Positions 1 to 64,000 of a stretch of 64,000 nt of DNA are shown here, one piece after another. The stretch comes from Methanothermococcus sp. Ax23 (GTDB lineage: Archaea > AGJL01 > Methanococci > Methanococcales > Methanococcaceae): the NCBI RefSeq assembly GCF_049075655.1, contig NZ_CP157522.1:1568001-1632000 (forward strand), written 5' to 3'. Position 1 is the stretch's first letter, and every line of letters begins with the position of its first letter. The position numbers were made by a program, and so were the translations under genes. Below the pieces are notes generated by a model. The model saw nothing but the letters and a program-made list of their open reading frames with translations, searched no databases and was not told the origin of the DNA.

Positions 1-1990
1 TTCCAGGAGCGGGAAATGTGAATTTATGGGCATATTTTTCTACATCCAGTGTATTTAATATTATTCCATTATCAAGTTCTTCGGTTTTTATGGCAGGTAT
101 TACCGCTTTCATTTGCCTATCTACCATTTGCATTGCTCTATTGTATAATATATCAATTAATTTTTCATGCCTATTTAGTTCTTTCTTATTTATTCCAAGT
201 ATATCTTCTACAATACCTCTACCGTTCATGAATCTTAAATAAAATGCTTCGAAATCCATACATAATCCAATTTTATCTAAATCGTCTCTTGTATATTCTT
301 TTCCGCTACCATATTTTTTACTGCATTCTGTTAAATCTTCCAATGCTATTTTTACATATTCATCTACTTCTTTTCCTTTTGCATGGTCTCCAACCACGGC
401 TATGCCTGGAAGATGCTTTATTTCGTCAGTAACATCTTTGTTTATCATTCTTGCAACTTCCGTTGCTAAAACCCCTGCGGTTAAGTTGCTATCTCCACCA
501 ACAAGGTATGGATTCACATGAGCTCTTACATATTCATCCACTTCTACCTTACCATCTACAACTTCTCCTGGATAGTGGTGGTCTATCACAACAACATCTA
601 TATCGTATGCCTCAGCTTGTGATATTGCAGGTATATCCTCGTTGGTGCTTCCATTATCTGCCAATACAACCAATGGCATCTTTTGACCAAACCTTAACTT
701 ATCCTCTAATGAGAATGCCAAGTCTTTTGTGATATCTTCCAATTCATAAAATGGTGCCTTAGATGGACTTCTCCTGAAATAGTGCCATTGTGCATCGGCA
801 TCTATTGAAAATTCACTTAATATTGGGAGTATTGCCTTTTCAAGTGCTACACCTGCACAGTATCCGTCGGTATCTGCATGATGCCGTATAATCACAGGTT
901 TTCCATCCAATATTGCTCTTCTTATTCTTTTTGCCACATCGGCCATTTTAGGCCTTAATTTTTCAAGTATTGGACTATCTACAAGGAATTCTATATCACT
1001 GTATGGTTCTGATTTTCTATCTAATTCTCTTTCTATTTTGTCCTTTACAATATCAGCTTTTTCTCCTTCGAGTTTTACCAATTTTATTCTTTCAATTTGA
1101 AGTTTTCCATCTCTTATGGAAACAGTCCCCACCACATCTACAATATCTCCTACCATTATTTCAGGGTGGGTTCTTAAACCTGCAACTTCAAATGCCGCTA
1201 TCCATGCAGTATCTGTTCCATCGGTGATGGTGAATATTGTTGGACCTGGTGTTTGAGTAATTTGGATAATTTCCCCTTGAATATGGACTACTTCATCCCT
1301 CATTTCAAGTATGCCTTTATCGGTGATTTCCTTTATTGTTGTTAATGGGATGCTCTTTTCAAGTTTTTCAATTTTATAGTTTGCAATTGGAATATATCTA
1401 AAATCAACCTCCCTCTTTTGCGGTTTTAATTCAGATACTTGCACAACAACTTCATCCCCTATCTTAAAGTCCCCTAATCTTTTTCCAACCATTTCACGAG
1501 CTCTCAACAAACCCCTTGTCTGGTCATTTAATGAAATGAAAACCCCATATTTTTCAGTTCTTGATACCGTTCCCTTGTAGAATTTACCCTCTTCTAAATC
1601 GTTCATTCCACATAGGTTGTCTAATATATAAACTGTTTTCAAGTTTTTCTTTTTTTCTTCTTCTTCCTTTTTACATTTAGCACATAATGTTTTATTTTTA
1701 TCCTGCGGATATTTACCTATATATTTATCGCATTTATCGCATTTTACAATTTTTCCACTTCCTCCACAGTAATCACAGGTGTCATATATTGGAATCTTTC
1801 CAGAGCCTTTACAGTTCGGACATGGCACCTCTGCAACATCTAAATCGTATTTAGATTTTTTAGAAACTCCCTTAAAGTGGGATTTTGTGTTAAATTCTTC
1901 AATATAGCCAGTTCCCTCACATTCAGGACATGATTCATACCCAACAATTTTTTTTCCTGTTCCTTTGCAAATTGGACATTTATCTATCAT
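1..1990 (-). CDS. Archaeal RecJ-like DHH nuclease with N-terminal DnaJ-type zinc finger and S1/OB domains; runs off the left edge
   Basis: Absent from the ORF track, apparently because no stop falls inside the window. Manual translation from ATG 1990 gives MIDKCPICKGTGKKIVGYESCPECEGTG...CPNCKGSG...CDYCGGSG (CxxCxGxG repeats), an S1-like GKFYKGTVSRTEKYGVFISL, and DHH motifs IIRHHADTDG and VVIDHH. Confidence 0.85.
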   Translation of the reverse strand, partial: MIDKCPICKGTGKKIVGYESCPECEGTGYIEEFNTKSHFKGVSKKSKYDLDVAEVPCPNCKGSGKIPIYDTCDYCGGSGKIVKCDKCDKYIGKYPQDKNKTLCAKCKKEEEEKKKNLKTVYILDNLCGMNDLEEGKFYKGTVSRTEKYGVFISLNDQTRGLLRAREMVGKRLGDFKIGDEVVVQVSELKPQKREVDFRYIPIANYKIEKLEKSIPLTTIKEITDKGILEMRDEVVHIQGEIIQITQTPGPTIFTITDGTDTAWIAAFEVAGLRTHPEIMVGDIVDVVGTVSIRDGKLQIERIKLVKLEGEKADIVKDKIERELDRKSEPYSDIEFLVDSPILEKLRPKMADVAKRIRRAILDGKPVIIRHHADTDGYCAGVALEKAILPILSEFSIDADAQWHYFRRSPSKAPFYELEDITKDLAFSLEDKLRFGQKMPLVVLADNGSTNEDIPAISQAEAYDIDVVVIDHHYPGEVVDGKVEVDEYVRAHVNPYLVGGDSNLTAGVLATEVARMINKDVTDEIKHLPGIAVVGDHAKGKEVDEYVKIALEDLTECSKKYGSGKEYTRDDLDKIGLCMDFEAFYLRFMNGRGIVEDILGINKKELNRHEKLIDILYNRAMQMVDRQMKAVIPAIKTEELDNGIILNTLDVEKYAHKFTFPAPG

Positions 1991-2153
1991 ACTACACCAC
2001 TTTAAATTTTAATAAAAATAGTAAAAAATAATATTTAAAATAATATATAAAATTCAATATATATAGAATTCCTTTATTATAAAAATTTAATTATAACTTA
2101 TAAAGATTAAACTATATAAATATACAAATCAAATAATAAATTATTTTAAAAAA

Positions 2154-2690
2154 TTATTCAATATAGTTATAACCTTTCTCAAAAGCCAATATATTCTTTT
2201 TTTCAGTGCCCTTAGGAACACTATCCAATACAGCTTTTTCCATGGCATCTTTTGAAACAATATTGGTTATTTTTGTGAGAGCTCCGAGCATTACAATGTT
2301 TGCAACTATTTTCAAACCAACTTCTTTATGGGCAATTTCCGTGAATGGAACTTGATATACGTTGAAATTATTTTCATAATCCTCAGGTATGGAGACAAGG
2401 TCTTTATCAACAATTACGCATCCATTTTCTTTTACATCCATTCCATATTTATCAAAGGCAGGTTGGGACATGCAAACTAATATATCAGGTTTTATTACCT
2501 TTGGAAAGCTTATTTCTTCCTCAGATATTACAACCTCAGATTTACTTGCTCCTCCTCTTGCCTCAGGTCCATAAGATTGTGTTTGAACTGCATTCTTGTT
2601 ATCGTAGAGTGAAGCACCTTTACCTAAAATCACACCTGATAGGATTATCCCCTGACCTCCAAAACCTGATAGTCTAATTTCTTTCCTCAT
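2154..2690 (-). CDS. korC: 2-oxoglutarate:ferredoxin oxidoreductase gamma subunit
   Basis: GFGGQGIIL and QSYGPEARGGAS motifs; next to the beta subunit. Confidence 0.88.
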   Translation of the reverse strand: MRKEIRLSGFGGQGIILSGVILGKGASLYDNKNAVQTQSYGPEARGGASKSEVVISEEEISFPKVIKPDILVCMSQPAFDKYGMDVKENGCVIVDKDLVSIPEDYENNFNVYQVPFTEIAHKEVGLKIVANIVMLGALTKITNIVSKDAMEKAVLDSVPKGTEKKNILAFEKGYNYIE

Positions 2691-2780
2691 AATTCCACCT
2701 ATGTTTATTCACATGTTGGTATTTTTAATATTTTATTAATTTTATTTTTATGTTGTTTATAGAGTGATAATGATTATACA

Positions 2781-3578
2781 TTATTTCTGCAATATCTTTA
2801 ACTGTTCTATGAATTCTGGTTTTTCAATATCCAAAAACTCTCCTACAATGATTTTATTTTCCAACTCTTCCTCTGAGAGATTTTCAGCTTTTTTAATAGT
2901 TATTGAATTTTCTTTAAAGAATTTCATCATTTCAGCAGGATTCTTCGAAACATTAAATCTTCCGTAATATGTTGGACATTGTGCAATTACTTCAATAAAT
3001 GAGAATCCTTTTTTCTCTATTCCTTTTTTTATTGCATTTGATAACTGAATAGGATGTGCGGTAGTCCATCTAGCTACATGGGTTGCACCTGCGGCAATTG
3101 CCAACTTGCATAAGTCCATAGGATTTTCTGGATTTCCATAGGGTGCAGTGGTTGCCTTTTTTTCATGTGGTGTAGTTGGGGAACATTGTCCTCCGGTCAT
3201 TCCATATATGTTGTTGTTTATACAAATAACAGTTATATCTATGTTTCTTCTGCAACCGTGAATAAAATGATTTCCTCCAATTGCGGATAAATCACCATCT
3301 CCGGTAAATACAACGACCTTCTTATCATCTCGGGCAACCTTTACTCCTGTTGCAAATGCGATTGGTCTTCCATGGGTTGTGTGCAATGAATCACAATCTA
3401 AATATCCTGGAAGCCTTGATGAACATCCAATTCCAGATATTGCTATATAATCCTCGGAGCTCATGTTTAATTTTTCAAGGGCATTTGCAAAACAGTTCAA
3501 TATAATTCCATTTCCACAACCTGAACAAAATATGTGTGGGAGCCTATCTTCTCTCATATATTTTATTGCTGGATGCAT
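2781..3578 (-). CDS. korB: 2-oxoglutarate:ferredoxin oxidoreductase beta subunit (TPP-binding)
   Basis: FCSGCG, GIGCS, HTTHGR and the GDGD...NNNIYGMTGGQ TPP motif. Confidence 0.9.
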   Translation of the reverse strand: MHPAIKYMREDRLPHIFCSGCGNGIILNCFANALEKLNMSSEDYIAISGIGCSSRLPGYLDCDSLHTTHGRPIAFATGVKVARDDKKVVVFTGDGDLSAIGGNHFIHGCRRNIDITVICINNNIYGMTGGQCSPTTPHEKKATTAPYGNPENPMDLCKLAIAAGATHVARWTTAHPIQLSNAIKKGIEKKGFSFIEVIAQCPTYYGRFNVSKNPAEMMKFFKENSITIKKAENLSEEELENKIIVGEFLDIEKPEFIEQLKILQK

Positions 3579-3657
3579 ATTATCACCATTATATAGTTTT
3601 AATTTAATATTTTTTTATAAGTAATATATGTTTTGGTATTATGGGATGAAGTTCCGT

Positions 3658-4443
3658 TTAGTTGTTCATCAACGTTGCATGGGAGAGCTCGAAAACTGCA
3701 CCGCCCAAATCATTTCCAATGTCCTGCAATTCTAAACCTTCTATTTCAATGTACTTATCCTCAATGGACATTACAACAGGCAAAAATTTATATGATATTT
3801 CTACGATATCGAAAGGTTTGCAGAACATTTCCACGGCTATTAATCCATAGAACTCCACATTTTTATATGGTCCTTCTTTTTCCAAGGGTTTTGTAATAAC
3901 TTTATTTACTGCTATATCGTCCCCTAATGATAACAATATCTTTTTAATTACATCCTCTTCGGAGCTCCCATAACCTTCAAAAACAGCCTTTACCTTTATA
4001 AGTCCTTCTTCCTGTAATGCAAATATGTCATCTTCATCATAAATGCCATTTTTATACCCTTCAATATCGACATTCTCTTCTTCCTTTATATGGACATTGA
4101 ACATGATGTTGTATTTTTCGCAGAATTTTTTAAAAAACTCAATTATATGAGCAATAGCTTCCCCAAATTCTTTTGAACTAATTTTTAATTTTGAAGGGCT
4201 AATAATATCTAAATCAGCACCATATTTCAGACAAAAATCAACATATTCTAAAAAAGAATTAAATACTATCTTCAATTCCCCGACTTTTGTATATAATCCC
4301 TCTCCATCATCTTCTTCATCTTCTATTGATAGTATTTCGGCGTTATATTTATTTTTTATATCATCCATTAGTTTTTCGAACTCCATATTTACAATATCCT
4401 TATTATTTCCTTTAATTTCTTGATAGGATATAATCTCTATCAT
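3658..4443 (-). CDS. Acidic hypothetical protein
   Basis: Long ORF between lysS and korB on the same strand; GGTGA RBS before ATG 4443; no motif recognised. Confidence 0.7.
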   Translation of the reverse strand: MIEIISYQEIKGNNKDIVNMEFEKLMDDIKNKYNAEILSIEDEEDDGEGLYTKVGELKIVFNSFLEYVDFCLKYGADLDIISPSKLKISSKEFGEAIAHIIEFFKKFCEKYNIMFNVHIKEEENVDIEGYKNGIYDEDDIFALQEEGLIKVKAVFEGYGSSEEDVIKKILLSLGDDIAVNKVITKPLEKEGPYKNVEFYGLIAVEMFCKPFDIVEISYKFLPVVMSIEDKYIEIEGLELQDIGNDLGGAVFELSHATLMNN

Positions 4444-4511
4444 ATTTTTCACCTAAAAAATAGAAAATAAATTATTAATTAATATAGGGGCGGGGATAAA
4501 TAATGAAAATA

Positions 4512-6128
4512 TTATTTCAATAAAGAATATCGCCCAATTACAAACTCCTTATCAAGTGAAGATAGGAAACTTCCCAATTTAGGTCCGTATTTCTTGCCGA
4601 GAAGTATTTTATAGGATGCCAAAAATGCTTCTTTTGGATTCAATTCCATTTCCTTTGCACTGTTGTATATTAACTCATGTATGGATAAGGCATCGAATTC
4701 AACTTCTTTCAATTTCTCGCCAAATGCTTTTATCCATTCCTTCTGTTTTTCATTTAATTCATCATACATTTCCTTTGCTTTTTCTAAATCTATTATTTCC
4801 AGCACTTCACCGTAGTTCAAAGCCCAGTTTCTAGCCATGTATAACCTTGCCTTCAATCTCTCAAAATCACTTTCTTTCATTGAATCGATTGACTCATAGT
4901 TATTTCTTTTAAGGATTTCCAGCACCTTATCCATGTTAATTTCTTCTTTTTCAGCATCATAGGCTATCTGAGATACTATTACACAGAATCTATATGGTAT
5001 TTGCAAAGGCAACTCATCAGGTATTTTTGGTGTTGAGAGCTCATACAATCTTATCTTATCCATTTCATTTTCATTCAATTCAATGCCTTCTTCTCTCTTT
5101 TTCATTAACTCGAAATATTTTCTTTCGAGCTCCTCATAATCATCTACAAGGTTAGGAATTGCCTTTAAATCAAAGTCGATATGTTTTGTAGGTTTGCTTC
5201 TCAACAGCAAAAACCTTAAAATCTCAGGGTGGCAGATTTTTACCCAGTCCTTAACTGCAAACACGACACCAGATGATGAAGACATTGGGACTGCCTTGTC
5301 CCCTATTTTCAACTGAATCCATTCGTAAATTATTTTTTCTGGTGCTTGATAGTTATATACTGCTCTGGCAATTTTAACTCCTGTATCATAAGAACCGCCG
5401 GATGTCCCGTGGTCTTTACCCATAGGCTCTGCTATTACATTGAATATGCTCCATCTTGCAGGCCAATCAACTCTCCAAGGGAGTTTTCCCCTACCTTTAA
5501 AGGGTTCTACTGTGTTTTTATAACCACAGGAGCATTCATAATCAACGGTTTTATTCTCACTATCGTAGTTAATTACCTTTGTTGTGCTTAATTTACCACA
5601 TTTCTCACAAACTATGTTTAACGGATACCAGTCTTCTGGAAGGGGTTCTTTTCTGTATTTATTTAATATATCCCTTATTTTATCCCTATTTTCCAGAGCC
5701 AATACTATTGTTTCGTCATAAAGCCCATTTTTATAGTTTTCATCAGCTTTATAGACGGTTAAATCAATGCCTAAATCATCCAAACTATCTACAAATGGTT
5801 TTAGGAAATGGTCCGCATAACTTTCACAGCATCCCTCAGGGCATGGAATTTCACTTATAGGCATGCCAACATATTTTTCATACTCATCTGGTAAGAATGG
5901 ATAAACCTTCCTAAGTGGGTCATAGGTGTCAGCAATGAATATGAGCTCCGCCTCAACACCATTGTTTAACAGTCCCTTATAAAGTGCATCTGCTGTGAGT
6001 GTTTCCCTTGCATTTCCTACATGTATGTGTCCTGATGGAGTAATACCACTTGCAACAAGGTATTTTTCAGGATTCTGTTTTTCTCTCTTTTTTATTATTT
6101 TTTTAGCCATTGCGTCAGCCCAATGCAA
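4512..6128 (-). CDS. lysS: Class I lysyl-tRNA synthetase
   Basis: MHWAD start, [13 protein letters not shown] (HIGH-like), [25 protein letters not shown] (KMSKS-like), GPKLG. Confidence 0.96.
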
Positions 6129-6386
6129 ATAATCGCCTCCTATATTTATATTTCATATACTTTTAATTATAATTTATTTTATGGATAAATGTTATAATAA
6201 CATATAATTTATTTTATTAAAATTTTTCATCGTAAATTATAAATATTATAAAAACTCTCTTAATTCAAAACTTGTTTAACATATCATGAGCTCACATCTC
6301 ATGACAATGAGACATACTACAATAGCCTTTTTTAAGGTTGATTTAAATTATATCTTATAGTATATAAGATTATTTTTGATGATAAT

Positions 6387-6803
6387 ATGAAAGAATATAA
6401 ATCACCATCCTTAACTGTTGATGGTATAATTCAAATTGATGATAAAATCCTATTAATAAAAAGAAAAAACCCGCCCTTTAAAGATTCATGGGCATTTCCG
6501 GGAGGGTTCGTAGAATATGGAGAAACTACTGAAAATGCAGTTATGAGGGAAATCTACGAAGAAACCAATTTAAAGACCAAAATAAAACATCTCCTTGGGG
6601 TGTATTCAGACCCCAATAGAGACCCAAGGGGTCATACCGTTTCTGTTGTTTATATTTTAGAACATATTGAAGGAGCTCCCAAGGGTTCCGATGATGCCAA
6701 GGAGGCAAAGTTATTTAAAATCGAAGAGGTCAAAGATTTAGATTTGGCATTTGACCACAAAAAGATATTTAATGACTATTTGAAGTATTTAAAAAAGAAA
6801 TGA
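6387..6803 (+). CDS. Nudix hydrolase (ADP-ribose pyrophosphatase-like)
   Basis: Nudix box GGFVEYGETTENAVMREIYEETNL; RDPRGH and LAFDH. Confidence 0.9.
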   Translation: MKEYKSPSLTVDGIIQIDDKILLIKRKNPPFKDSWAFPGGFVEYGETTENAVMREIYEETNLKTKIKHLLGVYSDPNRDPRGHTVSVVYILEHIEGAPKGSDDAKEAKLFKIEEVKDLDLAFDHKKIFNDYLKYLKKK

Positions 6804-6867
6804 GGAAATATAATAAAAAAATAATAAATAAAAATAAAATTAAACTAAAAAATAAAAAGGTGATAAT

Positions 6868-7185
6868 GTGGTAAAGTTTTGCCCTAAATGTAAAAATATA
6901 ATGCTTCCAAAAGATGGAAAATTAGTATGCACAGTATGTAAATTTGAAGAAGATTTGGAACAAACAAATGAATCATATGAATTAAAGGAAAAAATAGAAT
7001 CAAAGAAACAAGAAATTGTAGTAATCGAAGATGTAAATACATTACCAACTACAAGAATAGAATGTCCAGAATGTGGAAATATGGAAGCTTACTGGTGGTT
7101 ACAACAAACAAGATGTGCGGATGAACCTGAAACAAGATTTTACAAATGTAAAAAGTGCGGACACACTTGGAGAGAATATGATTAA
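6868..7185 (+). CDS. tfs: Transcription factor S (TFS/RpoM)
   Basis: Two zinc ribbons (FCPKC..CTVC; CPEC...CKKC) with the QTRCADEPETRFY acidic hairpin. Confidence 0.95.
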   Translation: MVKFCPKCKNIMLPKDGKLVCTVCKFEEDLEQTNESYELKEKIESKKQEIVVIEDVNTLPTTRIECPECGNMEAYWWLQQTRCADEPETRFYKCKKCGHTWREYD

Positions 7186-7190
7186 ATCAT

Positions 7191-7880
7191 TTATTTTTTA
7201 ATAATATTAATTCCATTTACTAATATTTTACCGGCTCTGCTTTTTTTACCTTCTTTTTCAACAAAAACTCTTAATTTTCCAGCTCTGCAAAAATGCTGGA
7301 CCCTTAAACCAATATCTATTAAGGTTTTTTCATTGAATTCTTTTCCAATAAATTCCTGCAATGTTTCGGAGCTCGAACCACATGGAGACTCCCTTATTAC
7401 ATCCATATCTTTAATTATATCATTATCCAAATAAATATTAACAATCGGTTTTCCAAAGTATTTTAAAAACTCTTTTAATTGCGGGTATTTATCCAACTTA
7501 TCTTTTAAATCATGTTCATCTAAATTACACATTAAATCTGGACAAATTACATTTCCAAAACTTTCAAGTTGTTTTTTAAACCCTTCTCCTCTCCATGCCC
7601 CCACGATTACAAAGATTTTTTTGTTCAATTTTTCATTAATATTATGTATTTCATTTATGAGAGCGTATGTTAAATCTGGATTTATAATATATGTAATTAT
7701 TACGTCATATTTTTTTAGCTCATTCAGCTGAGCTCTATCGATTTCAATATCTTCAAAATCCCCAGCATAATTTATCTTCAAAAAATCACAATTAAACTTT
7801 TTCCCAATGACTCCTGTGGCTCGGTCCCCATATTTTCCCTCTGAAATAATGGCAACATCCATATTTGCATTTATGTTCAT
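7191..7880 (-). CDS. DUF166-like conserved archaeal protein
   Basis: GKYGDRA start and CPDLMCNL, FGKP, SPCGS motifs; family recalled from memory, not searched. Confidence 0.6.
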   Translation of the reverse strand: MNINANMDVAIISEGKYGDRATGVIGKKFNCDFLKINYAGDFEDIEIDRAQLNELKKYDVIITYIINPDLTYALINEIHNINEKLNKKIFVIVGAWRGEGFKKQLESFGNVICPDLMCNLDEHDLKDKLDKYPQLKEFLKYFGKPIVNIYLDNDIIKDMDVIRESPCGSSSETLQEFIGKEFNEKTLIDIGLRVQHFCRAGKLRVFVEKEGKKSRAGKILVNGINIIKK

Positions 7881-7949
7881 AATTACACCGTGGCAAATTA
7901 TATGTTAAGTATATTTGGATATATAAATGTATGTGTCTAAAATAAAAAG

Positions 7950-8022
7950 TAGCCCGGTGCGGATTCGAACCGCAGTCCCCAGGTCCAAAGCCTAGGATGA
8001 TTGGCCACTACACCACCGGGCT
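7950..8022 (-). tRNA. tRNA-Gln(UUG); no intron, CCA not encoded
   Basis: Reverse complement AGCCCGGTGGTGTAGTGGCCAATCATCCTAGGCTTTGGACCTGGGGACTGCGGTTCGAATCCGCACCGGGCTA: acceptor stem AGCCCGG/CCGGGCT, anticodon loop CT-TTG-GA, T-loop TTCGAAT. Confidence 0.96.
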
Positions 8023-8061
8023 AATTCCAATCCAATCAGAACAAACTCTAATAGGATAGTT

Positions 8062-8080
8062 CTCATATATATACTTTTCG
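8062..8080 (-). promoter_or_regulatory. BRE/TATA promoter of tRNA-Gln
   Basis: Minus strand CCGAAAAGTATATATATG about 40-58 nt upstream of the mature tRNA 5' end. Confidence 0.55.
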
Positions 8081-8368
8081 GTAATTGGTATTTGTAAATG
8101 TATGAATATAGAATAAAGAAAAGATGGGTAATACCAAATATTTGGTTATAACTCACTATTATAAAAATATATCAATATTTATGTAGTTCCCCCATTTATC
8201 AGTATTATTTATTATAGTAATTACAATAATTGAAAACACCACTTAGTTTTTTATTAATTATTGTAGCATCCAGTATTTAAGCAAATAGAATAAAATAAAA
8301 AGCATGAAAAATAAAAAAATAAAATAATAAAAAATATTAATATATTTTTATATCTTTTCTGGGATATT

Positions 8369-9013
8369 ATGGCAACACTACATAAAATTTATACCCCAAG
8401 AATACTCAACACAGTTGAAATAATTGGAATATTATGCACAATTGAAATTCTGATATCTTTTATATTATCCACCTATAACCCCCCATATGAATATATATTG
8501 ATGGAGTTGGATTTTATATCTATTTCATTTCTTACTTTTGAGTTTTTTTATAAATTAATGGGGGCAAAAAATAAATTAAAATTTTTTAAAAATATATATA
8601 ATATAATAGATGCCATTGTTGTTGGTGCTTTTGCTTTATATTTATTACAAATGACCTCGACTACCGCAGTTGTTAGTTTGAGGATAATTAATGCAGTTAG
8701 AATATTGATATTATTAAGAGTAATAAAATTCAAACATCTTAACCTAAGCCGTGAGTCTATTAACTTTATAACCATATTAATATTTAGTTTTATATTATCA
8801 TGTTTTATATGGTTAGCTGAAAATGAGGTAAATCCAAAAATAAACAATTTTGCAGATGCATTTTACTTTACAGTAATATCTATAACCACCATTGGATATG
8901 GGGATATTACACCTCAAACCATGTGGGGAAAAATAATAATTGTTCTTGCAGTATTATATATTGTATCTGGACTAATAACAAGAGCTCAGAAAATATTTGA
9001 ATACAACAAATAA
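8369..9013 (+). CDS. Voltage-gated 6-TM potassium channel (MVP-like)
   Basis: Selectivity filter TTIGYGDITP; S4-like LRIINAVRILILLRVIK. Confidence 0.9.
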   Translation: MATLHKIYTPRILNTVEIIGILCTIEILISFILSTYNPPYEYILMELDFISISFLTFEFFYKLMGAKNKLKFFKNIYNIIDAIVVGAFALYLLQMTSTTAVVSLRIINAVRILILLRVIKFKHLNLSRESINFITILIFSFILSCFIWLAENEVNPKINNFADAFYFTVISITTIGYGDITPQTMWGKIIIVLAVLYIVSGLITRAQKIFEYNK

Positions 9014-9072
9014 TAGAAAATAAAAAAATAAAAATAAAAAATAATAGTTAATTAAAAATTAAAAATAATTCA

Positions 9073-9993
9073 TTAGTTCGTATAATATTTTTCCAAAGGA
9101 GGAACTACCTGTTTCTTTCTGGACATTACGCCCTCTAAAAATATGCTGTTATTATCCAATTTTACATTAAATGCCTTTTCAAATGCTTCTTTGTTTCCAA
9201 CAACTAAAACTTCGCTTCCTTCTTTCATTATGTCGGTGATAAGGAACAATATTAAGTCATAGCCTTCTTTGAATTTTTCTTCAAGTGCGTTGTATATATC
9301 CTGTTTTTTTGCCTCAACTTCTGAAACATCTATTACTTCAACCTGTCCAATACCTATTTTTTTACCGTTAAATTCAAAGTCTTTGTAATCGATTGTTATT
9401 ATTTCCTCAGGGCTCATTTTTCCTACTGTGGATTTTGCTTTAAGCATCTCCATACCATAAGCATAAATATCTCCTATACCTGCAATTTCTGCAAGTTTTT
9501 CTGCGAGCTCTCTATCTGTATCTGTTGTTGTAACGGATTTGAATAAAACTGTATCTGATAAGATAGCTGAAAGAAGCAATCCTGCTAAATCAGGTTTTAA
9601 CTCCTTATTTTTTCCGCCAATGAACTCCATCATTCCCTTAAAGTATAATTCTGCTATTACTGTTGCCGTTGAACCTACTGGTTTTGCAATATACAATATT
9701 GGCTCTGAGGTGGTGATGCCGATTTTATGGTGGTCGATTATTCCAACAAGTTTTCCATTATCTAAATCATCCAAACTTTGGGATTTTTCAGAGTGGTCTA
9801 CAAGTATGAGCTCCTTGTCCTTTGCAGATTTTATCAATTCTGGTTCCATAATTCCAAATCTTTTTAACACAAATTCAGTTTCTGGGTTCAAGTCTCCCAA
9901 CCTTGCAGGAGCTCCGTCTAAAAAATGTGCCAAAACAATTGCTGAACATATACTATCAGTATCTGGGTTTCTGTGCCCTACAACATATATCAT
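9073..9993 (-). CDS. ppaC: Manganese-dependent (family II) inorganic pyrophosphatase
   Basis: GHRNPDTDS, LVDH, IIDHH, ILSDT and SRKKQVVP. Confidence 0.95.
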   Translation of the reverse strand: MIYVVGHRNPDTDSICSAIVLAHFLDGAPARLGDLNPETEFVLKRFGIMEPELIKSAKDKELILVDHSEKSQSLDDLDNGKLVGIIDHHKIGITTSEPILYIAKPVGSTATVIAELYFKGMMEFIGGKNKELKPDLAGLLLSAILSDTVLFKSVTTTDTDRELAEKLAEIAGIGDIYAYGMEMLKAKSTVGKMSPEEIITIDYKDFEFNGKKIGIGQVEVIDVSEVEAKKQDIYNALEEKFKEGYDLILFLITDIMKEGSEVLVVGNKEAFEKAFNVKLDNNSIFLEGVMSRKKQVVPPLEKYYTN

Positions 9994-10144
9994 AGTATCC
10001 TCCTTTGCTTTTTTATTTGATTTTTTCTTTATTTTTTCTTTTTCTTTTTGAAATGATTATAATTATGATATTAATATTTTTCTAATGCTTAGGTCATGCA
10101 ATTGGTTTTAAATGTTTCAAAGTATATCAAATGATATACTCATA

Positions 10145-10262
10145 TAAACCAACTGCTTTATAAGTCTCATTGTTGGTTTCGTTGCCGTCCCCAACTCGAC
10201 TTATGGGGTGAGACCCGCACCCTCCTACCCGCTACTGGATTCACGGTTCGCTTGTGTTAGCA
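10145..10262 (-). other. GC-rich structured segment, possibly a transposon-end/omega-RNA remnant, at the livF breakpoint
   Basis: Hairpins AAACCAAC..GTTGGTTT and CCCCA..TGGGG in a GC-rich island within AT-rich DNA; it occupies the place of the 5' part of livF. Strand and origin are inferred. Confidence 0.35.
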
Positions 10263-10263
10263 A

Positions 10264-10313
10264 GCGACCTAAAACCTTCGGTTTTAAGTTTTCCTCGCTA
10301 CTCGACGAAAATG
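10264..10313. repeat. Short-hairpin module array (shared with 19563-19612)
   Basis: GCGACCTAAAACCTTCGGTTTTAAGTTTTCCTC is identical to 19563-19595. Confidence 0.8.
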
Positions 10314-10558
10314 AACCTACGGCACAACTCTCCCCTAAACTTGCAGATGTAATATTTGATAAAATAGTAGAATTACGGGATGATTATGATATCACCCCCC
10401 TATTAGTTGAACAGAACGCAAAAAAGGCACTTGAAATAAGCGATAATGGATATATGTTTGTTAGTGGCAGAGTGGCATACGGAGGTTCTGCAAAATCACT
10501 TCTTGAACATGAAAAATTCCAGAGTTATTTCTTGGGAATTGTTAATGAAGATGTATAA
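10311..10558 (+). pseudogene. livF: 3' remnant of a branched-chain amino acid ABC transporter ATPase (LivF-like)
   Basis: EPTAQLSPK...[25 protein letters not shown] matches the LivF C-terminal half; Walker A and the ABC signature are missing and the ORF's N-terminus reads through repeat DNA. Confidence 0.8.
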
Positions 10559-10655
10559 ATCATGTAAGAACTATAATTTAAATATATTTTAATGTATTAA
10601 TGTATTAGGCACATGTTTGACATAAATGATAACAATATAATATTACGGTGATATC

Positions 10656-11576
10656 ATGATGGGTGTTATTGAGGGAACCATTGTATGGTCCAATATTATG
10701 GTGTTGCTTGCCCTCGGTTTAACTTTAACATATATCACAACAGCAGTCCCAAATTTTGCTCAGGCATCTTTTGCTGTTGTGGGTTCCTATATTGCATTGA
10801 CATTGTTAAGGTTGGTTGGTCTTGACCCCTATCTTTCCCTACCCTTGACATTTATTATTGGAGGGGTTGTTGGATTATCTACCTACTATATAGCATTAAA
10901 ACCTCTTGTAAAAAGAAAGGCTTCAATTGAAATGCTTATGATAGCCACACTTGCATGGGATTTAATACTTCTTGGAGTGGTGGGGGCATACGCTGAAACA
11001 TTGAGCACTATTACAAAAAAAACAGAGACACTTTTTGTATTCACAAATATTGATTTTGAATTCTACGGCATACATGGTAGGTTGATAATGTCAACCCTTG
11101 TCGTGTTATTAACATTGGTCGGATTGTATTTACTATTATATAGAACGAAATTCGGTATAGCATTAAGGGCATCTATGGAAAATCCATCCCTTGCCGAAGC
11201 TATGGGGATAAATGTTGAAAATACGAGGTTGTTTTCTTGGTTTTTATCGGGAGCTCTGGCATGTATGGCAGGGTCATTGTTGCCATATTTGCAGGAAATT
11301 GTTCCACAAACAGGGTATTTTCTTATAGTGTCAATATTTGCCGCAAGTATTGTTGGGGGACTGCACCATATAGCAGGAGCTCTGATTGGTGGGTATATTA
11401 TTGGAATATCTGAATCCCTATTTACCTATGGACTGTCAAGTATATTTGGCCCGGAGGTTTTGGTGTATAATAAGTTAATATCTTTGGCTATAATGATAAT
11501 AGTGATATTATGTATTCCTAATGGGATAACGGGAACTAATCTATGGAGGAGGTTGGAAAAATGGTTGAACTTATAA
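10656..11576 (+). CDS. livH: Branched-chain amino acid ABC transporter permease (LivH-like)
   Basis: LLALGLTL...PNFAQ, TKFGIALRASMEN..LAEAMGIN, IVGG. Confidence 0.88.
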   Translation: MMGVIEGTIVWSNIMVLLALGLTLTYITTAVPNFAQASFAVVGSYIALTLLRLVGLDPYLSLPLTFIIGGVVGLSTYYIALKPLVKRKASIEMLMIATLAWDLILLGVVGAYAETLSTITKKTETLFVFTNIDFEFYGIHGRLIMSTLVVLLTLVGLYLLLYRTKFGIALRASMENPSLAEAMGINVENTRLFSWFLSGALACMAGSLLPYLQEIVPQTGYFLIVSIFAASIVGGLHHIAGALIGGYIIGISESLFTYGLSSIFGPEVLVYNKLISLAIMIIVILCIPNGITGTNLWRRLEKWLNL

Positions 11577-12595
11577 GTTTAATTTTATTTTTCTTTGGAT
11601 TGTATATGATAGTCTCACTGAGTCTAAATTTAGAATTTGGATACGGTGGAATACCAAACTTTGGGAGAGCTCTCTCTGTATTGGCAGGAGCAGTAGTAGT
11701 TGGAGGTATATTAAATAGGATATTTATATGGTATTTTGGAATTACGGGGGATTTCATCACCGCAAGCAGTATAGCAAGTTATAATTTAACAGAATTAATA
11801 GCTCAAAATCCACTTGTGGGGTTGGGCGTATTTCTACTGGCAGTAGTCATTGCCATGATTGTGGGATTGATAATAGGAGCTCTGTCAATTCTCCCAAGTG
11901 CAAAACTTAAAGGGGATTATTTGGGAGTTACCCTTCTGGCAATAAGTGAAGTGGCATTTTTTGTTAGCTACTACAACACAGACATTGTAGGAGGATACTA
12001 CGGTGTATCGGCACCAGATGTGTTGGCATTTGTTCCGGGAGAATATAAATTATATGCCTACTCCATATTGGCAATAACTATTGGAGCCATTGTATATTTA
12101 TTCACAAATAGGTTATTAAACAGCCCTTATGGAAGAATTTTAAGGGCTCACAGGGAGAATGAAGATATTGTAAAGGCATTCGGTAGAGATATAATGAAGT
12201 TGAGGATAAAAACAGTTGCATTAGGTTCAGCCCTTGCAAGTATTGCAGGTGTTCTTTACACATTTTACTCATCAAATGTTACGGCTAATGCCTTTACACG
12301 AGTAGAATGGACATTTTATCCATTTTTAATAATACTGCTTGGGGGTAAGGGAAACAACAAAGGTGTAGTATTGGGAGCTCTCATATTTGTGCTTGTTAGA
12401 ATGTTGCTTGAATACTATAAATTTGATATTAAAAACTTACTGCACCTACCATTTGAGGCGGTTTGGCTTCAATATATATTCTTTGGAGTCTTGGCACTAA
12501 TTGTGCTTTATTACAGGCCGGAAGGTATTTTAAAGGAAAAACCTATATTTACACCACCGATAAAATCTGCAATTAAGAAAATGAATAACGACTAA
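11561..12595 (+). CDS. livM: Branched-chain amino acid ABC transporter permease (LivM-like)
   Basis: LSLNLEFGYGGIPNFG, LKGDYLGVTLLA, SPYGRILRA, LLGGKG, RPEGI. Confidence 0.88.
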   Translation: MVELISLILFFFGLYMIVSLSLNLEFGYGGIPNFGRALSVLAGAVVVGGILNRIFIWYFGITGDFITASSIASYNLTELIAQNPLVGLGVFLLAVVIAMIVGLIIGALSILPSAKLKGDYLGVTLLAISEVAFFVSYYNTDIVGGYYGVSAPDVLAFVPGEYKLYAYSILAITIGAIVYLFTNRLLNSPYGRILRAHRENEDIVKAFGRDIMKLRIKTVALGSALASIAGVLYTFYSSNVTANAFTRVEWTFYPFLIILLGGKGNNKGVVLGALIFVLVRMLLEYYKFDIKNLLHLPFEAVWLQYIFFGVLALIVLYYRPEGILKEKPIFTPPIKSAIKKMNND

Positions 12596-12617
12596 AATAC
12601 ATCAATAGGTGAGATTT

Positions 12618-13049
12618 ATGGAAAAAAGAGAAACTGGCGAAAAAATACAATTTAGGGCAAAAAAAGGAAAATGGTTTGTTGTTAAAAAAATGGATATTGA
12701 TGAAAATACTGAGGACATAGAAGTTGCAAGGCTTTTAAACTCCATTGATGAAACCATTAATAAGAAGATAATAGAGTTCCTTCCATTTGATGTGAAGAAA
12801 CTTGAAGAAATAGCTGATGAAATATATCAAAAGAAAAAGGGCAGGGTTAAAGAAGAGGATATAGCAAACGCACTTGCAAAATTAAAATCTCCTTCAACAA
12901 CAAGAAAATTGAACAGCATAACAGAATTAAAGGAAGGTAAAGAGATATTGAAAATAATATTAAATAATATCATATTGGAAAGATTGGGCATAAAAACAAG
13001 ATTGGATACGAAATTAATAGATAAATATATGGAAAAAGCAAATGATTAA
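12618..13049 (+). CDS. Conserved archaeal protein (DUF2666-like)
   Basis: IQFRAKKGKWFVVKKMDIDENTE N-terminus; GGTGA RBS; family from memory. Confidence 0.6.
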   Translation: MEKRETGEKIQFRAKKGKWFVVKKMDIDENTEDIEVARLLNSIDETINKKIIEFLPFDVKKLEEIADEIYQKKKGRVKEEDIANALAKLKSPSTTRKLNSITELKEGKEILKIILNNIILERLGIKTRLDTKLIDKYMEKAND

Positions 13050-13057
13050 AAAAATAA

Positions 13058-13087
13058 ATTATTATTATTATTATTATTATTATTATT
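13058..13087. repeat. (ATT)10 microsatellite between convergent genes
   Basis: Perfect trinucleotide run read directly. Confidence 0.85.
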
Positions 13088-13134
13088 TATTGATTTTTTA
13101 TATTATTATTTTATTTTTTATTAATTTATATCAT

Positions 13135-14262
13135 TTATTGGAATAAAAACGGCATGCTGTCATCCACACCTGGAACAAAGTTTGTTGTTTTTCTTATTTT
13201 TAATTGAGTTCTATGATAAATATACGCCACTGGAATCTCCATTGGACATACGTCTTCACACTGACCGCAGTTTATACAGCTGAAACTCATGTGGGACAGT
13301 CTGATGCCTTGGAACATTACCGGGTCAGGTGGAATCTCTCCTTTATCCATGTAATCTTCATTTAAAGCACACTCCCTACAAAAGCATATTGGGCAGGCAT
13401 CCCTGCAACCGTAGCATTTTATGCACCTGTTCCAATACTCCTTCCATTTTTCAATGGAAGGGTATTTCTCTTCAAGCTGTTCCTTTTGAGCAGATTTAGC
13501 AAGGTTAATCATAATTTTTTCAATCTTTTCCCTAATCTTAATGCCCTTTTCAGAAGGGGTTTTGACCTTAATATATCCTTCTTTTTCAGCATTTTCAATT
13601 AACTCCCTTCCTTTTTCTGAACACACTTCAACAAAAGTCCATCCATCTTCTGCTCCCCAGTTTCCACAGGCAATATCTGCATTTCTTGGAATCTTTAATT
13701 CACATCTCTGGCAGTTTTTTCTCCTTCCAAATCCTTTCTCTTCTAAATCGTGTATTTTAATAGCTTTATGGGTCCCATCCTTTAATTCTATTATGAATTT
13801 ACCACTATCTATCTCTTCCTTGACAACATCCTCAGGATTTACGCCGTAAAACATCTCTATCATTTTCATGGCAGTAATTGGTGGAATTGTTCCACCGCAG
13901 TTTAAACCTATTGTGTAGATATTATCCTTATCTATCTGGTGTCTTTTTTGGAGCTCCTTTATAGCCATGGCATCACATGGCTTTACAGCTACGGCTAATT
14001 TTAAATCATTTAAATATTTGCTTATAATATTTCCAAAGTTTGTTGGAGCACAATGTAGAGAACCACATGTTTGGATGAGCTCCTCTGAGCTTTTTACAAG
14101 GGTGGGTATTCCATCATAAACATCTTCTCCCTTTTTTAGGGCTAAAACTCCATCCACAAGTTCTTTATCTAACAGATATTTGAATAATGCAGACACTGCC
14201 CCACCACATTCAGCATGTTTTAATATGTTCTCATCTGTTGATTGGATTAAAAGGTATTTCAT
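13135..14262 (-). CDS. fdhB: F420-dependent formate dehydrogenase beta subunit
   Basis: [42 protein letters not shown] and two C-terminal CxxCxxCxxxCP motifs. Confidence 0.95.
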
Positions 14263-14304
14263 GGTCATCACCATTTAAATATATAAAAAATAAAAAATTC
14301 ACGA

Positions 14305-16338
14305 TTATTGCTTATCAATTCTAACTGCACACACCTTGAATTCAGGTATCTTACAGTTGGGGTCCAGTGCAGTGTTTGTTAATATGTTTGCAGCACATTC
14401 TGCAAAGTGGAACGGCATAAACACCACACCTTTTTTAATATTTTTAGTGATTTTTGCCTTAACTTTTACCTCTCCTCTTCTCGATGAAACCCTGACTAGC
14501 TCTTTATCTTTAATATTTAATTTTTTGGCATCTTCGGGGTGTATTTCTACGAATCCCTCATTTATCTCCGATGTAATATGCTTACATTTTCTCGTCATTG
14601 TTCCTGTGTGGTAGTGGAATATGAGTCTTCCAGTGGTTAAAATCATAGGATATTCCTCATCTGGAAGCTCTGCGGCTTCTCCATATTCAACGGCAAATAA
14701 TTTACCTAATCCATCTAGCGTAAGGAATTTCTCAGTATGTAAAATTGGCGTTCCTTTGCTATCCTCTGTCTTACATGGCCAATGTATGCCATCTACTCCC
14801 AATCTTTTGTAGGTAATGCCCGCATACTGTGGTGTGGCTTTTCTAATCTCATTAAATATTTCCTCAGGGGAAGTATAATTAAACATATCGCCATATCCCA
14901 TTTTTTCAGCAAGTTTTTTAATTATAATCCAATCATCAAGGGCTTCTTCCGGTGGATTGACAGCTTTTCTTATCCTCTGAACCCTTCTTTCAGAGTTTGT
15001 AAATGTTCCATCCTTTTCAGCCCAGCATGCAGAAGGCAGAACAACATCTGCCAGTTGAGCTGTTTCAGTTAGGAATATATCTTGAACAATAAGGAAATCA
15101 AGGGATTTTAATGCATGCTCAACATGGTTTATATCGGGGTCAGAAACCATTGGATTTTCCCCCATTATATACAGGCATTTTAATTCATCTCCACATTTTT
15201 CAATCATTTCTGGAATAGTTAGCCCTACATTGTGGTTTAGTTCGGTATTCCAAAGTTCTTCAAATTTCTTATATACCTCAGGGTCATTTACCTTTTGATA
15301 ACCTGGATATACATTTGGTAGAGCTCCCATATCACAGGCTCCCTGAACATTGTTCTGCCCCCTCAATGGATTGACTCCCGTTCCTCTTTTTCCAAGATTT
15401 CCAGTTATCATTGCCAAATTACAGCAGCATTTAACATTATCTACACCATGTATGAACTGAGTCACGCCCATACAGTATAATATCGATGACTTTTCAGAAG
15501 TTGCATATAGTTTTGCCGCTTCCTCTATGAGCTCAGGTGAAACCCCACAAATCTTTGAAACATATTCAGGGGTGTATTTTTCCACAGTCTTTTTTAACTC
15601 CTCAAATCCTTTTGTTCTGTTTTTTATGAATTCCTCATCGATTAAATTATTATTTATTATAACATTTATCAAACCATTTACTATGGCAGCATTTGTTCCG
15701 GGAGTTATTTGGAGAAATACATCAGCCTGACTGGCAGTCATTGTTTTTCTAGGGTCAATAACTATAACCTTAGTTCCCTTTTCTTTTGCTCTAACTACCC
15801 TTCTTGCAATTATTGGATGCTGTTCAAATGTGTTTGAACCTATAATAAGTATGCAATTTGCTTCTTCAATATCTTCAATTGAGTTTGTCATGGCACCAGA
15901 CCCAAAAGCTTCCCCAAGACCTGCAACAGTTGCAGAGTGTCAAATTCTCGCACAATGGTCTATATTATTCGTTTTTATTACTGCTCTCGCAAATTTTTGG
16001 AATACGTAGTTATCCTCGTTCGTGCATCTTGCCGATGAGAAAAAGCCCACTTCATCGGGAGTATATTCCTTTAATTTACTTGCAATTAAATCCAAAGCCT
16101 CTTCCCAGCTGGATTCAACAAATTTACCATCTTTTTTAATTAATGGCTTTTTTAGCCTCTCATCACTATGAACAAATTCATAACAGTAATTCCCTTTAAT
16201 ACATACCTTTCCTTCATTTACTGGATGTCTTTTAAACGGATGGGTTCCTACAATTTTATCATCTTTTACGATTAAATCCACTCCGCATCCGCATCCGCAG
16301 TATGGACATACCGTATGGACCATTTTAAATTCGGTCAT
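14305..16338 (-). CDS. fdhA: Formate dehydrogenase alpha subunit, selenoprotein (in-frame TGA at 15942-15940 read as Sec)
   Basis: Track ORFs 15940..16347 and 14305..15891 share a frame; the junction reads [29 protein letters not shown], which is the Mo/W-ligand position; N-terminal CPYCGCGC Fe-S motif. Confidence 0.95.
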
Positions 16339-16411
16339 TATATCCACCTTTCTTTTAATTATTAGGTTATTAATTTATTATCATATTTGGGAAACTTTTG
16401 GTTTTTTCTCG

Positions 16412-16442
16412 GTTATCTACTCCGCAAGGGTTCGTAGATAAC
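16412..16442 (-). promoter_or_regulatory. Archaeal SECIS element upstream of fdhA
   Basis: Minus strand GTTATCTAC-GAA-CC-CTTGC-GG-A-GTAGATAAC: perfect 9-bp stem with a GAA/A internal loop and a short GC apical stem, about 75 nt before the fdhA start. Confidence 0.8.
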
Positions 16443-16603
16443 GGGGTGCCTATATTATAAAAATTATTATTAAAATCAAAATAATGATAAAATAAAATAT
16501 TATGTTGAGTAATATATGCAATATATTTAAAGTATTTGGATGGTGACTCTATGGGCATGTGTCGGCAAATGCTTCATCCACAGATTTTAGAGGTACTGCA
16601 TAT

Positions 16604-17056
16604 TTAACATAGTCGTGTCAGTTCTCCTGTTTCAACATCTATAATATATCCCCTAACATCCACATCATTTGGAATTGCAGGATGATTTTTTATCAATTCT
16701 GCTCCTTTAATTATATTATCTTCTTCAGAATCAATTTTACCTAGCCACTGTTCTAAATTCGGGGTGAAATATGGATTTGCCCCTCTTTCAACCATTTTCT
16801 TTTTAATGTCTTCAACATCCACGGATTTCATGCCACAGTCTGTATGTCCAACAACCATGATTTTATTCACATCAAGCAGATATATAGCAACCACAAGAGA
16901 TCTTAATGTATCTTCCGTTATAATATTTCCAGCATTTTTAATGACCTTGGCATCCCCTCTGTCTATTCCAAGTTTTTCAGAGAGGAAGTTGACCAATCTA
17001 GTGTCCATGCAACTGACGATTGCAAGTTTTTTCTTAGGCTTTGCATCATCACCCAA
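16604..17056 (-). CDS. Beta-class carbonic anhydrase
   Basis: SCMDTRL, IKNAGN and GHTDCG zinc ligands; TTG start after a GGAGG RBS. Confidence 0.92.
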   Translation of the reverse strand: MGDDAKPKKKLAIVSCMDTRLVNFLSEKLGIDRGDAKVIKNAGNIITEDTLRSLVVAIYLLDVNKIMVVGHTDCGMKSVDVEDIKKKMVERGANPYFTPNLEQWLGKIDSEEDNIIKGAELIKNHPAIPNDVDVRGYIIDVETGELTRLC

Positions 17057-17107
17057 AATATGACCTCCTTAAACCACATTATTCAAAATTGTTTATTGTA
17101 AACTGTA

Positions 17108-17656
17108 TTATTTATTACACTGGTATACTTTATTAACCCCAATTCCAAAAATTTTTGGTTTCCACAGTTTTGGTATTCCCATGAATCCAAAATATTTATA
17201 ATGCTTTGTTATAATCCCATACAGCTCTATTTTATCTCCTTTTTTTACCTCATCAGGCAAAGGGACAAGGAGAAGTGATAGTATTTCTCCCGTTTCATCC
17301 TTGATTTTAACCGTGGGTTTGGGGGAAACGCCATATATTATTTTTTCCACAGTTCCTATAACCTTAACTTGATGATTTAACATGTCCTTTGTAATATCCT
17401 TTATTTTGGTTGTGGATAAGTCTCTTTCATAATCTGGGAGTAGTTGTTGGGAAAGGTCGTTATTCATTTTTGAAATTTTCAAAGGAATGAGTGTCAGCGC
17501 TATAATAAATGGTATTGCACACAACAACACCCAAATATTTTTGGAAATTATTGTGGCCCATATTGTTATTGCAGACCAGACTATCAGGGATAATGTGGCA
17601 GAAGGCATTGTTTTTGCATGCTTTAAAGCATTGTTTAGATTAAATCTTTTTACCAT
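17108..17656 (-). CDS. Membrane protein with a probable C-terminal OB-fold, in the fdh cluster
   Basis: Two hydrophobic segments, then VKVIGTVEKI...IKDETGEI...KGDKIELYGII (OB-like pattern); overlaps the fdhC stop. Confidence 0.6.
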   Translation of the reverse strand: MVKRFNLNNALKHAKTMPSATLSLIVWSAITIWATIISKNIWVLLCAIPFIIALTLIPLKISKMNNDLSQQLLPDYERDLSTTKIKDITKDMLNHQVKVIGTVEKIIYGVSPKPTVKIKDETGEILSLLLVPLPDEVKKGDKIELYGIITKHYKYFGFMGIPKLWKPKIFGIGVNKVYQCNK

Positions 17657-18464
17657 ATGCATAGTAATACACCATTGCTACAAATATTACTGCCCCAATA
17701 ATGTTTCCTATTGTGGCAGGTAACTCGTTCCATAACCACCATCCCGAAAGAGATACATTTGCGCCAAGCATCATTCCAGCAGGGATGAAATACATGTTTG
17801 CCACGCTGTGCTCAAATCCAGATGCTACGAACGCCATTATTGGGAACCATATCATAAGGAATTTACCAAATACACTTGTTGCAGTTAAAGAACCCATAAC
17901 TGCGAGATTAACGAGCCAATTACATCCAATACCTTTTACAAGACAGGAGAGCCATCCCAACGCCCCTCCCGCCATGTATGGAAGGACTTTTGCTTCGGCT
18001 ATTTTAATTGCAGTCTGACCAAATGAATTGACTGCCCATTCGCCAGTTGTAGTATTAAATGACCTGAGCGGACCATATATCATTATTGCAACATATATCA
18101 GAGAACCAATAAGATTTCCAACATATACCCAGAACCAGACCTTTAAAAGCTGGGAAAATGACGCCTTTTTTTGAAATATTGCCACAGGTAGTAGCATCAT
18201 ATCCCCAGTAACAAGTTCCATACCAGTTAATATGATTAATATAAGCCCAACAGGGAACACTGCTGCACCTATAAGCTTTGCAATTCCCAATCCAAGGTAT
18301 TGGGATACTCCGGTGGAACATATTGTGCAAAGTCCGGCACCCATGGCAATATATGCTCCTCCCATGATTCCCCTTAACAAGAGCTGATTGGCCCCTAACT
18401 TCCCTTTATATCCCCCTACATTTCCTGCCAACTCAATTGCCTTATCAGGCGGGTTAAAATCCAT
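17640..18464 (-). CDS. fdhC: Formate/nitrite transporter (FNT family)
   Basis: GIMGGAYIA, FPVGL, ELVTG, GNLIG, GIGCNWLV, GFEHSVANM, GNIIG; GGAGG RBS before ATG 18464. Confidence 0.93.
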   Translation of the reverse strand: MDFNPPDKAIELAGNVGGYKGKLGANQLLLRGIMGGAYIAMGAGLCTICSTGVSQYLGLGIAKLIGAAVFPVGLILIILTGMELVTGDMMLLPVAIFQKKASFSQLLKVWFWVYVGNLIGSLIYVAIMIYGPLRSFNTTTGEWAVNSFGQTAIKIAEAKVLPYMAGGALGWLSCLVKGIGCNWLVNLAVMGSLTATSVFGKFLMIWFPIMAFVASGFEHSVANMYFIPAGMMLGANVSLSGWWLWNELPATIGNIIGAVIFVAMVYYYAYGKKI

Positions 18465-18732
18465 AGTATTACCTCCTTTCCAATTTTTGTTTATTGTGGT
18501 CTTGTGGGGTGCTAACCACATATATGAAATTTATTTATTATATAATTTTCGATTTAAATCATTTCAAAAAGTATAAATAACAGTTATTTTTTAAAAATAT
18601 GCAATTTAAAAGCATTAAATAATATTAAAAAAGAAATTAAAATTGATTACATCCAACAAAATAAAACTATGCGATATATAACTTGAAATAACTGCAAAAA
18701 CAACAAAAATTAAAAATAATTAAAATATTTTA

Positions 18733-18993
18733 TTAATAAACAGCCCACTGGCCTTCAATATCTTTGACCGCAGTGCCATATCCCATCAACTTTATGGTAT
18801 TTCCGTCGTGTGCTACAACAGTTTTAAACCCTATTATGGCAATAGCTTCCATAGACTTTGCTTTTTCTTCCATTAATTCCAACAATTTATCCATATCATA
18901 GCCCTCTACAACCTCTGAGACTATTCCTAAATAATAAAGTTCTACCCCTGGAATCTCATTTGTGGTTGTTATCAGGAATGAATCCAATTTCAT
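18733..18993 (-). CDS. Small YbjQ-like protein resembling the Methanococcus selenium-binding protein, but Cys-free
   Basis: FLITTTNEIPGVELYYLGIVS ... GYGTAVK resembles the M. vannielii SeBP sequence as recalled from memory. Confidence 0.65.
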   Translation of the reverse strand: MKLDSFLITTTNEIPGVELYYLGIVSEVVEGYDMDKLLELMEEKAKSMEAIAIIGFKTVVAHDGNTIKLMGYGTAVKDIEGQWAVY

Positions 18994-19500
18994 AAGGACA
19001 CCTCTGCTTGTGAATATGGCACCCCACAAATCCACATAATTATATTATTTTTCCTGTATATATATTTTTTGATTCTATTCAGTTTTTATAACCGGACCAA
19101 TCCTTTCGACACCTTCCTTCCAATAACAAATAGATTTGGAATGTCAAATTGACCGTAAATCTCCCAAAAATACCTATAAAAGAATTTCCTTTGATTTAAC
19201 GCCGAATTATCTGTAATTCAGGATATTTATCTCTATTTTTATCCACTGTGTAATTCAGATACTTGCTCATTGATATAATATTACCAACCAATATCTTTTC
19301 AAGTTTCTCTTTTTTCCAATATTATCTAAATATAAATCCATTTCAACTGTGATTATGGAGCTCATCACATTTATATTTGTTTAAAAAATATCATCTTAAC
19401 TGTGGAATTTGGGATTTTTTAATTTGTTAAAATAGCAATTGTTTAGGTTTAAAAACTCTCCCTTTTCAATTTCACGATTCCTTTGGCAGGAAGCCAACGA

Positions 19501-19640
19501 TTAAACAAAATCACAAAGTGATTTTGTAGCTCTCCGCTTCGCTCCGACTCCGCAACGAAGTTGCGACCTAAAACCTTCGGTTTTAAGTTTTCCTCACTTT
19601 CGTTCGGAAATGCTATAAAAATCCGAAGGATTTTATTCAA
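19501..19640. repeat. Array of about six short hairpins inserted in the left-end hairpin of the IS605-type cassette
   Basis: ACAAAATCAC-AAA-GTGATTTTGT, CGCAAC-GAA-GTTGCG, TAAAACC-TTC-GGTTTTA, AAAATCC-GAA-GGATTTT; absent from the 31093-31373 copy. Confidence 0.85.
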
Positions 19641-19818
19641 TTAGCCGTTGGAGGAATGCCGAAAAATTTATATGTTGTATAAACTATAAATTGTAATAAG
19701 CCCTAAGGCACGAAGCTCGGTAGAGTGGATACGGTTGGAAGGGCTTTATTGGTAAATAATACAGGGCTGTCCGTCAGCCAGCCTAATGTCCTCCGCCCTT
19801 ATTATTGAGGGAGTTGGA

Positions 19819-19912
19819 TTAAATAAAATCCCTACGGGATTTTATAGCATCAAAATCTTTGATTTTGAAGTTAAAATTGCGGAGCAATTTTATACTCTCC
19901 GCTTCGCTACAA
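19819..19912. repeat. 94-bp hairpin array inserted in the IS605-type cassette
   Basis: The other copy reads GAGTTGGA/AGGGCAAG with no insert; modules ATAAAATCCC-TAC-GGGATTTTAT, TCAAAATC-TTT-GATTTTGA, TAAAATTGC-GGA-GCAATTTTA and CTCCGCTTCGCT. Confidence 0.85.
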
Positions 19913-19992
19913 AGGGCAAGCCAACGACTTTAGTCGTTGGTAGCTGACCATAGCTATTTAACAATTCCTCGGTCTTTGAAATGAGAGCTCCG

Positions 19993-20303
19993 CCGTTTAA
20001 AACTGTTTAGTTTTTTGTGAGTATTTGTGAGTGTATGGGAGCATTTAGTTTTCGAAATGTTTATATAGTGTTTTCATGCATAGTTTATAGTGTCAATCTA
20101 ATCAACCCCAAGACTTTCCTAAACCTCTTTTAAACATGTTAAAACATCCAACAAATTGTCGAATTGATGGGTGGAGCCGGGGTCCCCACGACAGGGGAGG
20201 AGACCGATGACATGCTCCCAATGAACCCAGAGGGATATGAGGTTGATGACGCCCAAGTCCAATGTGAGCATTTACTCACCAACGCTTACATTGGACAGAC
20301 CCC
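19993..20303 (+). mobile_element. Non-autonomous IS607-like cassette, copy A (309 bp plus dinucleotide core)
   Basis: Six substitutions versus the inverted copy 30584-30894; CC at both ends (GG on the other strand); subterminal TTTGTGAGT repeats; CGAAATG-TTTATATA promoter-like site at 20053-20067; GC-rich structured 3' half. Confidence 0.85.
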
Positions 20304-20467
20304 ATAAATATATCTACTAATGAGTATCCTTTATCATTAATTAATCTAACTATATATATATATTTATAATTCCTTTTTCTGTTAATTATAAAAAAATGTT
20401 TGAAAGACCCACACCCATTAAAACAAGGAGAAAATAAAAAACATAAATCTATTATTTCTATTTTTAA

Positions 20468-21445
20468 TTATATACTCAGTAATGCAAAAATAACTCCCAC
20501 AAAAGCTATTATCGTTGTACATAGTGAAATAGGATATACCTGCCTAAATGTTAAAACTGGAGTATATGCACTCACAACTGAGCTCAGTATAGGAAACAGG
20601 AAAGCCACTGCAAAGTTTTCAACAATTGTTATTGGATTATTTACATCTGGTGCAATACCAAGATAAAGTGTTGCAAATAAACTTCCAAGTGTTATCATTA
20701 GGAGCTCCTTTACTGACAAATATATAGCCCTGTATCTTCCAGAGTATTCCATAGTTGGACCTTCAATAACATCCGCCTTGGTGTGCATAATTGAGAACGG
20801 ATAATCGTTTGTTAATATTATATATCCTATAAAGTATGCTATTGCTCCAAAAATTCCCCCAAGAGTAAATAAAAAATTGTTTCCAACGAGATTGGCTAAA
20901 TATATACTTTTGTGAGGTATGAACGGTATAAGGGTAGCAACATAAAATGGAAATGAGCCTATTGTAATCATTTTAAAAGCCCTGACTGCCCCCAACTGTT
21001 CGAGAGATATTTTTAGTGTGTTTAAAAAATTACTTCCCTTACATTCATCAACATACGGCATTCTAACTCCCATGACTGAGCTCGCAAGAGAACCCATAAT
21101 TACATAAGCCATTTCCTCCACTTTTAAAAGCCCAGCTATAAATATTAAATTAGAAATTACGGCAATTTTAGTAATTGATGTAGATGCAAGAATCAGCCAA
21201 ATTGCCACAAAACTCACAATAGGGAGAGTTTTATATAATCTTGGCATAATGCTGTATGGCTCTTCTGTTTTTTTTGCTAAAAACTTAAATAATGCCCAAA
21301 GTCCTGGCGTTAATATTGAAGGTCCTGTCCTTTGCTGAATTCTTGCCTGGATTTTCCTCTGAATTCCGGGAATCCATGTGGATACCGCAAATGCTATCAG
21401 TGGAATGCCCAGTATTGAGAGTATCTCTTCAATCATTGCATACAT
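20468..21445 (-). CDS. ehbO: Energy-converting hydrogenase B membrane subunit (NuoH/HycD-like)
   Basis: GIQRKIQARIQQRTGP and ADVIEGPTMEYSG; cluster position. Confidence 0.85.
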   Translation of the reverse strand: MYAMIEEILSILGIPLIAFAVSTWIPGIQRKIQARIQQRTGPSILTPGLWALFKFLAKKTEEPYSIMPRLYKTLPIVSFVAIWLILASTSITKIAVISNLIFIAGLLKVEEMAYVIMGSLASSVMGVRMPYVDECKGSNFLNTLKISLEQLGAVRAFKMITIGSFPFYVATLIPFIPHKSIYLANLVGNNFLFTLGGIFGAIAYFIGYIILTNDYPFSIMHTKADVIEGPTMEYSGRYRAIYLSVKELLMITLGSLFATLYLGIAPDVNNPITIVENFAVAFLFPILSSVVSAYTPVLTFRQVYPISLCTTIIAFVGVIFALLSI

Positions 21446-21460
21446 AAAAATACACCTCGA

Positions 21461-21907
21461 TTATTCTTCCTTTATAATTTTTGGAAGTGCCTGCACAATA
21501 CCTTGTATAATATCCTCAGGTCTTGGGGAACATCCTGGAACTTTAACATCCACTGGAATTATATTTTCAACAGGTCCATCTATAAAATCAGAAGTTCCCA
21601 AATCTCCGCCGATGTTTCCATACACTCCGCCCATCAATGCACAGCATCCTACTGCAACAACTGCCTTAGGTTCAGGTATTGCCTCGTATATTTTTTTAAG
21701 TGGTTCAGTCATTACCTTTGTAACGCATCCGCTTACAAGTAATATATCAGCCTCTCTTGGATTCCATGTTAAAAGGACGTTGTATTGCTCAGCATCATAA
21801 AATGGAGACAGGACACAATTTACAACCTCAATATCGCAACCATTGCATCCCCCGGTGTATGCCAGCATGACATGAATACATTTTTTCCTTGCATGTTCTT
21901 TTATCAT
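21461..21907 (-). CDS. ehbM: Energy-converting hydrogenase B small subunit
   Basis: [23 protein letters not shown] and PGCSPRP. Confidence 0.9.
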
Positions 21908-22030
21908 GCATTCACCTTTTTTCTTTTTAATATCGTTCTTTCTTAATTTTTTTATTTTATTTCTTCTTCTTTATTCTTCAATATTATTTCTTATTAATTT
22001 TTTATTCTCTCCTTCATACTTTTTTCTTCT

Positions 22031-22552
22031 TTATTTCTTTTCTTCTTTAAGCATTCTCGAAAGATTTATTGAAAGAATATTTGCTATCTTTTTCAACTGT
22101 TCCTCTGGAATATCCACAGGTTTTTCAAACATTTTAGTTAAATCAACTTCAATATATTCATCCCCAACGTGCCTTGGATGAATGGGAGATATTTCATTAA
22201 ATATGGAAAATACCGGGCAGAAATCATGACAGTATAAACAATAGATACATCTTTCATCATCTATTACAGGAATTGATTTTTTTATGTAATTTTCAGTTAT
22301 TTTTACAGGCTCTATTCCCACCATCTTAATACATCCCGTTGGGCAGGCATTGGCACATCCTCTACATCCAATGCAGAGCTCCTCAAACACACTCCTTGGA
22401 AGCTTCACTCCTGATAGTATATTATTTCTCATTTCCATTGAAGTATATCTATCCGTTCCAAAAATTATTCGTTCCAGATTTTCATAAAATCCAGAAATGA
22501 ATATTTTTGCAAGATTTTTAAAAGATGGATTGTTCATAATATGCACCTTCAA
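22031..22552 (-). CDS. ehbL: Ehb 2x[4Fe-4S] subunit (NuoI-like)
   Basis: CIGCRGCANACP and CIYCLYCHDFCP. Confidence 0.85.
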   Translation of the reverse strand: MKVHIMNNPSFKNLAKIFISGFYENLERIIFGTDRYTSMEMRNNILSGVKLPRSVFEELCIGCRGCANACPTGCIKMVGIEPVKITENYIKKSIPVIDDERCIYCLYCHDFCPVFSIFNEISPIHPRHVGDEYIEVDLTKMFEKPVDIPEEQLKKIANILSINLSRMLKEEKK

Positions 22553-22572
22553 TAAGAATTAATCTTTTTATT

Positions 22573-24045
22573 TTATTTTTCAACCCATTTTCTGTATATT
22601 GAAATAGCATGAGTAGGGCAGATATTTGCACATGCTGAACAGAATTCACATTTATCCCAATCAAATTTACCCTTATCTACGGCATCATTTGGACAGATTT
22701 TGTTGCATAATCCACAAAATACGCAGAAATCAAAGTCAGTTCTAATAAATGAGTTGTCCCTATCGATAATATTTTTATATCCTGTGGTATTTGGAATTAC
22801 GTCTCTTGGGCAGTGTATAGCACAGTTTTCACACATTATGCAGTTCTCATCAAATACAACTTCTCTTTTAATTGATTTGCAGATTTCGTTTTTGAATTTT
22901 ATAATTTTCACAGTAATTGCATCCCTTGGACATACATTTGAACAAGTTCCGCATCCTATGCAGTTTTCATCCTTAATCACATCGAATCTTTTAATTTCCT
23001 CTATACTTATGGCATCCTTTGGACAGACATCTATACATATACCGCATAAAACACAACCACCATCTACAACTTCCCCTTTGTTAATTCTAACTCCCTGCGG
23101 ACATACATTTACACAGGCATTGCATAATTTACAGGAGCTTGGGTCATAAAGCACCTTGTTGTTCTCAATCTTTAAAGCACCAGCTGGGCATTTGTCGGCG
23201 CATAAACCGCAATTTATACAGTGTTTTAATGGTATGGTTTTTTTGTCCTCTTTAATTTTAACTACCTTAAAGTTTGATATTTGTAGGGCATCCTTTGGAC
23301 ATTTTTCAATACAGTTTCCGCACAATATACAGGTTTCAGTATCCACTTCACCACAGTTTATGGCATCCTTTGGACAGACATCTCCACAAATATTGCATCT
23401 TGTGCATCCATCTACTTCCTCTTTTTCCAATATCGTGTTTTTTGGACATAGATATACACATTTTCCACATTCTGCACATTTTTCCCTATCTATGTTTATT
23501 GAAACTCTAACTTCCATCAACCTAGAATTCGGTTTGCTCTCTATATGTCCTATATCACTTATTTCATTACCTTTGATTGTCCCTCTGTTGAACATACTTA
23601 AATATCGTTCTGCCAGAGCTCTGTTCTTTTTACTCTTCAAATCTTTTAGATTAAAATACATTCTTGCATCGTAGGGACAAACTTCGGCACATAATCCACA
23701 CATTACACAAATTCCATCAGGATATGAAAACTCCCTTTTATTGTTATTTACGATTTTTTCCTCTTTTTTCATCACAATTATATTTATTGGACAGGCTTTT
23801 TCACAGGTTCCACAGCCGTTGCATCTTCGCCTATCTACATAATATCCGCCAAATTCATTCTTTTTTATGGCGTTGTTTGGGCATTCCCTTGCACAAGTTC
23901 CACATGTGATGCAGGAAAATGCTTTATTATCCATTAATCTAATGGCATTTGTGGGACATACCTTCATACATTTTGAAGATTCCTTAAATGGACAAGTTTC
24001 GCACTTTTCAATGCCTCTACATTTGCTTATATCCGTTATAATCAT
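22573..24045 (-). CDS. ehbK: Ehb polyferredoxin
   Basis: More than a dozen CxxCxxCxxxCP motifs. Confidence 0.88.
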
Positions 24046-24173
24046 AATATCACATAATATTATTTTACTATTTTAATTATTTTTTAACACATCTCGTTTA
24101 TTATTGGTCAAATCATTAATTAATCAAACATTAATAAATTAAAGGTAATCCAATAATATGCCGGCGTTTTTAA

Positions 24174-24425
24174 TTAATTCCTCTTAAACATCATATTTAT
24201 CAGATTTCCAAATAATAGCCCTACCATCGACAATATAAATGAATAAGACATTGGGAAATTATAGTAAGGGAGAGCTCCCAATAAATAGGCAACAAACACT
24301 CCTACAATTAGATAAAACAACATATTTAATTTCATATTTATCTTTATTCCTAGCATAAAGCCCACAAACATCCCCACCAATGGCAAAAACATGGTATTTA
24401 TTGTAATTAATCCATAGTTTATCAT
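24174..24425 (-). CDS. Ehb small membrane subunit (EhbJ-like)
   Basis: Three hydrophobic segments, LPYY motif, cluster position. Confidence 0.65.
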   Translation of the reverse strand: MINYGLITINTMFLPLVGMFVGFMLGIKINMKLNMLFYLIVGVFVAYLLGALPYYNFPMSYSFILSMVGLLFGNLINMMFKRN

Positions 24426-24452
24426 AATATCACCATTTGCAATATATTTGCA

Positions 24453-25232
24453 TTAATCTGCAATGTTCTTCATGATGACCTTTTCACCAGTTAATAATGT
24501 AGTAATTGTAGATAATCCAGCCAATACCTTTAAACCCACTGCTGTGTTTAGATAAGGTATTATCCCAACATTTTCCAAACCTGCTGGTGATGGAAATATA
24601 TTCATCCCAAAGAGACTGTCAAAATTAAACAGGTAATATCCTGAAACCACAATACCCAATATTCCAAATATGAGAAATGTCAGAGCTCCGAAACTTTCAA
24701 GGGTTTCCAAAAATTTATGGTTGAAATTCATCGGACAATCTTTTATTCCAAATGAAATAATTGCCAATATGTAGGCGGCGGCTATCAATGAACCTCCTTG
24801 AAATCCTCCTCCTGGTGTGATATGCCCCCCAAGAATCACGACTATTCCAAGAATCATCAATATTATACTCATAGGCATTGCTAAAACTTTAATTATTGGA
24901 GTAAATCCTCCCATATCATCAATATTTTTAGCCAGTTTATCATTTTGATTTCCATAAACTTCTTTAAGAAATTCTGAATTAAACAGCCCTCTTCCAAACA
25001 CCATTCCTGTGACAAGAACTGAGTTAATCAATATCAAACATTCTCCAAGTGTATCAAATCCTCTCCAATCAAATAAAACTGCACTTACAAGATTTGGTAT
25101 AATATCGGTATGAGTATATATGGCATTTACTCCCTCAACTACATTTATACTATAAACGGAATAAAATATCGCCGCACCAAAGAACATAAAGGATAGTGAA
25201 ACTGCAATTTCCCTATTAACAGATACAGGCAT
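24453..25232 (-). CDS. Ehb MnhB-like membrane subunit (EhbH/EhbI-like)
   Basis: PNLVSAVLFDWRGFDTLGE and GHITPGGGFQGG MrpB/MnhB motifs. Confidence 0.85.
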   Translation of the reverse strand: MPVSVNREIAVSLSFMFFGAAIFYSVYSINVVEGVNAIYTHTDIIPNLVSAVLFDWRGFDTLGECLILINSVLVTGMVFGRGLFNSEFLKEVYGNQNDKLAKNIDDMGGFTPIIKVLAMPMSIILMILGIVVILGGHITPGGGFQGGSLIAAAYILAIISFGIKDCPMNFNHKFLETLESFGALTFLIFGILGIVVSGYYLFNFDSLFGMNIFPSPAGLENVGIIPYLNTAVGLKVLAGLSTITTLLTGEKVIMKNIAD

Positions 25233-25305
25233 AATATCACCAATGAACATAAATATTAAAATTTAATATTAATATATAAATATATATTTATTTTTGGTAT
25301 CTTTT

Positions 25306-25614
25306 TTATTTGGCAAAGTATATTACAACCGATAGAATGCCAACAAACATAGATATCCAGAATAACTGCATGTTTATATGATTTGAATTTTCCTTATTGA
25401 ATTTAAATAACATAGGCATGAATGAAATGGCAATTCCGATTATGGAAACTCCCATAATTGCAAATAATATGTCGCTGAATACCCGAGATAATAGCAATAC
25501 GGACATAACTAAAAAACCATATAAGGTTAATTCGCCAGTTAGTCCTGCACCAACGGATATTCCGTCCCCATGTTCTTCTTTTTCCATTTCCTTTTGAAAT
25601 TTATCATATTCCAT
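25306..25614 (-). CDS. Ehb small membrane subunit (EhbG-like)
   Basis: Hydrophobic 3-TM ORF inside the ehb cluster. Confidence 0.6.
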   Translation of the reverse strand: MEYDKFQKEMEKEEHGDGISVGAGLTGELTLYGFLVMSVLLLSRVFSDILFAIMGVSIIGIAISFMPMLFKFNKENSNHINMQLFWISMFVGILSVVIYFAK

Positions 25615-25688
25615 ACAATACCACCACAATTATTTAATAACATATTGTTTCAGCCAACTTAATCAATGCATGACACCTATAACTACTA

Positions 25689-27134
25689 TTAAAATGTCCA
25701 AATTCTTCCAATTTCATTTGCATAAGGAGCTATTTGATTTACTACAATATCTGGATAGATACCCAATATAATACATAATATCGTCAATACCGCTAATGAG
25801 AATATGGAGTATCTTGAAACCTTAATATTTTTATATTCTTCAATCTGCTCTTCACTACATGGTTTTAAGAATATTAAGTAAAATGCCTTCATCATTGAAA
25901 CGAATGTTCCTACACTAACCAATATCATTATAACTGCAAGTTCTGGCATATTTACACTCATAGCCGCTTCTGCAAGTAATAATTTACTTTGAAATCCATT
26001 AAATGGTGGAACACCACTTATTGCAAGTTTTGCACATAATATCATAAATGCAACTGTTGGCATAATAGGTAAAAGCCCACCAAGTTTTGCCAAATTTGAT
26101 GAATGTTTTTGACTAACTATGTGAGCTCCTAAGAACAATGCACTCTTATAAATAACGTGGTTTATTGCATGGAATATTCCTGCTATAATGCCCAATGGTG
26201 TTCCAATGGCAAGCCCTGCTGCAACATAACCCCCTTGACTTATGGCGTGATATGAAAGAAGTTTTTTATAATCACTTTGCAACAATGCCATCACAACACC
26301 AAATACCATCCCAAATATTGATAATGCAATCAATGCACCATGGGCAGTGTTGAAGTAAGATAGACCGCCGAATAATTTGAAGATTACAAGCATTACTGCC
26401 ACAAGGACAAACTTTGAATATGTTTGCAACATTGAAGCCACAAATGGTTTTGCCCTAGCATATATATCCGCTTTAACTGTGTGAAATGGTGGAAGACCGC
26501 CACCATAGCACAAACCTATAATTAACATCAATAATCCGCCATATATAGTAGGAGTTGCCGGATTATTTGCAAGATAGTTGTGCATGTCGCTTATATTAAG
26601 GGTTCCTGTTGCAGATAGTAAAAATGCTATACCCAACAATAACAATGAACCAGCCACAGTTCCCATTATCATATATCTAAATGCCGCTTTGTATGCCTTT
26701 TCTGTTCCAGAGGCTATTACCAATCCTGTTTGAGCTATTGCCGCAATCTCATAAAATACATATATATTGAAAAGGTCATCTGCCAAAACCACTGCTGAAA
26801 CACTGGCAAGTCCCATTAATAGCAAGGATACAAATAATCCGTTTAATTTTTTTTCACCCATTCCAGCAATAAGCACCAATGAACCTATTAACATTAATGT
26901 GAAAATCATTACCTGCTTTGCTGGATTGAATATATATGATATTCCCGAGATTAACCCACTTTCTACACCATGAGCTCCGAAGAAATATGTTCCATAGCCC
27001 CCAAGGAATGGAAGAATTACAAGAGATAATGCCATCAAAAGTGCTAAAATTCTAATTGCCTTACTTTTATAAATATAATTAAAGATTATCGCCATAATTA
27101 ATGGAAACACTACAATTAACGGTAGCAGATTCAT
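25689..27134 (-). CDS. ehbF: Ehb antiporter-like subunit (MrpD/NuoN family)
   Basis: DLFNIYVFYE, PPFH, KKLLSYHAISQ, HAINHVIYKSALF, GVPPFNGFQSK. Confidence 0.88.
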   Translation of the reverse strand: MNLLPLIVVFPLIMAIIFNYIYKSKAIRILALLMALSLVILPFLGGYGTYFFGAHGVESGLISGISYIFNPAKQVMIFTLMLIGSLVLIAGMGEKKLNGLFVSLLLMGLASVSAVVLADDLFNIYVFYEIAAIAQTGLVIASGTEKAYKAAFRYMIMGTVAGSLLLLGIAFLLSATGTLNISDMHNYLANNPATPTIYGGLLMLIIGLCYGGGLPPFHTVKADIYARAKPFVASMLQTYSKFVLVAVMLVIFKLFGGLSYFNTAHGALIALSIFGMVFGVVMALLQSDYKKLLSYHAISQGGYVAAGLAIGTPLGIIAGIFHAINHVIYKSALFLGAHIVSQKHSSNLAKLGGLLPIMPTVAFMILCAKLAISGVPPFNGFQSKLLLAEAAMSVNMPELAVIMILVSVGTFVSMMKAFYLIFLKPCSEEQIEEYKNIKVSRYSIFSLAVLTILCIILGIYPDIVVNQIAPYANEIGRIWTF

Positions 27135-27170
27135 TCTTTTCACCATATTATTTTACTAAATAATTAAACA

Positions 27171-27530
27171 TTAATCTTCCTTTAATATAATCGACGCTTT
27201 AAGAGTTCTATATTTTTTATAAAATACTATGGAGAGTGCAAGCATTATAGCAAGCATTGAAGCTTCAATAACAATATTTGTTAATACAAGGGCATGAGGG
27301 AGTGGATAAACTGCTTTTGTGGCAAACACTGTAAATTCCAAACTGGGCATTTTAATGGGAACGATTCCGCCAGTCTTGTATCCGATAGCAATCAATGTTA
27401 AATTTACCCCATTTCCAAGTGCAGACAGGGCTATAATTTTTTTTAAAACATTATCTACAAAGAAAACACCATATAATCCTACAATAGCCAAAATCCCCGC
27501 GGCTATAAATGATGCAAGTTGCAAATCCAT
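27171..27530 (-). CDS. Ehb MnhC-like subunit (EhbE-like)
   Basis: NVLKKIIALS and PLPHALVLTNIVI motifs; GGTGA RBS. Confidence 0.82.
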   Translation of the reverse strand: MDLQLASFIAAGILAIVGLYGVFFVDNVLKKIIALSALGNGVNLTLIAIGYKTGGIVPIKMPSLEFTVFATKAVYPLPHALVLTNIVIEASMLAIMLALSIVFYKKYRTLKASIILKED

Positions 27531-27760
27531 ATTCATCACCAAAAAGGAAAAATTATTAATAAGAAAATATAATAATGATAATAAATATAACAATTCAAAT
27601 TTGTATTTGTTCATTATATTGTGGCACTGATATGATGATATATGATATAATGATGTATGAACCTATAAATAATTTGTCATTAATTATAATGATAAATATT
27701 TTTTAAAATATATAAATATTATGGTAATGAATCAGAAGCATTAATTTTATCGTCAAAAAG

Positions 27761-28309
27761 GTGAGAACTTTGGATATAAAACCGATTTTAGAGGAATATT
27801 TAAAAGATTGCAAAAAACTCGCCATAATGGGCATTGGAAATACTATGAAAGGGGATGATGGCTTTGGCATATTAATAATTGAAAATTTAGTAAAATACTA
27901 TAAAAATAAATATAATCTAAATCCCAACAATGAAGTAAATAAGATAGGAGATAAAATTATACTTCTAAATTGTGGGGTGGTTCCAGAAAATTTTACAGAT
28001 GTTTTAAAACGAGAAAATCCGAGTAATATATTGATAATTGATGCTGCATTGATGGGAGAGGTGCCTGGAACATTAAATATCGTGAATAGTGAAGATATAT
28101 CAGAAATAGGATTTTCCACGCACTCATTACCTATGAGCGTAATAGTTAAATACTTGACACATTATATAAATACCGAAATACTTATAATAGGTATTGAACC
28201 AGAAAATATAGATTTTGGAAAACCATTATCAAAAAAAATTTATGAAAAAAATTTAAAATTTACAGAGATGCTTATCGATTTATTAGATTCTTTTTTGGAA
28301 AATAGATAA
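27761..28309 (+). CDS. hycI: Hydrogenase maturation endopeptidase (HycI family)
   Basis: GIGNTMKGDDGFG, VPEN, IIDAA and STHSLP. Confidence 0.9.
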   Translation: MRTLDIKPILEEYLKDCKKLAIMGIGNTMKGDDGFGILIIENLVKYYKNKYNLNPNNEVNKIGDKIILLNCGVVPENFTDVLKRENPSNILIIDAALMGEVPGTLNIVNSEDISEIGFSTHSLPMSVIVKYLTHYINTEILIIGIEPENIDFGKPLSKKIYEKNLKFTEMLIDLLDSFLENR

Positions 28310-28355
28310 ATTAATTAAATTAATTAAAATAAAAATTAATTAGCAAGGTGAATAA

Positions 28356-30440
28356 ATGTTTTCCATTAAATTTAAAACAACAGATGAACTGCCGGAGCCT
28401 TCGCCACGATTAATAGACCAAATAATAGGTCAGGACGAGGCTCTTAATATTGTATTAAGTGCAGTTAATAATAAAAGACATGCACTGCTCTTGGGAGACC
28501 CAGGAGTTGGTAAATCCATGATGGTTAAAGCAGTAGGGGACCTCATAGAAAAATCCAGCTCCGACTTTAAACCATATACAATACTAGCAAAACCAAATTT
28601 AAAAAACTCTGAAAAACCCATTGTAGAATTAATTGAGGGCCCTTATGAAGAAAAGGTTGAAGTTACAAAACCAAGTGTAGTTAAACAGCCACCGAACATA
28701 TTAACTATGATATTATTTATGATTGTATTCACTGCAATTACATCATATTTAATGAGGGGACTTCCAGAATCAAAGGTCCTTGGTGTAATAGCAACCGTCT
28801 CAATTGTAGCATTTGCCTTAGCATTTGTGGTTATTTTTTTAACGATATTTGGAGCCACAAAAGGTTCCATGTCAAATACAGTTAGCCCTATGGACTTAAA
28901 ACCTGTTGTGCTTTATGAATGCAAAAAACGACCTCTTGTGAGGGCAAGTGCCTATAATGTAACTAAACTATTAGGAGATGTTAAACACTGCCCTCTTGGA
29001 GGTAAGCCACCACTTGGAACTCCACCCCATAAGAGGATAATTCTTGGGGCAATACATGAGGCACATAAAGGAATTCTCTATGTAGATGAGATAAAAACCA
29101 TGCCACCAGAAGTTCAGGATTATATATTGACCGCATTACAGGACAAGCACCTTGCAATAAGTGGTAGAAATCCAAATTCAAGTGGGGCAACTGTTGAAAC
29201 AAATCCAATACCTTGTGATTTCACATTGATAATGTCGGGGAACATGGATGATGTTAATAACCTAAGAGCTCCGCTACTTGATAGGGTTGATTACAAAATT
29301 GTTCTTAAAAATAAAATGGAAAACACTCAGGAAAACAGGGACAAATTATTACAGTTTATAGTTCAGGAGATAAGAAATAACAATTTAAATCCAATGACTT
29401 ATGAAGCATGCTGTGAAATAGTTAAAATAGCCCAGTTGCTTGCAGGTTCAAAGGATAAATTAACTTTAAGGCTGAGAAGATTGTCAAATATTATAAAGAT
29501 GGCAAATGACATTGCAATGGGTAGAAATATAAAGGATATAATTAATGAGATGTCAGAAGCTGGGGTCGAAGAAATAGAAAACGAAGCTAAGGGACGTGAA
29601 GAGACAGCAGAAGATGATAAAAAACTAAAAAGCATCATGGGAGTGCTAAATAAAATAACAGAAAAAGATAAGGTGGAAAAAGAAGGAATGGAAAAAGGAA
29701 ATCCTACAATTAAAAAAGTTCAGAAGCACTCAGAAAAAGAAAAAATCTATATAGATATTGAACATGTTGCCGCTGTTGTAAATACAGGTATATACAGCAT
29801 GACCAAACAAGTGGCTATCGACTACCTGAGGAACTTTAAAAGATATAAAAACATCGTTCCAAATGATACTCCAAAGGTTGGTGTTGTGCATGGTCTCGCT
29901 GTGCTTGGTTCCGATGGTATCGGAGATGTAACAAAAATAATCACTCAAATAATTGATTCAAAGAACCCGAATACTCATTTACTAAACATTAGTGGTGACC
30001 TTGCAAAGCACAGCATTACTTTGGCATCTGCATTATCTAAAAAATATGTATCTGAGGGTAAATTACCTTTAAAATCAGAGGAAGATATTGATTTAAATTC
30101 AAAAGAAATATATATACAATTTAGTCAATCCTACTCAAAAATTGATGGAGATAGTGCAACTGCGGCGGTTTGCCTAAGTATAATTTCATCACTCCTGAAA
30201 ATTCCATTGAAACAGGATTTTGCAATAACAGGAAGCCTCGATTTAAACGGTAATATACTTGCCATAGGCGGAGTAAATGAAAAGATAAATGCCGCAAAAG
30301 AATATGGATTTAAAAGAGTAATCGTCCCAGAATCGAATATGATTGATGTAATAGATACGGAAGGAATTCAGATAATTCCTGCTAAAACCTTGGAAGAAAT
30401 AATTCCTCTAGTATTTGAAAGCAATCCCTTAAAAAATTAA
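28356..30440 (+). CDS. lonB: Membrane-anchored ATP-dependent protease LonB
   Basis: Walker A GDPGVGKS, two TM segments, GILYVDE, catalytic DGDSA and GGVNEKI. Confidence 0.95.
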   Translation: MFSIKFKTTDELPEPSPRLIDQIIGQDEALNIVLSAVNNKRHALLLGDPGVGKSMMVKAVGDLIEKSSSDFKPYTILAKPNLKNSEKPIVELIEGPYEEKVEVTKPSVVKQPPNILTMILFMIVFTAITSYLMRGLPESKVLGVIATVSIVAFALAFVVIFLTIFGATKGSMSNTVSPMDLKPVVLYECKKRPLVRASAYNVTKLLGDVKHCPLGGKPPLGTPPHKRIILGAIHEAHKGILYVDEIKTMPPEVQDYILTALQDKHLAISGRNPNSSGATVETNPIPCDFTLIMSGNMDDVNNLRAPLLDRVDYKIVLKNKMENTQENRDKLLQFIVQEIRNNNLNPMTYEACCEIVKIAQLLAGSKDKLTLRLRRLSNIIKMANDIAMGRNIKDIINEMSEAGVEEIENEAKGREETAEDDKKLKSIMGVLNKITEKDKVEKEGMEKGNPTIKKVQKHSEKEKIYIDIEHVAAVVNTGIYSMTKQVAIDYLRNFKRYKNIVPNDTPKVGVVHGLAVLGSDGIGDVTKIITQIIDSKNPNTHLLNISGDLAKHSITLASALSKKYVSEGKLPLKSEEDIDLNSKEIYIQFSQSYSKIDGDSATAAVCLSIISSLLKIPLKQDFAITGSLDLNGNILAIGGVNEKINAAKEYGFKRVIVPESNMIDVIDTEGIQIIPAKTLEEIIPLVFESNPLKN

Positions 30441-30583
30441 TTAATATTTTTATATTTTATTTTTTTTACAACTTCACCATACGGTAATTTCCTTCCGTTT
30501 AGGAACCTATATATAGGAAAAATAATGTAATTAATAAAATATTTTTAAAAAATTTTATTGGTGAATAAAATGGATGAAGTTTT

Positions 30584-30894
30584 GGGGTCTGTCCAATGTG
30601 AGCGTTGGTGAGTAAATGCCCACATTGGACTTGGGCGTCATCAACCTTATATCCCTCTGGGTTCATTGGGAGCATGTCATCGGTCTCCTCCCCTGTCGTG
30701 GGGACCCCAGCTCCACCCATCAATTCGACAATTTGTTGGATGTTTTAACATGTTTAAAAGAGGTTTAGGAAAGTCTTGGAGTTGATTAGATTGACACTAT
30801 AAACTATGCATGAAAATACTATATAAACATTTCGAAAACTAAATGCTCCCATACACTCACAAATACTCACAAAAAACTAAACAGTTTTAAACGG
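30584..30894 (-). mobile_element. Non-autonomous IS607-like cassette, copy B
   Basis: About 98% identical inverted copy of 19993-20303; GG at both junctions; excision leaving one GG restores the host frame TTG GCA AAT GTG. Confidence 0.88.
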
Positions 30895-31092
30895 CAAATG
30901 TGTATATTACAAAAGAGAATGGAGAAAAAGAGAAATTTGATTTTGAAATTGTAAAGGAATCCCTAAGAAACGCTGGAGCGGATGAATCCCTCGTAGATGA
31001 TGTAATAAAAAGAATTGAAAATAGAATTCATGATGAGCTCACCACAGCAGAATTAAAGATGATGATTATAATGGTATTAAGAAGAATAAATA

Positions 31093-31373
31093 GTCAGCTA
31101 CCAACGGATAAATCCGTTGGCTTGCCCTTCCAACTCCCTCAATAATAAGGGCGGAGGACATTAGGCTGGCTGACAGGTCAGCCCTGCATTATTTTAATAA
31201 TAAACCCTTTCTAACCGTACCCACTCTATTGAGTTTCGTGCCTTAGGGTATGATTAATACTATTACATCTATATTATATAAATTTTTTTGGCATTCCTCC
31301 CATCTCGTAAGAGATTTTACAAAACATTGTTTTGTATAACGATTGAAATCGTGGGCTTCCTGCCTAATAATTC
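31093..31373 (-). mobile_element. Non-autonomous IS200/IS605-derived cassette, family 1 copy B
   Basis: On the minus strand TCAC (31377-31374) precedes the left end and the right end is CCAACGGA-TTTA-TCCGTTGG-TAGCTGAC; excision without duplication restores AAT AGT GAA GTA. Confidence 0.88.
31302..31338. repeat. 37-bp double-hairpin insert in the left-end hairpin
   Basis: ATCTC-GTAA-GAGAT plus TACAAAAC-ATT-GTTTTGTA; near-identical to 38009-38045. Confidence 0.85.
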
Positions 31374-31419
31374 GTGAAGTAGCTCAGCAATATACTACAA
31401 ACCATTCATAAATCTTATT

Positions 31420-32223
31420 TTATTTTTTATGGGTCAATTTATAAATTAAATTACTTAATTCCACTATTTTTTTAATATTTAATTTAAAAACCCTCTCGTT
31501 TAAATCAAATTCTGATAAGTTATTCAATATATCTTTCAGCTCATCACGATTTAAACCAATTTCATGAGATGAGTTGATAAGTGCTTTTTTAGCAGTTTTG
31601 TTTTTATGTTGGAATAGAGCTCTCACTACCTTCTCAAAAAATTCTTCATCTTCTAAATGGAAAAGTTCATTAGGCTCTTTTTTGGTAATTCTTACAATTG
31701 CAGAATCTACTTTTGGTTTTGGTGAAAATGCAGATGGTGGAACTTTACATATAAATTCTACATTTGCGTTATATTGCACAGATACGCTTAATCTTCCATA
31801 TTCTTTTGTTCCTTCCTTTGCCACCATTCTTTTAGCAAATTCATATTGATACATCAAAACTGCAACCTCAAAATCAGTTTTTAGAAATTTAAATGTAATC
31901 GGGGATGATATTTGGTAAGGTAGATTTGCTACTATTTTGTTAAAATTTAATTCATTTAGATTAACTTTTAAAGCATCATTCCAAATTACATCAACATTTG
32001 GATGCTCGGCAATTACCTCTTCTGCAAAAGGCTCCAATCGCTTATCTAATTCGATAACATATACCTTTTTTGCATTTTTTGCCAATTCTTTTGTTAATAT
32101 CCCTTTACCAAGACCGATTTCTAAGACTATATCGTTTTTATTTACATTGGCAGCATCTACTGCTTTTTTTACAATATTTTTATCTTTTAAAAAACACTGT
32201 CCTAATTTCTTATTTTGTTTCAT
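31420..32223 (-). CDS. rsmA: 16S rRNA adenine dimethyltransferase (KsgA/RsmA)
   Basis: [41 protein letters not shown]; likely start ATG 32223. Confidence 0.95.
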
Positions 32224-32339
32224 AATCCCACATCTAGGTTCCAAAACGAGCGATAGCGAGTTTTGGACTTTGGATAGCAACCTTTTTTAAAGGTTGCTTA
32301 TAAAAACACTGTCCTAATTTCTTATTTTGTTTCATAATC
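32190..32339. repeat. 38-bp direct duplication of the rsmA start flanking a hairpin insert
   Basis: AAAAACACTGTCCTAATTTCTTATTTTGTTTCATAATC at 32190-32227 and 32302-32339; spacer holds TCCAAAAC..GTTTTGGA and AGCAACCTTT..AAAGGTTGCT hairpins. Confidence 0.88.
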
Positions 32340-32421
32340 TCACTAAAAAAATAAAAATTATAATATTAAAAATTAAAATTAAAAATTATTTTAAAAAGAT
32401 AAAAATACAAGAGAGAGACAT

Positions 32422-34398
32422 CTATCTTAATAATTCAATAATCTTTTCTTCAATCATTTCCTTAGGTTTATTTGTTATATTGGCAAGTCCATCTGCGAAT
32501 ATAACGGCATATTTCAAAACATATTTCTTTTTCTGCTCTTCTTCCTTTTCTTTTCTTATTCTTGATATATGTTTTTCAAGCCCTCTTGCACATATCATCA
32601 ATGCCTGCCTTATTTCATTAAATATCTCTTCATTTTCCTCGCTACTGCATGCCACTGCCTGCTTTCCAGCTGATGTATATGGAATATGAGTAGATATTAA
32701 ATTTACAAACACCGTTAATGGAACATCTTCTTCGCTCCTAAGTCCATATCTTCTCCAATTTACGCTTTTAACGGCATTTGTTATGCCACATCCCGATGTA
32801 TCAAACAGTAATGGAACATGGTTTGCAAATCTCATTATCTCCATTTTTCTTGTATTATCCGATATTCTTCCTGCCTCTCCACCGTATGCCAGCCCTACCT
32901 CAACTGCGAATGGAATTCCTCCCTTATAGGTTTTTGGTCTCCTTGTAAGTGTCATTACAAATTCAGGATTAAGTGTTTTTAAAGATTCCTTTATATTTTC
33001 CTCGCCAATAGGTCTTAAACCAGCTGTGGATGGTGCCATGAAGTCCATATCTTGAATTACCCTAACAATCAACTCTGCATCATTCCAATCCATGTTTTTC
33101 GGATTCTTTTTTAGAAGATTCTTTATTTCATTTTTGAATCTTTCGAGCTCCTCATTTGATACCATTCCCATATCCACTAATGAATTTACAAATTCTTTTG
33201 GACTTTTGGTAATGTTTCTAAGTTTTCTCCTAAACTCATCCATTAACGAAGCATTTAAATAATTTTTCTCTGCAAATTCAATGAAATTTTCAGGTTTCTT
33301 TTTAAAGTGCTTTTTAATCTCTTTCAGCGTTTCTTCATCTAATTTGTCAAGTAAATAATCCATTATTAAATATTTTAAATAATACATTTTTAACTCGGAT
33401 AAACTATCAGGAAGGGTATTTATTATGTCCTTAACCTCTGAAATTTCCTTTTTATCCACATATTTAGAGAATTTTTCAATATAATCGTTAATTTTTACAT
33501 TTAAATAACAATCCACTACAATATCCCAAAATGTGCTGTCCCTGTAATTTTCAAGTAGTTTATCCCTTAAAATATACTCTTGGAGCTCCTTTATTCTCTT
33601 GGATGTCATCCTTGATAACTCACTTGTGAGCATGCTTGAAATTTTTATAGACTCAGTCCTTCTTGATATGTATAGGAGCTCATCTGGGGTCAAACCATAA
33701 GGATGGGGTTTCATTTCCTCAGGTCTTTCAGGAATATCTTCAACTGTCCTATCAAAAACTACGGTTTCCTCTGGGTCGATAAGGGTTATTTTAGCATGGG
33801 GTGTGGATAAGCTTATTCTTCTCAAATATTCAAAAGGTCCCTGCTCTCTTCTGTTGTATGTAACTTCTTTAAATTCTCCTTCAACTTTTGTCCCTCTCCA
33901 AAATCCTTCTCTTATTTCATGAGAAACAACATCTCCTTCGTTTTTTTCAATGCTCATCTTTATTTCCATTGTATGAATTTCCCCATCTCCTGTTGATGTG
34001 ATGATTTTCAAAGGTTTTCCTGTTGTCACTTGTGCAAATAAAAGGACTCCCGCAGCACCAATACCCTGCTGACCTCTGGATTGAACAAGTCTGTGCATCT
34101 TTGAACCTGCAAGCATCTTACCAAAAACCTTTGGAACAAACTCAGGGGGAATTCCTGGACCGTTATCCTCAACAACAACTTTATAATGGTCTGCCCCAAG
34201 TTTTTTAATTTCTATGTTAATATCTGGTAAAATTTCCGCTTCTTCACAGGCATCCAATGAGTTTGTTACGAGCTCGTGAATTATGGTAGTCATACTTCTT
34301 AACTTACCACTGTATCCAAGCATGTGTCTGTTTTTTCTAAAAAACTCGGAAATTGAATGCTCTTTAAATTCATCAAATATGACATCGCTTTCAGCCAT
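32422..34398 (-). CDS. top6B: DNA topoisomerase VI subunit B
   Basis: [29 protein letters not shown] (GHKL fold), [22 protein letters not shown]. Confidence 0.95.
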
Positions 34399-35001
34399 TT
34401 TTTTCACCGATAATAATATGATTAAAATAATAAAAACGTATAATAATAAGAAATTTTTCAATATATATTAATATTCAACATATATTTATTCAACCTATAT
34501 TTAAATGATACTATAAAAATAGCAATTCTAAATATTCAAAATACATCCAATATTCATGTTATATAGATGGAATTAGCTTTTATAATTATATTATAATATC
34601 GTCAAATAATAAGTTGTCTAAATATTTATATAGATATTACTATTTTTCCCAATACTATTTTCTCAACGATTATTATTGGAAAAATGTGTATATAATATCA
34701 TTACCAAAAATGTTTATTTATTTTAAAATATATTAAAATTACTAATACTAATATTAAAAATTTGATTATAATATATTAATGTAGATAATATCATTATTAA
34801 ATTTATAATTGGGTTTATATACTATAACAGTAAATGTATTTGCGAATATTTATGAAAATTATTGAATGAATAATAATATTGTATATTTGGATATATTATT
34901 TTGATTTATTTAGACATTGCATTGGCAACTATTGTATGTTTATGTTAAAATTCGGTAATAGGTATTATAACTAATCCATACATAACAAGAGGCGATGATA
35001 T

Positions 35002-36288
35002 ATGGGGATGGAAGTAAATTCAATAATTGATGCGCTAAACACCCTAACTACTGCGGGGGATGTATTCTTCCTGTGTGTTATGGGGGCAATGGTATTTATT
35101 ATGCAATTGGGTTTTGCAATGTTGGAATGCGGTCAAGTTAGAAAGAAAAATGTCGTTAATGTTGTAATGAAAAACATGATTGATTGGTGCGTTGGTTGTA
35201 TTTCATGGCTATTTATTGGTGCTGTTTTATGCACTTCACTAAATCCAGGAGATTTCATAGATTGGTGGAGTGAGATATTCACAGCCACTCCATTTTTAGA
35301 AAATAACGGAATTGAGTTGGCAAATTGGTTTTATGGATTAGTTTTTGCTGCAACAGCAGCAACCATTGTCTCAGGAGGGGTTGCTGAAAGGATAAAATTT
35401 AAAGCATATATTCTAATTTCGATAATAATTACAGTGTTTCTATATCCATTCTTTGTTTATTTGGGTCCTTGGGGTGCAGGAGTTATAAATTGGCATGACT
35501 ACGCAGGAAGTTTAATTGTTCATGGTTTAGGTGGATTCTTAGCATTGGGGGCAATTTTAGCATTGGGGCCAAGAATTGGGAAATTTAAAGATGGAAAACC
35601 AGTTCCAATTCTAGGACATAATATCCCAACAGCAGTTTTTGGAGCGTTTATATTGGCATTTGGGTGGTATGGATTCAACGTAGGTAGTGCATTGGCATTA
35701 AAAGACATTTCAGGGTTAGTATGTGCAACAACAACATTAGCAATGGCCAGCGGAGGAATTGGAGCATTGATTACATCCAAAAAAGACCCACTATTTATGG
35801 CAAATGGTATGGTTGCGGGTTTAGTTGCAATTTGTTCGGGAACTGATATAGTAAGCCCAATTGGCGGGTTGATTATTGGATTGGTAGCAGGAGCTCAGGT
35901 TCCAATTGTATTTAAGTTTCTTGAAAATAAGAGATTGGATGATGTTTGTGGCGTTGTTCCCGTGCATGGAGTTGCAGGTGTCATTGGAGCAATTTTAGCG
36001 GGAATCTTTGGAATGCCAATATTTGGAGGACTTGGAGTAAATCCAAGTGATATTGTGAGTATTGTTGGAAGTCCAAACATTGATTTCTTACTATGGCAAA
36101 TTTTCGCATCCATATTTTGTATAATTTACGGAACAGTTCTTGGTTATGTGATTACAGTTGCAATTGGTTTAAAATGTGGTGGTCTAAGAGTTGGCAGAGA
36201 TGCGGAGCTCATGGGGCTTGATTTAGTGGAACATAAAATATCTACATATCCTGATGAAGATGAACATTTTGTGATAAAGGATAAATAA
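35002..36288 (+). CDS. amt: Ammonium transporter (Amt family)
   Basis: [55 protein letters not shown] and C-terminal GLRV...GLDLVEH. Confidence 0.95.
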
Positions 36289-36289
36289 G

Positions 36290-37744
36290 GTGATTCTTGT
36301 GGAATATCTAAAAAAATATGGAATTGGCACAAAATCAATAATTGTGGTATTGTTATTTGCATCGGTTCTTTTAATCATTTGGATTATGGGAGCAAGTGCT
36401 GGAAACATAGGGAGTCAAGTTATAGGCGTTGTTGTTGGATTACTAATTGGTTTAAGCGTTTCTGTAATGATTACGCGAAAATATATGATATTAATAAACG
36501 ATTTGGTAAATGCCGTTGAAGAAGTATCAGCTGGGAATCTTAATGTTAGAGTGGAAGGCAGATATGATGGGGAACTCGGGGTCTTAGTTGATGGATTTAA
36601 CAAAATGGTAGCGAATCTTAAAGAACAAAAAAATGAAATAAGCCATGGACAAAAAATGACATGGGTTCTCATAAAGGATTTGAAGAGAGTGATGAGTAAA
36701 GTTGCAAATGGAGATTTAACTGTAAGAATGAATGAAAGTATGGTGCAGGATGGAGTTAAATTAAAAAGTGTAGATATTCAAAAACTTATCAACAGAACTT
36801 TGGACAATGTTTCACACATGATAAAAGAACTAAAAGAGGAAGTTATTAATTTAAACGAAGATATTAGTATAATTAAAGAGGAATTAAACCGAGCTAAGGA
36901 AGCATCCAGCCAAGTTGCAGACGCTACACAACAAGTAGTAGTAGCAGCAAACGACCAATCTGCCAAACTTCACGATATTTCACAGGAACTTGAAGGAGTA
37001 TCCTGCATTACTGAGGAGGTATTTAATGCGGCAATAGATGGTGTTGAGGCTACAAAGATTGTGGAAGAGAATTCAAAAGTTGGAGTTAAAAAAGTAGAAA
37101 ATGCAATTGAAACTATGAGGAGAATTTCAAAAGTGATTGATGAGTTAGGTAATGCAATTCAGGACCTTGGGGTAGAAAGTAAAAAAATCAATGAAATTAC
37201 AGCTCTTATCAAGGGTGTTGCAGAACAGACTGGACTCTTAGCATTAAACGCATCCATAGAAGCGGCAAGAGCCGGTGAAACGGGAAAAGGATTTGCAGTT
37301 GTTGCAAGTGAGATAAAAGACCTTGCAGAAGAAATAGGAAGGTCAATTGAAGATATAGATGAAACCATAGTGGAAATCCTAAATAAAATTGATAAGACCA
37401 CGAACTTGGGATTAATGGAAAAGGATGAAGTTGATAAAGGAGTTGTAGCAATAGATGAAGTTAATAACGCATTCTTAAAAATTAGAGATAGTGTGGATAC
37501 CGCCATGCGAAAAATAAACAATATAAAAGGAAATGCCCAGAAAGCAAGTGATAGCATCCAAAAGGCACTAAATGATGTTCAGGATGTTGTTTCAATATCA
37601 AAAGAGTTTGCTACAACTGCTGAGGAATTAACAGCAAATGTTAAAGAACAAGACGAAGTTATTGAAGAAATCAGTGGAGCCACAGAGAAAATGGTTAAAA
37701 TATCAAATAAACTTGCAGAATCTGCAAGTGAATTCAAAGTATAA
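36290..37744 (+). CDS. Methyl-accepting chemotaxis transducer: 2 TM, two HAMP-like domains, no extracellular sensor domain
   Basis: Signalling tip [38 protein letters not shown]; HAMP-like [24 protein letters not shown] and [10 protein letters not shown]; TM1-TM2 loop only about 10 aa. Confidence 0.92.
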
Positions 37745-37761
37745 TATATAATTATTGTTTT

Positions 37762-38080
37762 CTGACCTACTCCCACGACTGAAGTCGTGGGGTTCTTTTA
37801 GTAGGGTTTAACCCTACACGGGTGGCCAAGCCCACTACCCCTACCCTTTAAAGGGTTCAGGGCTACCTTATGCACTTCCAACCACTACCAGCGGTAGAGT
37901 TTTTACTAACCCTACCCATAGATACTTGGACTGGTAGCATTATTCACTATGAAACTTCAAATATTTATGTTTTACTACTGACTAATTATAATGTCCGCCT
38001 CTCATCCAATTTCGTAAGAGATTTTACAAAACATAGTTTTGTATAACGACTGAAGTCGTTGGCTTTCCCGGCGGTTTATC
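37762..38080 (-). mobile_element. Non-autonomous IS200/IS605-derived cassette, family 2 (TTAC target)
   Basis: Minus strand: TTAC (38084-38081), interrupted left hairpin CCAACGAC-TTCA-GTCGT[insert]TGG, right end CCCACGAC-TTCA-GTCGTGGG-AGTAGGTCAG; GC-rich structured interior; no long ORF. Confidence 0.8.
38009..38045. repeat. 37-bp double-hairpin insert in the left-end hairpin
   Basis: ATTTCGTAAGAGATTTTACAAAACATAGTTTTGTATA, two mismatches to 31302-31338. Confidence 0.85.
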
Positions 38081-38261
38081 GTAAAATTAATATTTATTCA
38101 TACTTTTTTAATACTTCAAACTTTGGCGCTGTCTGCATATATAATATATATGATGTGGAGCTCCTAAAAAATTTTAACTTAAATTTTATCCATATAAAAA
38201 AAGAAATGTAATGTGAAACATGATATAATAAAAAAGGCAAAACAAAAAAGGAAAAATTATA

Positions 38262-38846
38262 TTATTTTCCTAATTTTTTATGAGCTCTTATACTTGGTCT
38301 TACTTTTTCAGCACCTTTACCTTTGTTTCTTAATCCTCTTCCTTTCTTACCTGCTGATGTTAAGCCTCTAAATGCTCTACCTTTGTGTGTTCCTGAGCAT
38401 AACCAGTTGTATTTAGGGTCGTTTTTAATTGATGGATGGTTAGGGTCAACCAATATAACTTCATACCATTTTCTTTTTCCGTCTTCCCCTACCCAGTAGG
38501 AGTTTAAAACTTCCATGTTTGGGTATCTTTTTGAAGCTCTTTCTTCAGCTATTCTCTGAATTGATTTAGCCATTGTAATTTTTTTGATACCCATTGTAGC
38601 AGGTTTCTTGGAGTGTTTTGGTCTAGGTTTTCTTAAACCTCCTCTTCTTACTTTAACTCTAACTACGATGATTCCTTGTTTTGCCTTGTATCCTAAGTTT
38701 CTTGCTCTGTCTATTCTTGTTGGTTTTTCAATTCTTACAACAGCAGGTTCATTTCTCCATTCCTGCATTCTTGACCATAATAATTCTTTTACATATGTTT
38801 CCTTTGGAGTTTTCCAAGCATCTCTAACGTATTTATACATACTCAT
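38262..38846 (-). CDS. rpl15e: 50S ribosomal protein L15e
   Basis: [40 protein letters not shown]. Confidence 0.97.
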
Positions 38847-38897
38847 ATTATCTCCTTCTTTCGCTTTTATTCTTAGCTTTTTAGTTTTTTATATTTA

Positions 38898-38980
38898 CAC
38901 GAGTCGCTGACTATCGCTGTTTATGGGTTCGGCTTTTTAGCCACATGCCCTACGGGTTTAATAGCACCCGTTACTGACTA
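38898..38980 (-). ncRNA. Putative structured ribosomal leader upstream of rpl15e
   Basis: GC-rich island; minus strand ACGGGT..ACCCGT and GGCT-AAAA-AGCC hairpins about 50-135 nt upstream of the start. Confidence 0.5.
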
Positions 38981-39127
38981 TCAATATTTGCCTTTTATGG
39001 TGTGTGATAAGTAGTATATTAATCTAACGGTAGGTATATATATAAGTCATGGAATATATAACTAATAATTAAATTTATAGCATTAATAATATTAATAGTA
39101 TCAATAGCATTATTTTGGTGAGAATAT

Positions 39128-39550
39128 ATGGATAATGAAAATTATTATGATTATGACACACTTTTAAAGAGAGCAGTTAGTCAGCTTCCAGAAGAAGTAT
39201 TTAAAGATGTGAGATTCGAAGTTCCACATGCAGAAAGTTTTGTTGAAGGAAACAGGACAATGGTTAAAAACTTTAGAGATATTGCAAAAGTAATAAACAG
39301 AGATGTGCAATTCTTTGCAAAGTATGTAATGAAAGAATTGGGGACAGCAGGAGATGTTGAAGGTCAGAGATTAATACTCCAAGGTAAATTCGGAAACTAT
39401 ATGATAAACTCAAAGATTAAAAACTTTGTGGAAGAATATGTTTTATGCCCAGAATGTGGAAAACCAGATACTAAAATCGTTAAAGAAGGTAGAATTCACT
39501 TCCTTAAATGCATGGCATGTGGTGCTATGAAACCTATTAAATTGATTTAA
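39128..39550 (+). CDS. eif2b: Translation initiation factor 2 beta subunit (aIF2-beta)
   Basis: RFEVP, KELGTAG, YVLCPECGKPDT...CMACGA zinc ribbon. Confidence 0.94.
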   Translation: MDNENYYDYDTLLKRAVSQLPEEVFKDVRFEVPHAESFVEGNRTMVKNFRDIAKVINRDVQFFAKYVMKELGTAGDVEGQRLILQGKFGNYMINSKIKNFVEEYVLCPECGKPDTKIVKEGRIHFLKCMACGAMKPIKLI

Positions 39551-39739
39551 ATAACATAATAATAACATATATGCCTGTTTTTTTAATTTTAAATCTATTT
39601 TAATTTATTTTTGATTTTATCTTTGTTTATTTTATTATAATTATTAGGTAATTTACATCATATATTATTATATCGCCTAAAAGAAAAGAAAAAGAGAGAA
39701 GAAAGAGAAGAAGAGAATAAAATAAAAGAGAGTGGAAAT

Positions 39740-40831
39740 ATGAAAGGATTTTGTTATAGATGCGGTCATGAAGGTGAATTACTGGATGGATTGTGTAAAA
39801 TGTGCTATGCTCAGCTCCATCCATTATTCAATATTCCAGATGAAATAAAGGTTGAAGTATGCCACATGTGCGGCTCCTACAAAAGAAGAACTTGGCAAGA
39901 CCCCAAAGGCAGGGGTTTGTATGAAATACTTGACGAAATAGCATATTATGCTACAAAGGATAACTTAAAAACTGCTCACAAAAATATAGGTATTGAAATA
40001 ATACCTCAGGAGCCAAGGCAGCTCCCAGGAGGTAAAAAATCTAGGGTGGAAATCCCTGTGAAAATAATAGGCACTGGAAAACTCTCAGGAGAAGATGAAG
40101 AAAGAACAGAGGAAAAAGACATAGTGGTATATTTAATAATGGTTCAGTGTCCAAGATGTTCAAGATATATGTCTAATTACTATGAAGCCATATTGCAGGT
40201 TAGAGCTATGAATAGGTTTTTGACAGAGGAGGAAAGAAAAGAGCTCGACGACTTTGTAAGAAATGAAACTGACAAACGATTAAGAAAAGATAGAATGGCA
40301 TTTATATCTAAATTTATACCTCAGAAAGAAGGGCTGGACTATCAGATAGGTTCCATGGGCGGTGCAAGAAATGTAGCTTCCGCAATAAAATCTAAATATG
40401 GTGGAAAAATAAATGAAACTGCAAAATTGGTTGGTGTTGAAAAAGATACTGGAAAGAATCAATACAGAATAACCATTGTTGTTAGAATTCCAGAATATAA
40501 AGTAGGAGATATTGTAGAATACAACAATAAACCACATAAAGTAGTTTCAATGAATGAAAATAAGTTATATTTAGAAAAACTATCAGATAAGCGAGAAAAA
40601 ATATCGTTGCAGTGGAGTGATGCTGAGAAAAATACAAAATTATTAAAAAAAGGCGATGAATGCCCTACTGCCACAGTAATTTCTGTATCACCAAATACAA
40701 TAATTGCAATGGATAACGAAAACTATGAAGTATATGAATACGACAATATATTTAAAGATATAAAAGAAGGAAATATATTAAAGATATTTAAGAATGAAAA
40801 TATAAACTATATTGTGGAAACTATAAAATAA
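39740..40831 (+). CDS. NMD3-family ribosome biogenesis protein
   Basis: FCYRCG..LCKMC, VCHMCG, QCPRCSR...YYEAILQVR. Confidence 0.9.
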
Positions 40832-40905
40832 TCCTTGCATAATTTTATCAATATATTTATAATATAACTTGATTATTACCACATAATCAATAATACGGTG
40901 AAAAT

Positions 40906-41730
40906 ATGGCAACTAAAAATATTGAAATAGAAGAGTTAAAACAAATAGCTAAGAAAGTAAGATACAATGTTGTAAAGATGATAGGATTGGCTGAATCGGG
41001 ACATCCTGGCGGTTCATTATCTGCAACAGATATTATTGTGGCGTTGTATTATAAATTAATGAATCACGACCCAAAAAATCCAAATAAAGAAGATAGAGAT
41101 AGATTTGTTTTAAGTAAAGGGCATTGCTGTCCTGCATTATATGCAGTTCTTGCAGAGCTCGGATACTTTGATGAGGATGAGCTCTGGAAATTAAGAAAAA
41201 CCGGAGCTCTATTACAGGGACATCCATCAATAAAAACCCCTGGGATAGAAGCAAATACTGGTTCATTAGGTCATGGTTTTTCAGTAGCTGTTGGAATGGC
41301 ATTAGGTTGCAGATTGGATAAATTGGATAATCATGTTTATGTTCTTTTAGGAGATGGAGAATGTCAGGAAGGTCAGGTTTGGGAAGCTGCAATGGCGGCA
41401 TCCCACTATAAATTGGATAATTTAATAGGATTTGTAGATAGAAACAGACTTCAAATAGACGGTTGCACAGAAGATGTTATGTGTTTAGGAGATTTAAAGG
41501 AAAAATTCAAAGCATTTGGTTGGGATGTATTTGAAATAGATGGACATAATTTTGAACAAATCATAGAGACTGTTGAAAAAGCAAAATCCATGAAAAACGG
41601 TAAGCCTAAAATGATTATAGCAAATACTGTTAAAGGTAAAGGAGTATCATTTATGGAAAATAACGTTGGATTCCATGGCAAAGCTCCAAATAAAGAGGAG
41701 TTAGAGCAGGCATTGAAAGAACTTTCATAA
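40906..41730 (+). CDS. Transketolase N-terminal (TPP-binding) subunit
   Basis: [38 protein letters not shown]. Confidence 0.94.
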
Positions 41731-41903
41731 TTTATATTTATAAAGAGTTATCAATCCACTTAGTATATCCATTCTACCAACTGATGCACTATGTAAGTAA
41801 TAAAGGGATTTATATGAGGTGAGCTCCGAAGGTTCTCCATATTATGACTTCCTTTGTTATGACTGTTATTATACAAGTGATAAAGTTAGTAGATTGGCTA
41901 TAA

Positions 41904-42104
41904 TTTACGAAATAAAAAAGCGCGTGAAAATATGCCTAAAATCAAAGATTTTATATATTCACTATCTAAAATTCCCTATGGGAATTTTACGAAATAAAAA
42001 ACTCGAAGAGTTTTTAATTTAAAAAAAGAAAAACCGTGAAAATATACCTAAAATCAAAGATTTTATATATTTTCACTATAAAAAAAGAAAATCGTGAAAA
42101 TATG
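41904..42104. repeat. Triplicated rpe start region interleaved with hairpin modules
   Basis: CGTGAAAATAT at 41923, 42035 and 42093; the first two are followed by CCTAAAATCAAAGATTTTATATATT; also AAATTCCC-TAT-GGGAATTT and AAAAACTC-GAA-GAGTTTTT. Confidence 0.85.
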
Positions 42105-42761
42105 GTAAAAATAGGAGCATCCATTCTCTCAGCAAATTATGGATATTTAAAAGACGAAGTAAAAAAGGTAGAAAAAGCAGGTGTAGATTTCATCCACATA
42201 GACATGATGGATGGACATTTTGTTCCTAATCTAAGTATGGGAATTGGCATTTCAAAATATATAAAAGACATAACCAATTTGCCAACAGACGTTCATTTAA
42301 TGGTGGAAAATCCAGACCTATTTATCCCAATACTTGCAAATGATGCGGATATGATTACCTTCCACATAGAGACCTGCAAATTTCCATTCAGGACTATAAA
42401 TTTAATAAAAGAAAGCGGTTCTAAACCAATAGTAGCACTAAATCCATCAACACCAATTGACACTATTGAATATATTTTAGAAGATTTATATGGCGTTCTC
42501 GTAATGACTGTTGAACCAGGATTTGCTGGTCAAAAATTCATTACTCCAATGTTAAAAAAGATAGATAGGCTAAAAAATATAATTCTTAAAGAAGGATATG
42601 ATACAAAGATTTTTGTTGATGGAGGGGTAAATTCAGAAACTGCCCCAAAAGCCGTTGAAGCTGGTGCCGATGTGCTCATTGCAGCCTCTGCAATCTATAA
42701 AAAAGAGAACATTGAAGAGGCTGTTATGAGTTTAAAAGCTTCTGCGAAATTTAAAAAATAA
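42102..42761 (+). CDS. rpe: Ribulose-phosphate 3-epimerase
   Basis: ASILSAN, HIDMMDGHFVPN, DVHLMV, MTVEPGFAGQ, VDGG. Confidence 0.95.
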   Translation: MVKIGASILSANYGYLKDEVKKVEKAGVDFIHIDMMDGHFVPNLSMGIGISKYIKDITNLPTDVHLMVENPDLFIPILANDADMITFHIETCKFPFRTINLIKESGSKPIVALNPSTPIDTIEYILEDLYGVLVMTVEPGFAGQKFITPMLKKIDRLKNIILKEGYDTKIFVDGGVNSETAPKAVEAGADVLIAASAIYKKENIEEAVMSLKASAKFKK

Positions 42762-42805
42762 GTTATTTCTTTTTTATTTATAAAATTAAATTTTACGGTG
42801 AAACT

Positions 42806-43753
42806 ATGGAATACAAACTTGGAGAAAAGAAAGCGATGAGAAATGCCTATGGAGAAACCTTGGTTGAATTGGGAAAAAAATATCCAAATTTAGTAGTTCT
42901 TGATGCAGATTTATCAGGTTCAACAAAAACAGGGATGTTTGCAAAAGAATATCCTGACAGATTCTTTAACGCAGGTATTGCGGAGCAGAATATGGTAGGT
43001 ATGGCAGCAGGACTTGCAAGAACTGGAAAAATAGTATTTGCATCAACATTTGCCATGTTTGCAAGCGGAAGGGCATGGGAGCAGATAAGAAACTCTGTTG
43101 CTTATACAGATTTAAACGTAAAGATTGTTGCGACCCACAGTGGTATAACCGTAGGGGAAGATGGAGCAACACACCAGATGACCGAAGATATTGCCATAAT
43201 GAGGGCAATACCAAACATGAAAGTAATTGCCCCCAGTGATTACTATGAAACAAAACATGTAATAAGATGGTGTGCTGAATATGATGGTCCAGTTTATGTT
43301 AGGATGCCGAGGGGGAATACAGAAACAATATTTAAAGACGAAGAAGATGCCAAATTTGAATTTAGGAAGGCAAGAATTTTAAAGGAAGGAAAAGATTTAA
43401 CAATCATTGCTACTGGAGAGTTAGTTCCAGAGGCAATAAAGGCATCCGCCATATTGAAAGAAAATGGAATAGATGCAGAAGTAATATCCATGCCAACCAT
43501 AAAGCCAATTGATGAAGAGGCTGTGATAAACTCCAACGATTTTATAGTTTCACTTGAAGACCACAATATTATAGGTGGATTGGGAGGAGCTCTATCAGAA
43601 GTTATAGCAACATACGGATTAAATAAAAAACTTTTAAAAATCGGTATAAACGATGAGTTTGGAATTTCTGGAAAAGCGGAAGAACTTTTAAAATACTACA
43701 AATTGGATGGCGAGAGTGTAGCTAAAAGGATAATGGAAGAATATAATAAATAA
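42806..43753 (+). CDS. Transketolase C-terminal subunit
   Basis: LDADLSGST, GIAEQNMVG, GEDGATHQ, GPVYVR, EDH..IGGLG. Confidence 0.94.
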   Translation: MEYKLGEKKAMRNAYGETLVELGKKYPNLVVLDADLSGSTKTGMFAKEYPDRFFNAGIAEQNMVGMAAGLARTGKIVFASTFAMFASGRAWEQIRNSVAYTDLNVKIVATHSGITVGEDGATHQMTEDIAIMRAIPNMKVIAPSDYYETKHVIRWCAEYDGPVYVRMPRGNTETIFKDEEDAKFEFRKARILKEGKDLTIIATGELVPEAIKASAILKENGIDAEVISMPTIKPIDEEAVINSNDFIVSLEDHNIIGGLGGALSEVIATYGLNKKLLKIGINDEFGISGKAEELLKYYKLDGESVAKRIMEEYNK

Positions 43754-43804
43754 TATAGTATAGAATAATAAATAATATTTACTTTTAATCTTTTTAGTGA
43801 TATT

Positions 43805-44599
43805 ATGAAAAAAATAGGAATTCTTGAAATTTTAGTTGTGCTCGCCATATTGATTACTTCGGGAGCTCTGGCATATAAATTTATAAATTCCAATAATAAT
43901 AGCAGTGGCTACGAATTTGATGGAGACCAAATGTATAAATGTGCATGGGTTTCTGAAAAGATAATGAACAAAAATTTCCCGCTGTATGCCCATGTGAAAG
44001 GAAAATGGACTTCATCTAAGGAAGAGTTTAACGACACCCTGTTGATTACCGGAGCTCGTGGGGGAACTCTTTATGCAATATACAAAAACCAATCCATTAC
44101 AATTGGGGGAGAAATGGCATATGTCGAAGATATTGCCGCTAAAAAGATAATTTTAAAACCTTTGGGAAATTCGATAGTTGAATACCAAATAAATCCAATT
44201 GATGGAAACTCATTTAAAGAAATCAAAAATAAAATAGAAAGCACAGAATATAAATATAAAAATCTAAATTTAACGATACTTAAAACATATATCGCATGTT
44301 CGATTGCAGCAGATTCAAAAACTTTTGCACCATCAGAACAGCAACATATTAAAAATAACCTATATTTGGATTTAAATAATAAAAATAACAAATTGTCCAT
44401 TTATTTTGTTGAAAATGGTTTGTTTCTAACGGGAAAATTGGATTTGGAAACATTAAATACCTTGGACGATATGATAAACCCACATAAAATCACCACTTCA
44501 CAAATAACAGTATATTTGGTTGTAAATGAAACAGCCGATAAAATACCTAAAAACATAACCACATATAACAACAATTCAATAGTTATAACACTACAATAA
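43805..44599 (+). CDS. Membrane-anchored or secreted hypothetical protein
   Basis: N-terminal MKKIGILEILVVLAILITSGALA hydrophobic segment followed by a soluble domain. Confidence 0.65.
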   Translation: MKKIGILEILVVLAILITSGALAYKFINSNNNSSGYEFDGDQMYKCAWVSEKIMNKNFPLYAHVKGKWTSSKEEFNDTLLITGARGGTLYAIYKNQSITIGGEMAYVEDIAAKKIILKPLGNSIVEYQINPIDGNSFKEIKNKIESTEYKYKNLNLTILKTYIACSIAADSKTFAPSEQQHIKNNLYLDLNNKNNKLSIYFVENGLFLTGKLDLETLNTLDDMINPHKITTSQITVYLVVNETADKIPKNITTYNNNSIVITLQ

Positions 44600-44607
44600 T
44601 AAAAGGA

Positions 44608-45750
44608 ATGAATATGGAGCTCCTAAAAAACCATTTAAGGAATATTGATGTAAATGAAAAAATTAAAGCACATCATTTATTTGTGCTACTAACTTCTTTT
44701 TATATCTTATTTTCCAGCATATCATCTTTTTCAGGATTTTTAGCACTATTTAGTGCAATTTTCTTTTATATGTCCTACATTGTAGGGGAGAGACTATATT
44801 ATATTTTAAACTTAGATGATATTTCCAACTGTGCCAGCATATTTAATTTAAAAAAACCATACAGGCCAAATTATCCAAAACATTATAAATTTGGATTGTT
44901 TTTAATGTTTATTGGTATATTGTTTATATTTTTTGATATTTTATGGGTAAAAGATATTCCGCTTTTTGACCCAACTTCAAGAAGATTTTTAAATGTGCCA
45001 TTTACCGCTTTATCCCATCTTTTGCTTTTGGGTTGGGCAATAGCAGCTGCTTCAAATTTATCATTAAATAAAATAAAAGTTATAGTGTATTCCATTGTTT
45101 TTTCAGCATTGATTATGCTTTTAGGATATAGGACAAATGTTATGATATTGTTTTTGTCTATACTTTTTGTAATGTATTATTCTAACAAAATAAAAACAAA
45201 AGAGTTAATTTATTCGACTTTTGGAATATTTTTAATACTGCTTTCCATGTCAATATTAAGGCTTTATGTATTGGGAAGCGGTGGAAATCCAATATTTTCA
45301 AGAATAGATTTAACTATGAGTATTTTTGATATTATCGTTAAGAATTTTAACGGGGTGTTTAATGGACTTATACATTACTGTTCAATTTATTCCTATATTG
45401 GGACATTTCCAGGTCCAAGAACTGTTGTGGCAAATAGCATAGGTGTTTATGGAGTTACAATAACCCCGACGATTTTTGGAGCGGTGATTGGAGATTATGG
45501 AACACTTGGAATTATCCCATACTTTGGTATTTTAGGTATATTTTTAGGTTTATTTTATAAAATCTCTGAAAGTTTAAAAGGTATTTATTTGGGAGTTTAT
45601 GCCATTCTAATATCATATCTATTGGTGGGTATTGAAACAGGTATTTTAGATTTTGATGTAATTTTATTTTATATATTTGGATTTATATTATGCATATATA
45701 TAATATTATTAAAAATTTTAAATAAATTAAAAAAACTAAAAAGGGAATAA
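44608..45750 (+). CDS. Multi-pass membrane protein, oligosaccharide repeat-unit polymerase (Wzy)-like
   Basis: About 10 TM; IPLF...R, LLGYR and ITPTIFG...DYG..G pattern. Confidence 0.6.
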   Translation: MNMELLKNHLRNIDVNEKIKAHHLFVLLTSFYILFSSISSFSGFLALFSAIFFYMSYIVGERLYYILNLDDISNCASIFNLKKPYRPNYPKHYKFGLFLMFIGILFIFFDILWVKDIPLFDPTSRRFLNVPFTALSHLLLLGWAIAAASNLSLNKIKVIVYSIVFSALIMLLGYRTNVMILFLSILFVMYYSNKIKTKELIYSTFGIFLILLSMSILRLYVLGSGGNPIFSRIDLTMSIFDIIVKNFNGVFNGLIHYCSIYSYIGTFPGPRTVVANSIGVYGVTITPTIFGAVIGDYGTLGIIPYFGILGIFLGLFYKISESLKGIYLGVYAILISYLLVGIETGILDFDVILFYIFGFILCIYIILLKILNKLKKLKRE

Positions 45751-45760
45751 AGGGGTTTAA

Positions 45761-47026
45761 ATGAATTTAAGTGTTTTAAATAAATATAAATATAAATTAG
45801 ACCATCCGGTAATAATAGTGTTAGCTGGACATTTGGTAATCTTTTTCCTAGCTATGCCTTATTTTTATAAATTTAATCCCTATTCATTATTAAAAATATT
45901 TTTAGTAATTTTTTTATATATTTTATTTTATTCGTTGCCTTTTTTAGTGGATAATCACATAAAGGGTAAAAATATCGCAAATATAATGAATAAATATATA
46001 AATAATTCCTATGTTTATTCGATACTGCTGTTTGTCATCATATATTATGGAGTATTCACTATTACAAATTCTTTTTTACTATCAATCATATATCCTTTAT
46101 TGGTAATTGGTGTTTTAAACCTGTTTGCTAAATGCACTTATTCATCAAATAATAACACCAATAATAATTACGACAATAATAATGGCAATTTTGGTAATTT
46201 TCTTCAAAAATATTCTACTTCTGCTTTTAAATTTCTGTCCAAATATATGAGTGAGATAATATTCGGGATAGGAATTATTTCATTTATACTGATTGTAATC
46301 AACTACAATGCAATTCCATTATTTAATTATGATGTAAGAATGAAAATCTCCGCTGACCCATTGCGGTTAATTTCCACAGGAGCTCTGGTTTATGGTGGGA
46401 TTAATAATATATTTTATTTTATAATTTCCTTTATTCTTATTGCACTATTGGGCTATAAAGCGGGGATTTTAATTTTATGCGTTTCATTTTTAATATATAC
46501 ATACAGAACTAAAAAAATTCCTATAAAATGGCTATTAATGTCCTGTGCTGGATTGATTATATTTCTGGCAATTATGGCAAAAGTTATTTTACTATCATCA
46601 GGTCAAAACTGGAAAATCGGAGTTTTAGGGATTTTATCATATAGGGCCTACTTTGACATGCTTGTGCTGGAAAAAATATTAAACTATCCTAACTTAATGC
46701 TTGGAAACATATTATTTAATCCCGTAGGTGAGAAACTCATCGGCGAGATTTTATTTAATTACCCTCACAATATTACCTCAACAATGTTTGGACCAATTTA
46801 TTTAGATTTTGGAATATCTGGATTGTTCTTTGCATTGTTATTGGGTATGGCAAGTAAATTAATATATAATGGAGATAAAAAATTGTATGCAATATATGCA
46901 TCCATCCTTTTATCAATGTGTGAAATCGGTATCAACTACGGGTTTTTGATTGTATTGTTAGTGTTGTTGTATGTAAATTCGTTGATTAATAACCCGCATT
47001 GTGCTGCAATTAGCAAAATAACCTGA
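45761..47026 (+). CDS. Second Wzy-like multi-pass membrane protein (paralog of the preceding gene)
   Basis: Shares IPLF..R, LLGYK and ITSTMFG..YLDFG with the upstream ORF; has an Asn-rich loop. Confidence 0.6.
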   Translation: MNLSVLNKYKYKLDHPVIIVLAGHLVIFFLAMPYFYKFNPYSLLKIFLVIFLYILFYSLPFLVDNHIKGKNIANIMNKYINNSYVYSILLFVIIYYGVFTITNSFLLSIIYPLLVIGVLNLFAKCTYSSNNNTNNNYDNNNGNFGNFLQKYSTSAFKFLSKYMSEIIFGIGIISFILIVINYNAIPLFNYDVRMKISADPLRLISTGALVYGGINNIFYFIISFILIALLGYKAGILILCVSFLIYTYRTKKIPIKWLLMSCAGLIIFLAIMAKVILLSSGQNWKIGVLGILSYRAYFDMLVLEKILNYPNLMLGNILFNPVGEKLIGEILFNYPHNITSTMFGPIYLDFGISGLFFALLLGMASKLIYNGDKKLYAIYASILLSMCEIGINYGFLIVLLVLLYVNSLINNPHCAAISKIT

Positions 47027-47050
47027 GTAAAAAAACTCTCTGTGGTATTT

Positions 47051-48193
47051 ATGATGTCATATGTAGATAATAATGTTGAAGATATTGATAATATTGAAGT
47101 TATGAAAAATATTAAACTTAAAGAAATGAAAAAAGATAACAAATATCTTGTTATTGTTGTTGATATGGATGATGATATTGGCAGAAAAGCAAATATTAAA
47201 ACTCCAATTTTGGGGAGAGTTGATTGTATAAATACAGCCATAAAATTGGGATTATCAGACCCTGGGGATACTGATACAAACTCAATACTTGGGGGTATAA
47301 AACTTTACGATGAATTGAAAAAAGAAGGAAAAGATGTAGAGCTCGCCATAATATCGGGGCATAAAAATGTCGAATCTGAGGAATGTGCGAAAAAGATAAA
47401 AGAACAGCTTGATTTTTTAATGTATCTATATGAACCTAATTTTATATATCTCGTCTCAGACGGAAAAGAGGATGAAATGGTATTAAAATATTTGGAAAAT
47501 AAAGATACATTTGTATGGAAAAAAAGAATTATTGTAAAACAAAATGAATCTTTGGAATCCACATACTACCTAATTCAGGAATTTCTCAAAAAGACCATGT
47601 CTCAATATGTTCCATTCATATTTACATCCATTGGTTTTGCCATGGTTATTTATGCCATATTTGCAGATTTGGGATGGAGGATAATTGCAGGTATGGTTGG
47701 TTTATATATTCTTTCAGAAGGTTCTGGATTAACTCATGCATTGAAGAAATCATTTACAGAAGGTAAAAAAGGTCTTGAATTTGGGAAACTTACGCCCATA
47801 GGAAATATCATAAGTATATCGGTAATTCTTGTAGGCACACTATATGCCTACAATGCATCTTATCGTCTGGATTTTATTCAGTCCATTGGAAGCTTTATTT
47901 ATAATTTTGCCAATCCATTGGCATTGGGTCTTTTAATATATATCACAGTTCATTTTATAGATGATATAATATATACAAATAAAGAAATGCTCAAATTGTT
48001 AAAGGGATTTTTCTTTAAAATAATTGTTATATTTATGTCAAGGGAAATATTATTTGAATTTTCAAAATTCCTGGGCGGAAAAGTTTCATTTACAACAGTT
48101 ATCGTATATGTAATAGTATATATTGCTCTACTTATTATACTATCTTCGATATTATTTTACAAACAAAATAAAGATAATCTTAAACCGAAATGA
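47051..48193 (+). CDS. DUF373-like membrane protein
   Basis: VDMDDDIGRK, DPGDTDTN, VSDGKEDE, VKQ; C-terminal TM helices. Confidence 0.75.
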   Translation: MMSYVDNNVEDIDNIEVMKNIKLKEMKKDNKYLVIVVDMDDDIGRKANIKTPILGRVDCINTAIKLGLSDPGDTDTNSILGGIKLYDELKKEGKDVELAIISGHKNVESEECAKKIKEQLDFLMYLYEPNFIYLVSDGKEDEMVLKYLENKDTFVWKKRIIVKQNESLESTYYLIQEFLKKTMSQYVPFIFTSIGFAMVIYAIFADLGWRIIAGMVGLYILSEGSGLTHALKKSFTEGKKGLEFGKLTPIGNIISISVILVGTLYAYNASYRLDFIQSIGSFIYNFANPLALGLLIYITVHFIDDIIYTNKEMLKLLKGFFFKIIVIFMSREILFEFSKFLGGKVSFTTVIVYVIVYIALLIILSSILFYKQNKDNLKPK

Positions 48194-48300
48194 GAACTAA
48201 GATTAAGAATTAATTAAAAATAATAATTTAAAAAATTAATATAGTTTAAGATAATACAAGTAATAACAAATATATTTAACAAATTGGTTGTTGGGAGAGT

Positions 48301-49251
48301 ATGTTAAAAATCTTAGGATATGACAACATTGACTTAAAAAAAATAACAATGGATGAATTAAGTGAAGATTATACATTAATATGGATAGATTGTTACGCTC
48401 CATCCAACGAGGAACTTCTCGAAGTATCTAAAAAAATAGATATCGAAGTGGAAGAATTAAAAGTAGGATTGGATGAACAGGAAGTTCCTAGGGTTGAAGA
48501 AGAAGATGAATATTATTTAATAATTTATAAAGCACCACTATTTGAAGAGGATATCACAACAACCTCTTTTGGGATTTATATAAAAGATAATATTATATTA
48601 ACAATCCATAGTGATAAGATAAAATCCATAGGAAAAATATACAACCTTTTAAAAACAAAAAAACCAAAAGTTCTATTGGATAGGGGAAAAGGGTTTTTTT
48701 TGTATATTTTATTGAATCAAATTACTTTAAGTTATTCAAGGATTATTCTTAATTTGGAAGATGAACTGGATAGATTGGAGAATGTTCTTCTACAAGACCA
48801 AAACAAGAACATAACTGGGGAAATCCTCCAACTTAGAAAAACTCTCGTATATTTCCACAAGGCGTTAGTATCAAACAAAGATGTTCTATCAATTTTAAAA
48901 CGAAAATACTTGCCAATTACAACACAGGACGATAGAGAACATATTGAAGACCTTTACTACGACACATTGCAGTTAATAGATATGGAAACCACATATAGAG
49001 AATTGCTCGTTTCAATGATGGATATGAGCTTATCTCTTGAAAACATAAGAATGAACCAGATTATGAAAATTTTAACCATGGTTACTACGCTATTTGCAGT
49101 TCCTGTCTGGATAACGGGAATTTATGGTATGAATTTTAAATTTATGCCTCTGTTGGATAATCCCTATGGATTTTGGATTGTTATGGGCGTATCATCCATT
49201 ATAATTATAATTCTGTTGTATATATTTATAAGAGAAAAATGGATAAGATGA
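48301..49251 (+). CDS. corA: Magnesium/cobalt transporter CorA
   Basis: MNQIMKILT...ITGIYGMNFKFMP signature. Confidence 0.95.
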   Translation: MLKILGYDNIDLKKITMDELSEDYTLIWIDCYAPSNEELLEVSKKIDIEVEELKVGLDEQEVPRVEEEDEYYLIIYKAPLFEEDITTTSFGIYIKDNIILTIHSDKIKSIGKIYNLLKTKKPKVLLDRGKGFFLYILLNQITLSYSRIILNLEDELDRLENVLLQDQNKNITGEILQLRKTLVYFHKALVSNKDVLSILKRKYLPITTQDDREHIEDLYYDTLQLIDMETTYRELLVSMMDMSLSLENIRMNQIMKILTMVTTLFAVPVWITGIYGMNFKFMPLLDNPYGFWIVMGVSSIIIIILLYIFIREKWIR

Positions 49252-49334
49252 AATTAAGGAATATGTTTTTTAAATCTGAGCTCAGGATGAATTGAATGAT
49301 AAAGTTATAATGGTAAAATTAAATTGGTGATATT

Positions 49335-49604
49335 GTGAGGGAAATAATTATTTGGCCGGTTTATTTAGATGGTGAAAAAAGCAGAAAAGAAGGACGAAAA
49401 GTACCAAAAGAATTAGGGGTTAAAAATCCAAAATTAAAAGACATATTCAATGCATTAAAGAAAATGGGGTATTCTGCTGAAATTGTAAAAAACAAATCCT
49501 ATCCAAAAGAACATTGGGAAACATTAGGGTATATTAAGGTAAATATCGATAATAATATTTCAAAAATGGATTTAATTAAAAAAGTTTGTAAGAATCTAAG
49601 TTAA
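49335..49604 (+). CDS. srp19: Signal recognition particle protein Srp19
   Basis: IIWPVYLD..KSRKEGRKVP and KSYPK. Confidence 0.92.
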   Translation: MREIIIWPVYLDGEKSRKEGRKVPKELGVKNPKLKDIFNALKKMGYSAEIVKNKSYPKEHWETLGYIKVNIDNNISKMDLIKKVCKNLS

Positions 49605-49626
49605 ATATAAGTTAAATATAGGACAA

Positions 49627-51105
<1,479 letters not shown>

Positions 51106-51141
51106 TTAAAATCTATTTCTAATGTTTATTAATTATTACTT

Positions 51142-52458
51142 TTACATTTCAATTACATACTTGCTATCAAATGATTTAAAACCAGTTAATTCTTCAAGAG
51201 ACTTTCCCCTTAACAATTCACGAGTTATTCTTTTTCCATCTTCAACAGAAGGTTGGTTGAATGCGTTTATTTCAAGGAGTTCACCCATAAATGCAGTTTG
51301 CATCTCATACATGTATATTAGTTTTCCAAGAGTATATTCATTTAATTCATCTATTATAATAGAAACATTTGGGATATTCTTTGAAGTTAATGAAGCCTCA
51401 GTTCCTTCCTGTTCTGAGTTTATGAGCTCCGATAATTTATGAGCGTTTAAATAATTTGAGCTTTTAATGGTTAAGTCATGTCTGAATTCATCTACCTTTA
51501 AGAATGTGATTACCTTATCCCTTGGTCCATCTAAATAAAGTTGGAGTTGAGAGTGCTGGTCTTTTGCTCCAACAGATACAATAGGAGTCTGCCCCTTTCC
51601 ATCCTTTCCAAGGCTTTCTGCCCATAACTGCCTATACCACATACCAAATTTATGCAGTCTTTCAATATATGGCATAAGAACAGAAATTGTCTTTCCTTTA
51701 TTGTATAGTATATAATGAATTACGGCATTCATAAGGGCAGGATTTTTAAAAATATCCTCATTTTTGCATAATTCATCCATTTCTCTTGCCCCTTTTACTA
51801 GCATTTCAATGTTTATGCCCATACATGACAGGGGAGCCAGCCCAACAGCAGATAATACTGAAAACCTTCCACCTACATTTTCAGGAATATCAAAAAGCAT
51901 GTACCCCTCCTTCTCAGCAATATCTCGTAGCATTCCCCCATTGGCAACCACAATAATATTTTTATTACAATTTCCAACTTTATCTATTAAACGGTCCCTA
52001 ACAATCAAAAAATTTGCAAGTGTTTCAGCAGTATTTCCTGATTTGCTTATTGCAAATACAAGTGTTTTTTCTAAATCAACCAAATTAAGAATTTCAAATG
52101 TTTTTTCTGGGTCAGAATTGTCTAAAAAATAAACTTTTTTGCTGGTTTTACGTTCATTGTAATAAATTCCTTTGACACCTTCATATACCATCTGAGCTCC
52201 TAAAACAGAACCGCCCATTCCAATAATTATAATATACTCAAAATCTTTTGAATATTTTTTTAGCATAGTATACGGGCGTAAATCCTGATGAACTAAATCC
52301 ATAAATCCCAATTCTTTATTTTTATATTTTTCCAGTAATCCATTATATGATTTGTTTATTTTATCCATTATATTTTCAATGTCTGTTGATGATACCCCTT
52401 CGTTACCTACTGTTTCTTCTATGACATTTGTATATTTAAATAAACATTTACCTTTCAT
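51142..52458 (-). CDS. pgi: Glucose-6-phosphate isomerase
   Basis: IGMGGS, ISKSGNTAET, VGGRFSVLS, QLWAESLGK, DQHSQLQ, FNQPSVEDGK. Confidence 0.96.
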   Translation of the reverse strand: MKGKCLFKYTNVIEETVGNEGVSSTDIENIMDKINKSYNGLLEKYKNKELGFMDLVHQDLRPYTMLKKYSKDFEYIIIIGMGGSVLGAQMVYEGVKGIYYNERKTSKKVYFLDNSDPEKTFEILNLVDLEKTLVFAISKSGNTAETLANFLIVRDRLIDKVGNCNKNIIVVANGGMLRDIAEKEGYMLFDIPENVGGRFSVLSAVGLAPLSCMGINIEMLVKGAREMDELCKNEDIFKNPALMNAVIHYILYNKGKTISVLMPYIERLHKFGMWYRQLWAESLGKDGKGQTPIVSVGAKDQHSQLQLYLDGPRDKVITFLKVDEFRHDLTIKSSNYLNAHKLSELINSEQEGTEASLTSKNIPNVSIIIDELNEYTLGKLIYMYEMQTAFMGELLEINAFNQPSVEDGKRITRELLRGKSLEELTGFKSFDSKYVIEM

Positions 52459-52654
52459 TATTCCCCTCTAATCTTTGCATCTAGATTATTTTTAATATAC
52501 ATATTTAATAGCAATTCCAAAACTAAAATATCATATTATTTAACAATATGTTTTGAGAATCTCAATTTTAAGCGCTTTTACTTGTATTATTATATAAGAT
52601 ATAATATAAATATTTTAATACCACATGTTAAATTTGATTGATATCATATAGGGA

Positions 52655-54226
52655 TTAGAAATAATGTTTATATATGGCTCCACCATAGAGTGCTTTATAT
52701 TTATCTGCACTATCGTTATTTTGCCAGCTTAGATTTTTGTAGACGTGGTTATGGCAGTTTTTCATTAATGCTGTTAGAGGACCATCTTTCTCATAAGGAC
52801 CTTCTGGGCAGTTAATATGCCTATAAGTTATAAACAAACATATTTCTTTTAATCTATAAAACGTCCAGTTCAAAGCATGCTCAATTCCCCATTTTAAACC
52901 ATATTTGTCATAATTTTTAAATAAAATGCCGGTTGCTTTATCAAAGTTGGGATTAGTTAAGGGGTCGGGGTTTAATGGTATAATCGTATCCACCAACCCT
53001 CCAACTTCCCTCGCTATTACAGGTGTGCAATATGCCATAGATTCCATCTGGGTTAATCCACAGGGTTCCCAAACTGATGGTACAATTGTCCAATCACTTC
53101 CTGCATAAATAAGGGAGGTTAATGGAGGACAATGGCCCACTAATGAAATAACCTTCCCATTGTATCTTTCAGCCAAATCCTTCATACCGTCTTCTATGTG
53201 TTTTTCACCTTTTGAAAGCATGATTAATCTTATATCATGTTCTTCAAATAACTCGGGAAATGCTTCAAATATTATGTCAAATCCTTTTTGATATGTTGCA
53301 CGTCCAACAAATCCTATTAATGGAGTAGTTACATCACCGCCTTTTATATTGCCATAAATTTCAACATCTGTTCCTGAAATTCCACTTTTATCCATACTAT
53401 TCCAGTCATCAACATATTTTTTTAAATTTTCAGAATTGTAAAACCATGCATATTTTATCTTTGGTTTTACAATATTGGCATCGTCTATGCCATAATCACA
53501 TATAAAGGCATATTTTCTCGGGTCTAATTTGTTATCTGATAAAGACATCATCTGTTTTATCATATTGCCTGAATTAAATATTTCAATGTCTATACCATTT
53601 AATATTCCATGAAATGGTTTTATATTACTTTGTTCCTTTATAAATTCAATTGATTTTATTTCTTCTGCATGAGTTGGGCTTACAGTGTTAAAAGCATCAC
53701 TAAAATATATTCCCAAATCTAAAAAAGACATTGTTAAGCCCTTATATTCCTTAATGGGACCTTTAAATGCTTCATTGTGTATTGTGATGGTGGTTGGTAA
53801 ATCGAGTTTTTCATGACATTTTGCTATTGCAAGGCCACAAGGCCAGTCATGACCCGAAACACAATCTACATTGTCAAATTTATCCAAATATGCTACTACT
53901 AAATCCGCAAATAAATCATACTTTAATGGGTCCCACGTATCCAATTCATTGAAGTTTTTGTTGCTAAATGCGATTATATCCACACCAGTATTTGGATGCC
54001 TTGTTTTTATAACTTCGAATTTAAAGCTCGTCCCCTGGTATTTTATATCCAATGTAGTTATTTTTTCATGAGGGAGATTCGAAATTTTGTTATTATGGTC
54101 GTAGGTTATAATTACTACTTCATTACCTCTATGTTTTAAAAATTTTGGCAAGTCCTGCATTACATCCCCCAAGCCCCCAATAGACGTCAAAGGTGCTATG
54201 GTCGGCGTCAATATTGCCACTTTCAA
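52655..54226 (-). CDS. glgA: Glycogen synthase (GT5)
   Basis: GGLGDV, HDW, TIHN, TVSPTHAEEI, GILNGID, QKG, PSVWEPCGLTQM, VGGLVDT; TTG start after a GGTGA RBS. Confidence 0.88.
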   Translation of the reverse strand: MKVAILTPTIAPLTSIGGLGDVMQDLPKFLKHRGNEVVIITYDHNNKISNLPHEKITTLDIKYQGTSFKFEVIKTRHPNTGVDIIAFSNKNFNELDTWDPLKYDLFADLVVAYLDKFDNVDCVSGHDWPCGLAIAKCHEKLDLPTTITIHNEAFKGPIKEYKGLTMSFLDLGIYFSDAFNTVSPTHAEEIKSIEFIKEQSNIKPFHGILNGIDIEIFNSGNMIKQMMSLSDNKLDPRKYAFICDYGIDDANIVKPKIKYAWFYNSENLKKYVDDWNSMDKSGISGTDVEIYGNIKGGDVTTPLIGFVGRATYQKGFDIIFEAFPELFEEHDIRLIMLSKGEKHIEDGMKDLAERYNGKVISLVGHCPPLTSLIYAGSDWTIVPSVWEPCGLTQMESMAYCTPVIAREVGGLVDTIIPLNPDPLTNPNFDKATGILFKNYDKYGLKWGIEHALNWTFYRLKEICLFITYRHINCPEGPYEKDGPLTALMKNCHNHVYKNLSWQNNDSADKYKALYGGAIYKHYF

Positions 54227-54400
54227 AAATATCACCTTTATAATTACATTAATATTTACATTAATAACAAAATTATATATGTTATTAGCATTATAAAAAT
54301 TATGTGTCAATAACACATATCAAATATATACATGAATCAAATATACATTAGAGAAATAAAAATAAATAAAAATAAGTAGTGTTAATAATTAAGTGATAAT

Positions 54401-55573
54401 ATGAAAATAGCCATGATAACTTGGGAATATCCGCCAATTATGGTGGGAGGATTATCGGTTCATTGTAAGGGTCTTGCTGAGGCACTTGTTAGGGCGGGGC
54501 ATAGTGTCGATGTAATTACAATGGGTTATGATTTACCTGAATATGAGAATATAAACGGAGTGAATATACACCGTGTAAAACCAATAGGGCATAGTCATTT
54601 TCTAACATGGATTAATTTCATGGCACATTTCATGGAAAAAAAATTAGGTTCATTAGGAATACATAACTATGATGTAATACACTGTCATGACTGGATGACT
54701 CATTTTGTAGGTAGCAATATAAAACATCTTTTTAACAAACCATATATTCAATCCATTCATAGCACAGAACAGGGAAGATGCGGTGGAATTCATTCTGAAG
54801 ATTCAAGGGCAATAAACGACATAGAATGGTGGAGCACCTATGAATCCCATGCAGTGATTACAGTTAGCAATTCAATAAAAGAAGAAATATGTTCAACATT
54901 TAATACTCCTTGGGATAAAGTAAATGTAATATATAATGGAATAAACCCTTGGGAATTTGACATACCAATGAGTGATAATGAAAAAAATGATTTTAGGATA
55001 CATATTGGAGTTCAACCTCATGAAAAAATGATATTGTTTGTTGGAAGGCTGGTTTATCAGAAAGGCGTGGAATATCTAATAAGAGCATTTCCCAAGATTC
55101 TTGAACAGCATCCCGATTCAAAAATGGTAATAGCAGGTTCGGGGGATATGCGAGGATATTTGGAAGATTTGGCATTTCAGCTTGGATGTAGGGATAATAT
55201 AATATTTTTAGGATTTGTTGGAGGGGATATGCTGAAAAAGCTTTTTAAATCTGCGGATGTAACCGTCATTCCATCAGTTTATGAACCCTTTGGGATTGTG
55301 GCACTTGAATCTATGGCAGCCGGAGCTCCTGTGGTTGCAAGTGGTGTTGGAGGTTTAAGAGAGATTATCCAGCATGAATATAATGGAGTTACTGTATATC
55401 CTGAAAATCCAGATTCTATTGCATGGGGTGTTAATAGGGTTCTTTCAGATTGGGGATTTAAAGAATGGATTGTAAATAATGCAAAGCATGATGCATATAC
55501 AAAATACAGTTGGGACGCCATAGCAAACAGCACAGTTGAAGTTTATAACAAGGTGATAGACTCTATAAAATAA
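54401..55573 (+). CDS. GT4-family glycosyltransferase in the glycogen cluster
   Basis: WEYPP..VGGL, HCHDW, VGRLVYQKG, PSVYEPFGIVALE. Confidence 0.9.
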   Translation: MKIAMITWEYPPIMVGGLSVHCKGLAEALVRAGHSVDVITMGYDLPEYENINGVNIHRVKPIGHSHFLTWINFMAHFMEKKLGSLGIHNYDVIHCHDWMTHFVGSNIKHLFNKPYIQSIHSTEQGRCGGIHSEDSRAINDIEWWSTYESHAVITVSNSIKEEICSTFNTPWDKVNVIYNGINPWEFDIPMSDNEKNDFRIHIGVQPHEKMILFVGRLVYQKGVEYLIRAFPKILEQHPDSKMVIAGSGDMRGYLEDLAFQLGCRDNIIFLGFVGGDMLKKLFKSADVTVIPSVYEPFGIVALESMAAGAPVVASGVGGLREIIQHEYNGVTVYPENPDSIAWGVNRVLSDWGFKEWIVNNAKHDAYTKYSWDAIANSTVEVYNKVIDSIK

Positions 55574-55646
55574 ATAAAAAAATATTAAATAATATATATG
55601 ATAAATTAATATGTTTATATATTGTGTTAAATTATGAGGTGGGAAT

Positions 55647-55865
55647 ATGGAAGATATGTGGTTAAAAATAGGCGAGGCTGCTGGTAAGATTTATCACCTA
55701 TTAGAAGACGGTGAAAAAAATATTACAAAATTAAAAGAATCTCTTAGGAGCGAGGGGTATAATGAAACTATTATTGTTATGGCAATAGGATGGCTTGCAA
55801 GGGAGGATAATATAATTATTATAAGGGATGGGAGAAAATGGATAATAAGATTAAAAAATGGATAA
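55647..55865 (+). CDS. Small winged-helix protein (DUF2582-like)
   Basis: IGEAAGKIYHLL...MAIGWLARED motif; GAGGTG RBS. Confidence 0.75.
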   Translation: MEDMWLKIGEAAGKIYHLLEDGEKNITKLKESLRSEGYNETIIVMAIGWLAREDNIIIIRDGRKWIIRLKNG

Positions 55866-55921
55866 ATTCTATTTCATTTACTTTCGGTATCTAATTATTT
55901 ATATATGTATAAAGTGGTAAT

Positions 55922-57979
55922 ATGGTAGGAATTATAGGAAATGGAAAATCTCTTGCAAAATTGGATGATGTGGGGTCTATTGAATATATATTCTTTCCAC
56001 ATTTGGGTTTTGAAAAACATATCTTTGACTCTGCATTTGCAATATATTGTGATGGCGAATTAAAATGGCACTGGGATTACTCATGGAAAATCAGTCAAGG
56101 ATATTTAAAAGATACAAATATTTTAAAAACCACATATGAAGATGAGAACTTTTTAGTAAGTTCTATGGATTATATTTCAATATCTCACAATATCCTAGTT
56201 AAACAGATATCCATTCTCAACAGAACAGAAGAAAAAAAGCATTTAAAATTATTTTTCTATGAAAATTTAAGGATGGGAGAATATCCAAAAGAGAATACTG
56301 TTAAATTTTTAAAGAATAATAATTGTTTAATTAAATACGATGGAAAATATATTTGTTGTATGGGAAGTGGTAAAAACATATCATCATATCAATGTGGTTT
56401 GAGGTCGTCTGAAAGTAGTGCCTATAATGATATTGAAAATGGTGTTTTAAAAGAACAGGATACTGCCAAAGGATTAATTACCGATAGTGCATTATGTTGG
56501 GAGATTGAATTAAATCCCTTCCAAGAAGTAGTTATTCCCATATATATACTAATGGCGGAATATAACGACAACTACTATGATATTATGAACTTAATAGACA
56601 CATTAAAAGTAGTTGCTAAAAATAATGAAGATATGTATAATCTCTCCCTAACTTATTGGAAAACCCTCGTTCAAGATACTGTCAATAATTTATCTACAAC
56701 GAAATGTGCAAATCTAAATGTCGAGAGACGGAAAAAATACATCGATACATGTAAAAGGTCTTTACTAACAATATTTATGTTGTGTAATCACGATGGGGGC
56801 ATAATAGCTTCACCATCATTATATCCCGATTACAGATATGTATGGAATAGAGATGCAAGCTATATGTCTGTTGCATTGGATTTATGCGGCTTATCCCCTA
56901 TGAGCGAAAAATATTTCGACTGGTGCAAAAAAACCCAAAATAGCGATGGGTCATGGATTCAAAATTATTATATTGATGGAAAACCTCGATTAACTGCAAT
57001 GCAAAATGACCAAGTTGGCACTACAATTTGGGCAGCTCTGGTTCATTATAGGATTACACATAACAAATTATTTTTAAAAAGACATTGGAATATGATTAAA
57101 AAAGCTGCAAATTATTTAGCTAAAACTGTGGAACCTCCATCTCCATGCTATGATTTATGGGAAGAAAAATATGGGGTGTTTTCATACACAATTGGGGCAA
57201 CATATGGTGGTTTAAAATCTGCCTGCAATATTATGAATATATTAGAAAAAGAATGCGAATATAAAATGACCAATGACGATAAAAAATGTTTTAAACAGTG
57301 GAGCTCAGCTATCGAATCATTAAAAAATAATGTTAATAAATTTTATTTAAAGGAAGAAAATAGGTTTGCAAAATCAATAACTCCACTGGATAAAACAATT
57401 GACACCAGCATATTGGGATTAAGCTTCCCCTATGATTTAGTTCCAGCAGACGACCCAAGAATGATAGCGACAGCATTGCAGATTGAAAATGCATTTAACT
57501 ATAAAATCGGGGGAATTGGAAGATATCCAGAAGATGTATATTTTGGAGGCAATCCATGGATAATAACTACCTTGTGGTTATATATGTATTATAAAAGGCT
57601 AATTAAATTATTGTCAAAAGATATAAATCAGAGATTTTCCAGACCTGGATTTGTAGAATATATAGGGGACTGCGAAAAACTACAATCATCTCGAAAAGAT
57701 GAGCGAAATGATGATGTGAATGTGAATGTGGATGATGTTGTTCAATCTTTAAATAATATCCAAAGCGTGAATATGACAAAAAAGGACCTTATTAAACACT
57801 GTCATAAAAAATGCGACGAGCTATTTAACTGGGCATTGAAGCATCAATATAATGGACTATCTCCTGAGCAAATTCACAAAGACCTCGGAGCTCCCATATC
57901 GGCAATTCCCCTTGGTTGGTCACATGCTGCCATAATAATGGCAATTCACAGCAATGATTATGATATTTTAATTCCATAA
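55922..57979 (+). CDS. Glucoamylase (GH15)
   Basis: GGIIASP, YRYVWNRD, QNDQ, DLWEE, IGRYPEDVY.GGNPW, PEQ, PLGWSHA. Confidence 0.92.
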   Translation: MVGIIGNGKSLAKLDDVGSIEYIFFPHLGFEKHIFDSAFAIYCDGELKWHWDYSWKISQGYLKDTNILKTTYEDENFLVSSMDYISISHNILVKQISILNRTEEKKHLKLFFYENLRMGEYPKENTVKFLKNNNCLIKYDGKYICCMGSGKNISSYQCGLRSSESSAYNDIENGVLKEQDTAKGLITDSALCWEIELNPFQEVVIPIYILMAEYNDNYYDIMNLIDTLKVVAKNNEDMYNLSLTYWKTLVQDTVNNLSTTKCANLNVERRKKYIDTCKRSLLTIFMLCNHDGGIIASPSLYPDYRYVWNRDASYMSVALDLCGLSPMSEKYFDWCKKTQNSDGSWIQNYYIDGKPRLTAMQNDQVGTTIWAALVHYRITHNKLFLKRHWNMIKKAANYLAKTVEPPSPCYDLWEEKYGVFSYTIGATYGGLKSACNIMNILEKECEYKMTNDDKKCFKQWSSAIESLKNNVNKFYLKEENRFAKSITPLDKTIDTSILGLSFPYDLVPADDPRMIATALQIENAFNYKIGGIGRYPEDVYFGGNPWIITTLWLYMYYKRLIKLLSKDINQRFSRPGFVEYIGDCEKLQSSRKDERNDDVNVNVDDVVQSLNNIQSVNMTKKDLIKHCHKKCDELFNWALKHQYNGLSPEQIHKDLGAPISAIPLGWSHAAIIMAIHSNDYDILIP

Positions 57980-58118
57980 TAAAATAAATATTTTCATCAA
58001 TGAAGCGAATATATAAAATCATTTAAATTTATATTTTCTCACTTTTTGGAAATCTGCAAAATCAATAGTATATATTACTTCGCAACATAAATAAAAAAAT
58101 AAAAAATAAGGGGATAAA

Positions 58119-59699
58119 ATGTTAATTTCATTTAATTTTGAGGTGCATCAGCCCCATAGATTAAAAAAAACGGTTGATGGACACAGTAAAAATATATGGG
58201 ATAGGTATGTTGATGTTGAATTAAACAAAGAGATATTCAATAGAGTAGCAAATAAATGTTATATTCCTGCAAATAGGACAATTTTGGATTTAATAGATGA
58301 GTATGACATTAAAGTGGCATACAGCATTACAGGCGTATTTCTTGAACAGGCCATGGAATTTAATAATGAGGTTTTAGATTTATTTAAAGAGCTCGTAAAA
58401 ACAGGGAATGTTGAACTTATTGGGGAAACCTACTATCATTCACTTTCAAGTCTCTTTGAAAATCATGATGAATTTAAAGAGGATATTGAAAAACATAAGA
58501 AGATTATCAAAGAACTATTTGGATACAAAACTGAGGTTTTTAGAAATACTGAATTAATGTATAATAATAATATAGCTGAAACCGTTAAGGAATTGGGATT
58601 TAAAGGGATATTTACAGAAGGTGCCGATAGAATACTTGATTGGAGGTCTCCAAATTATGTATATAACGCTCCATGTGGATTGAATGTCCTTTTAAGAAAC
58701 TATAAATTAAGCGATGATATTGGATTCAGATTCTCATGTCCAGATTGGAATGAATATCCTTTAACTGCTGATAAATATGCATCATGGTTGGCGAGCTCCC
58801 CTGGTGATTGTATAAATATATATATCGATTATGAAACCTTTGGAGAACACCAATGGAAAGAAACTGGGATTTTTGAGTTTTTAAAATATCTTCCTGCGGA
58901 AATTGAAAAATATCATAATCTTGAATATGCAAAACCTTCTGAAATAATTGACAGATGCACACCGAGGGGGGAAATAGATGTCTTTGAATTCTCAACATTA
59001 TCGTGGGCAGACTCTGAAAGAGATGTGAGTGCATGGTTAGGCAACAGGATGCAGAAGCTTTCATTTGAGAGATTAAAAGATATTAGGCAATACCTTGGAA
59101 GATACATATCATCGAAATATGCTAAACATGGGGGCAATGTTCAAGATGATGAAATAATGGAATATAAATTATATAAAAACCTTCAAACAAGTGATAATTT
59201 TTACTATCAATGCACAAAGGGATTTAACGATATGGATGTGCATTCTTATTTTAGCCATTTTGAAACTCCTTATGATGCTTATGCCACTTATATGGATATT
59301 CTTTATGATTTTAAAAATCATTTAATAGTCAGTCAAATTTTGGACAAATATGTTAAAAAAATTGAAAGTTTGAACTTGGAGATAAAAACATTAAAAGAAA
59401 ATGACCGGTATAAAAATGAGAATATGGCATTGACTAATGAAATAGAGAATTTAAGAAGTAAATTAAAATTATTGGAAAAGGACATAAATAATAAAAACAA
59501 AGATATTCAAAAACTAAAAAATGAAAATAGTAAATTAATTAATGAAATCATAATGTTAAACTCAAAAGCTCCCAATAACTCGAAGAGTAAAAAAATAAAA
59601 AAAAATAATATAGAGGAGCCAAACTTAAAAGATATAGAAGATAAACCTAATGAAAAAGAAAAAAAACATAATCTTGACGAATTTATAATTGGCTCATAA
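58119..59699 (+). CDS. Alpha-amylase (GH57) with a C-terminal coiled-coil tail
   Basis: FEVHQP, ETYYHS, FRNTEL, LSDDIGFRF, DYETFGEH, SWAD, QTSD. Confidence 0.92.
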   Translation: MLISFNFEVHQPHRLKKTVDGHSKNIWDRYVDVELNKEIFNRVANKCYIPANRTILDLIDEYDIKVAYSITGVFLEQAMEFNNEVLDLFKELVKTGNVELIGETYYHSLSSLFENHDEFKEDIEKHKKIIKELFGYKTEVFRNTELMYNNNIAETVKELGFKGIFTEGADRILDWRSPNYVYNAPCGLNVLLRNYKLSDDIGFRFSCPDWNEYPLTADKYASWLASSPGDCINIYIDYETFGEHQWKETGIFEFLKYLPAEIEKYHNLEYAKPSEIIDRCTPRGEIDVFEFSTLSWADSERDVSAWLGNRMQKLSFERLKDIRQYLGRYISSKYAKHGGNVQDDEIMEYKLYKNLQTSDNFYYQCTKGFNDMDVHSYFSHFETPYDAYATYMDILYDFKNHLIVSQILDKYVKKIESLNLEIKTLKENDRYKNENMALTNEIENLRSKLKLLEKDINNKNKDIQKLKNENSKLINEIIMLNSKAPNNSKSKKIKKNNIEEPNLKDIEDKPNEKEKKHNLDEFIIGS

Positions 59700-59774
59700 T
59701 AGTGTATTAATATCTATAATACCTAATTTATAACACCCAATTTATAGAACATACTAAATTTTAAGAGGATAACT

Positions 59775-60431
59775 ATGGATGATGAATTTAAAAAAAATCT
59801 TGAAAAATTTAAAAAGATGGCAAAATCTAAGAATAGCACCAGCAGCGAAAAACCACAAGTTATTGTTGTAGGACGCTCTAATGTTGGAAAATCCACACTT
59901 GTGAGGTTAATTACTAAAAAAAATGTTAGAGTCGGGAAAAAACCTGGTGTAACCTTAAAAATAAATAAATACGACATGGGAAATTATATTTTAGTTGATT
60001 TACCGGGATTTGGATTTATGACGGGTCTTGATGAAAATGTTCAAGATAAAATAAAAGATGAAATTGTAAAATACATTGAAGACAATAAGGAAAAAATCGC
60101 CTGCTCCATAATATTAATAGATGCAAAGGCATTCCCGGAAATAGTTGATAGATGGGATAAACGGGATGAGATACCCATAGATATTGAAATGTTTGATTTT
60201 TTAAACGAACTGGAATTAAATCCCATAATTTTAATAAACAAAATGGACAAGATAAAAAAGAATCAGTGGGATGAACATCTGGATAATGTAGTTGAATTAT
60301 TTGGTTATCCCGCACCTTGGAGACAGTGGCTCGATGTTGTAGTTATTGGCATTCTAAAAGATGGAGAGGGATTAAAAGATATCCTTCATAAAATAAATCA
60401 TCATGTGGAATCATATCGACGAAAAAAATAA
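59775..60431 (+). CDS. engB: GTP-binding protein EngB
   Basis: GRSNVGKS, DLPGFG, NKMD. Confidence 0.92.
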   Translation: MDDEFKKNLEKFKKMAKSKNSTSSEKPQVIVVGRSNVGKSTLVRLITKKNVRVGKKPGVTLKINKYDMGNYILVDLPGFGFMTGLDENVQDKIKDEIVKYIEDNKEKIACSIILIDAKAFPEIVDRWDKRDEIPIDIEMFDFLNELELNPIILINKMDKIKKNQWDEHLDNVVELFGYPAPWRQWLDVVVIGILKDGEGLKDILHKINHHVESYRRKK

Positions 60432-60590
60432 AAAAAGATTAACCAAATATAATTAGTCCAGAAGTTGCAAAAACTTTATATATTATATTAACATAATGAG
60501 GTTTAACTAATTTTTATATTCAAAATGCGAAAAATAAAATCCTATTTTATAATTAAAAATGAAATTAAACACGATTATGGAGGAATAATT

Positions 60591-61112
60591 ATGGCACTAA
60601 GACCTGGTAGATGTTATAGAGGAGTAGATAAACCAGCATACACAAGAAAGGAATATGTAAGAGGAGTTCCACAACCAAAAGTTGTTCATTATGTAATGGG
60701 TAATACAAGTGTGGAATTCCCAGTGGAAGTGCATTTAATAGTTAAAGATGATGTTCAGATAAGACACAACGCATTGGAATCCGCAAGGATTGTAGGAAAC
60801 AAATACACACAAAACAAATGTGGTAAATTAGGTTACAAATTCCAGATAAGAGTATATCCACACCAAATATTAAGAGAAAACAAAATGGCAGCAGGAGCAG
60901 GAGCGGACAGGATTTCCGATGGGATGAGATTGGCATTTGGAAAACCTATTGGAACAGCTGCAAGAGTAAGAAAAGGTCAAAAAATCATTACAATTTCAAC
61001 AACTCCTGAAAAAGTAAATGATGCTAAGGAAGCTCTAAGAAGATGTGCTATGAAAATGCCTGTAAAATGTAAAATAGAAATAGGAAAAGGAGCAGAATTA
61101 GTTAAGAACTAA
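60591..61112 (+). CDS. rpl10e: 50S ribosomal protein L10e (uL16)
   Basis: MALRPGRCYR, QIRHNALESAR, GADRISDGMRLAFGKP; GGAGG RBS before ATG 60591. Confidence 0.96.
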   Translation: MALRPGRCYRGVDKPAYTRKEYVRGVPQPKVVHYVMGNTSVEFPVEVHLIVKDDVQIRHNALESARIVGNKYTQNKCGKLGYKFQIRVYPHQILRENKMAAGAGADRISDGMRLAFGKPIGTAARVRKGQKIITISTTPEKVNDAKEALRRCAMKMPVKCKIEIGKGAELVKN

Positions 61113-61186
61113 ATAAACTTATTAAATTTTTTTTCTTTTTTTAAAAAATTTAATTGATTTTAATAATTTAAGATAATATTTGTAAT

Positions 61187-62467
61187 TTATTCATCATCGG
61201 GGATTTCAGCCCTAATGAATTCATCTTTATTTTTCTTTAAACTTATCGTGGCATCTATTCCCATTTTTGCCGTCAATTTATTTTTATGGTCTCCTGATGG
61301 GTCCAGTGAGGAACCTTTTGCGTCGCTTATAATAAGTATATCTTTATCAGCTTGAACTCTTGTGGCAATGGCAAACTCCACATCCTTTGGGTCATAGATG
61401 TTTATGTCATCATCTACAATCACCACATGTTTTAAACTTGGATGGGAAGCAAGTGCCGCAAGTATGGCATTTTTTCCATCTCCTTCTGTTTTCTTCTCAA
61501 TTGACACTACGGCGTGAAGCCAGCAACATCCCCCTTCTGTTAATACCACATTCTTTACCGATGGAACGGTGTTTCTAATGCCCTTATACATTCTCGGCTC
61601 CTGAGGTAATCCCATTAAAATTTTATGCTCCACTCCGCCGGGGAGTAGGGCGTGGAATATGGCATCTTTTTTTCTTTTCAATGCCGTTATTTTTATTACA
61701 GGCTGTTTTCTAATTGTATCGTAGGTTCCAGTAATATCTACAAAAGGACCTTCATCGTCCATTTCTGCGGTTATTTTTCCTTCAATAATAAATTCGCCCG
61801 CAGGGACTTCTAAATCTACGGTATCGCATTTAATCAGTTTTAGTGGCTCATTCATTAATGCAGAGGCATATTTCAATTCATTAAAAGTTATATCTCCTGA
61901 TGTAGATGCTGCCAAAAGCACAGCTGGATGAGCTCCGATAACTATTGCCACATCCACATCCCCATCCTTAATGTTTTTGTTGTAGATGTAATGTAAATGT
62001 CTCTGTTCTACCATTCTAATTACTAAATGATTGTCCTTAATTAAAATTCTATGGATGGATGCGTTTATCCCATAATCCTTATCTTTAACTATTACAACTC
62101 CTGATGTAAGGTAAGGTCCTGCATCTTTTTCGTAGTAGGTTGGTATAGGGTATTCATTTATTTTGTCCAAATCATCATTTACATACTGTTCCTTTAAGCT
62201 ATTATCTACTATTAGCTCCCCATTTTTCTCATTATCCATGGCATTTAACATGTGTTTCATTAAATCATTTACTTCTATTCCCAAGCTTTTTGCTATCACT
62301 TCCCTATTACACAGATTTCCTATAACTTCATATCCATTTACATTTTTTATATATACGGGCTTTCCATCATATTTCTTTAAAATCTTTGTTATCCCATATT
62401 TTTTATTTGCTGACTCTATCTCAATTTTATCTATTGAATCAACCAAGTCCCTTATCATAACATTCAC
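61187..62467 (-). CDS. UbiD-family prenyl-FMN decarboxylase (possibly archaeal mevalonate pathway)
   Basis: DAGPY, NASIHR, EGPFVDITGTY, VDDDI, SSLDPS, KMGIDAT; the specific substrate is inferred. Confidence 0.88.
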   Translation of the reverse strand: MNVMIRDLVDSIDKIEIESANKKYGITKILKKYDGKPVYIKNVNGYEVIGNLCNREVIAKSLGIEVNDLMKHMLNAMDNEKNGELIVDNSLKEQYVNDDLDKINEYPIPTYYEKDAGPYLTSGVVIVKDKDYGINASIHRILIKDNHLVIRMVEQRHLHYIYNKNIKDGDVDVAIVIGAHPAVLLAASTSGDITFNELKYASALMNEPLKLIKCDTVDLEVPAGEFIIEGKITAEMDDEGPFVDITGTYDTIRKQPVIKITALKRKKDAIFHALLPGGVEHKILMGLPQEPRMYKGIRNTVPSVKNVVLTEGGCCWLHAVVSIEKKTEGDGKNAILAALASHPSLKHVVIVDDDINIYDPKDVEFAIATRVQADKDILIISDAKGSSLDPSGDHKNKLTAKMGIDATISLKKNKDEFIRAEIPDDE

Positions 62468-62486
62468 CTTCTTATTTTATCTTTCT

Positions 62487-62780
62487 TTATCTTTTCTTTC
62501 TAGCAATTTCTTTTTCTATCTTTTCACCGGTATCTTTTAATCTACTTGATACACTTCTCGGCACATTGCCATATTCCGATAGTATTTTTGCAATACCGCT
62601 TGATAACAAAAATATGGCGTATGTATGTTCAGATTTTGTTCTATGTATATGATGGGGGTATATCTTCAATGCATCGTAATTTACAAAATATTCATCAATT
62701 GAATTACCAAATTTTTTTGTTAAATTCTTTCTCATATATACTAAAAGTTGATGTAATTGGATGAGCTCATCCTTATGCAT
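62487..62780 (-). CDS. UPF0058-family protein
   Basis: MHKDELIQLH and IYPHHIHRTKSEH..AIF. Confidence 0.85.
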   Translation of the reverse strand: MHKDELIQLHQLLVYMRKNLTKKFGNSIDEYFVNYDALKIYPHHIHRTKSEHTYAIFLLSSGIAKILSEYGNVPRSVSSRLKDTGEKIEKEIARKKR

Positions 62781-62879
62781 GCAATCACCTAAGGTATGAA
62801 ATATATTTCATGATAAATAAATTAAATAAACTAAATAAATTAAAATTTTGCAAATAAGTATGTAAAATTAGAAAGAGAG

Positions 62880-64000
62880 TTATGTCTGGTTAAAATTATC
62901 GTATGAAAAAATCCTTAAATTTGCAGGTTTTTTTGCAATATTTATTTCCTTCCCAATCATTACAGAAGTGTTTTCATAAAATAAATCAACTATTTTTTGA
63001 GTGATAGGGACATCAGATATAAAAAAATTAATATTTTGATTAGCATATTCATTCTCATTTAATTCGTTAATAGATTTAATCTCTTCAAATCCGTCTCCTA
63101 TTATTTTTACTTTATTAGTCCCTAAAATTTCCTCCATTGACGATTTAATATAATTCAACTGTCCAACATAGTCATCAGTTTTGAATATTTCATACGACAT
63201 CCGATTATCTGAATCACCGTCTTTTTTGTCGTCATTATGGGTTTCTTTTATCTCTTCTTCGTTTTTTAGCTCAGATAATACCTCTGATTCGTTTAGCTGA
63301 GATACATCGCTTATGCACTCCGATATTCCTGTCATTTTTTCCTTATTATATATGCCACTTGCCAAATCATCCATTGTCTGCGTATCATTTATTGCCTTAT
63401 TTATTACAGTGCTATAATTGTTTATGACATGACCTTTGTTGGCATTTAATTGAATATACTGTTCAATTGGAATCTTTGACCGTAAATATTTTACAACCTC
63501 TTTTTTAGACAAATCTTCCACTTCCTTTCCGTGGGGAGCTCTTGCAATATAATCTATATCACATGTTTGAAGAGCCTCTTTTAATATAAGCTCCCCTCCC
63601 CTATCTCCATCAGTAAATATCGTCGTGGTTTTTTTCCTTGAAAGTTCCATTATGGTTTTTGGAATTGATGTCCCTTCAACAGCTATAACATTTTTTATAC
63701 CACATCTTAAAAGATTGATAACATCTGCCCTACCTTCCACTACAATTATAGCATCTGAATTATCAATATTTGGTCCAGCTGGAAGTTTCTCCTCCCCATA
63801 TTCAATTATTTCTTCAGTTCTGATATACTCCTTTATCTCTTCCGTAATTTCATATGTATCAACCATATTATCTATGAGTGTTTTTAGGAGCTCCTTTGCC
63901 CTATTTGTAATATACTGTCTCTTTTTAATACGAATATCCTCGACATTCACCACCCTAACAGTAGCTAAACAAGGCCCCACCCTATCGATTGTTTCCAATG
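62880..64000 (-). CDS. dnaG: Archaeal DnaG-type primase/exosome-associated protein; 5' end lies beyond the right edge
   Basis: ETIDRVGPC and TOPRIM motifs IIVVEGRADV and FTDGDRGG. Confidence 0.92.
   Translation of the reverse strand, partial: LETIDRVGPCLATVRVVNVEDIRIKKRQYITNRAKELLKTLIDNMVDTYEITEEIKEYIRTEEIIEYGEEKLPAGPNIDNSDAIIVVEGRADVINLLRCGIKNVIAVEGTSIPKTIMELSRKKTTTIFTDGDRGGELILKEALQTCDIDYIARAPHGKEVEDLSKKEVVKYLRSKIPIEQYIQLNANKGHVINNYSTVINKAINDTQTMDDLASGIYNKEKMTGISECISDVSQLNESEVLSELKNEEEIKETHNDDKKDGDSDNRMSYEIFKTDDYVGQLNYIKSSMEEILGTNKVKIIGDGFEEIKSINELNENEYANQNINFFISDVPITQKIVDLFYENTSVMIGKEINIAKKPANLRIFSYDNFNQT

Follow-up and report, generated by a model that had tools for sequence, protein, structure and literature searches.

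Enrichment of the exact palindrome GAGCTC

The palindrome GAGCTC is enriched throughout the genome of this methanogen, and the enrichment is real, stronger than first described and confined to the exact word. A total of 73 exact sites (1.14 per kb, spanning positions 520 to 63893) were counted in the window, the whole stretch of 64,000 nt analysed here. The preliminary description had estimated by eye about 70 sites against an expectation of 4-5, and both figures held: dinucleotide-preserving shuffles of the window (n = 100) gave a mean of 4.31 sites (sd 2.06, maximum 9), and none of the 100 reached 73. The sites at 520, 1498, 2279, 41155, 41179, 41204 and 63888 that it had named were all recovered. 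The GC content is 32.5% in the window and 31.9% in the genome.

In the genome (1,662,948 + 7,732 bp), a total of 2089 GAGCTC sites were identified, 16.7 times the expectation of a mononucleotide model and 19.7 times that of a dinucleotide Markov model, and GAGCTC ranked first in observed/expected among all 4096 hexamers. All 18 single-letter variants stayed at 0.04-1.22 times expectation, among them GAGCTG (1.20), and the non-palindromic GAGCTA (0.91) and GAGCTT (0.63), for which equal enrichment would have spoken against a palindrome effect. The small 7.7-kb plasmid carries four sites.

Distribution of sites over reading frames and non-coding DNA

With ORFs of at least 100 aa as the coding proxy, the sites in the window were divided into 26 in frame 0 (GAG-CTC), 31 in frame 1 (xGA-GCT-Cxx), seven in frame 2 (xxG-AGC-TCx) and nine intergenic, in agreement with the preliminary claim that they fall in all frames and in non-coding DNA. 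The ORF of each site is given below in parentheses.

Frame 0 sites on minus-strand ORFs are 3685-3690 (3658-4452); 5037-5042, 5127-5132 and 5943-5948 (lysyl-tRNA ligase, 4512-6128); 9505-9510 and 9808-9813 (pyrophosphatase, 9073-9993); 13951-13956 and 14077-14082 (13135-14274); 15529-15534 (formate dehydrogenase alpha, 14305-15891); 20702-20707 (20468-21445); 22376-22381 (22031-22552); 33145-33150, 33583-33588, 33676-33681 and 34270-34275, each at a conserved Glu-Leu (topoisomerase VI B, 32422-34461); 49930-49935 and 51034-51039 (ADP-phosphofructokinase, 49627-51072); 51424-51429 (glucose-6-phosphate isomerase, 51142-52458); and 63888-63893 (62880 to past the window end). Those on plus-strand ORFs are 36205-36210 (ammonium transporter, 35002-36288); 40241-40246 (39740-40831); 41155-41160 and 41179-41184 (transketolase, 40906-41730); 44617-44622 (44608-45750); 47339-47344 (47042-48193); and 58389-58394 (58119-59699).

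Frame 1 sites on minus-strand ORFs are 520-525 and 1498-1503 (from beyond the window start to 1990); 2279-2284 (2154-2690); 7730-7735 (7191-7880); 9909-9914 (pyrophosphatase); 15321-15326 (formate dehydrogenase alpha); 23616-23621 (polyferredoxin-like, 22573-24045); 24683-24688 (24453-25250); 26123-26128 and 26972-26977 (EhbF, 25689-27146); 31617-31622 (31420-32280); 38282-38287 (38262-38846); 52194-52199 (glucose-6-phosphate isomerase); 61930-61935 (61187-62467); and 63536-63541 (62880 to past the window end). On plus-strand ORFs they are 6673-6678 (6387-6803); 8982-8987 (8369-9013); 11251-11256 and 11377-11382 (10656-11576); 11667-11672, 11877-11882 and 12375-12380 (11543-12595); 29266-29271 (LonB, 28356-30440); 35891-35896 (ammonium transporter); 41204-41209 (transketolase); 43587-43592 (42806-43753); 43863-43868 and 44052-44057 (43805-44599); 46380-46385 (45761-47026); 55323-55328 (54401-55573); and 57888-57893 (55922-57979).

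Frame 2 is represented by 3457-3462 (2781-3578), 3962-3967 (3658-4452), 7369-7374 (7191-7880), 20580-20585 and 21078-21083 (both 20468-21445) on the minus strand, and by 57301-57306 (55922-57979) and 58793-58798 (58119-59699) on the plus strand. The six sites listed before as non-coding, 6288-6293, 19358-19363, 19985-19990, 38158-38163, 41821-41826 and 49278-49283, are indeed intergenic, as are 24272-24277, 31035-31040 and 62763-62768.

The enrichment is independent of coding. Since a codon-pair-preserving shuffle, the null originally proposed, keeps GAG-CTC pairs by construction, it cannot test such pairs, and a synonymous-codon shuffle within genes (n = 30) was used for the coding null. It gave 188.3 +/- 11.8 GAGCTC (maximum 213) as against 1928 observed, a ratio far from 1. 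Coding fails as a cause because of this difference and because non-coding DNA contains GAGCTC at 17-28 times expectation. Glu-Leu pairs were written GAG-CTC in 1094 of 3923 cases, as against 66 expected. The odds ratios computed from counts for the three reading frames were 41, 33 and 13, and the size of the pull towards GAGCTC is about the same everywhere, in the frames, in non-coding DNA and on the plasmid.

Direction and maintenance of sites

Where five letters match, the sixth favoured its cognate base by factors of 26 to 473 at every testable position (for example, GCT 616 versus GCA 3, GCC 2 and GCG 1), equally for transitions and transversions. One-off neighbours of GAGCTC were 1.5-4.6 times scarcer than more distant states; this scarcity is not what a simple model of stepwise correction would give at equilibrium.

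The sites are actively maintained and conserved beyond the synonymous background. Between genomes G000 and G012, CTC codons were unchanged in 79 of 86 cases within sites and in 26 of 119 outside, and GAG codons in 79 of 91 and 273 of 549, respectively. Differences at single sites were found in metagenome contigs: one contig (98% identical) has GAACTC at 5127-5132, two (98% identical) have GAGTTC at 6673-6678, and one close contig has GAGCTA at 7730-7735.

The sites behave independently of each other. The probability of GAGCTC per opportunity stayed level over the length of the chromosome and from one conservation class to the next, the counts per bin were no more even than under a Bernoulli model (variance ratio 1.1-1.6), and tight clusters are present, such as the three sites within 55 bp at 41155-41209. 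GAGCTC is poorer in accessory DNA: the density was 1.52 per kb in core genes and 0.85 per kb in accessory genes, and the largest GAGCTC-free gaps are accessory islands. Accumulation of the word goes with residence time in the genome.

Distribution among relatives

The enrichment is lineage-specific. Among 40 species genomes of the order (Methanococcales), five carry the trait, and in close relatives AGCT is avoided rather than enriched. The assignment of the DNA to a Methanococcales-type lineage was borne out, the closest named relatives being Methanothermococcus. The palindrome "dialect" differs between related species: the word is GAGCTC here and the octamer GGAGCTCC in G010, where 1259 copies represent a 307-fold enrichment. 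The intergenic DNA of G010 (23.6% GC) contains 264 octamers as against 0.10 expected, a number that such a simple stepwise model does not easily account for. A preference for G/C at the outer positions is common to G000, G010 and G037, and fits related readers of differing stringency.

Possible causes of the enrichment

The preliminary description had compared GAGCTC with the highly iterated palindrome HIP1 of cyanobacteria, which is still unexplained. The HIP-like part of its reading stands: as with HIP1, the methanogen word is abundant genome-wide, within and between genes, and it behaves as such a palindrome in being enriched only as the exact word, in all frames and non-coding DNA, conserved, and poorer in accessory islands. 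The part left unsupported is a methylase-coupled repair bias that generates or retains GAGCTC. A methylase of some kind, whose target may or may not be GAGCTC, is present in each of G000, G003, G010 and G037. No member of PF01555, PF02384 or PF00145 occurs in all five enriched genomes, no Type II-like methylase was seen in G012 by these three families, and Vsr was detected in none of the 40 genomes of the order. The coupling is thus without support from gene content; in addition, the pull covers transversions as well as transitions and so extends beyond T-to-C changes.

An uptake drive, in which GAGCTC is kept as an uptake signal, or selection for the word may also be considered, and conservation together with poverty in accessory DNA is equally expected under either; an uptake drive with one tag per fragment is slightly disfavoured, since the sites are not evenly spaced. 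The word may also be the site of a chromatin protein. None of the usual causes of such enrichment was found for GAGCTC in this methanogen, nor was any published description of the enrichment.

As to the upkeep of the palindrome, we infer that a putative reader of this sequence skews repair or gene conversion in favour of exact GAGCTC, a tentative proposal that we hold at somewhat less than even chance. A protein reading the (g)GAGCTC(c) duplex would bias which strand or allele survives where a site meets a non-site, whether the two are brought together by a replication error or by heteroduplex formation between copies of the genome; polyploid genomes are known in other Methanococcales. The outcome would be mismatch correction or gene conversion biased to the palindrome, each site on its own, and the resulting directional force would turn near-matches into exact GAGCTC and then retain them, regardless of frame, outside coding sequence as well as inside it, and also on the small plasmid of this Methanothermococcus-like lineage. 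Such a process would need neither a conserved classical DNA methyltransferase nor T:G-specific deamination repair. Against it, searches for Vsr in the 40 genomes and for NucS in the five enriched genomes (0 of 5) gave no candidate corrector, no reader protein came to light, and no gene turned up that is present or absent in step with the enrichment. On this reading, GAGCTC would be an archaeal variant of the HIP and uptake-sequence phenomena, apparently independent of methylases.

Abundance of GAGCTC as an exact word

A total of 73 exact GAGCTC sites were counted in the window, against 4.31 ± 2.06 (maximum 9) in 100 dinucleotide-preserving shuffles, in agreement with the preliminary description, which had put the number at about 70 and the expectation at 4–5. 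The window corresponds to positions 1568001–1632000 of the chromosome (C1) of the genome designated G000 (1,662,948 + 7,732 bp; GC, 31.9%), which carries 2089 GAGCTC as a whole, that is, one per 0.8 kb. The excess is borne out genome-wide against Markov nulls: GAGCTC is ranked first among all 4096 hexamers of G000, with an observed/expected ratio of 16.7 on base composition, 19.7 on the dinucleotide Markov model, 13.1 at order 2, 4.9 at order 3, and 1.6 at order 4. The last value is low only because each site also contributes the pentamers GAGCT and AGCTC. The small plasmid of G000 (7.7 kb) is enriched too, with four GAGCTC sites.

All of the 18 single-substitution variants of GAGCTC were found at 0.04- to 1.22-fold in G000, including GAGCTG (1.20), GAGCTA (0.91), and GAGCTT (0.63). 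The last two, non-palindromic neighbors that the preliminary description had named as a possible source of refutation, show no enrichment equal to that of GAGCTC. The remaining NAGCTN words stay at 0.5- to 1.23-fold, and nearly all other 6-bp palindromes of G000 are neutral or depleted.

A number of short palindromes are avoided in G000, and also in the window, namely GATC (0.03-fold), GTAC (0.15), GGCC (0.19), GCGC (0.19), CTAG (0.21), and ACGT (0.31). All four members of each of the gapped palindromes GTNNAC and CTNNAG are likewise held at 0.05–0.16 of the order-4 expectation. The avoidance of GATC, GTAC, and the others represents typical restriction footprints, yet few Type II methylases are present in this genome.

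Location of the sites in coding and non-coding DNA

Non-overlapping open reading frames (ORFs) of at least 100 amino acids were used as a proxy for genes (1514 ORFs, covering 85% of G000); smaller genes and RNA genes therefore fall under the non-coding class. This proxy assigns 1929 GAGCTC sites to coding and 160 to non-coding DNA. The coding sites are distributed over all three frames, 1094 in frame 0 (GAG-CTC, Glu-Leu), 616 in frame 1 (xGA-GCT-Cxx), and 220 in frame 2 (xxG-AGC-TCx). The claim in the preliminary description that protein coding cannot explain the sites was upheld by shuffling of synonymous codons within genes, which left only 188.3 ± 11.8 GAGCTC (30 shuffles) against 1928 observed. 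Both GAG and CTC are minor codons in G000, but 1094 of the 3923 Glu-Leu pairs are written GAG-CTC (expectation, 66), and 1094 of the 2807 CTC codons are preceded by GAG. Among the places permitted by the protein sequence, GAGCTC occupies 1092 of 3882 in frame 0, 616 of 856 (72%) in frame 1, and 218 of 1135 in frame 2; the respective odds ratios against codon usage outside the sites are 41, 33, and 13, corresponding to a scaled bias S of about 2.6–3.7.

The same claim holds in the non-coding DNA of G000 (253 kb; GC, 25.7%), where GAGCTC is again the top hexamer, at 17-fold on composition and 28-fold on the dinucleotide model. The spacers between divergent genes contain 0.40 GAGCTC per kb, more than 10-fold the expectation, and the flanks of the sites consist of unique AT-rich sequence. 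These observations altogether indicate that the enrichment of GAGCTC is real, large, and exerted at the level of DNA.

Several simple explanations were rejected. A function at the RNA level was dropped because even the divergent promoter spacers are rich in sites, a dispersed repeat or MITE in view of the unique flanks, and a general correction of quasi-palindromes because the remaining palindromes are not enriched. Protection of methylated C from deamination, by itself, is judged by reasoning only to be too weak for a 17-fold excess.

Shape of the bias at single positions

In the sixth-letter test, places of G000 matching five of the six letters, with the remaining letter at a synonymous position, were compared with codon-usage odds. 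The cognate base was favored 26- to 473-fold at positions 2, 3, 4, 5, and 6, and the depletion is not restricted to the T-for-C neighbor, every alternative base being disfavored to this extent at these positions. For instance, the context GA-GCN-C is filled with GCT in 616 cases, GCA in three, GCC in two, and GCG in one, although GCA is otherwise the preferred alanine codon. The pull on T-to-C changes is matched in strength by those on A-to-C, G-to-C, A-to-T, C-to-T, and G-to-T, a pattern that deamination repair acting on T:G alone would not yield. Among the Glu-Leu pairs of G000, the most depleted are the transition neighbors GAA-CTC and GAG-CTT (0.30 and 0.31). Comparison with a one-parameter equilibrium gave observed values of 0.49, 0.066, and 0.37 for the one-step states against 0.73, 0.30, and 0.82 predicted, with the two-step states intermediate. 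The excess scarcity of the one-step states may reflect either their continuing conversion or a cost attached to near-cognate sites.

Distribution along the chromosome

The probability of a site per opportunity is flat along the chromosome (0.29–0.42 per 100 kb) and likewise flat over classes of protein conservation. The raw counts of GAGCTC in 10-kb bins are Poisson-like (mean, 12.5; variance, 13.0). When opportunities were taken into account by a Bernoulli model, the variance in bins of 2–50 kb was 1.11- to 1.59-fold the expectation, and spacing more even than chance was not seen in G000 at these bin sizes. Genome-wide and relative to an exponential distribution, gaps of 25–48 bp between sites are somewhat commoner (93 vs. 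60 expected) and gaps of 1–12 bp are rarer (9 vs. 31 expected). Within the window, three GAGCTC are located inside 55 bp (41155–41209) on the gene for the N-terminal part of transketolase. A side observation in the window concerns the gene for the formate dehydrogenase alpha subunit (14305–16347, minus strand), which is interrupted by one in-frame TGA, at codon 136 when the frame is joined; in the ORF downstream, the NCBIfam match begins at profile position 146, and the TGA looks like a selenocysteine codon.

The density of GAGCTC in G000 is 1.52 per kb in core genes and 0.85 per kb in accessory genes, defined as those without a reciprocal best hit in the related genome G010. The longest stretches free of GAGCTC, all outside the window, are 11.1 kb (G000:C1:113848–124946), 7.4 + 5.1 kb (1342927–1355393), and 7.0 kb (809168–816163). 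They are gene clusters of low GC whose genes for the most part lack an orthologue in G010, and are likely to be recently acquired islands.

Distribution among Methanococcales

Among the 40 species genomes of Methanococcales examined, more than 1300 sites were found in only five, G000 (2089), G012 (2070), G010 (1645), G037 (1515, from another genus), and G003 (1321, in a 90% complete genome). The other 35 genomes contain between 4 and 229 GAGCTC. The closest named relatives of G000 are Methanothermococcus, with 95% identity in topoisomerase VI B. The counts are lowest in G007 (4), G008 (9), G005 (14), and G002 (16), as these genomes avoid the core AGCT: in the G008 sample, AGCT stands at 0.08-fold and GAG-CTN is almost absent (1 of 408 Glu-Leu pairs), and AAGCTT, taken as a proxy for AGCT, is low in all four of these genomes as well.

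In a single-gene tree of topoisomerase VI B (FastTree; 30 of 38 genomes with a match; topology taken regardless of branch supports), G008 and G007 adjoin the clade composed of G010 and (G012, (G000, G003)), while G037 groups with a non-enriched genus. The median protein identity to G000 is 86.7% for G012, 76.5% for G008, 76.2% for G037, and 75.6% for G010, the last three being about equidistant. Because of the tree placement and these identities, the trait would have arisen on two occasions, or else once with later loss or overwriting.

The enriched genomes use two forms of the word. In G010, G is present at position -1 in 85% of half-sites, and the octamer GGAGCTCC (n = 1259) reaches 307-fold the dinucleotide expectation, against 2- to 15-fold for the other NGAGCTCN words. 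In its non-coding DNA (23.6% GC), 264 copies of GGAGCTCC were found against 0.10 predicted by composition. The intergenic octamers are frequently lengthened to GGGAGCTCCC, and are located at a median distance of 62 nt from a gene end and 157 nt from a gene start. The AT-rich spacers include 11 pairs of octamers 8–10 bp apart (for example, the intergenic pairs at G010:C1:92037–92053, 124116–124133, and 140450–140465), and certain pairs form perfect palindromes of 18–20 bp. In G000, G012, and G037, the word is the hexamer; the same outer G/C is favored less strongly than in G010, and the sites show GC-richer flanks out to about ±4 when compared with frame-matched Glu-Leu non-sites.

The abundance of CTGCAG was 3.7- to 3.8-fold the dinucleotide expectation in G037 (positions 1–400000) and in the G008 sample (loci L182–L221), but 0.14-fold in G000. 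This palindrome, weaker than GAGCTC, is the second to switch between high and low abundance among related genomes.

Maintenance of the sites at orthologous positions

Orthologues were defined as reciprocal best hits with an alignment of at least 70% of the longer protein, and sites in gapped or non-contiguous codons were set aside. Of the G000 sites that could be compared, 135 of 169 are shared with G012, 406 of 1613 with G010, 89 of 402 with G037, and 1 of 156 with G008. At conserved Glu-Leu pairs, the joint sites exceed the number expected under independence for G012 (75 vs. 28.8), G010 (210 vs. 108.5), and G037 (42 vs. 25.9). An easier conversion of ancestral CTN leucine codons may account for part of this excess: in G008, GAA-CTT is used at 28 of 43 positions of G000 sites against 10 of 71 elsewhere. 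Even so, no general excess of CTN after Glu was seen in this genome.

Where the amino acid is the same in G000 and G012, CTC is kept in 79 of 86 cases inside the sites against 26 of 119 outside, GAG in 79 of 91 against 273 of 549, GCT in 45 of 48 against 248 of 368, and AGC in 16 of 19 against 70 of 143. Maintenance of the sites between these two genomes is clear. Differences polarized with G010 give five gains and seven losses in G000 and five gains and two losses in G012, with 37 ambiguous and two lacking an outgroup; turnover looks to be near balance. Several private sites come with an amino acid change, such as Glu-Ile to Glu-Leu, and in the topoisomerase VI B of G037 a site was made out of Thr-Leu. 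Within about 10 kb of metagenome from close relatives, a sample too small for counting, four window sites differ (5127, 6673, 7730, and one more) and no site private to these relatives was found.

DNA methyltransferases, nucleases, and gene content

The candidates for DNA methyltransferases in G000 are M1 (a 300-residue N6_N4 enzyme), a Type III Mod, a Type I HsdM, two Type IIG-like fusions, and a 567-residue Eco57I-like enzyme, while the C5 methylase family PF00145 gave no match. The preliminary description had called for a methylase whose presence follows the enrichment. With enzymes compared by family membership rather than by specificity, and with PF02086 searched in G000 only, no member of PF01555, PF02384, or PF00145 was found to be common to the five enriched genomes, nor did family searches in G003, G012, G010, G037, and the AGCT-avoiding G008 give a common DNA methylase. 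G010 has a single clear candidate (453 residues, N6_N4), and G012 only Type I-like and Type IIG-like matches, plus weak family-level matches of the size of RNA or protein methylases.

M1 was rejected as the cause since its distribution does not follow the trait, close orthologues being present in G003 and seven non-enriched genomes and in none of G012, G010, and G037. As some of these orthologues belong to the other family of the order, the sequences suggest that M1 may have spread horizontally. The M1 gene (G000:C1:1437541–1438443) contains no GAGCTC, and is followed on the opposite strand by a 245-residue ORF without Pfam family (1438422–1439159, minus strand), possibly the endonuclease of M1. 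A Type IIG fusion of 1069 residues with Eco57I, MmeI_Mtase, and TaqI_C domains (G000:C1:353653–357512, outside the window) adjoins a 216-residue protein without Pfam family. Full-length counterparts of the two (78% and 89% identity) are present in G037 only, and G012 carries an N-terminal half of the enzyme, with a different C-terminus, on a small second contig. This enzyme does not follow the trait and was also rejected, as was the 567-residue Eco57I-like enzyme with a match of similar size in G003 only.

The mismatch endonuclease Vsr (PF03852) was detected in none of the 40 genomes, with the control positive in three of 14. NucS was found in 10 of the 40 genomes and in none of the five enriched ones. 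RE_SacI (PF09566) gave no match in the 40 genomes, but its control was positive in none. Genes much nearer to G037 than to G010 were considered as candidates and proved to be metabolic paralogues, and a synteny filter for genes absent from G008 left a single gene, a ferritin.

Comparison with known iterated words

Hyper-abundant palindromes such as cyanobacterial HIP1 (GCGATCGC) have been known for three decades, and their cause is debated among methylation-linked repair, nucleoid structure, and DNA uptake. Like HIP1 and the alternate HIPs, GAGCTC is a short, GC-rich, hyper-abundant palindrome present in every frame and in intergenic DNA, better conserved between genomes than the background, and either absent from some lineages or replaced there; the G010 form is even an octamer as HIP1 is, at 307-fold. 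GAGCTC differs in its archaeal host and its word, and in being confined to 5 of 40 species of one order where HIP1 extends over a whole phylum. The HIP-like behavior claimed in the preliminary description stands with respect to the exact word, its frames and non-coding positions, and its maintenance between relatives, so that GAGCTC resembles HIP1 in every tested feature except for the methylase link. In the available text on HIP1, a 15- to 300-fold enrichment, conservation read as selection, and periodicity are described (Xu et al. 2018, PMC5861425), as are reading of the word by DmtA and DmtC and a correlation with pilus and competence genes but not significantly with methylases, leading to an uptake-sequence hypothesis (Rodriguez-Cruz et al. 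2026, PMC13756078). In contrast, the GAGCTC-enriched genomes share no cognate orphan methylases by family search. The reported periodicity of HIP1 lies at 10–90 kb; for GAGCTC, dispersion alone was examined.

The uptake sequences of Haemophilus and Neisseria (USS/DUS) are found at about one per kb, in permissive frames, scarcely in recently acquired DNA, and in species dialects, all of which GAGCTC shares. USS/DUS are, however, non-palindromic words of 9–12 nt for which a receptor is known or biased uptake has been demonstrated, and even spacing characterizes USS and is expected under the drive model, whereas GAGCTC is a palindrome of 6–8 bp with no known uptake bias and without even spacing. 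Site-specific mismatch correction by Vsr/Dcm (E. coli, CCWGG excess) and Mig.Mth (Methanobacterium) raises its own word and depletes the one-off neighbor, as is the case for GAGCTC. The Vsr/Dcm effect is nevertheless small and limited to T:G mismatches beside an m5C methylase, whereas G000 lacks PF00145, no Vsr was found, all base changes are covered, and the enrichment is 17- to 300-fold. The lineage-specific swings of short palindromes, with AGCT avoided in G008, G007, G005, and G002, are like those of restriction-site avoidance; for GAGCTC the sign is opposite, with no SacI-like enzyme detected although the control was silent. Chi sequences, which differ from taxon to taxon, are short over-represented words by which the recombination machinery recognizes self DNA, but they are asymmetric, strand-skewed, and only few-fold enriched; GAGCTC is likewise a short over-represented word varying between taxa, but is neither asymmetric nor merely few-fold enriched. 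We know of no archaeal Chi.

A search of the literature on GAGCTC in Methanocaldococcus and Methanococcus, over-represented palindromes, archaeal HIPs, and Methanothermococcus palindromes returned only primers or CRISPR and no description of the enrichment, in line with the statement in the preliminary description that none was known for Methanococcales. In the part of the report available, the SMRT methylome of Methanococcus aeolicus PL15/Hp lists m4C at CTAG, m6A at GTNAC, GCACY, and CGAG, and an inferred m5C at ACGT, without GAGCTC (PMC10113651).

Possible mechanisms

We commit tentatively, with less than even confidence, to reader-directed biased correction or gene conversion as the mechanism. 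A sequence-specific reader is proposed that would direct either process towards the palindrome, acting on every site independently. An artefact of composition, of codon or amino acid usage, or of a dispersed repeat containing GAGCTC has practically no chance of being the explanation. Frame 0 does code for the common dipeptide Glu-Leu, and the order-4 ratio is merely 1.6. This ratio, however, is depressed by pentamers belonging to the sites, so many of the CTC codons come after GAG even though both codons are minor, non-coding DNA is enriched equally, the unique AT-rich flanks show no repeat, and relatives use other synonymous codons at the orthologous positions; the artefact is already refuted by the variant counts, the synonymous shuffle, the non-coding counts, and the sixth-letter test. 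The lead idea of the preliminary description, in which a methyltransferase marks GAGCTC and a partner mismatch enzyme of the very-short-patch type restores or creates the methylated word, is quite improbable. Such a methylase-coupled bias was reportedly proposed for HIP1 by Elhai in 2015. In its favor, at least one Type II-like or Type IIG methylase is encoded in each of G000, G003, G010, and G037, and no Glu-Leu pair is depleted more strongly than GAA-CTC and GAG-CTT, but the enriched genomes have no orthologous methylase in common: M1 is missing from G012, G010, and G037, the Type IIG enzyme is full-length in G000 and G037 only, G012 has Type I-like or Type IIG-like matches only, and the one clear candidate of G010 is an N6_N4 methylase. 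Neither PF00145 in G000 nor Vsr in any of the 40 genomes gave a match, and the bias is equal for all the base changes. AGCT-specific m4C methylases are described as common in archaea in the available part of PMC11033074, but the SMRT methylome noted above, from a strain that may or may not be enriched, includes no GAGCTC in the part available (PMC10113651).

An unlikely alternative is that (G)GAGCTC(C) serves as a DNA-exchange tag of the USS/DUS kind, in which uptake, packaging, or transfer machinery prefers tagged DNA and recombination spreads the sites as a molecular drive. It agrees with the density of about one site per 0.8–1.3 kb, the poorer accessory DNA, the dialects among related species, the enriched plasmid, and the arrangement of the G010 intergenic sites, nearer to gene ends (62 nt) than to starts (157 nt) and with 11 pairs 8–10 bp apart. 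By contrast, spacing is no more even than chance given the opportunities (ratio, 1.1–1.6), tight clusters and the 72% saturation of frame 1 (616 of 856) are unlike the prediction of one tag per fragment, a 6-bp palindrome gives little discrimination, and no receptor is known. The proposal of HIP1 as an uptake sequence, with methylases lacking significant correlation, is in its favor as far as the available text goes (PMC13756078), and so is the natural transformation of Methanococcales, but the available text of the transformation paper (PMC10133366) contains no uptake specificity and the term "uptake sequence" not once. Less likely again are selected binding sites of an abundant DNA-binding protein, each of small benefit, the candidates being a nucleoid or chromatin protein or a Chi-like recombination or end-processing signal that marks self DNA. 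Conservation above background, a flank preference to about ±4 bp, which is the size of a protein footprint, and a fitted S of about 2.6–3.7, which fits weak selection in a large population, are consistent with this possibility, and selection on HIP1 was deduced from the same kind of conservation in the part of PMC5861425 available. Binding sites are difficult to reconcile with the enrichment of the plasmid, with the lack of regular spacing, with one-off sites that are depleted and not enriched though expected still to bind weakly, and with 35 of 40 related species lacking the trait, the close relatives avoiding the core AGCT altogether.

The reader-directed bias may be part of a wider system, a reading that we hold slightly more loosely than the mechanism itself. 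It would be an archaeal, methyltransferase-independent iterated-palindrome system, in which a reader, with its specificity shifted between GAGCTC and GGAGCTCC in sister species, would bias repair, gene conversion, or DNA exchange. As parts of this joint reading, and with the same reserve, the bias could be strong enough to rewrite from one-fifth to three-quarters of the synonymous opportunities, could prevail over codon usage and in some cases over the amino acid, and could plant hundreds of GC-rich octamers in spacers of 24% GC.

Implications for iterated palindromes and for Methanococcales

GAGCTC provides a second and independent case in another domain of life, useful for settling the HIP debate, with the useful properties of a sharp on/off distribution among closely related species (5 of 40), two dialects, and apparently no shared methylase. 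The question becomes both comparative and experimental, that is, which gene tracks the trait and whether a repair bias or an uptake bias is at work. The methyltransferase-independent system, if true, would give HIP/USS their first counterpart in archaea, together with an independent place to answer what iterated palindromes are for. Within the enriched genomes, the trait distorts the statistics of codon pairs, marks foreign DNA, and predicts an extreme sensitivity of the DNA to enzymes of the SacI and AluI types, and it may shape gene flow among vent methanogens.

What the first reader, a model, noticed from the sequence alone, without database searches (positions are those of the whole stretch)
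19501..19912. Mix-and-match arrays of tiny hairpins that insert as discrete blocks
Seen: two inserts (19501-19640 and 19819-19912) are absent from the homologous cassette at 31093-31373. Both begin TTAAA(C/T)AAAATC, end in CAA, and consist of 6-10-bp stems with mostly 3-nt loops (GAA/TTC, AAA/TTT, TAC, GGA) separated by 3-5-nt linkers. Modules recur in other combinations: CTCCGCTTCGCT in both inserts, GCGACCTAAAACCTTCGGTTTTAAGTTTTCCTC again at 10265, AAAATC-AAA-GATTTT at 41938 and 42050, and related stems at 32240-32298, 41968-42015 and (degenerate) about 6326-6341. The 94-bp insert has no target duplication beyond one ambiguous A. Inference: a REP/BIME-like or new class of archaeal repeat assembled from interchangeable hairpin units, possibly by an HUH (TnpA/RAYT-like) nuclease or a template-switching polymerase encoded elsewhere.
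Basis: partly seen in the sequence, partly recalled or inferred. Interest (0 to 1): 0.75.

Follow-up and report, generated by a model that had tools for sequence, protein, structure and literature searches.

The report
Stacked two-hairpin mobile DNA inserts
The hairpin arrays are real, but they are stacks of a roughly 50-base, two-hairpin mobile DNA unit of heat-loving methanogens that lands next to or inside earlier copies; similar selfish repeats are known, and the enzyme that moves this one was not found.

Summary
Both inserts are real and are spanned by contigs from independent studies. They sit in a gene-less IS200/IS605 (TnpB) derivative (19476-19948). The mobile entity is not a single hairpin but a 43-57-nt unit: tag (TTGA/TTAA/TTAG/TCAG), head hairpin, 3-nt linker, tail hairpin. 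It inserts precisely, mostly after A, with no target duplication. Insert 1 is two units back to back (47 + 91 nt); insert 2 is one unit with an inner two-hairpin module. Slot order is fixed; slot contents vary (34 of 48 head-tail combinations; loops flip in 8 of 22 stems). TTGA/TTAA units prefer targets resembling their own 5' junction and form head-to-tail arrays (20 of 88 versus 2 of 47), mostly of unlike units (10 of 12). The family occurs in 21 of 41 related genomes. Units fail the IS605 guide rule that the host cassette passes; read on the other strand, the ends look Helitron-like. No Y1, GIY-YIG or RT gene was found in this genome. The scan reported this family before at other loci of this genome. 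Closest known: MJRE (untestable here), REP/REPIN, mitochondrial double-hairpin elements. Verdict: new variant of a known kind; array grammar is the new part.

The parts
19476..19948 (+). Host cassette: gene-less IS200/IS605 (TnpB-type) derivative, PATE-like, that carries both inserts
   Evidence: Seven gene-less copies aligned plus a full copy with a 360-aa TnpB at G000:C1:372k; guide/cleavage pairs GAAG/TCAC and CAAG/TGAC fit at both ends; orthologous locus L015 in G013 lacks the cassette
19472..19475 (+). Target tetranucleotide TCAC of the host cassette
   Evidence: Present before all aligned copies; pairs with the left guide
19501..19547 (+). Unit A, 47 nt: TTAA tag, head hairpin (10-bp stem, AAA loop), AGC linker, CTCCGCTTCGCT-type tail
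   Evidence: Absent from sister cassette G000:C1:1457k; joint 19499-19548 in contigs of three runs (these may come from the sister copy); the base before it is A here and G in the sister
19550..19640 (-). Unit B, 91 nt, four hairpins: TTGA tag, head, AGC, inner module (tail-like stem plus tagless head-like hairpin), CGCAAC tail; inserted in the loop of the host's left-end hairpin
   Evidence: Near-identical copy at G000:C1:1457k; empty left ends at 165k, 591k, 1266k; same inner module with other heads and tails in G000, G010, G013, G017
19819..19912 (+). Insert 2, 94 nt: TTAA tag and head (19819-19848), inner two-hairpin module (19849-19894), tail (19895-19912)
   Evidence: Six empty sister sites; the 1457k sister holds a 45-nt two-hairpin unit with the same tail type at the same base; one contig spans it unchanged
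31093..31373 (-). Second host cassette, empty at site 2
   Evidence: Alignment
31303..31339 (-). 37-nt two-hairpin insert with a TTAT tag in the left-end hairpin of the second cassette
   Evidence: Also in copies at G000:C1 77k and 372k; the empty form of this variant is inferred, not seen
10248..10311 (-). Headless remnant of a four-hairpin unit (inner module plus tail) in another repeated cassette
   Evidence: 33-mer identical to 19563-19595; complete 150-nt relative at G000:C1:232k with an empty site at 363k
41938..42015 (.). Old, degenerate hairpin cluster upstream of the ribulose-phosphate epimerase gene; its first hairpin is repeated at 42050
   Evidence: the orthologous site in L051 carries a 49-nt unit inside the third hairpin's arm, so the window is the empty allele
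32240..32298 (.). Two-hairpin element of a second family, flanked by a 38-bp direct duplication of the start of the rRNA dimethylase gene

Best explanation
A family of gene-less, 43-57-nt mobile DNA units of Methanococcales: 4-nt tag, head hairpin, 3-nt linker, tail hairpin. SHOWN: units are gained or lost precisely, mostly 3' of an A, with no target duplication; arrays are units set head to tail, back to back or inside one another, plus four-hairpin forms with an inner module; slot order is fixed and slot contents vary. SHOWN statistically: TTGA/TTAA units prefer sites like RA|TWnnA, which their own 5' junction matches, and they are the class that piles up in tandem. INFERRED: the unit moves as folded single-stranded DNA by cut-and-join strand transfer, most likely by an HUH-type nuclease supplied in trans that need not be in the genome today; self-targeting builds the arrays; hairpin-templated copying errors (loop inversion, paired stem changes) and exchange at the shared linker reshuffle the modules. 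No host function is needed, though one tail type ends in GGTGA and restores a ribosome-binding-like site.
For: Filled/empty pairs inside G000 (30 rows, about 12 distinct sites, the rest passengers in transposon copies) and between genomes (15 rows of 140 elements tested, 4 of them misaligned). Unit length 43-57 nt in 81 parsed events. Base before the tag is A in 90 of 110 events chosen without that base. Unit's last base often differs from the flank (0 shared bases in 24 of 81), so no duplication. Target of TTGA/TTAA units after removing tandem and carrier sites: T at +1 in 21 of 28 and A at +5 in 21 of 28, p about 2e-5 each; none in TTAG/TCAG units, 11 and 10 of 29. Directly behind another tail: 20 of 88 versus 2 of 47, p = 0.006. 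Adjacent units have different heads in 10 of 12 pairs, against simple slippage. Both loop orientations in 8 of 22 stems seen twice or more. Inner hairpins have loops mostly opposite to heads (15:6 versus 25:89). Nine G013 copies of another repeat carry unlike units at the same base. C-GAA-G is the commonest closing motif (116 stems), a very stable DNA mini-hairpin (recalled). G000 has many near-identical IS605 derivatives but no Y1 transposase, so a missing enzyme is uninformative.
Against: No enzyme identified: no Y1, GIY-YIG or RT in G000; Y2, Helitron_like_N and Rep_1 gave nothing in 5 genomes, but their controls were silent too; no unit-flanked nuclease gene among the 13 loci inspected. 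The target consensus comes from cutting units out in silico; among about 10 TTGA/TTAA sites with an observed empty allele only 2-3 have T at +1 and about 5 have A at +5 (my count). Tail-end patterns were written after seeing the data, and events in related genomes are not fully independent. One tandem pair is an exact duplicate (L171). No circular or excised form was seen; the only raw-read run had no coverage.
Confidence: 0.6

Rival explanations
1. No dedicated enzyme: host replication or repair polymerases switch template at hairpins, and double-strand-break or gap repair captures folded DNA or RNA copies of the units.
For: Loop flips and paired stem changes; inner hairpin reads as an inverted head, as fold-back synthesis would give; no enzyme found; an RNA route was suggested for mitochondrial double-hairpin elements because they lack flanking duplications (PMC2800124, passage).
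Against: Precise ends and a conserved unpaired tag in 143 events; strong A preference; RT in only 1 of 41 genomes; none in the seven genomes of genus g3.
Confidence: 0.17
2. The units are minimal PATEs moved by the ordinary IS200/IS605 TnpA.
For: Two hairpins, no duplication; many events lie in IS605 derivatives; TnpB in 15 of 19 unit-bearing versus 3 of 20 unit-free Methanococcales relatives, Y1 in 6 of 19 versus 0 of 20 (kin are not independent, G004's single non-palindromic hit counted as unit-free).
Against: The guide rule (recalled) fits both ends of the host cassette but only 0-10 of 143 units in four registers; head hairpin abuts the end; G013 has 83 pattern hits but 2 TnpB matches and no Y1; units also sit in unrelated genes.
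Confidence: 0.1
3. One reading: single hairpins are independent modules assembled freely into arrays.
For: 34 of 48 head-tail combinations; some long arrays contain runs of single head-like hairpins with a TCG tag (G000:C1:560k, L132, L169).
Against: Every filled/empty pair adds at least two hairpins; fixed slot order; head-tail linkage p = 0.012.
Confidence: 0.07
4. An integron-like tyrosine recombinase joins folded single-stranded circles at a short core, giving cassette-like tandem arrays.
For: Tag plus first stem bases resemble the integron core consensus (recalled); heterogeneous head-to-tail arrays.
Against: The tag has no complementary box in the unit; PF00589 is richest in unit-free genus g3 (7 of 7) and not found in five unit-bearing genomes.
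Confidence: 0.06

Closest known systems
MJRE1-3, palindromic repetitive elements of Methanocaldococcus jannaschii (Suyama, Lathe, Bork 2005, PMID 16182294)
   Same: Same order of archaea; palindromic, dispersed, some inserted in frame in genes (as cited in PMC2229807 and PMC2996958, passages); units here also lie in genes.
   Different: Paper not held, so sequences could not be compared. Recalled: about 141 copies averaging about 100 bp. The head pattern gave at most 12 hits in any genome of genus g5, so this family could be at most a minority of such a set.
REP / REPIN / BIME with RAYT (TnpA-REP) (PMC3116915, PMC6006769, PMC3733652; passages)
   Same: Tetranucleotide at the 5' foot of a short hairpin; mosaic clusters; clusters formed by insertion into or next to existing copies.
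   Different: Tags are TTGA/TTAA/TTAG/TCAG, not GTAG/GTGG; stems are AT-rich; the unit is head plus unlike tail, not an inverted doublet; PMC6006769 found only IS200-type Y1 (subclass 1.1) in archaea, and no Y1 gene flanked by units was found here.
PATEs / IS200-IS605 ends (PMC10055086, passages)
   Same: Gene-less, two hairpins, no target duplication; the host cassette itself is one.
   Different: Units fail the guide-to-cleavage-site pairing that the host passes and are unrelated in sequence to the host's end hairpins.
Non-autonomous Helitrons (PMC4778049, passages)
   Same: On the GAA-loop strand most units begin TC and end CTAA, CTGA, TCAA or TTAA after a hairpin, and insert 5' of T with no duplication; A|T in 31 of 67 non-tandem sites.
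   Different: Only the TTAG/TCAG classes end in CTRR, and those show no A|T preference (12 of 35); the hairpin abuts the end; size is 50 nt; no RepHel found (control silent); eukaryotic family.
Mitochondrial double-hairpin elements (DHE) of Allomyces and Schizosaccharomyces (PMC2800124, PMC10085805; passages)
   Same: Two adjacent hairpins, putatively mobile, no flanking duplication, identical copies across species, enzyme unknown.
   Different: GC-rich and organellar; no sequence comparison made; an analogy of anatomy only.
SRM/NTS repeats with Ssn GIY-YIG nucleases (PMC11893778, abstract and outline)
   Same: Abundant repeats recognised as single-stranded DNA.
   Different: No GIY-YIG in G000; only 1 weak hit among unit-bearing relatives, strong hits only in unit-free genus g3.

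Membership tests
MJRE1-3 | Sequence similarity to the MJRE1, 2 or 3 consensus | not testable with these tools
   Paper not held; no consensus available
MJRE1-3 | Palindromic dispersed repeat in Methanocaldococcus, some copies inside genes | tested here: met
   Named hit in Methanocaldococcus sp. 28A (L055); 13 of 17 genomes of genus g5; insertions in genes
REP/REPIN-RAYT | GTAG/GTGG tag and GC-rich stem | tested here: not met
   Tags TTGA, TTAG, TTAA, TCAG; stems start A(C/T)(A/G)AAA
REP/REPIN-RAYT | RAYT gene flanked by the repeats | tested here: not met
   No Y1 in G000; intact Y1 genes in three relatives are IS605 TnpA beside TnpB
REP/REPIN-RAYT | Mobile unit is an inverted doublet | tested here: not met
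   Minimal unit is head plus unlike tail; only four-hairpin forms hold an inverted head-like hairpin
PATE (IS200/IS605) | Guide tetranucleotides pair with target and end motifs | tested here: not met
   0-10 of 143 units versus both host ends; pairing rule recalled, validated on the host
PATE (IS200/IS605) | No target duplication, two subterminal hairpins | tested here: met
Helitron | 5'-TC and 3'-CTRR ends with a 3' hairpin | tested here: inconclusive
   CTAA/CTGA in 47 events, TCAA/TTAA in 88; hairpin abuts the end
Helitron | Insertion at A|T without duplication | tested here: inconclusive
   31 of 67 non-tandem sites; 19 of 32 in TTGA/TTAA, 12 of 35 in TTAG/TCAG
Helitron | RepHel transposase partner | tested here: inconclusive
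   PF14214 none in 5 genomes, control silent
Classical MITE | Terminal inverted repeats and target-site duplication | tested here: not met
   Ends are not inverted repeats; no duplication at filled/empty sites
Ssn/SRM | Small GIY-YIG gene flanked by the repeat | tested here: not met
IS200/IS605 non-autonomous derivative (host cassette only) | Ends shared with a TnpB element and guide pairing at both ends | tested here: met

The most novel reading that the evidence does not exclude
The units are the smallest substrates of an undescribed archaeal single-strand DNA transposition system with Helitron-like polarity (5'-TC, hairpin, CTAA/TCAA-3', joined 5' of T) and no IS605 guide pairing. Its enzyme targets its own junction and so writes heterogeneous, cassette-like arrays, while fold-back synthesis builds head-tail-head-tail chains and swaps modules in a fixed slot.
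Probability: 0.2. Interest if true: 0.8.

Novelty: new variant of a known kind. Interest (0 to 1): 0.45.

Why it matters
How very small hairpin repeats (MJRE, CGTC-type REPs, mitochondrial double-hairpin elements) move without a known partner is an open question. This family offers a defined 47-nt substrate, precise junctions, class-specific target preferences and identical copies across genera, so the question becomes testable: pull down or screen for the enzyme with oligonucleotides. A nuclease that inserts about 50 nt scarlessly after one base would also be a compact DNA-writing tool. If no enzyme exists, the arrays are a clear record of hairpin-templated mutation in hyperthermophiles.

Tried and rejected
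Rfam: only a tRNA at gathering level in the window; nothing meaningful at 30400-31600, so no known structured RNA. Viruses: 23 pattern hits in IMG/VR, none a family hairpin (loops of 10 nt or more, or broken stems). Wider taxa: 24 stretches in the GTDB scan, 6 true units, five in records named as Methanococcales and one in a 'Bacteroidales' bin whose two genes start like G000's own (L063; probably misbinned, dropped from counts); that scan returned a sample only. Enzymes: GIY-YIG, Y1 (18, 31), RT (49; single hit L187 in G013), tyrosine recombinase (64), Y2, Helitron_like_N, Rep_1 (70-72, controls silent), HUH motif scan of 1739 ORFs (13 hits, none followed up), plasmid and integrated-element proteins (helicases, integrases, a weak RepB-primase hit; no HUH family). 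The whole proteome was not scanned. One-base target duplication: rejected. Specific aiming at IS605 ends: inconclusive; 21 of 43 G000 events have a multi-copy flank versus 30% of non-coding positions, and 14 of 43 lie in mechanical ORFs of 100 aa or more. Hairpin targeting: 18 of 81 rebuilt empty sites touch a hairpin versus 4.4% background, but many are the tandem or nested cases. Literature: ten searches found no description of this family; the library lacks most subscription papers, including the MJRE paper.

Full report
Setting. The window is G000:C1:1568001-1632000 of a 1.67-Mb, 32% GC genome. True family hits in named records are Methanothermococcus, Methanocaldococcus and Methanocaldococcaceae, so the lineage is Methanococcales.

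The observation. Both inserts are there as described, fold far better than shuffles (z -5.7 to -6.1) and belong to a genome-wide excess of 3-nt-loop hairpins (594 versus 305 stems of 7 bp or more; GAA/TTC 148 versus 45.7) that cluster (49 clusters versus 2-6). Contigs from three studies cross the left junction of insert 1 and one spans insert 2 unchanged; the fourth run, raw reads, had no coverage. Four details need correction: the 31093-31373 cassette has its own 37-nt insert at site 1; the common CAA end is coincidental; insert 1 is two events; and 32240-32298 is another family with a 38-bp duplication.

The host. The cassette 19476-19948 is a gene-less IS200/IS605 derivative. A full copy with TnpB lies at G000:C1:372k, the orthologous locus of G013 lacks the cassette, and the guide-to-cleavage pairing rule (recalled) fits both ends. 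It supplies convenient empty alleles but is not the subject.

The unit. A scan for tagged hairpins gave 92 heads in G000 with a fixed plan: tag TTAG, TTGA, TTAA or TCAG; a stem starting A(C/T)(A/G)AAA; a linker TGC, AGC, TAC or AAC; then a tail hairpin. Filled/empty comparison inside G000 (30 rows, about 12 distinct sites) and against relatives (15 rows from 140 elements, 4 misaligned) shows precise gain of 45-53 nt, or of 91-94 and 150 nt for composite forms, without duplication. After collapsing passengers, 187 matches gave 143 events, 43 in G000 and 100 in relatives (L063 dropped). Of 81 parsed simple units all were 43-57 nt, and 24 shared no terminal base with the flank. The base before the tag is A in 90 of 110 events selected without it. 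The pattern occurs in 21 of 41 genomes, with 0-1 hits for the reversed control, and in none of seven genomes of genus g3. Identical units sit in different flanks in different genera, which suggests recent spread or transfer.

How arrays form. Insert 1 is a 91-nt unit on the minus strand in the loop of the host's left hairpin, also present alone at 1457k, plus a 47-nt unit on the plus strand. Insert 2 is tag-head, a 46-nt inner module and a tail; the 1457k sister has a 45-nt unit with the same tail type but a different head at the same base. A relative of insert 2 at G000:C1:550k has a further unit nested inside its inner module. Head-to-tail arrays of up to four units occur (G000:C1:195.8k), and 10 of 12 adjacent pairs have different heads, so most are not slippage products. 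TTGA/TTAA units lie directly behind another tail in 20 of 88 events, TTAG/TCAG units in 2 of 47 (p = 0.006). This matches their targets: with tandem and carrier sites removed, TTGA/TTAA sites have T at +1 and A at +5 in 21 of 28 each, as their own junction does, while TTAG/TCAG sites do not. Caveat: these targets are rebuilt in silico; among about ten sites with an observed empty allele the preference is weaker (T at +1 in 2-3, A at +5 in about 5; my count), and tail patterns were written after seeing the data.

Mix and match. Within the fixed order, 34 of 48 head-tail class combinations occur among 109 events, with weak linkage (p = 0.012). Eight of 22 stems seen at least twice show both loop orientations. 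The tagless inner hairpin of four-hairpin forms has loops mostly opposite to heads (15:6 versus 25:89; the 23 rows include a few that are ordinary neighbours) and can pair with the head in one long fold, as fold-back copying would give. Nine G013 copies of a second repeat family hold unlike units at the same base. Whether this is repeated insertion at a hot spot or replacement in place is unresolved; the same question holds for insert 2 and its sister.

Mechanism. Precise ends, an unpaired tag at a hairpin foot, DNA-type triloops and no duplication point to single-strand cut-and-join chemistry (inference from HUH families: PMC6006769, PMC10055086, PMC4778049, passages). The ordinary IS605 route is unlikely: the guide rule fits 0-10 of 143 units, although TnpB and units co-occur (15 of 19 versus 3 of 20). 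On the GAA-loop strand the ends look Helitron-like, but CTRR ends and A|T targets fall in different classes. No candidate gene was found. That says little, since G000 also lacks the Y1 enzyme that its many near-identical IS605 derivatives needed. I put HUH-type mobilisation in trans with self-targeting at 0.6 overall, host template switching at 0.17, IS605 TnpA at 0.10, free single modules at 0.07 and a tyrosine recombinase at 0.06.

Known relatives. MJRE1-3 is the nearest published family by lineage, seen only as citations (paper not held); membership is untested. REP/REPIN clusters also grow by insertion into or beside existing copies (PMC3116915, passages), but tag, stem and RAYT partner are not met. 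PATE membership fails on guide pairing. Mitochondrial double-hairpin elements are the closest in anatomy (PMC2800124, PMC10085805, passages). PMC3733652 (passages) has no mention of methanogens; PMC11893778 was seen as abstract and outline. Ten literature searches found no description of this family. No supplements were read.

Earlier scan notes. Eight notes on other windows of this genome were shown; seven describe the same two-hairpin family with no enzyme, and one the long-duplication family. They are AI notes and not support; my reading of the unit was reached before opening them.

Verdict. Real; a new variant of small selfish palindromic repeats; interest 0.45. The bold reading, an undescribed archaeal single-strand transposition system, has probability about 0.2 and would merit 0.8.

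Noticed in passing
window 19992-20303 and 30580-30895: A 314-bp gene-less repeat with sharp ends, about ten copies in G000 at 88-98% identity; it shares 74-88% identical pieces with the end region of the IS607-type element at G000:C1:46.7-48.7k, so probably an IS607-derived miniature element carrying a guide-RNA scaffold. No Rfam hit.
   Followed up: partly
window 32190-32339: Second two-hairpin family with a 38-bp direct duplication of the rRNA dimethylase gene start; in G013 related repeats act as carriers of the units studied here.
   Followed up: partly
G000:C1:420843; L010, L123, L125, L130, L132, L135, L155: Units whose tail ends in GGTGA sit at GGTGA sites just upstream of start codons and stack there in tandem, so a ribosome-binding-like site is kept.
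   Followed up: partly
L082:1500-1990 (G017): Two identical 47-nt units at two positions 437 nt apart in one transposase gene, present in two genomic copies.
   Followed up: no
G000:C1:560139-560330; L132, L169: Runs of single head-like hairpins with a TCG tag and GAGT linker nested in a tail loop; also a class with a CTTG tag and AAGT linker, several inside genes.
   Followed up: no
L063 (record titled Bacteroidales): Perfect unit beside genes that start like G000's CTP synthase and GMP synthase subunit; probably a misbinned methanogen contig.
   Followed up: partly
L187:1042-3624 (G013): Only RT-domain hit among 41 genomes, in an open frame of 1116 aa; possibly a defence-type reverse transcriptase.
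   Followed up: no
L212:4393-19774 (G000:C1:282-298k): Integrated element with two tyrosine recombinases, a 1186-aa helicase with a weak primase hit and a HerA/VirB4-like ATPase.
   Followed up: no
window 10208-10558: Spurious-looking ORF made of a transposon-end fragment, the headless hairpin remnant and what looks like the 3' end of an ABC ATPase gene; no Pfam hit.
   Followed up: no
L188-L191 (genus g3): UvrC-sized GIY-YIG genes were found only in genus g3, the genus with no hairpin units; may be coincidence of lineage.
   Followed up: no
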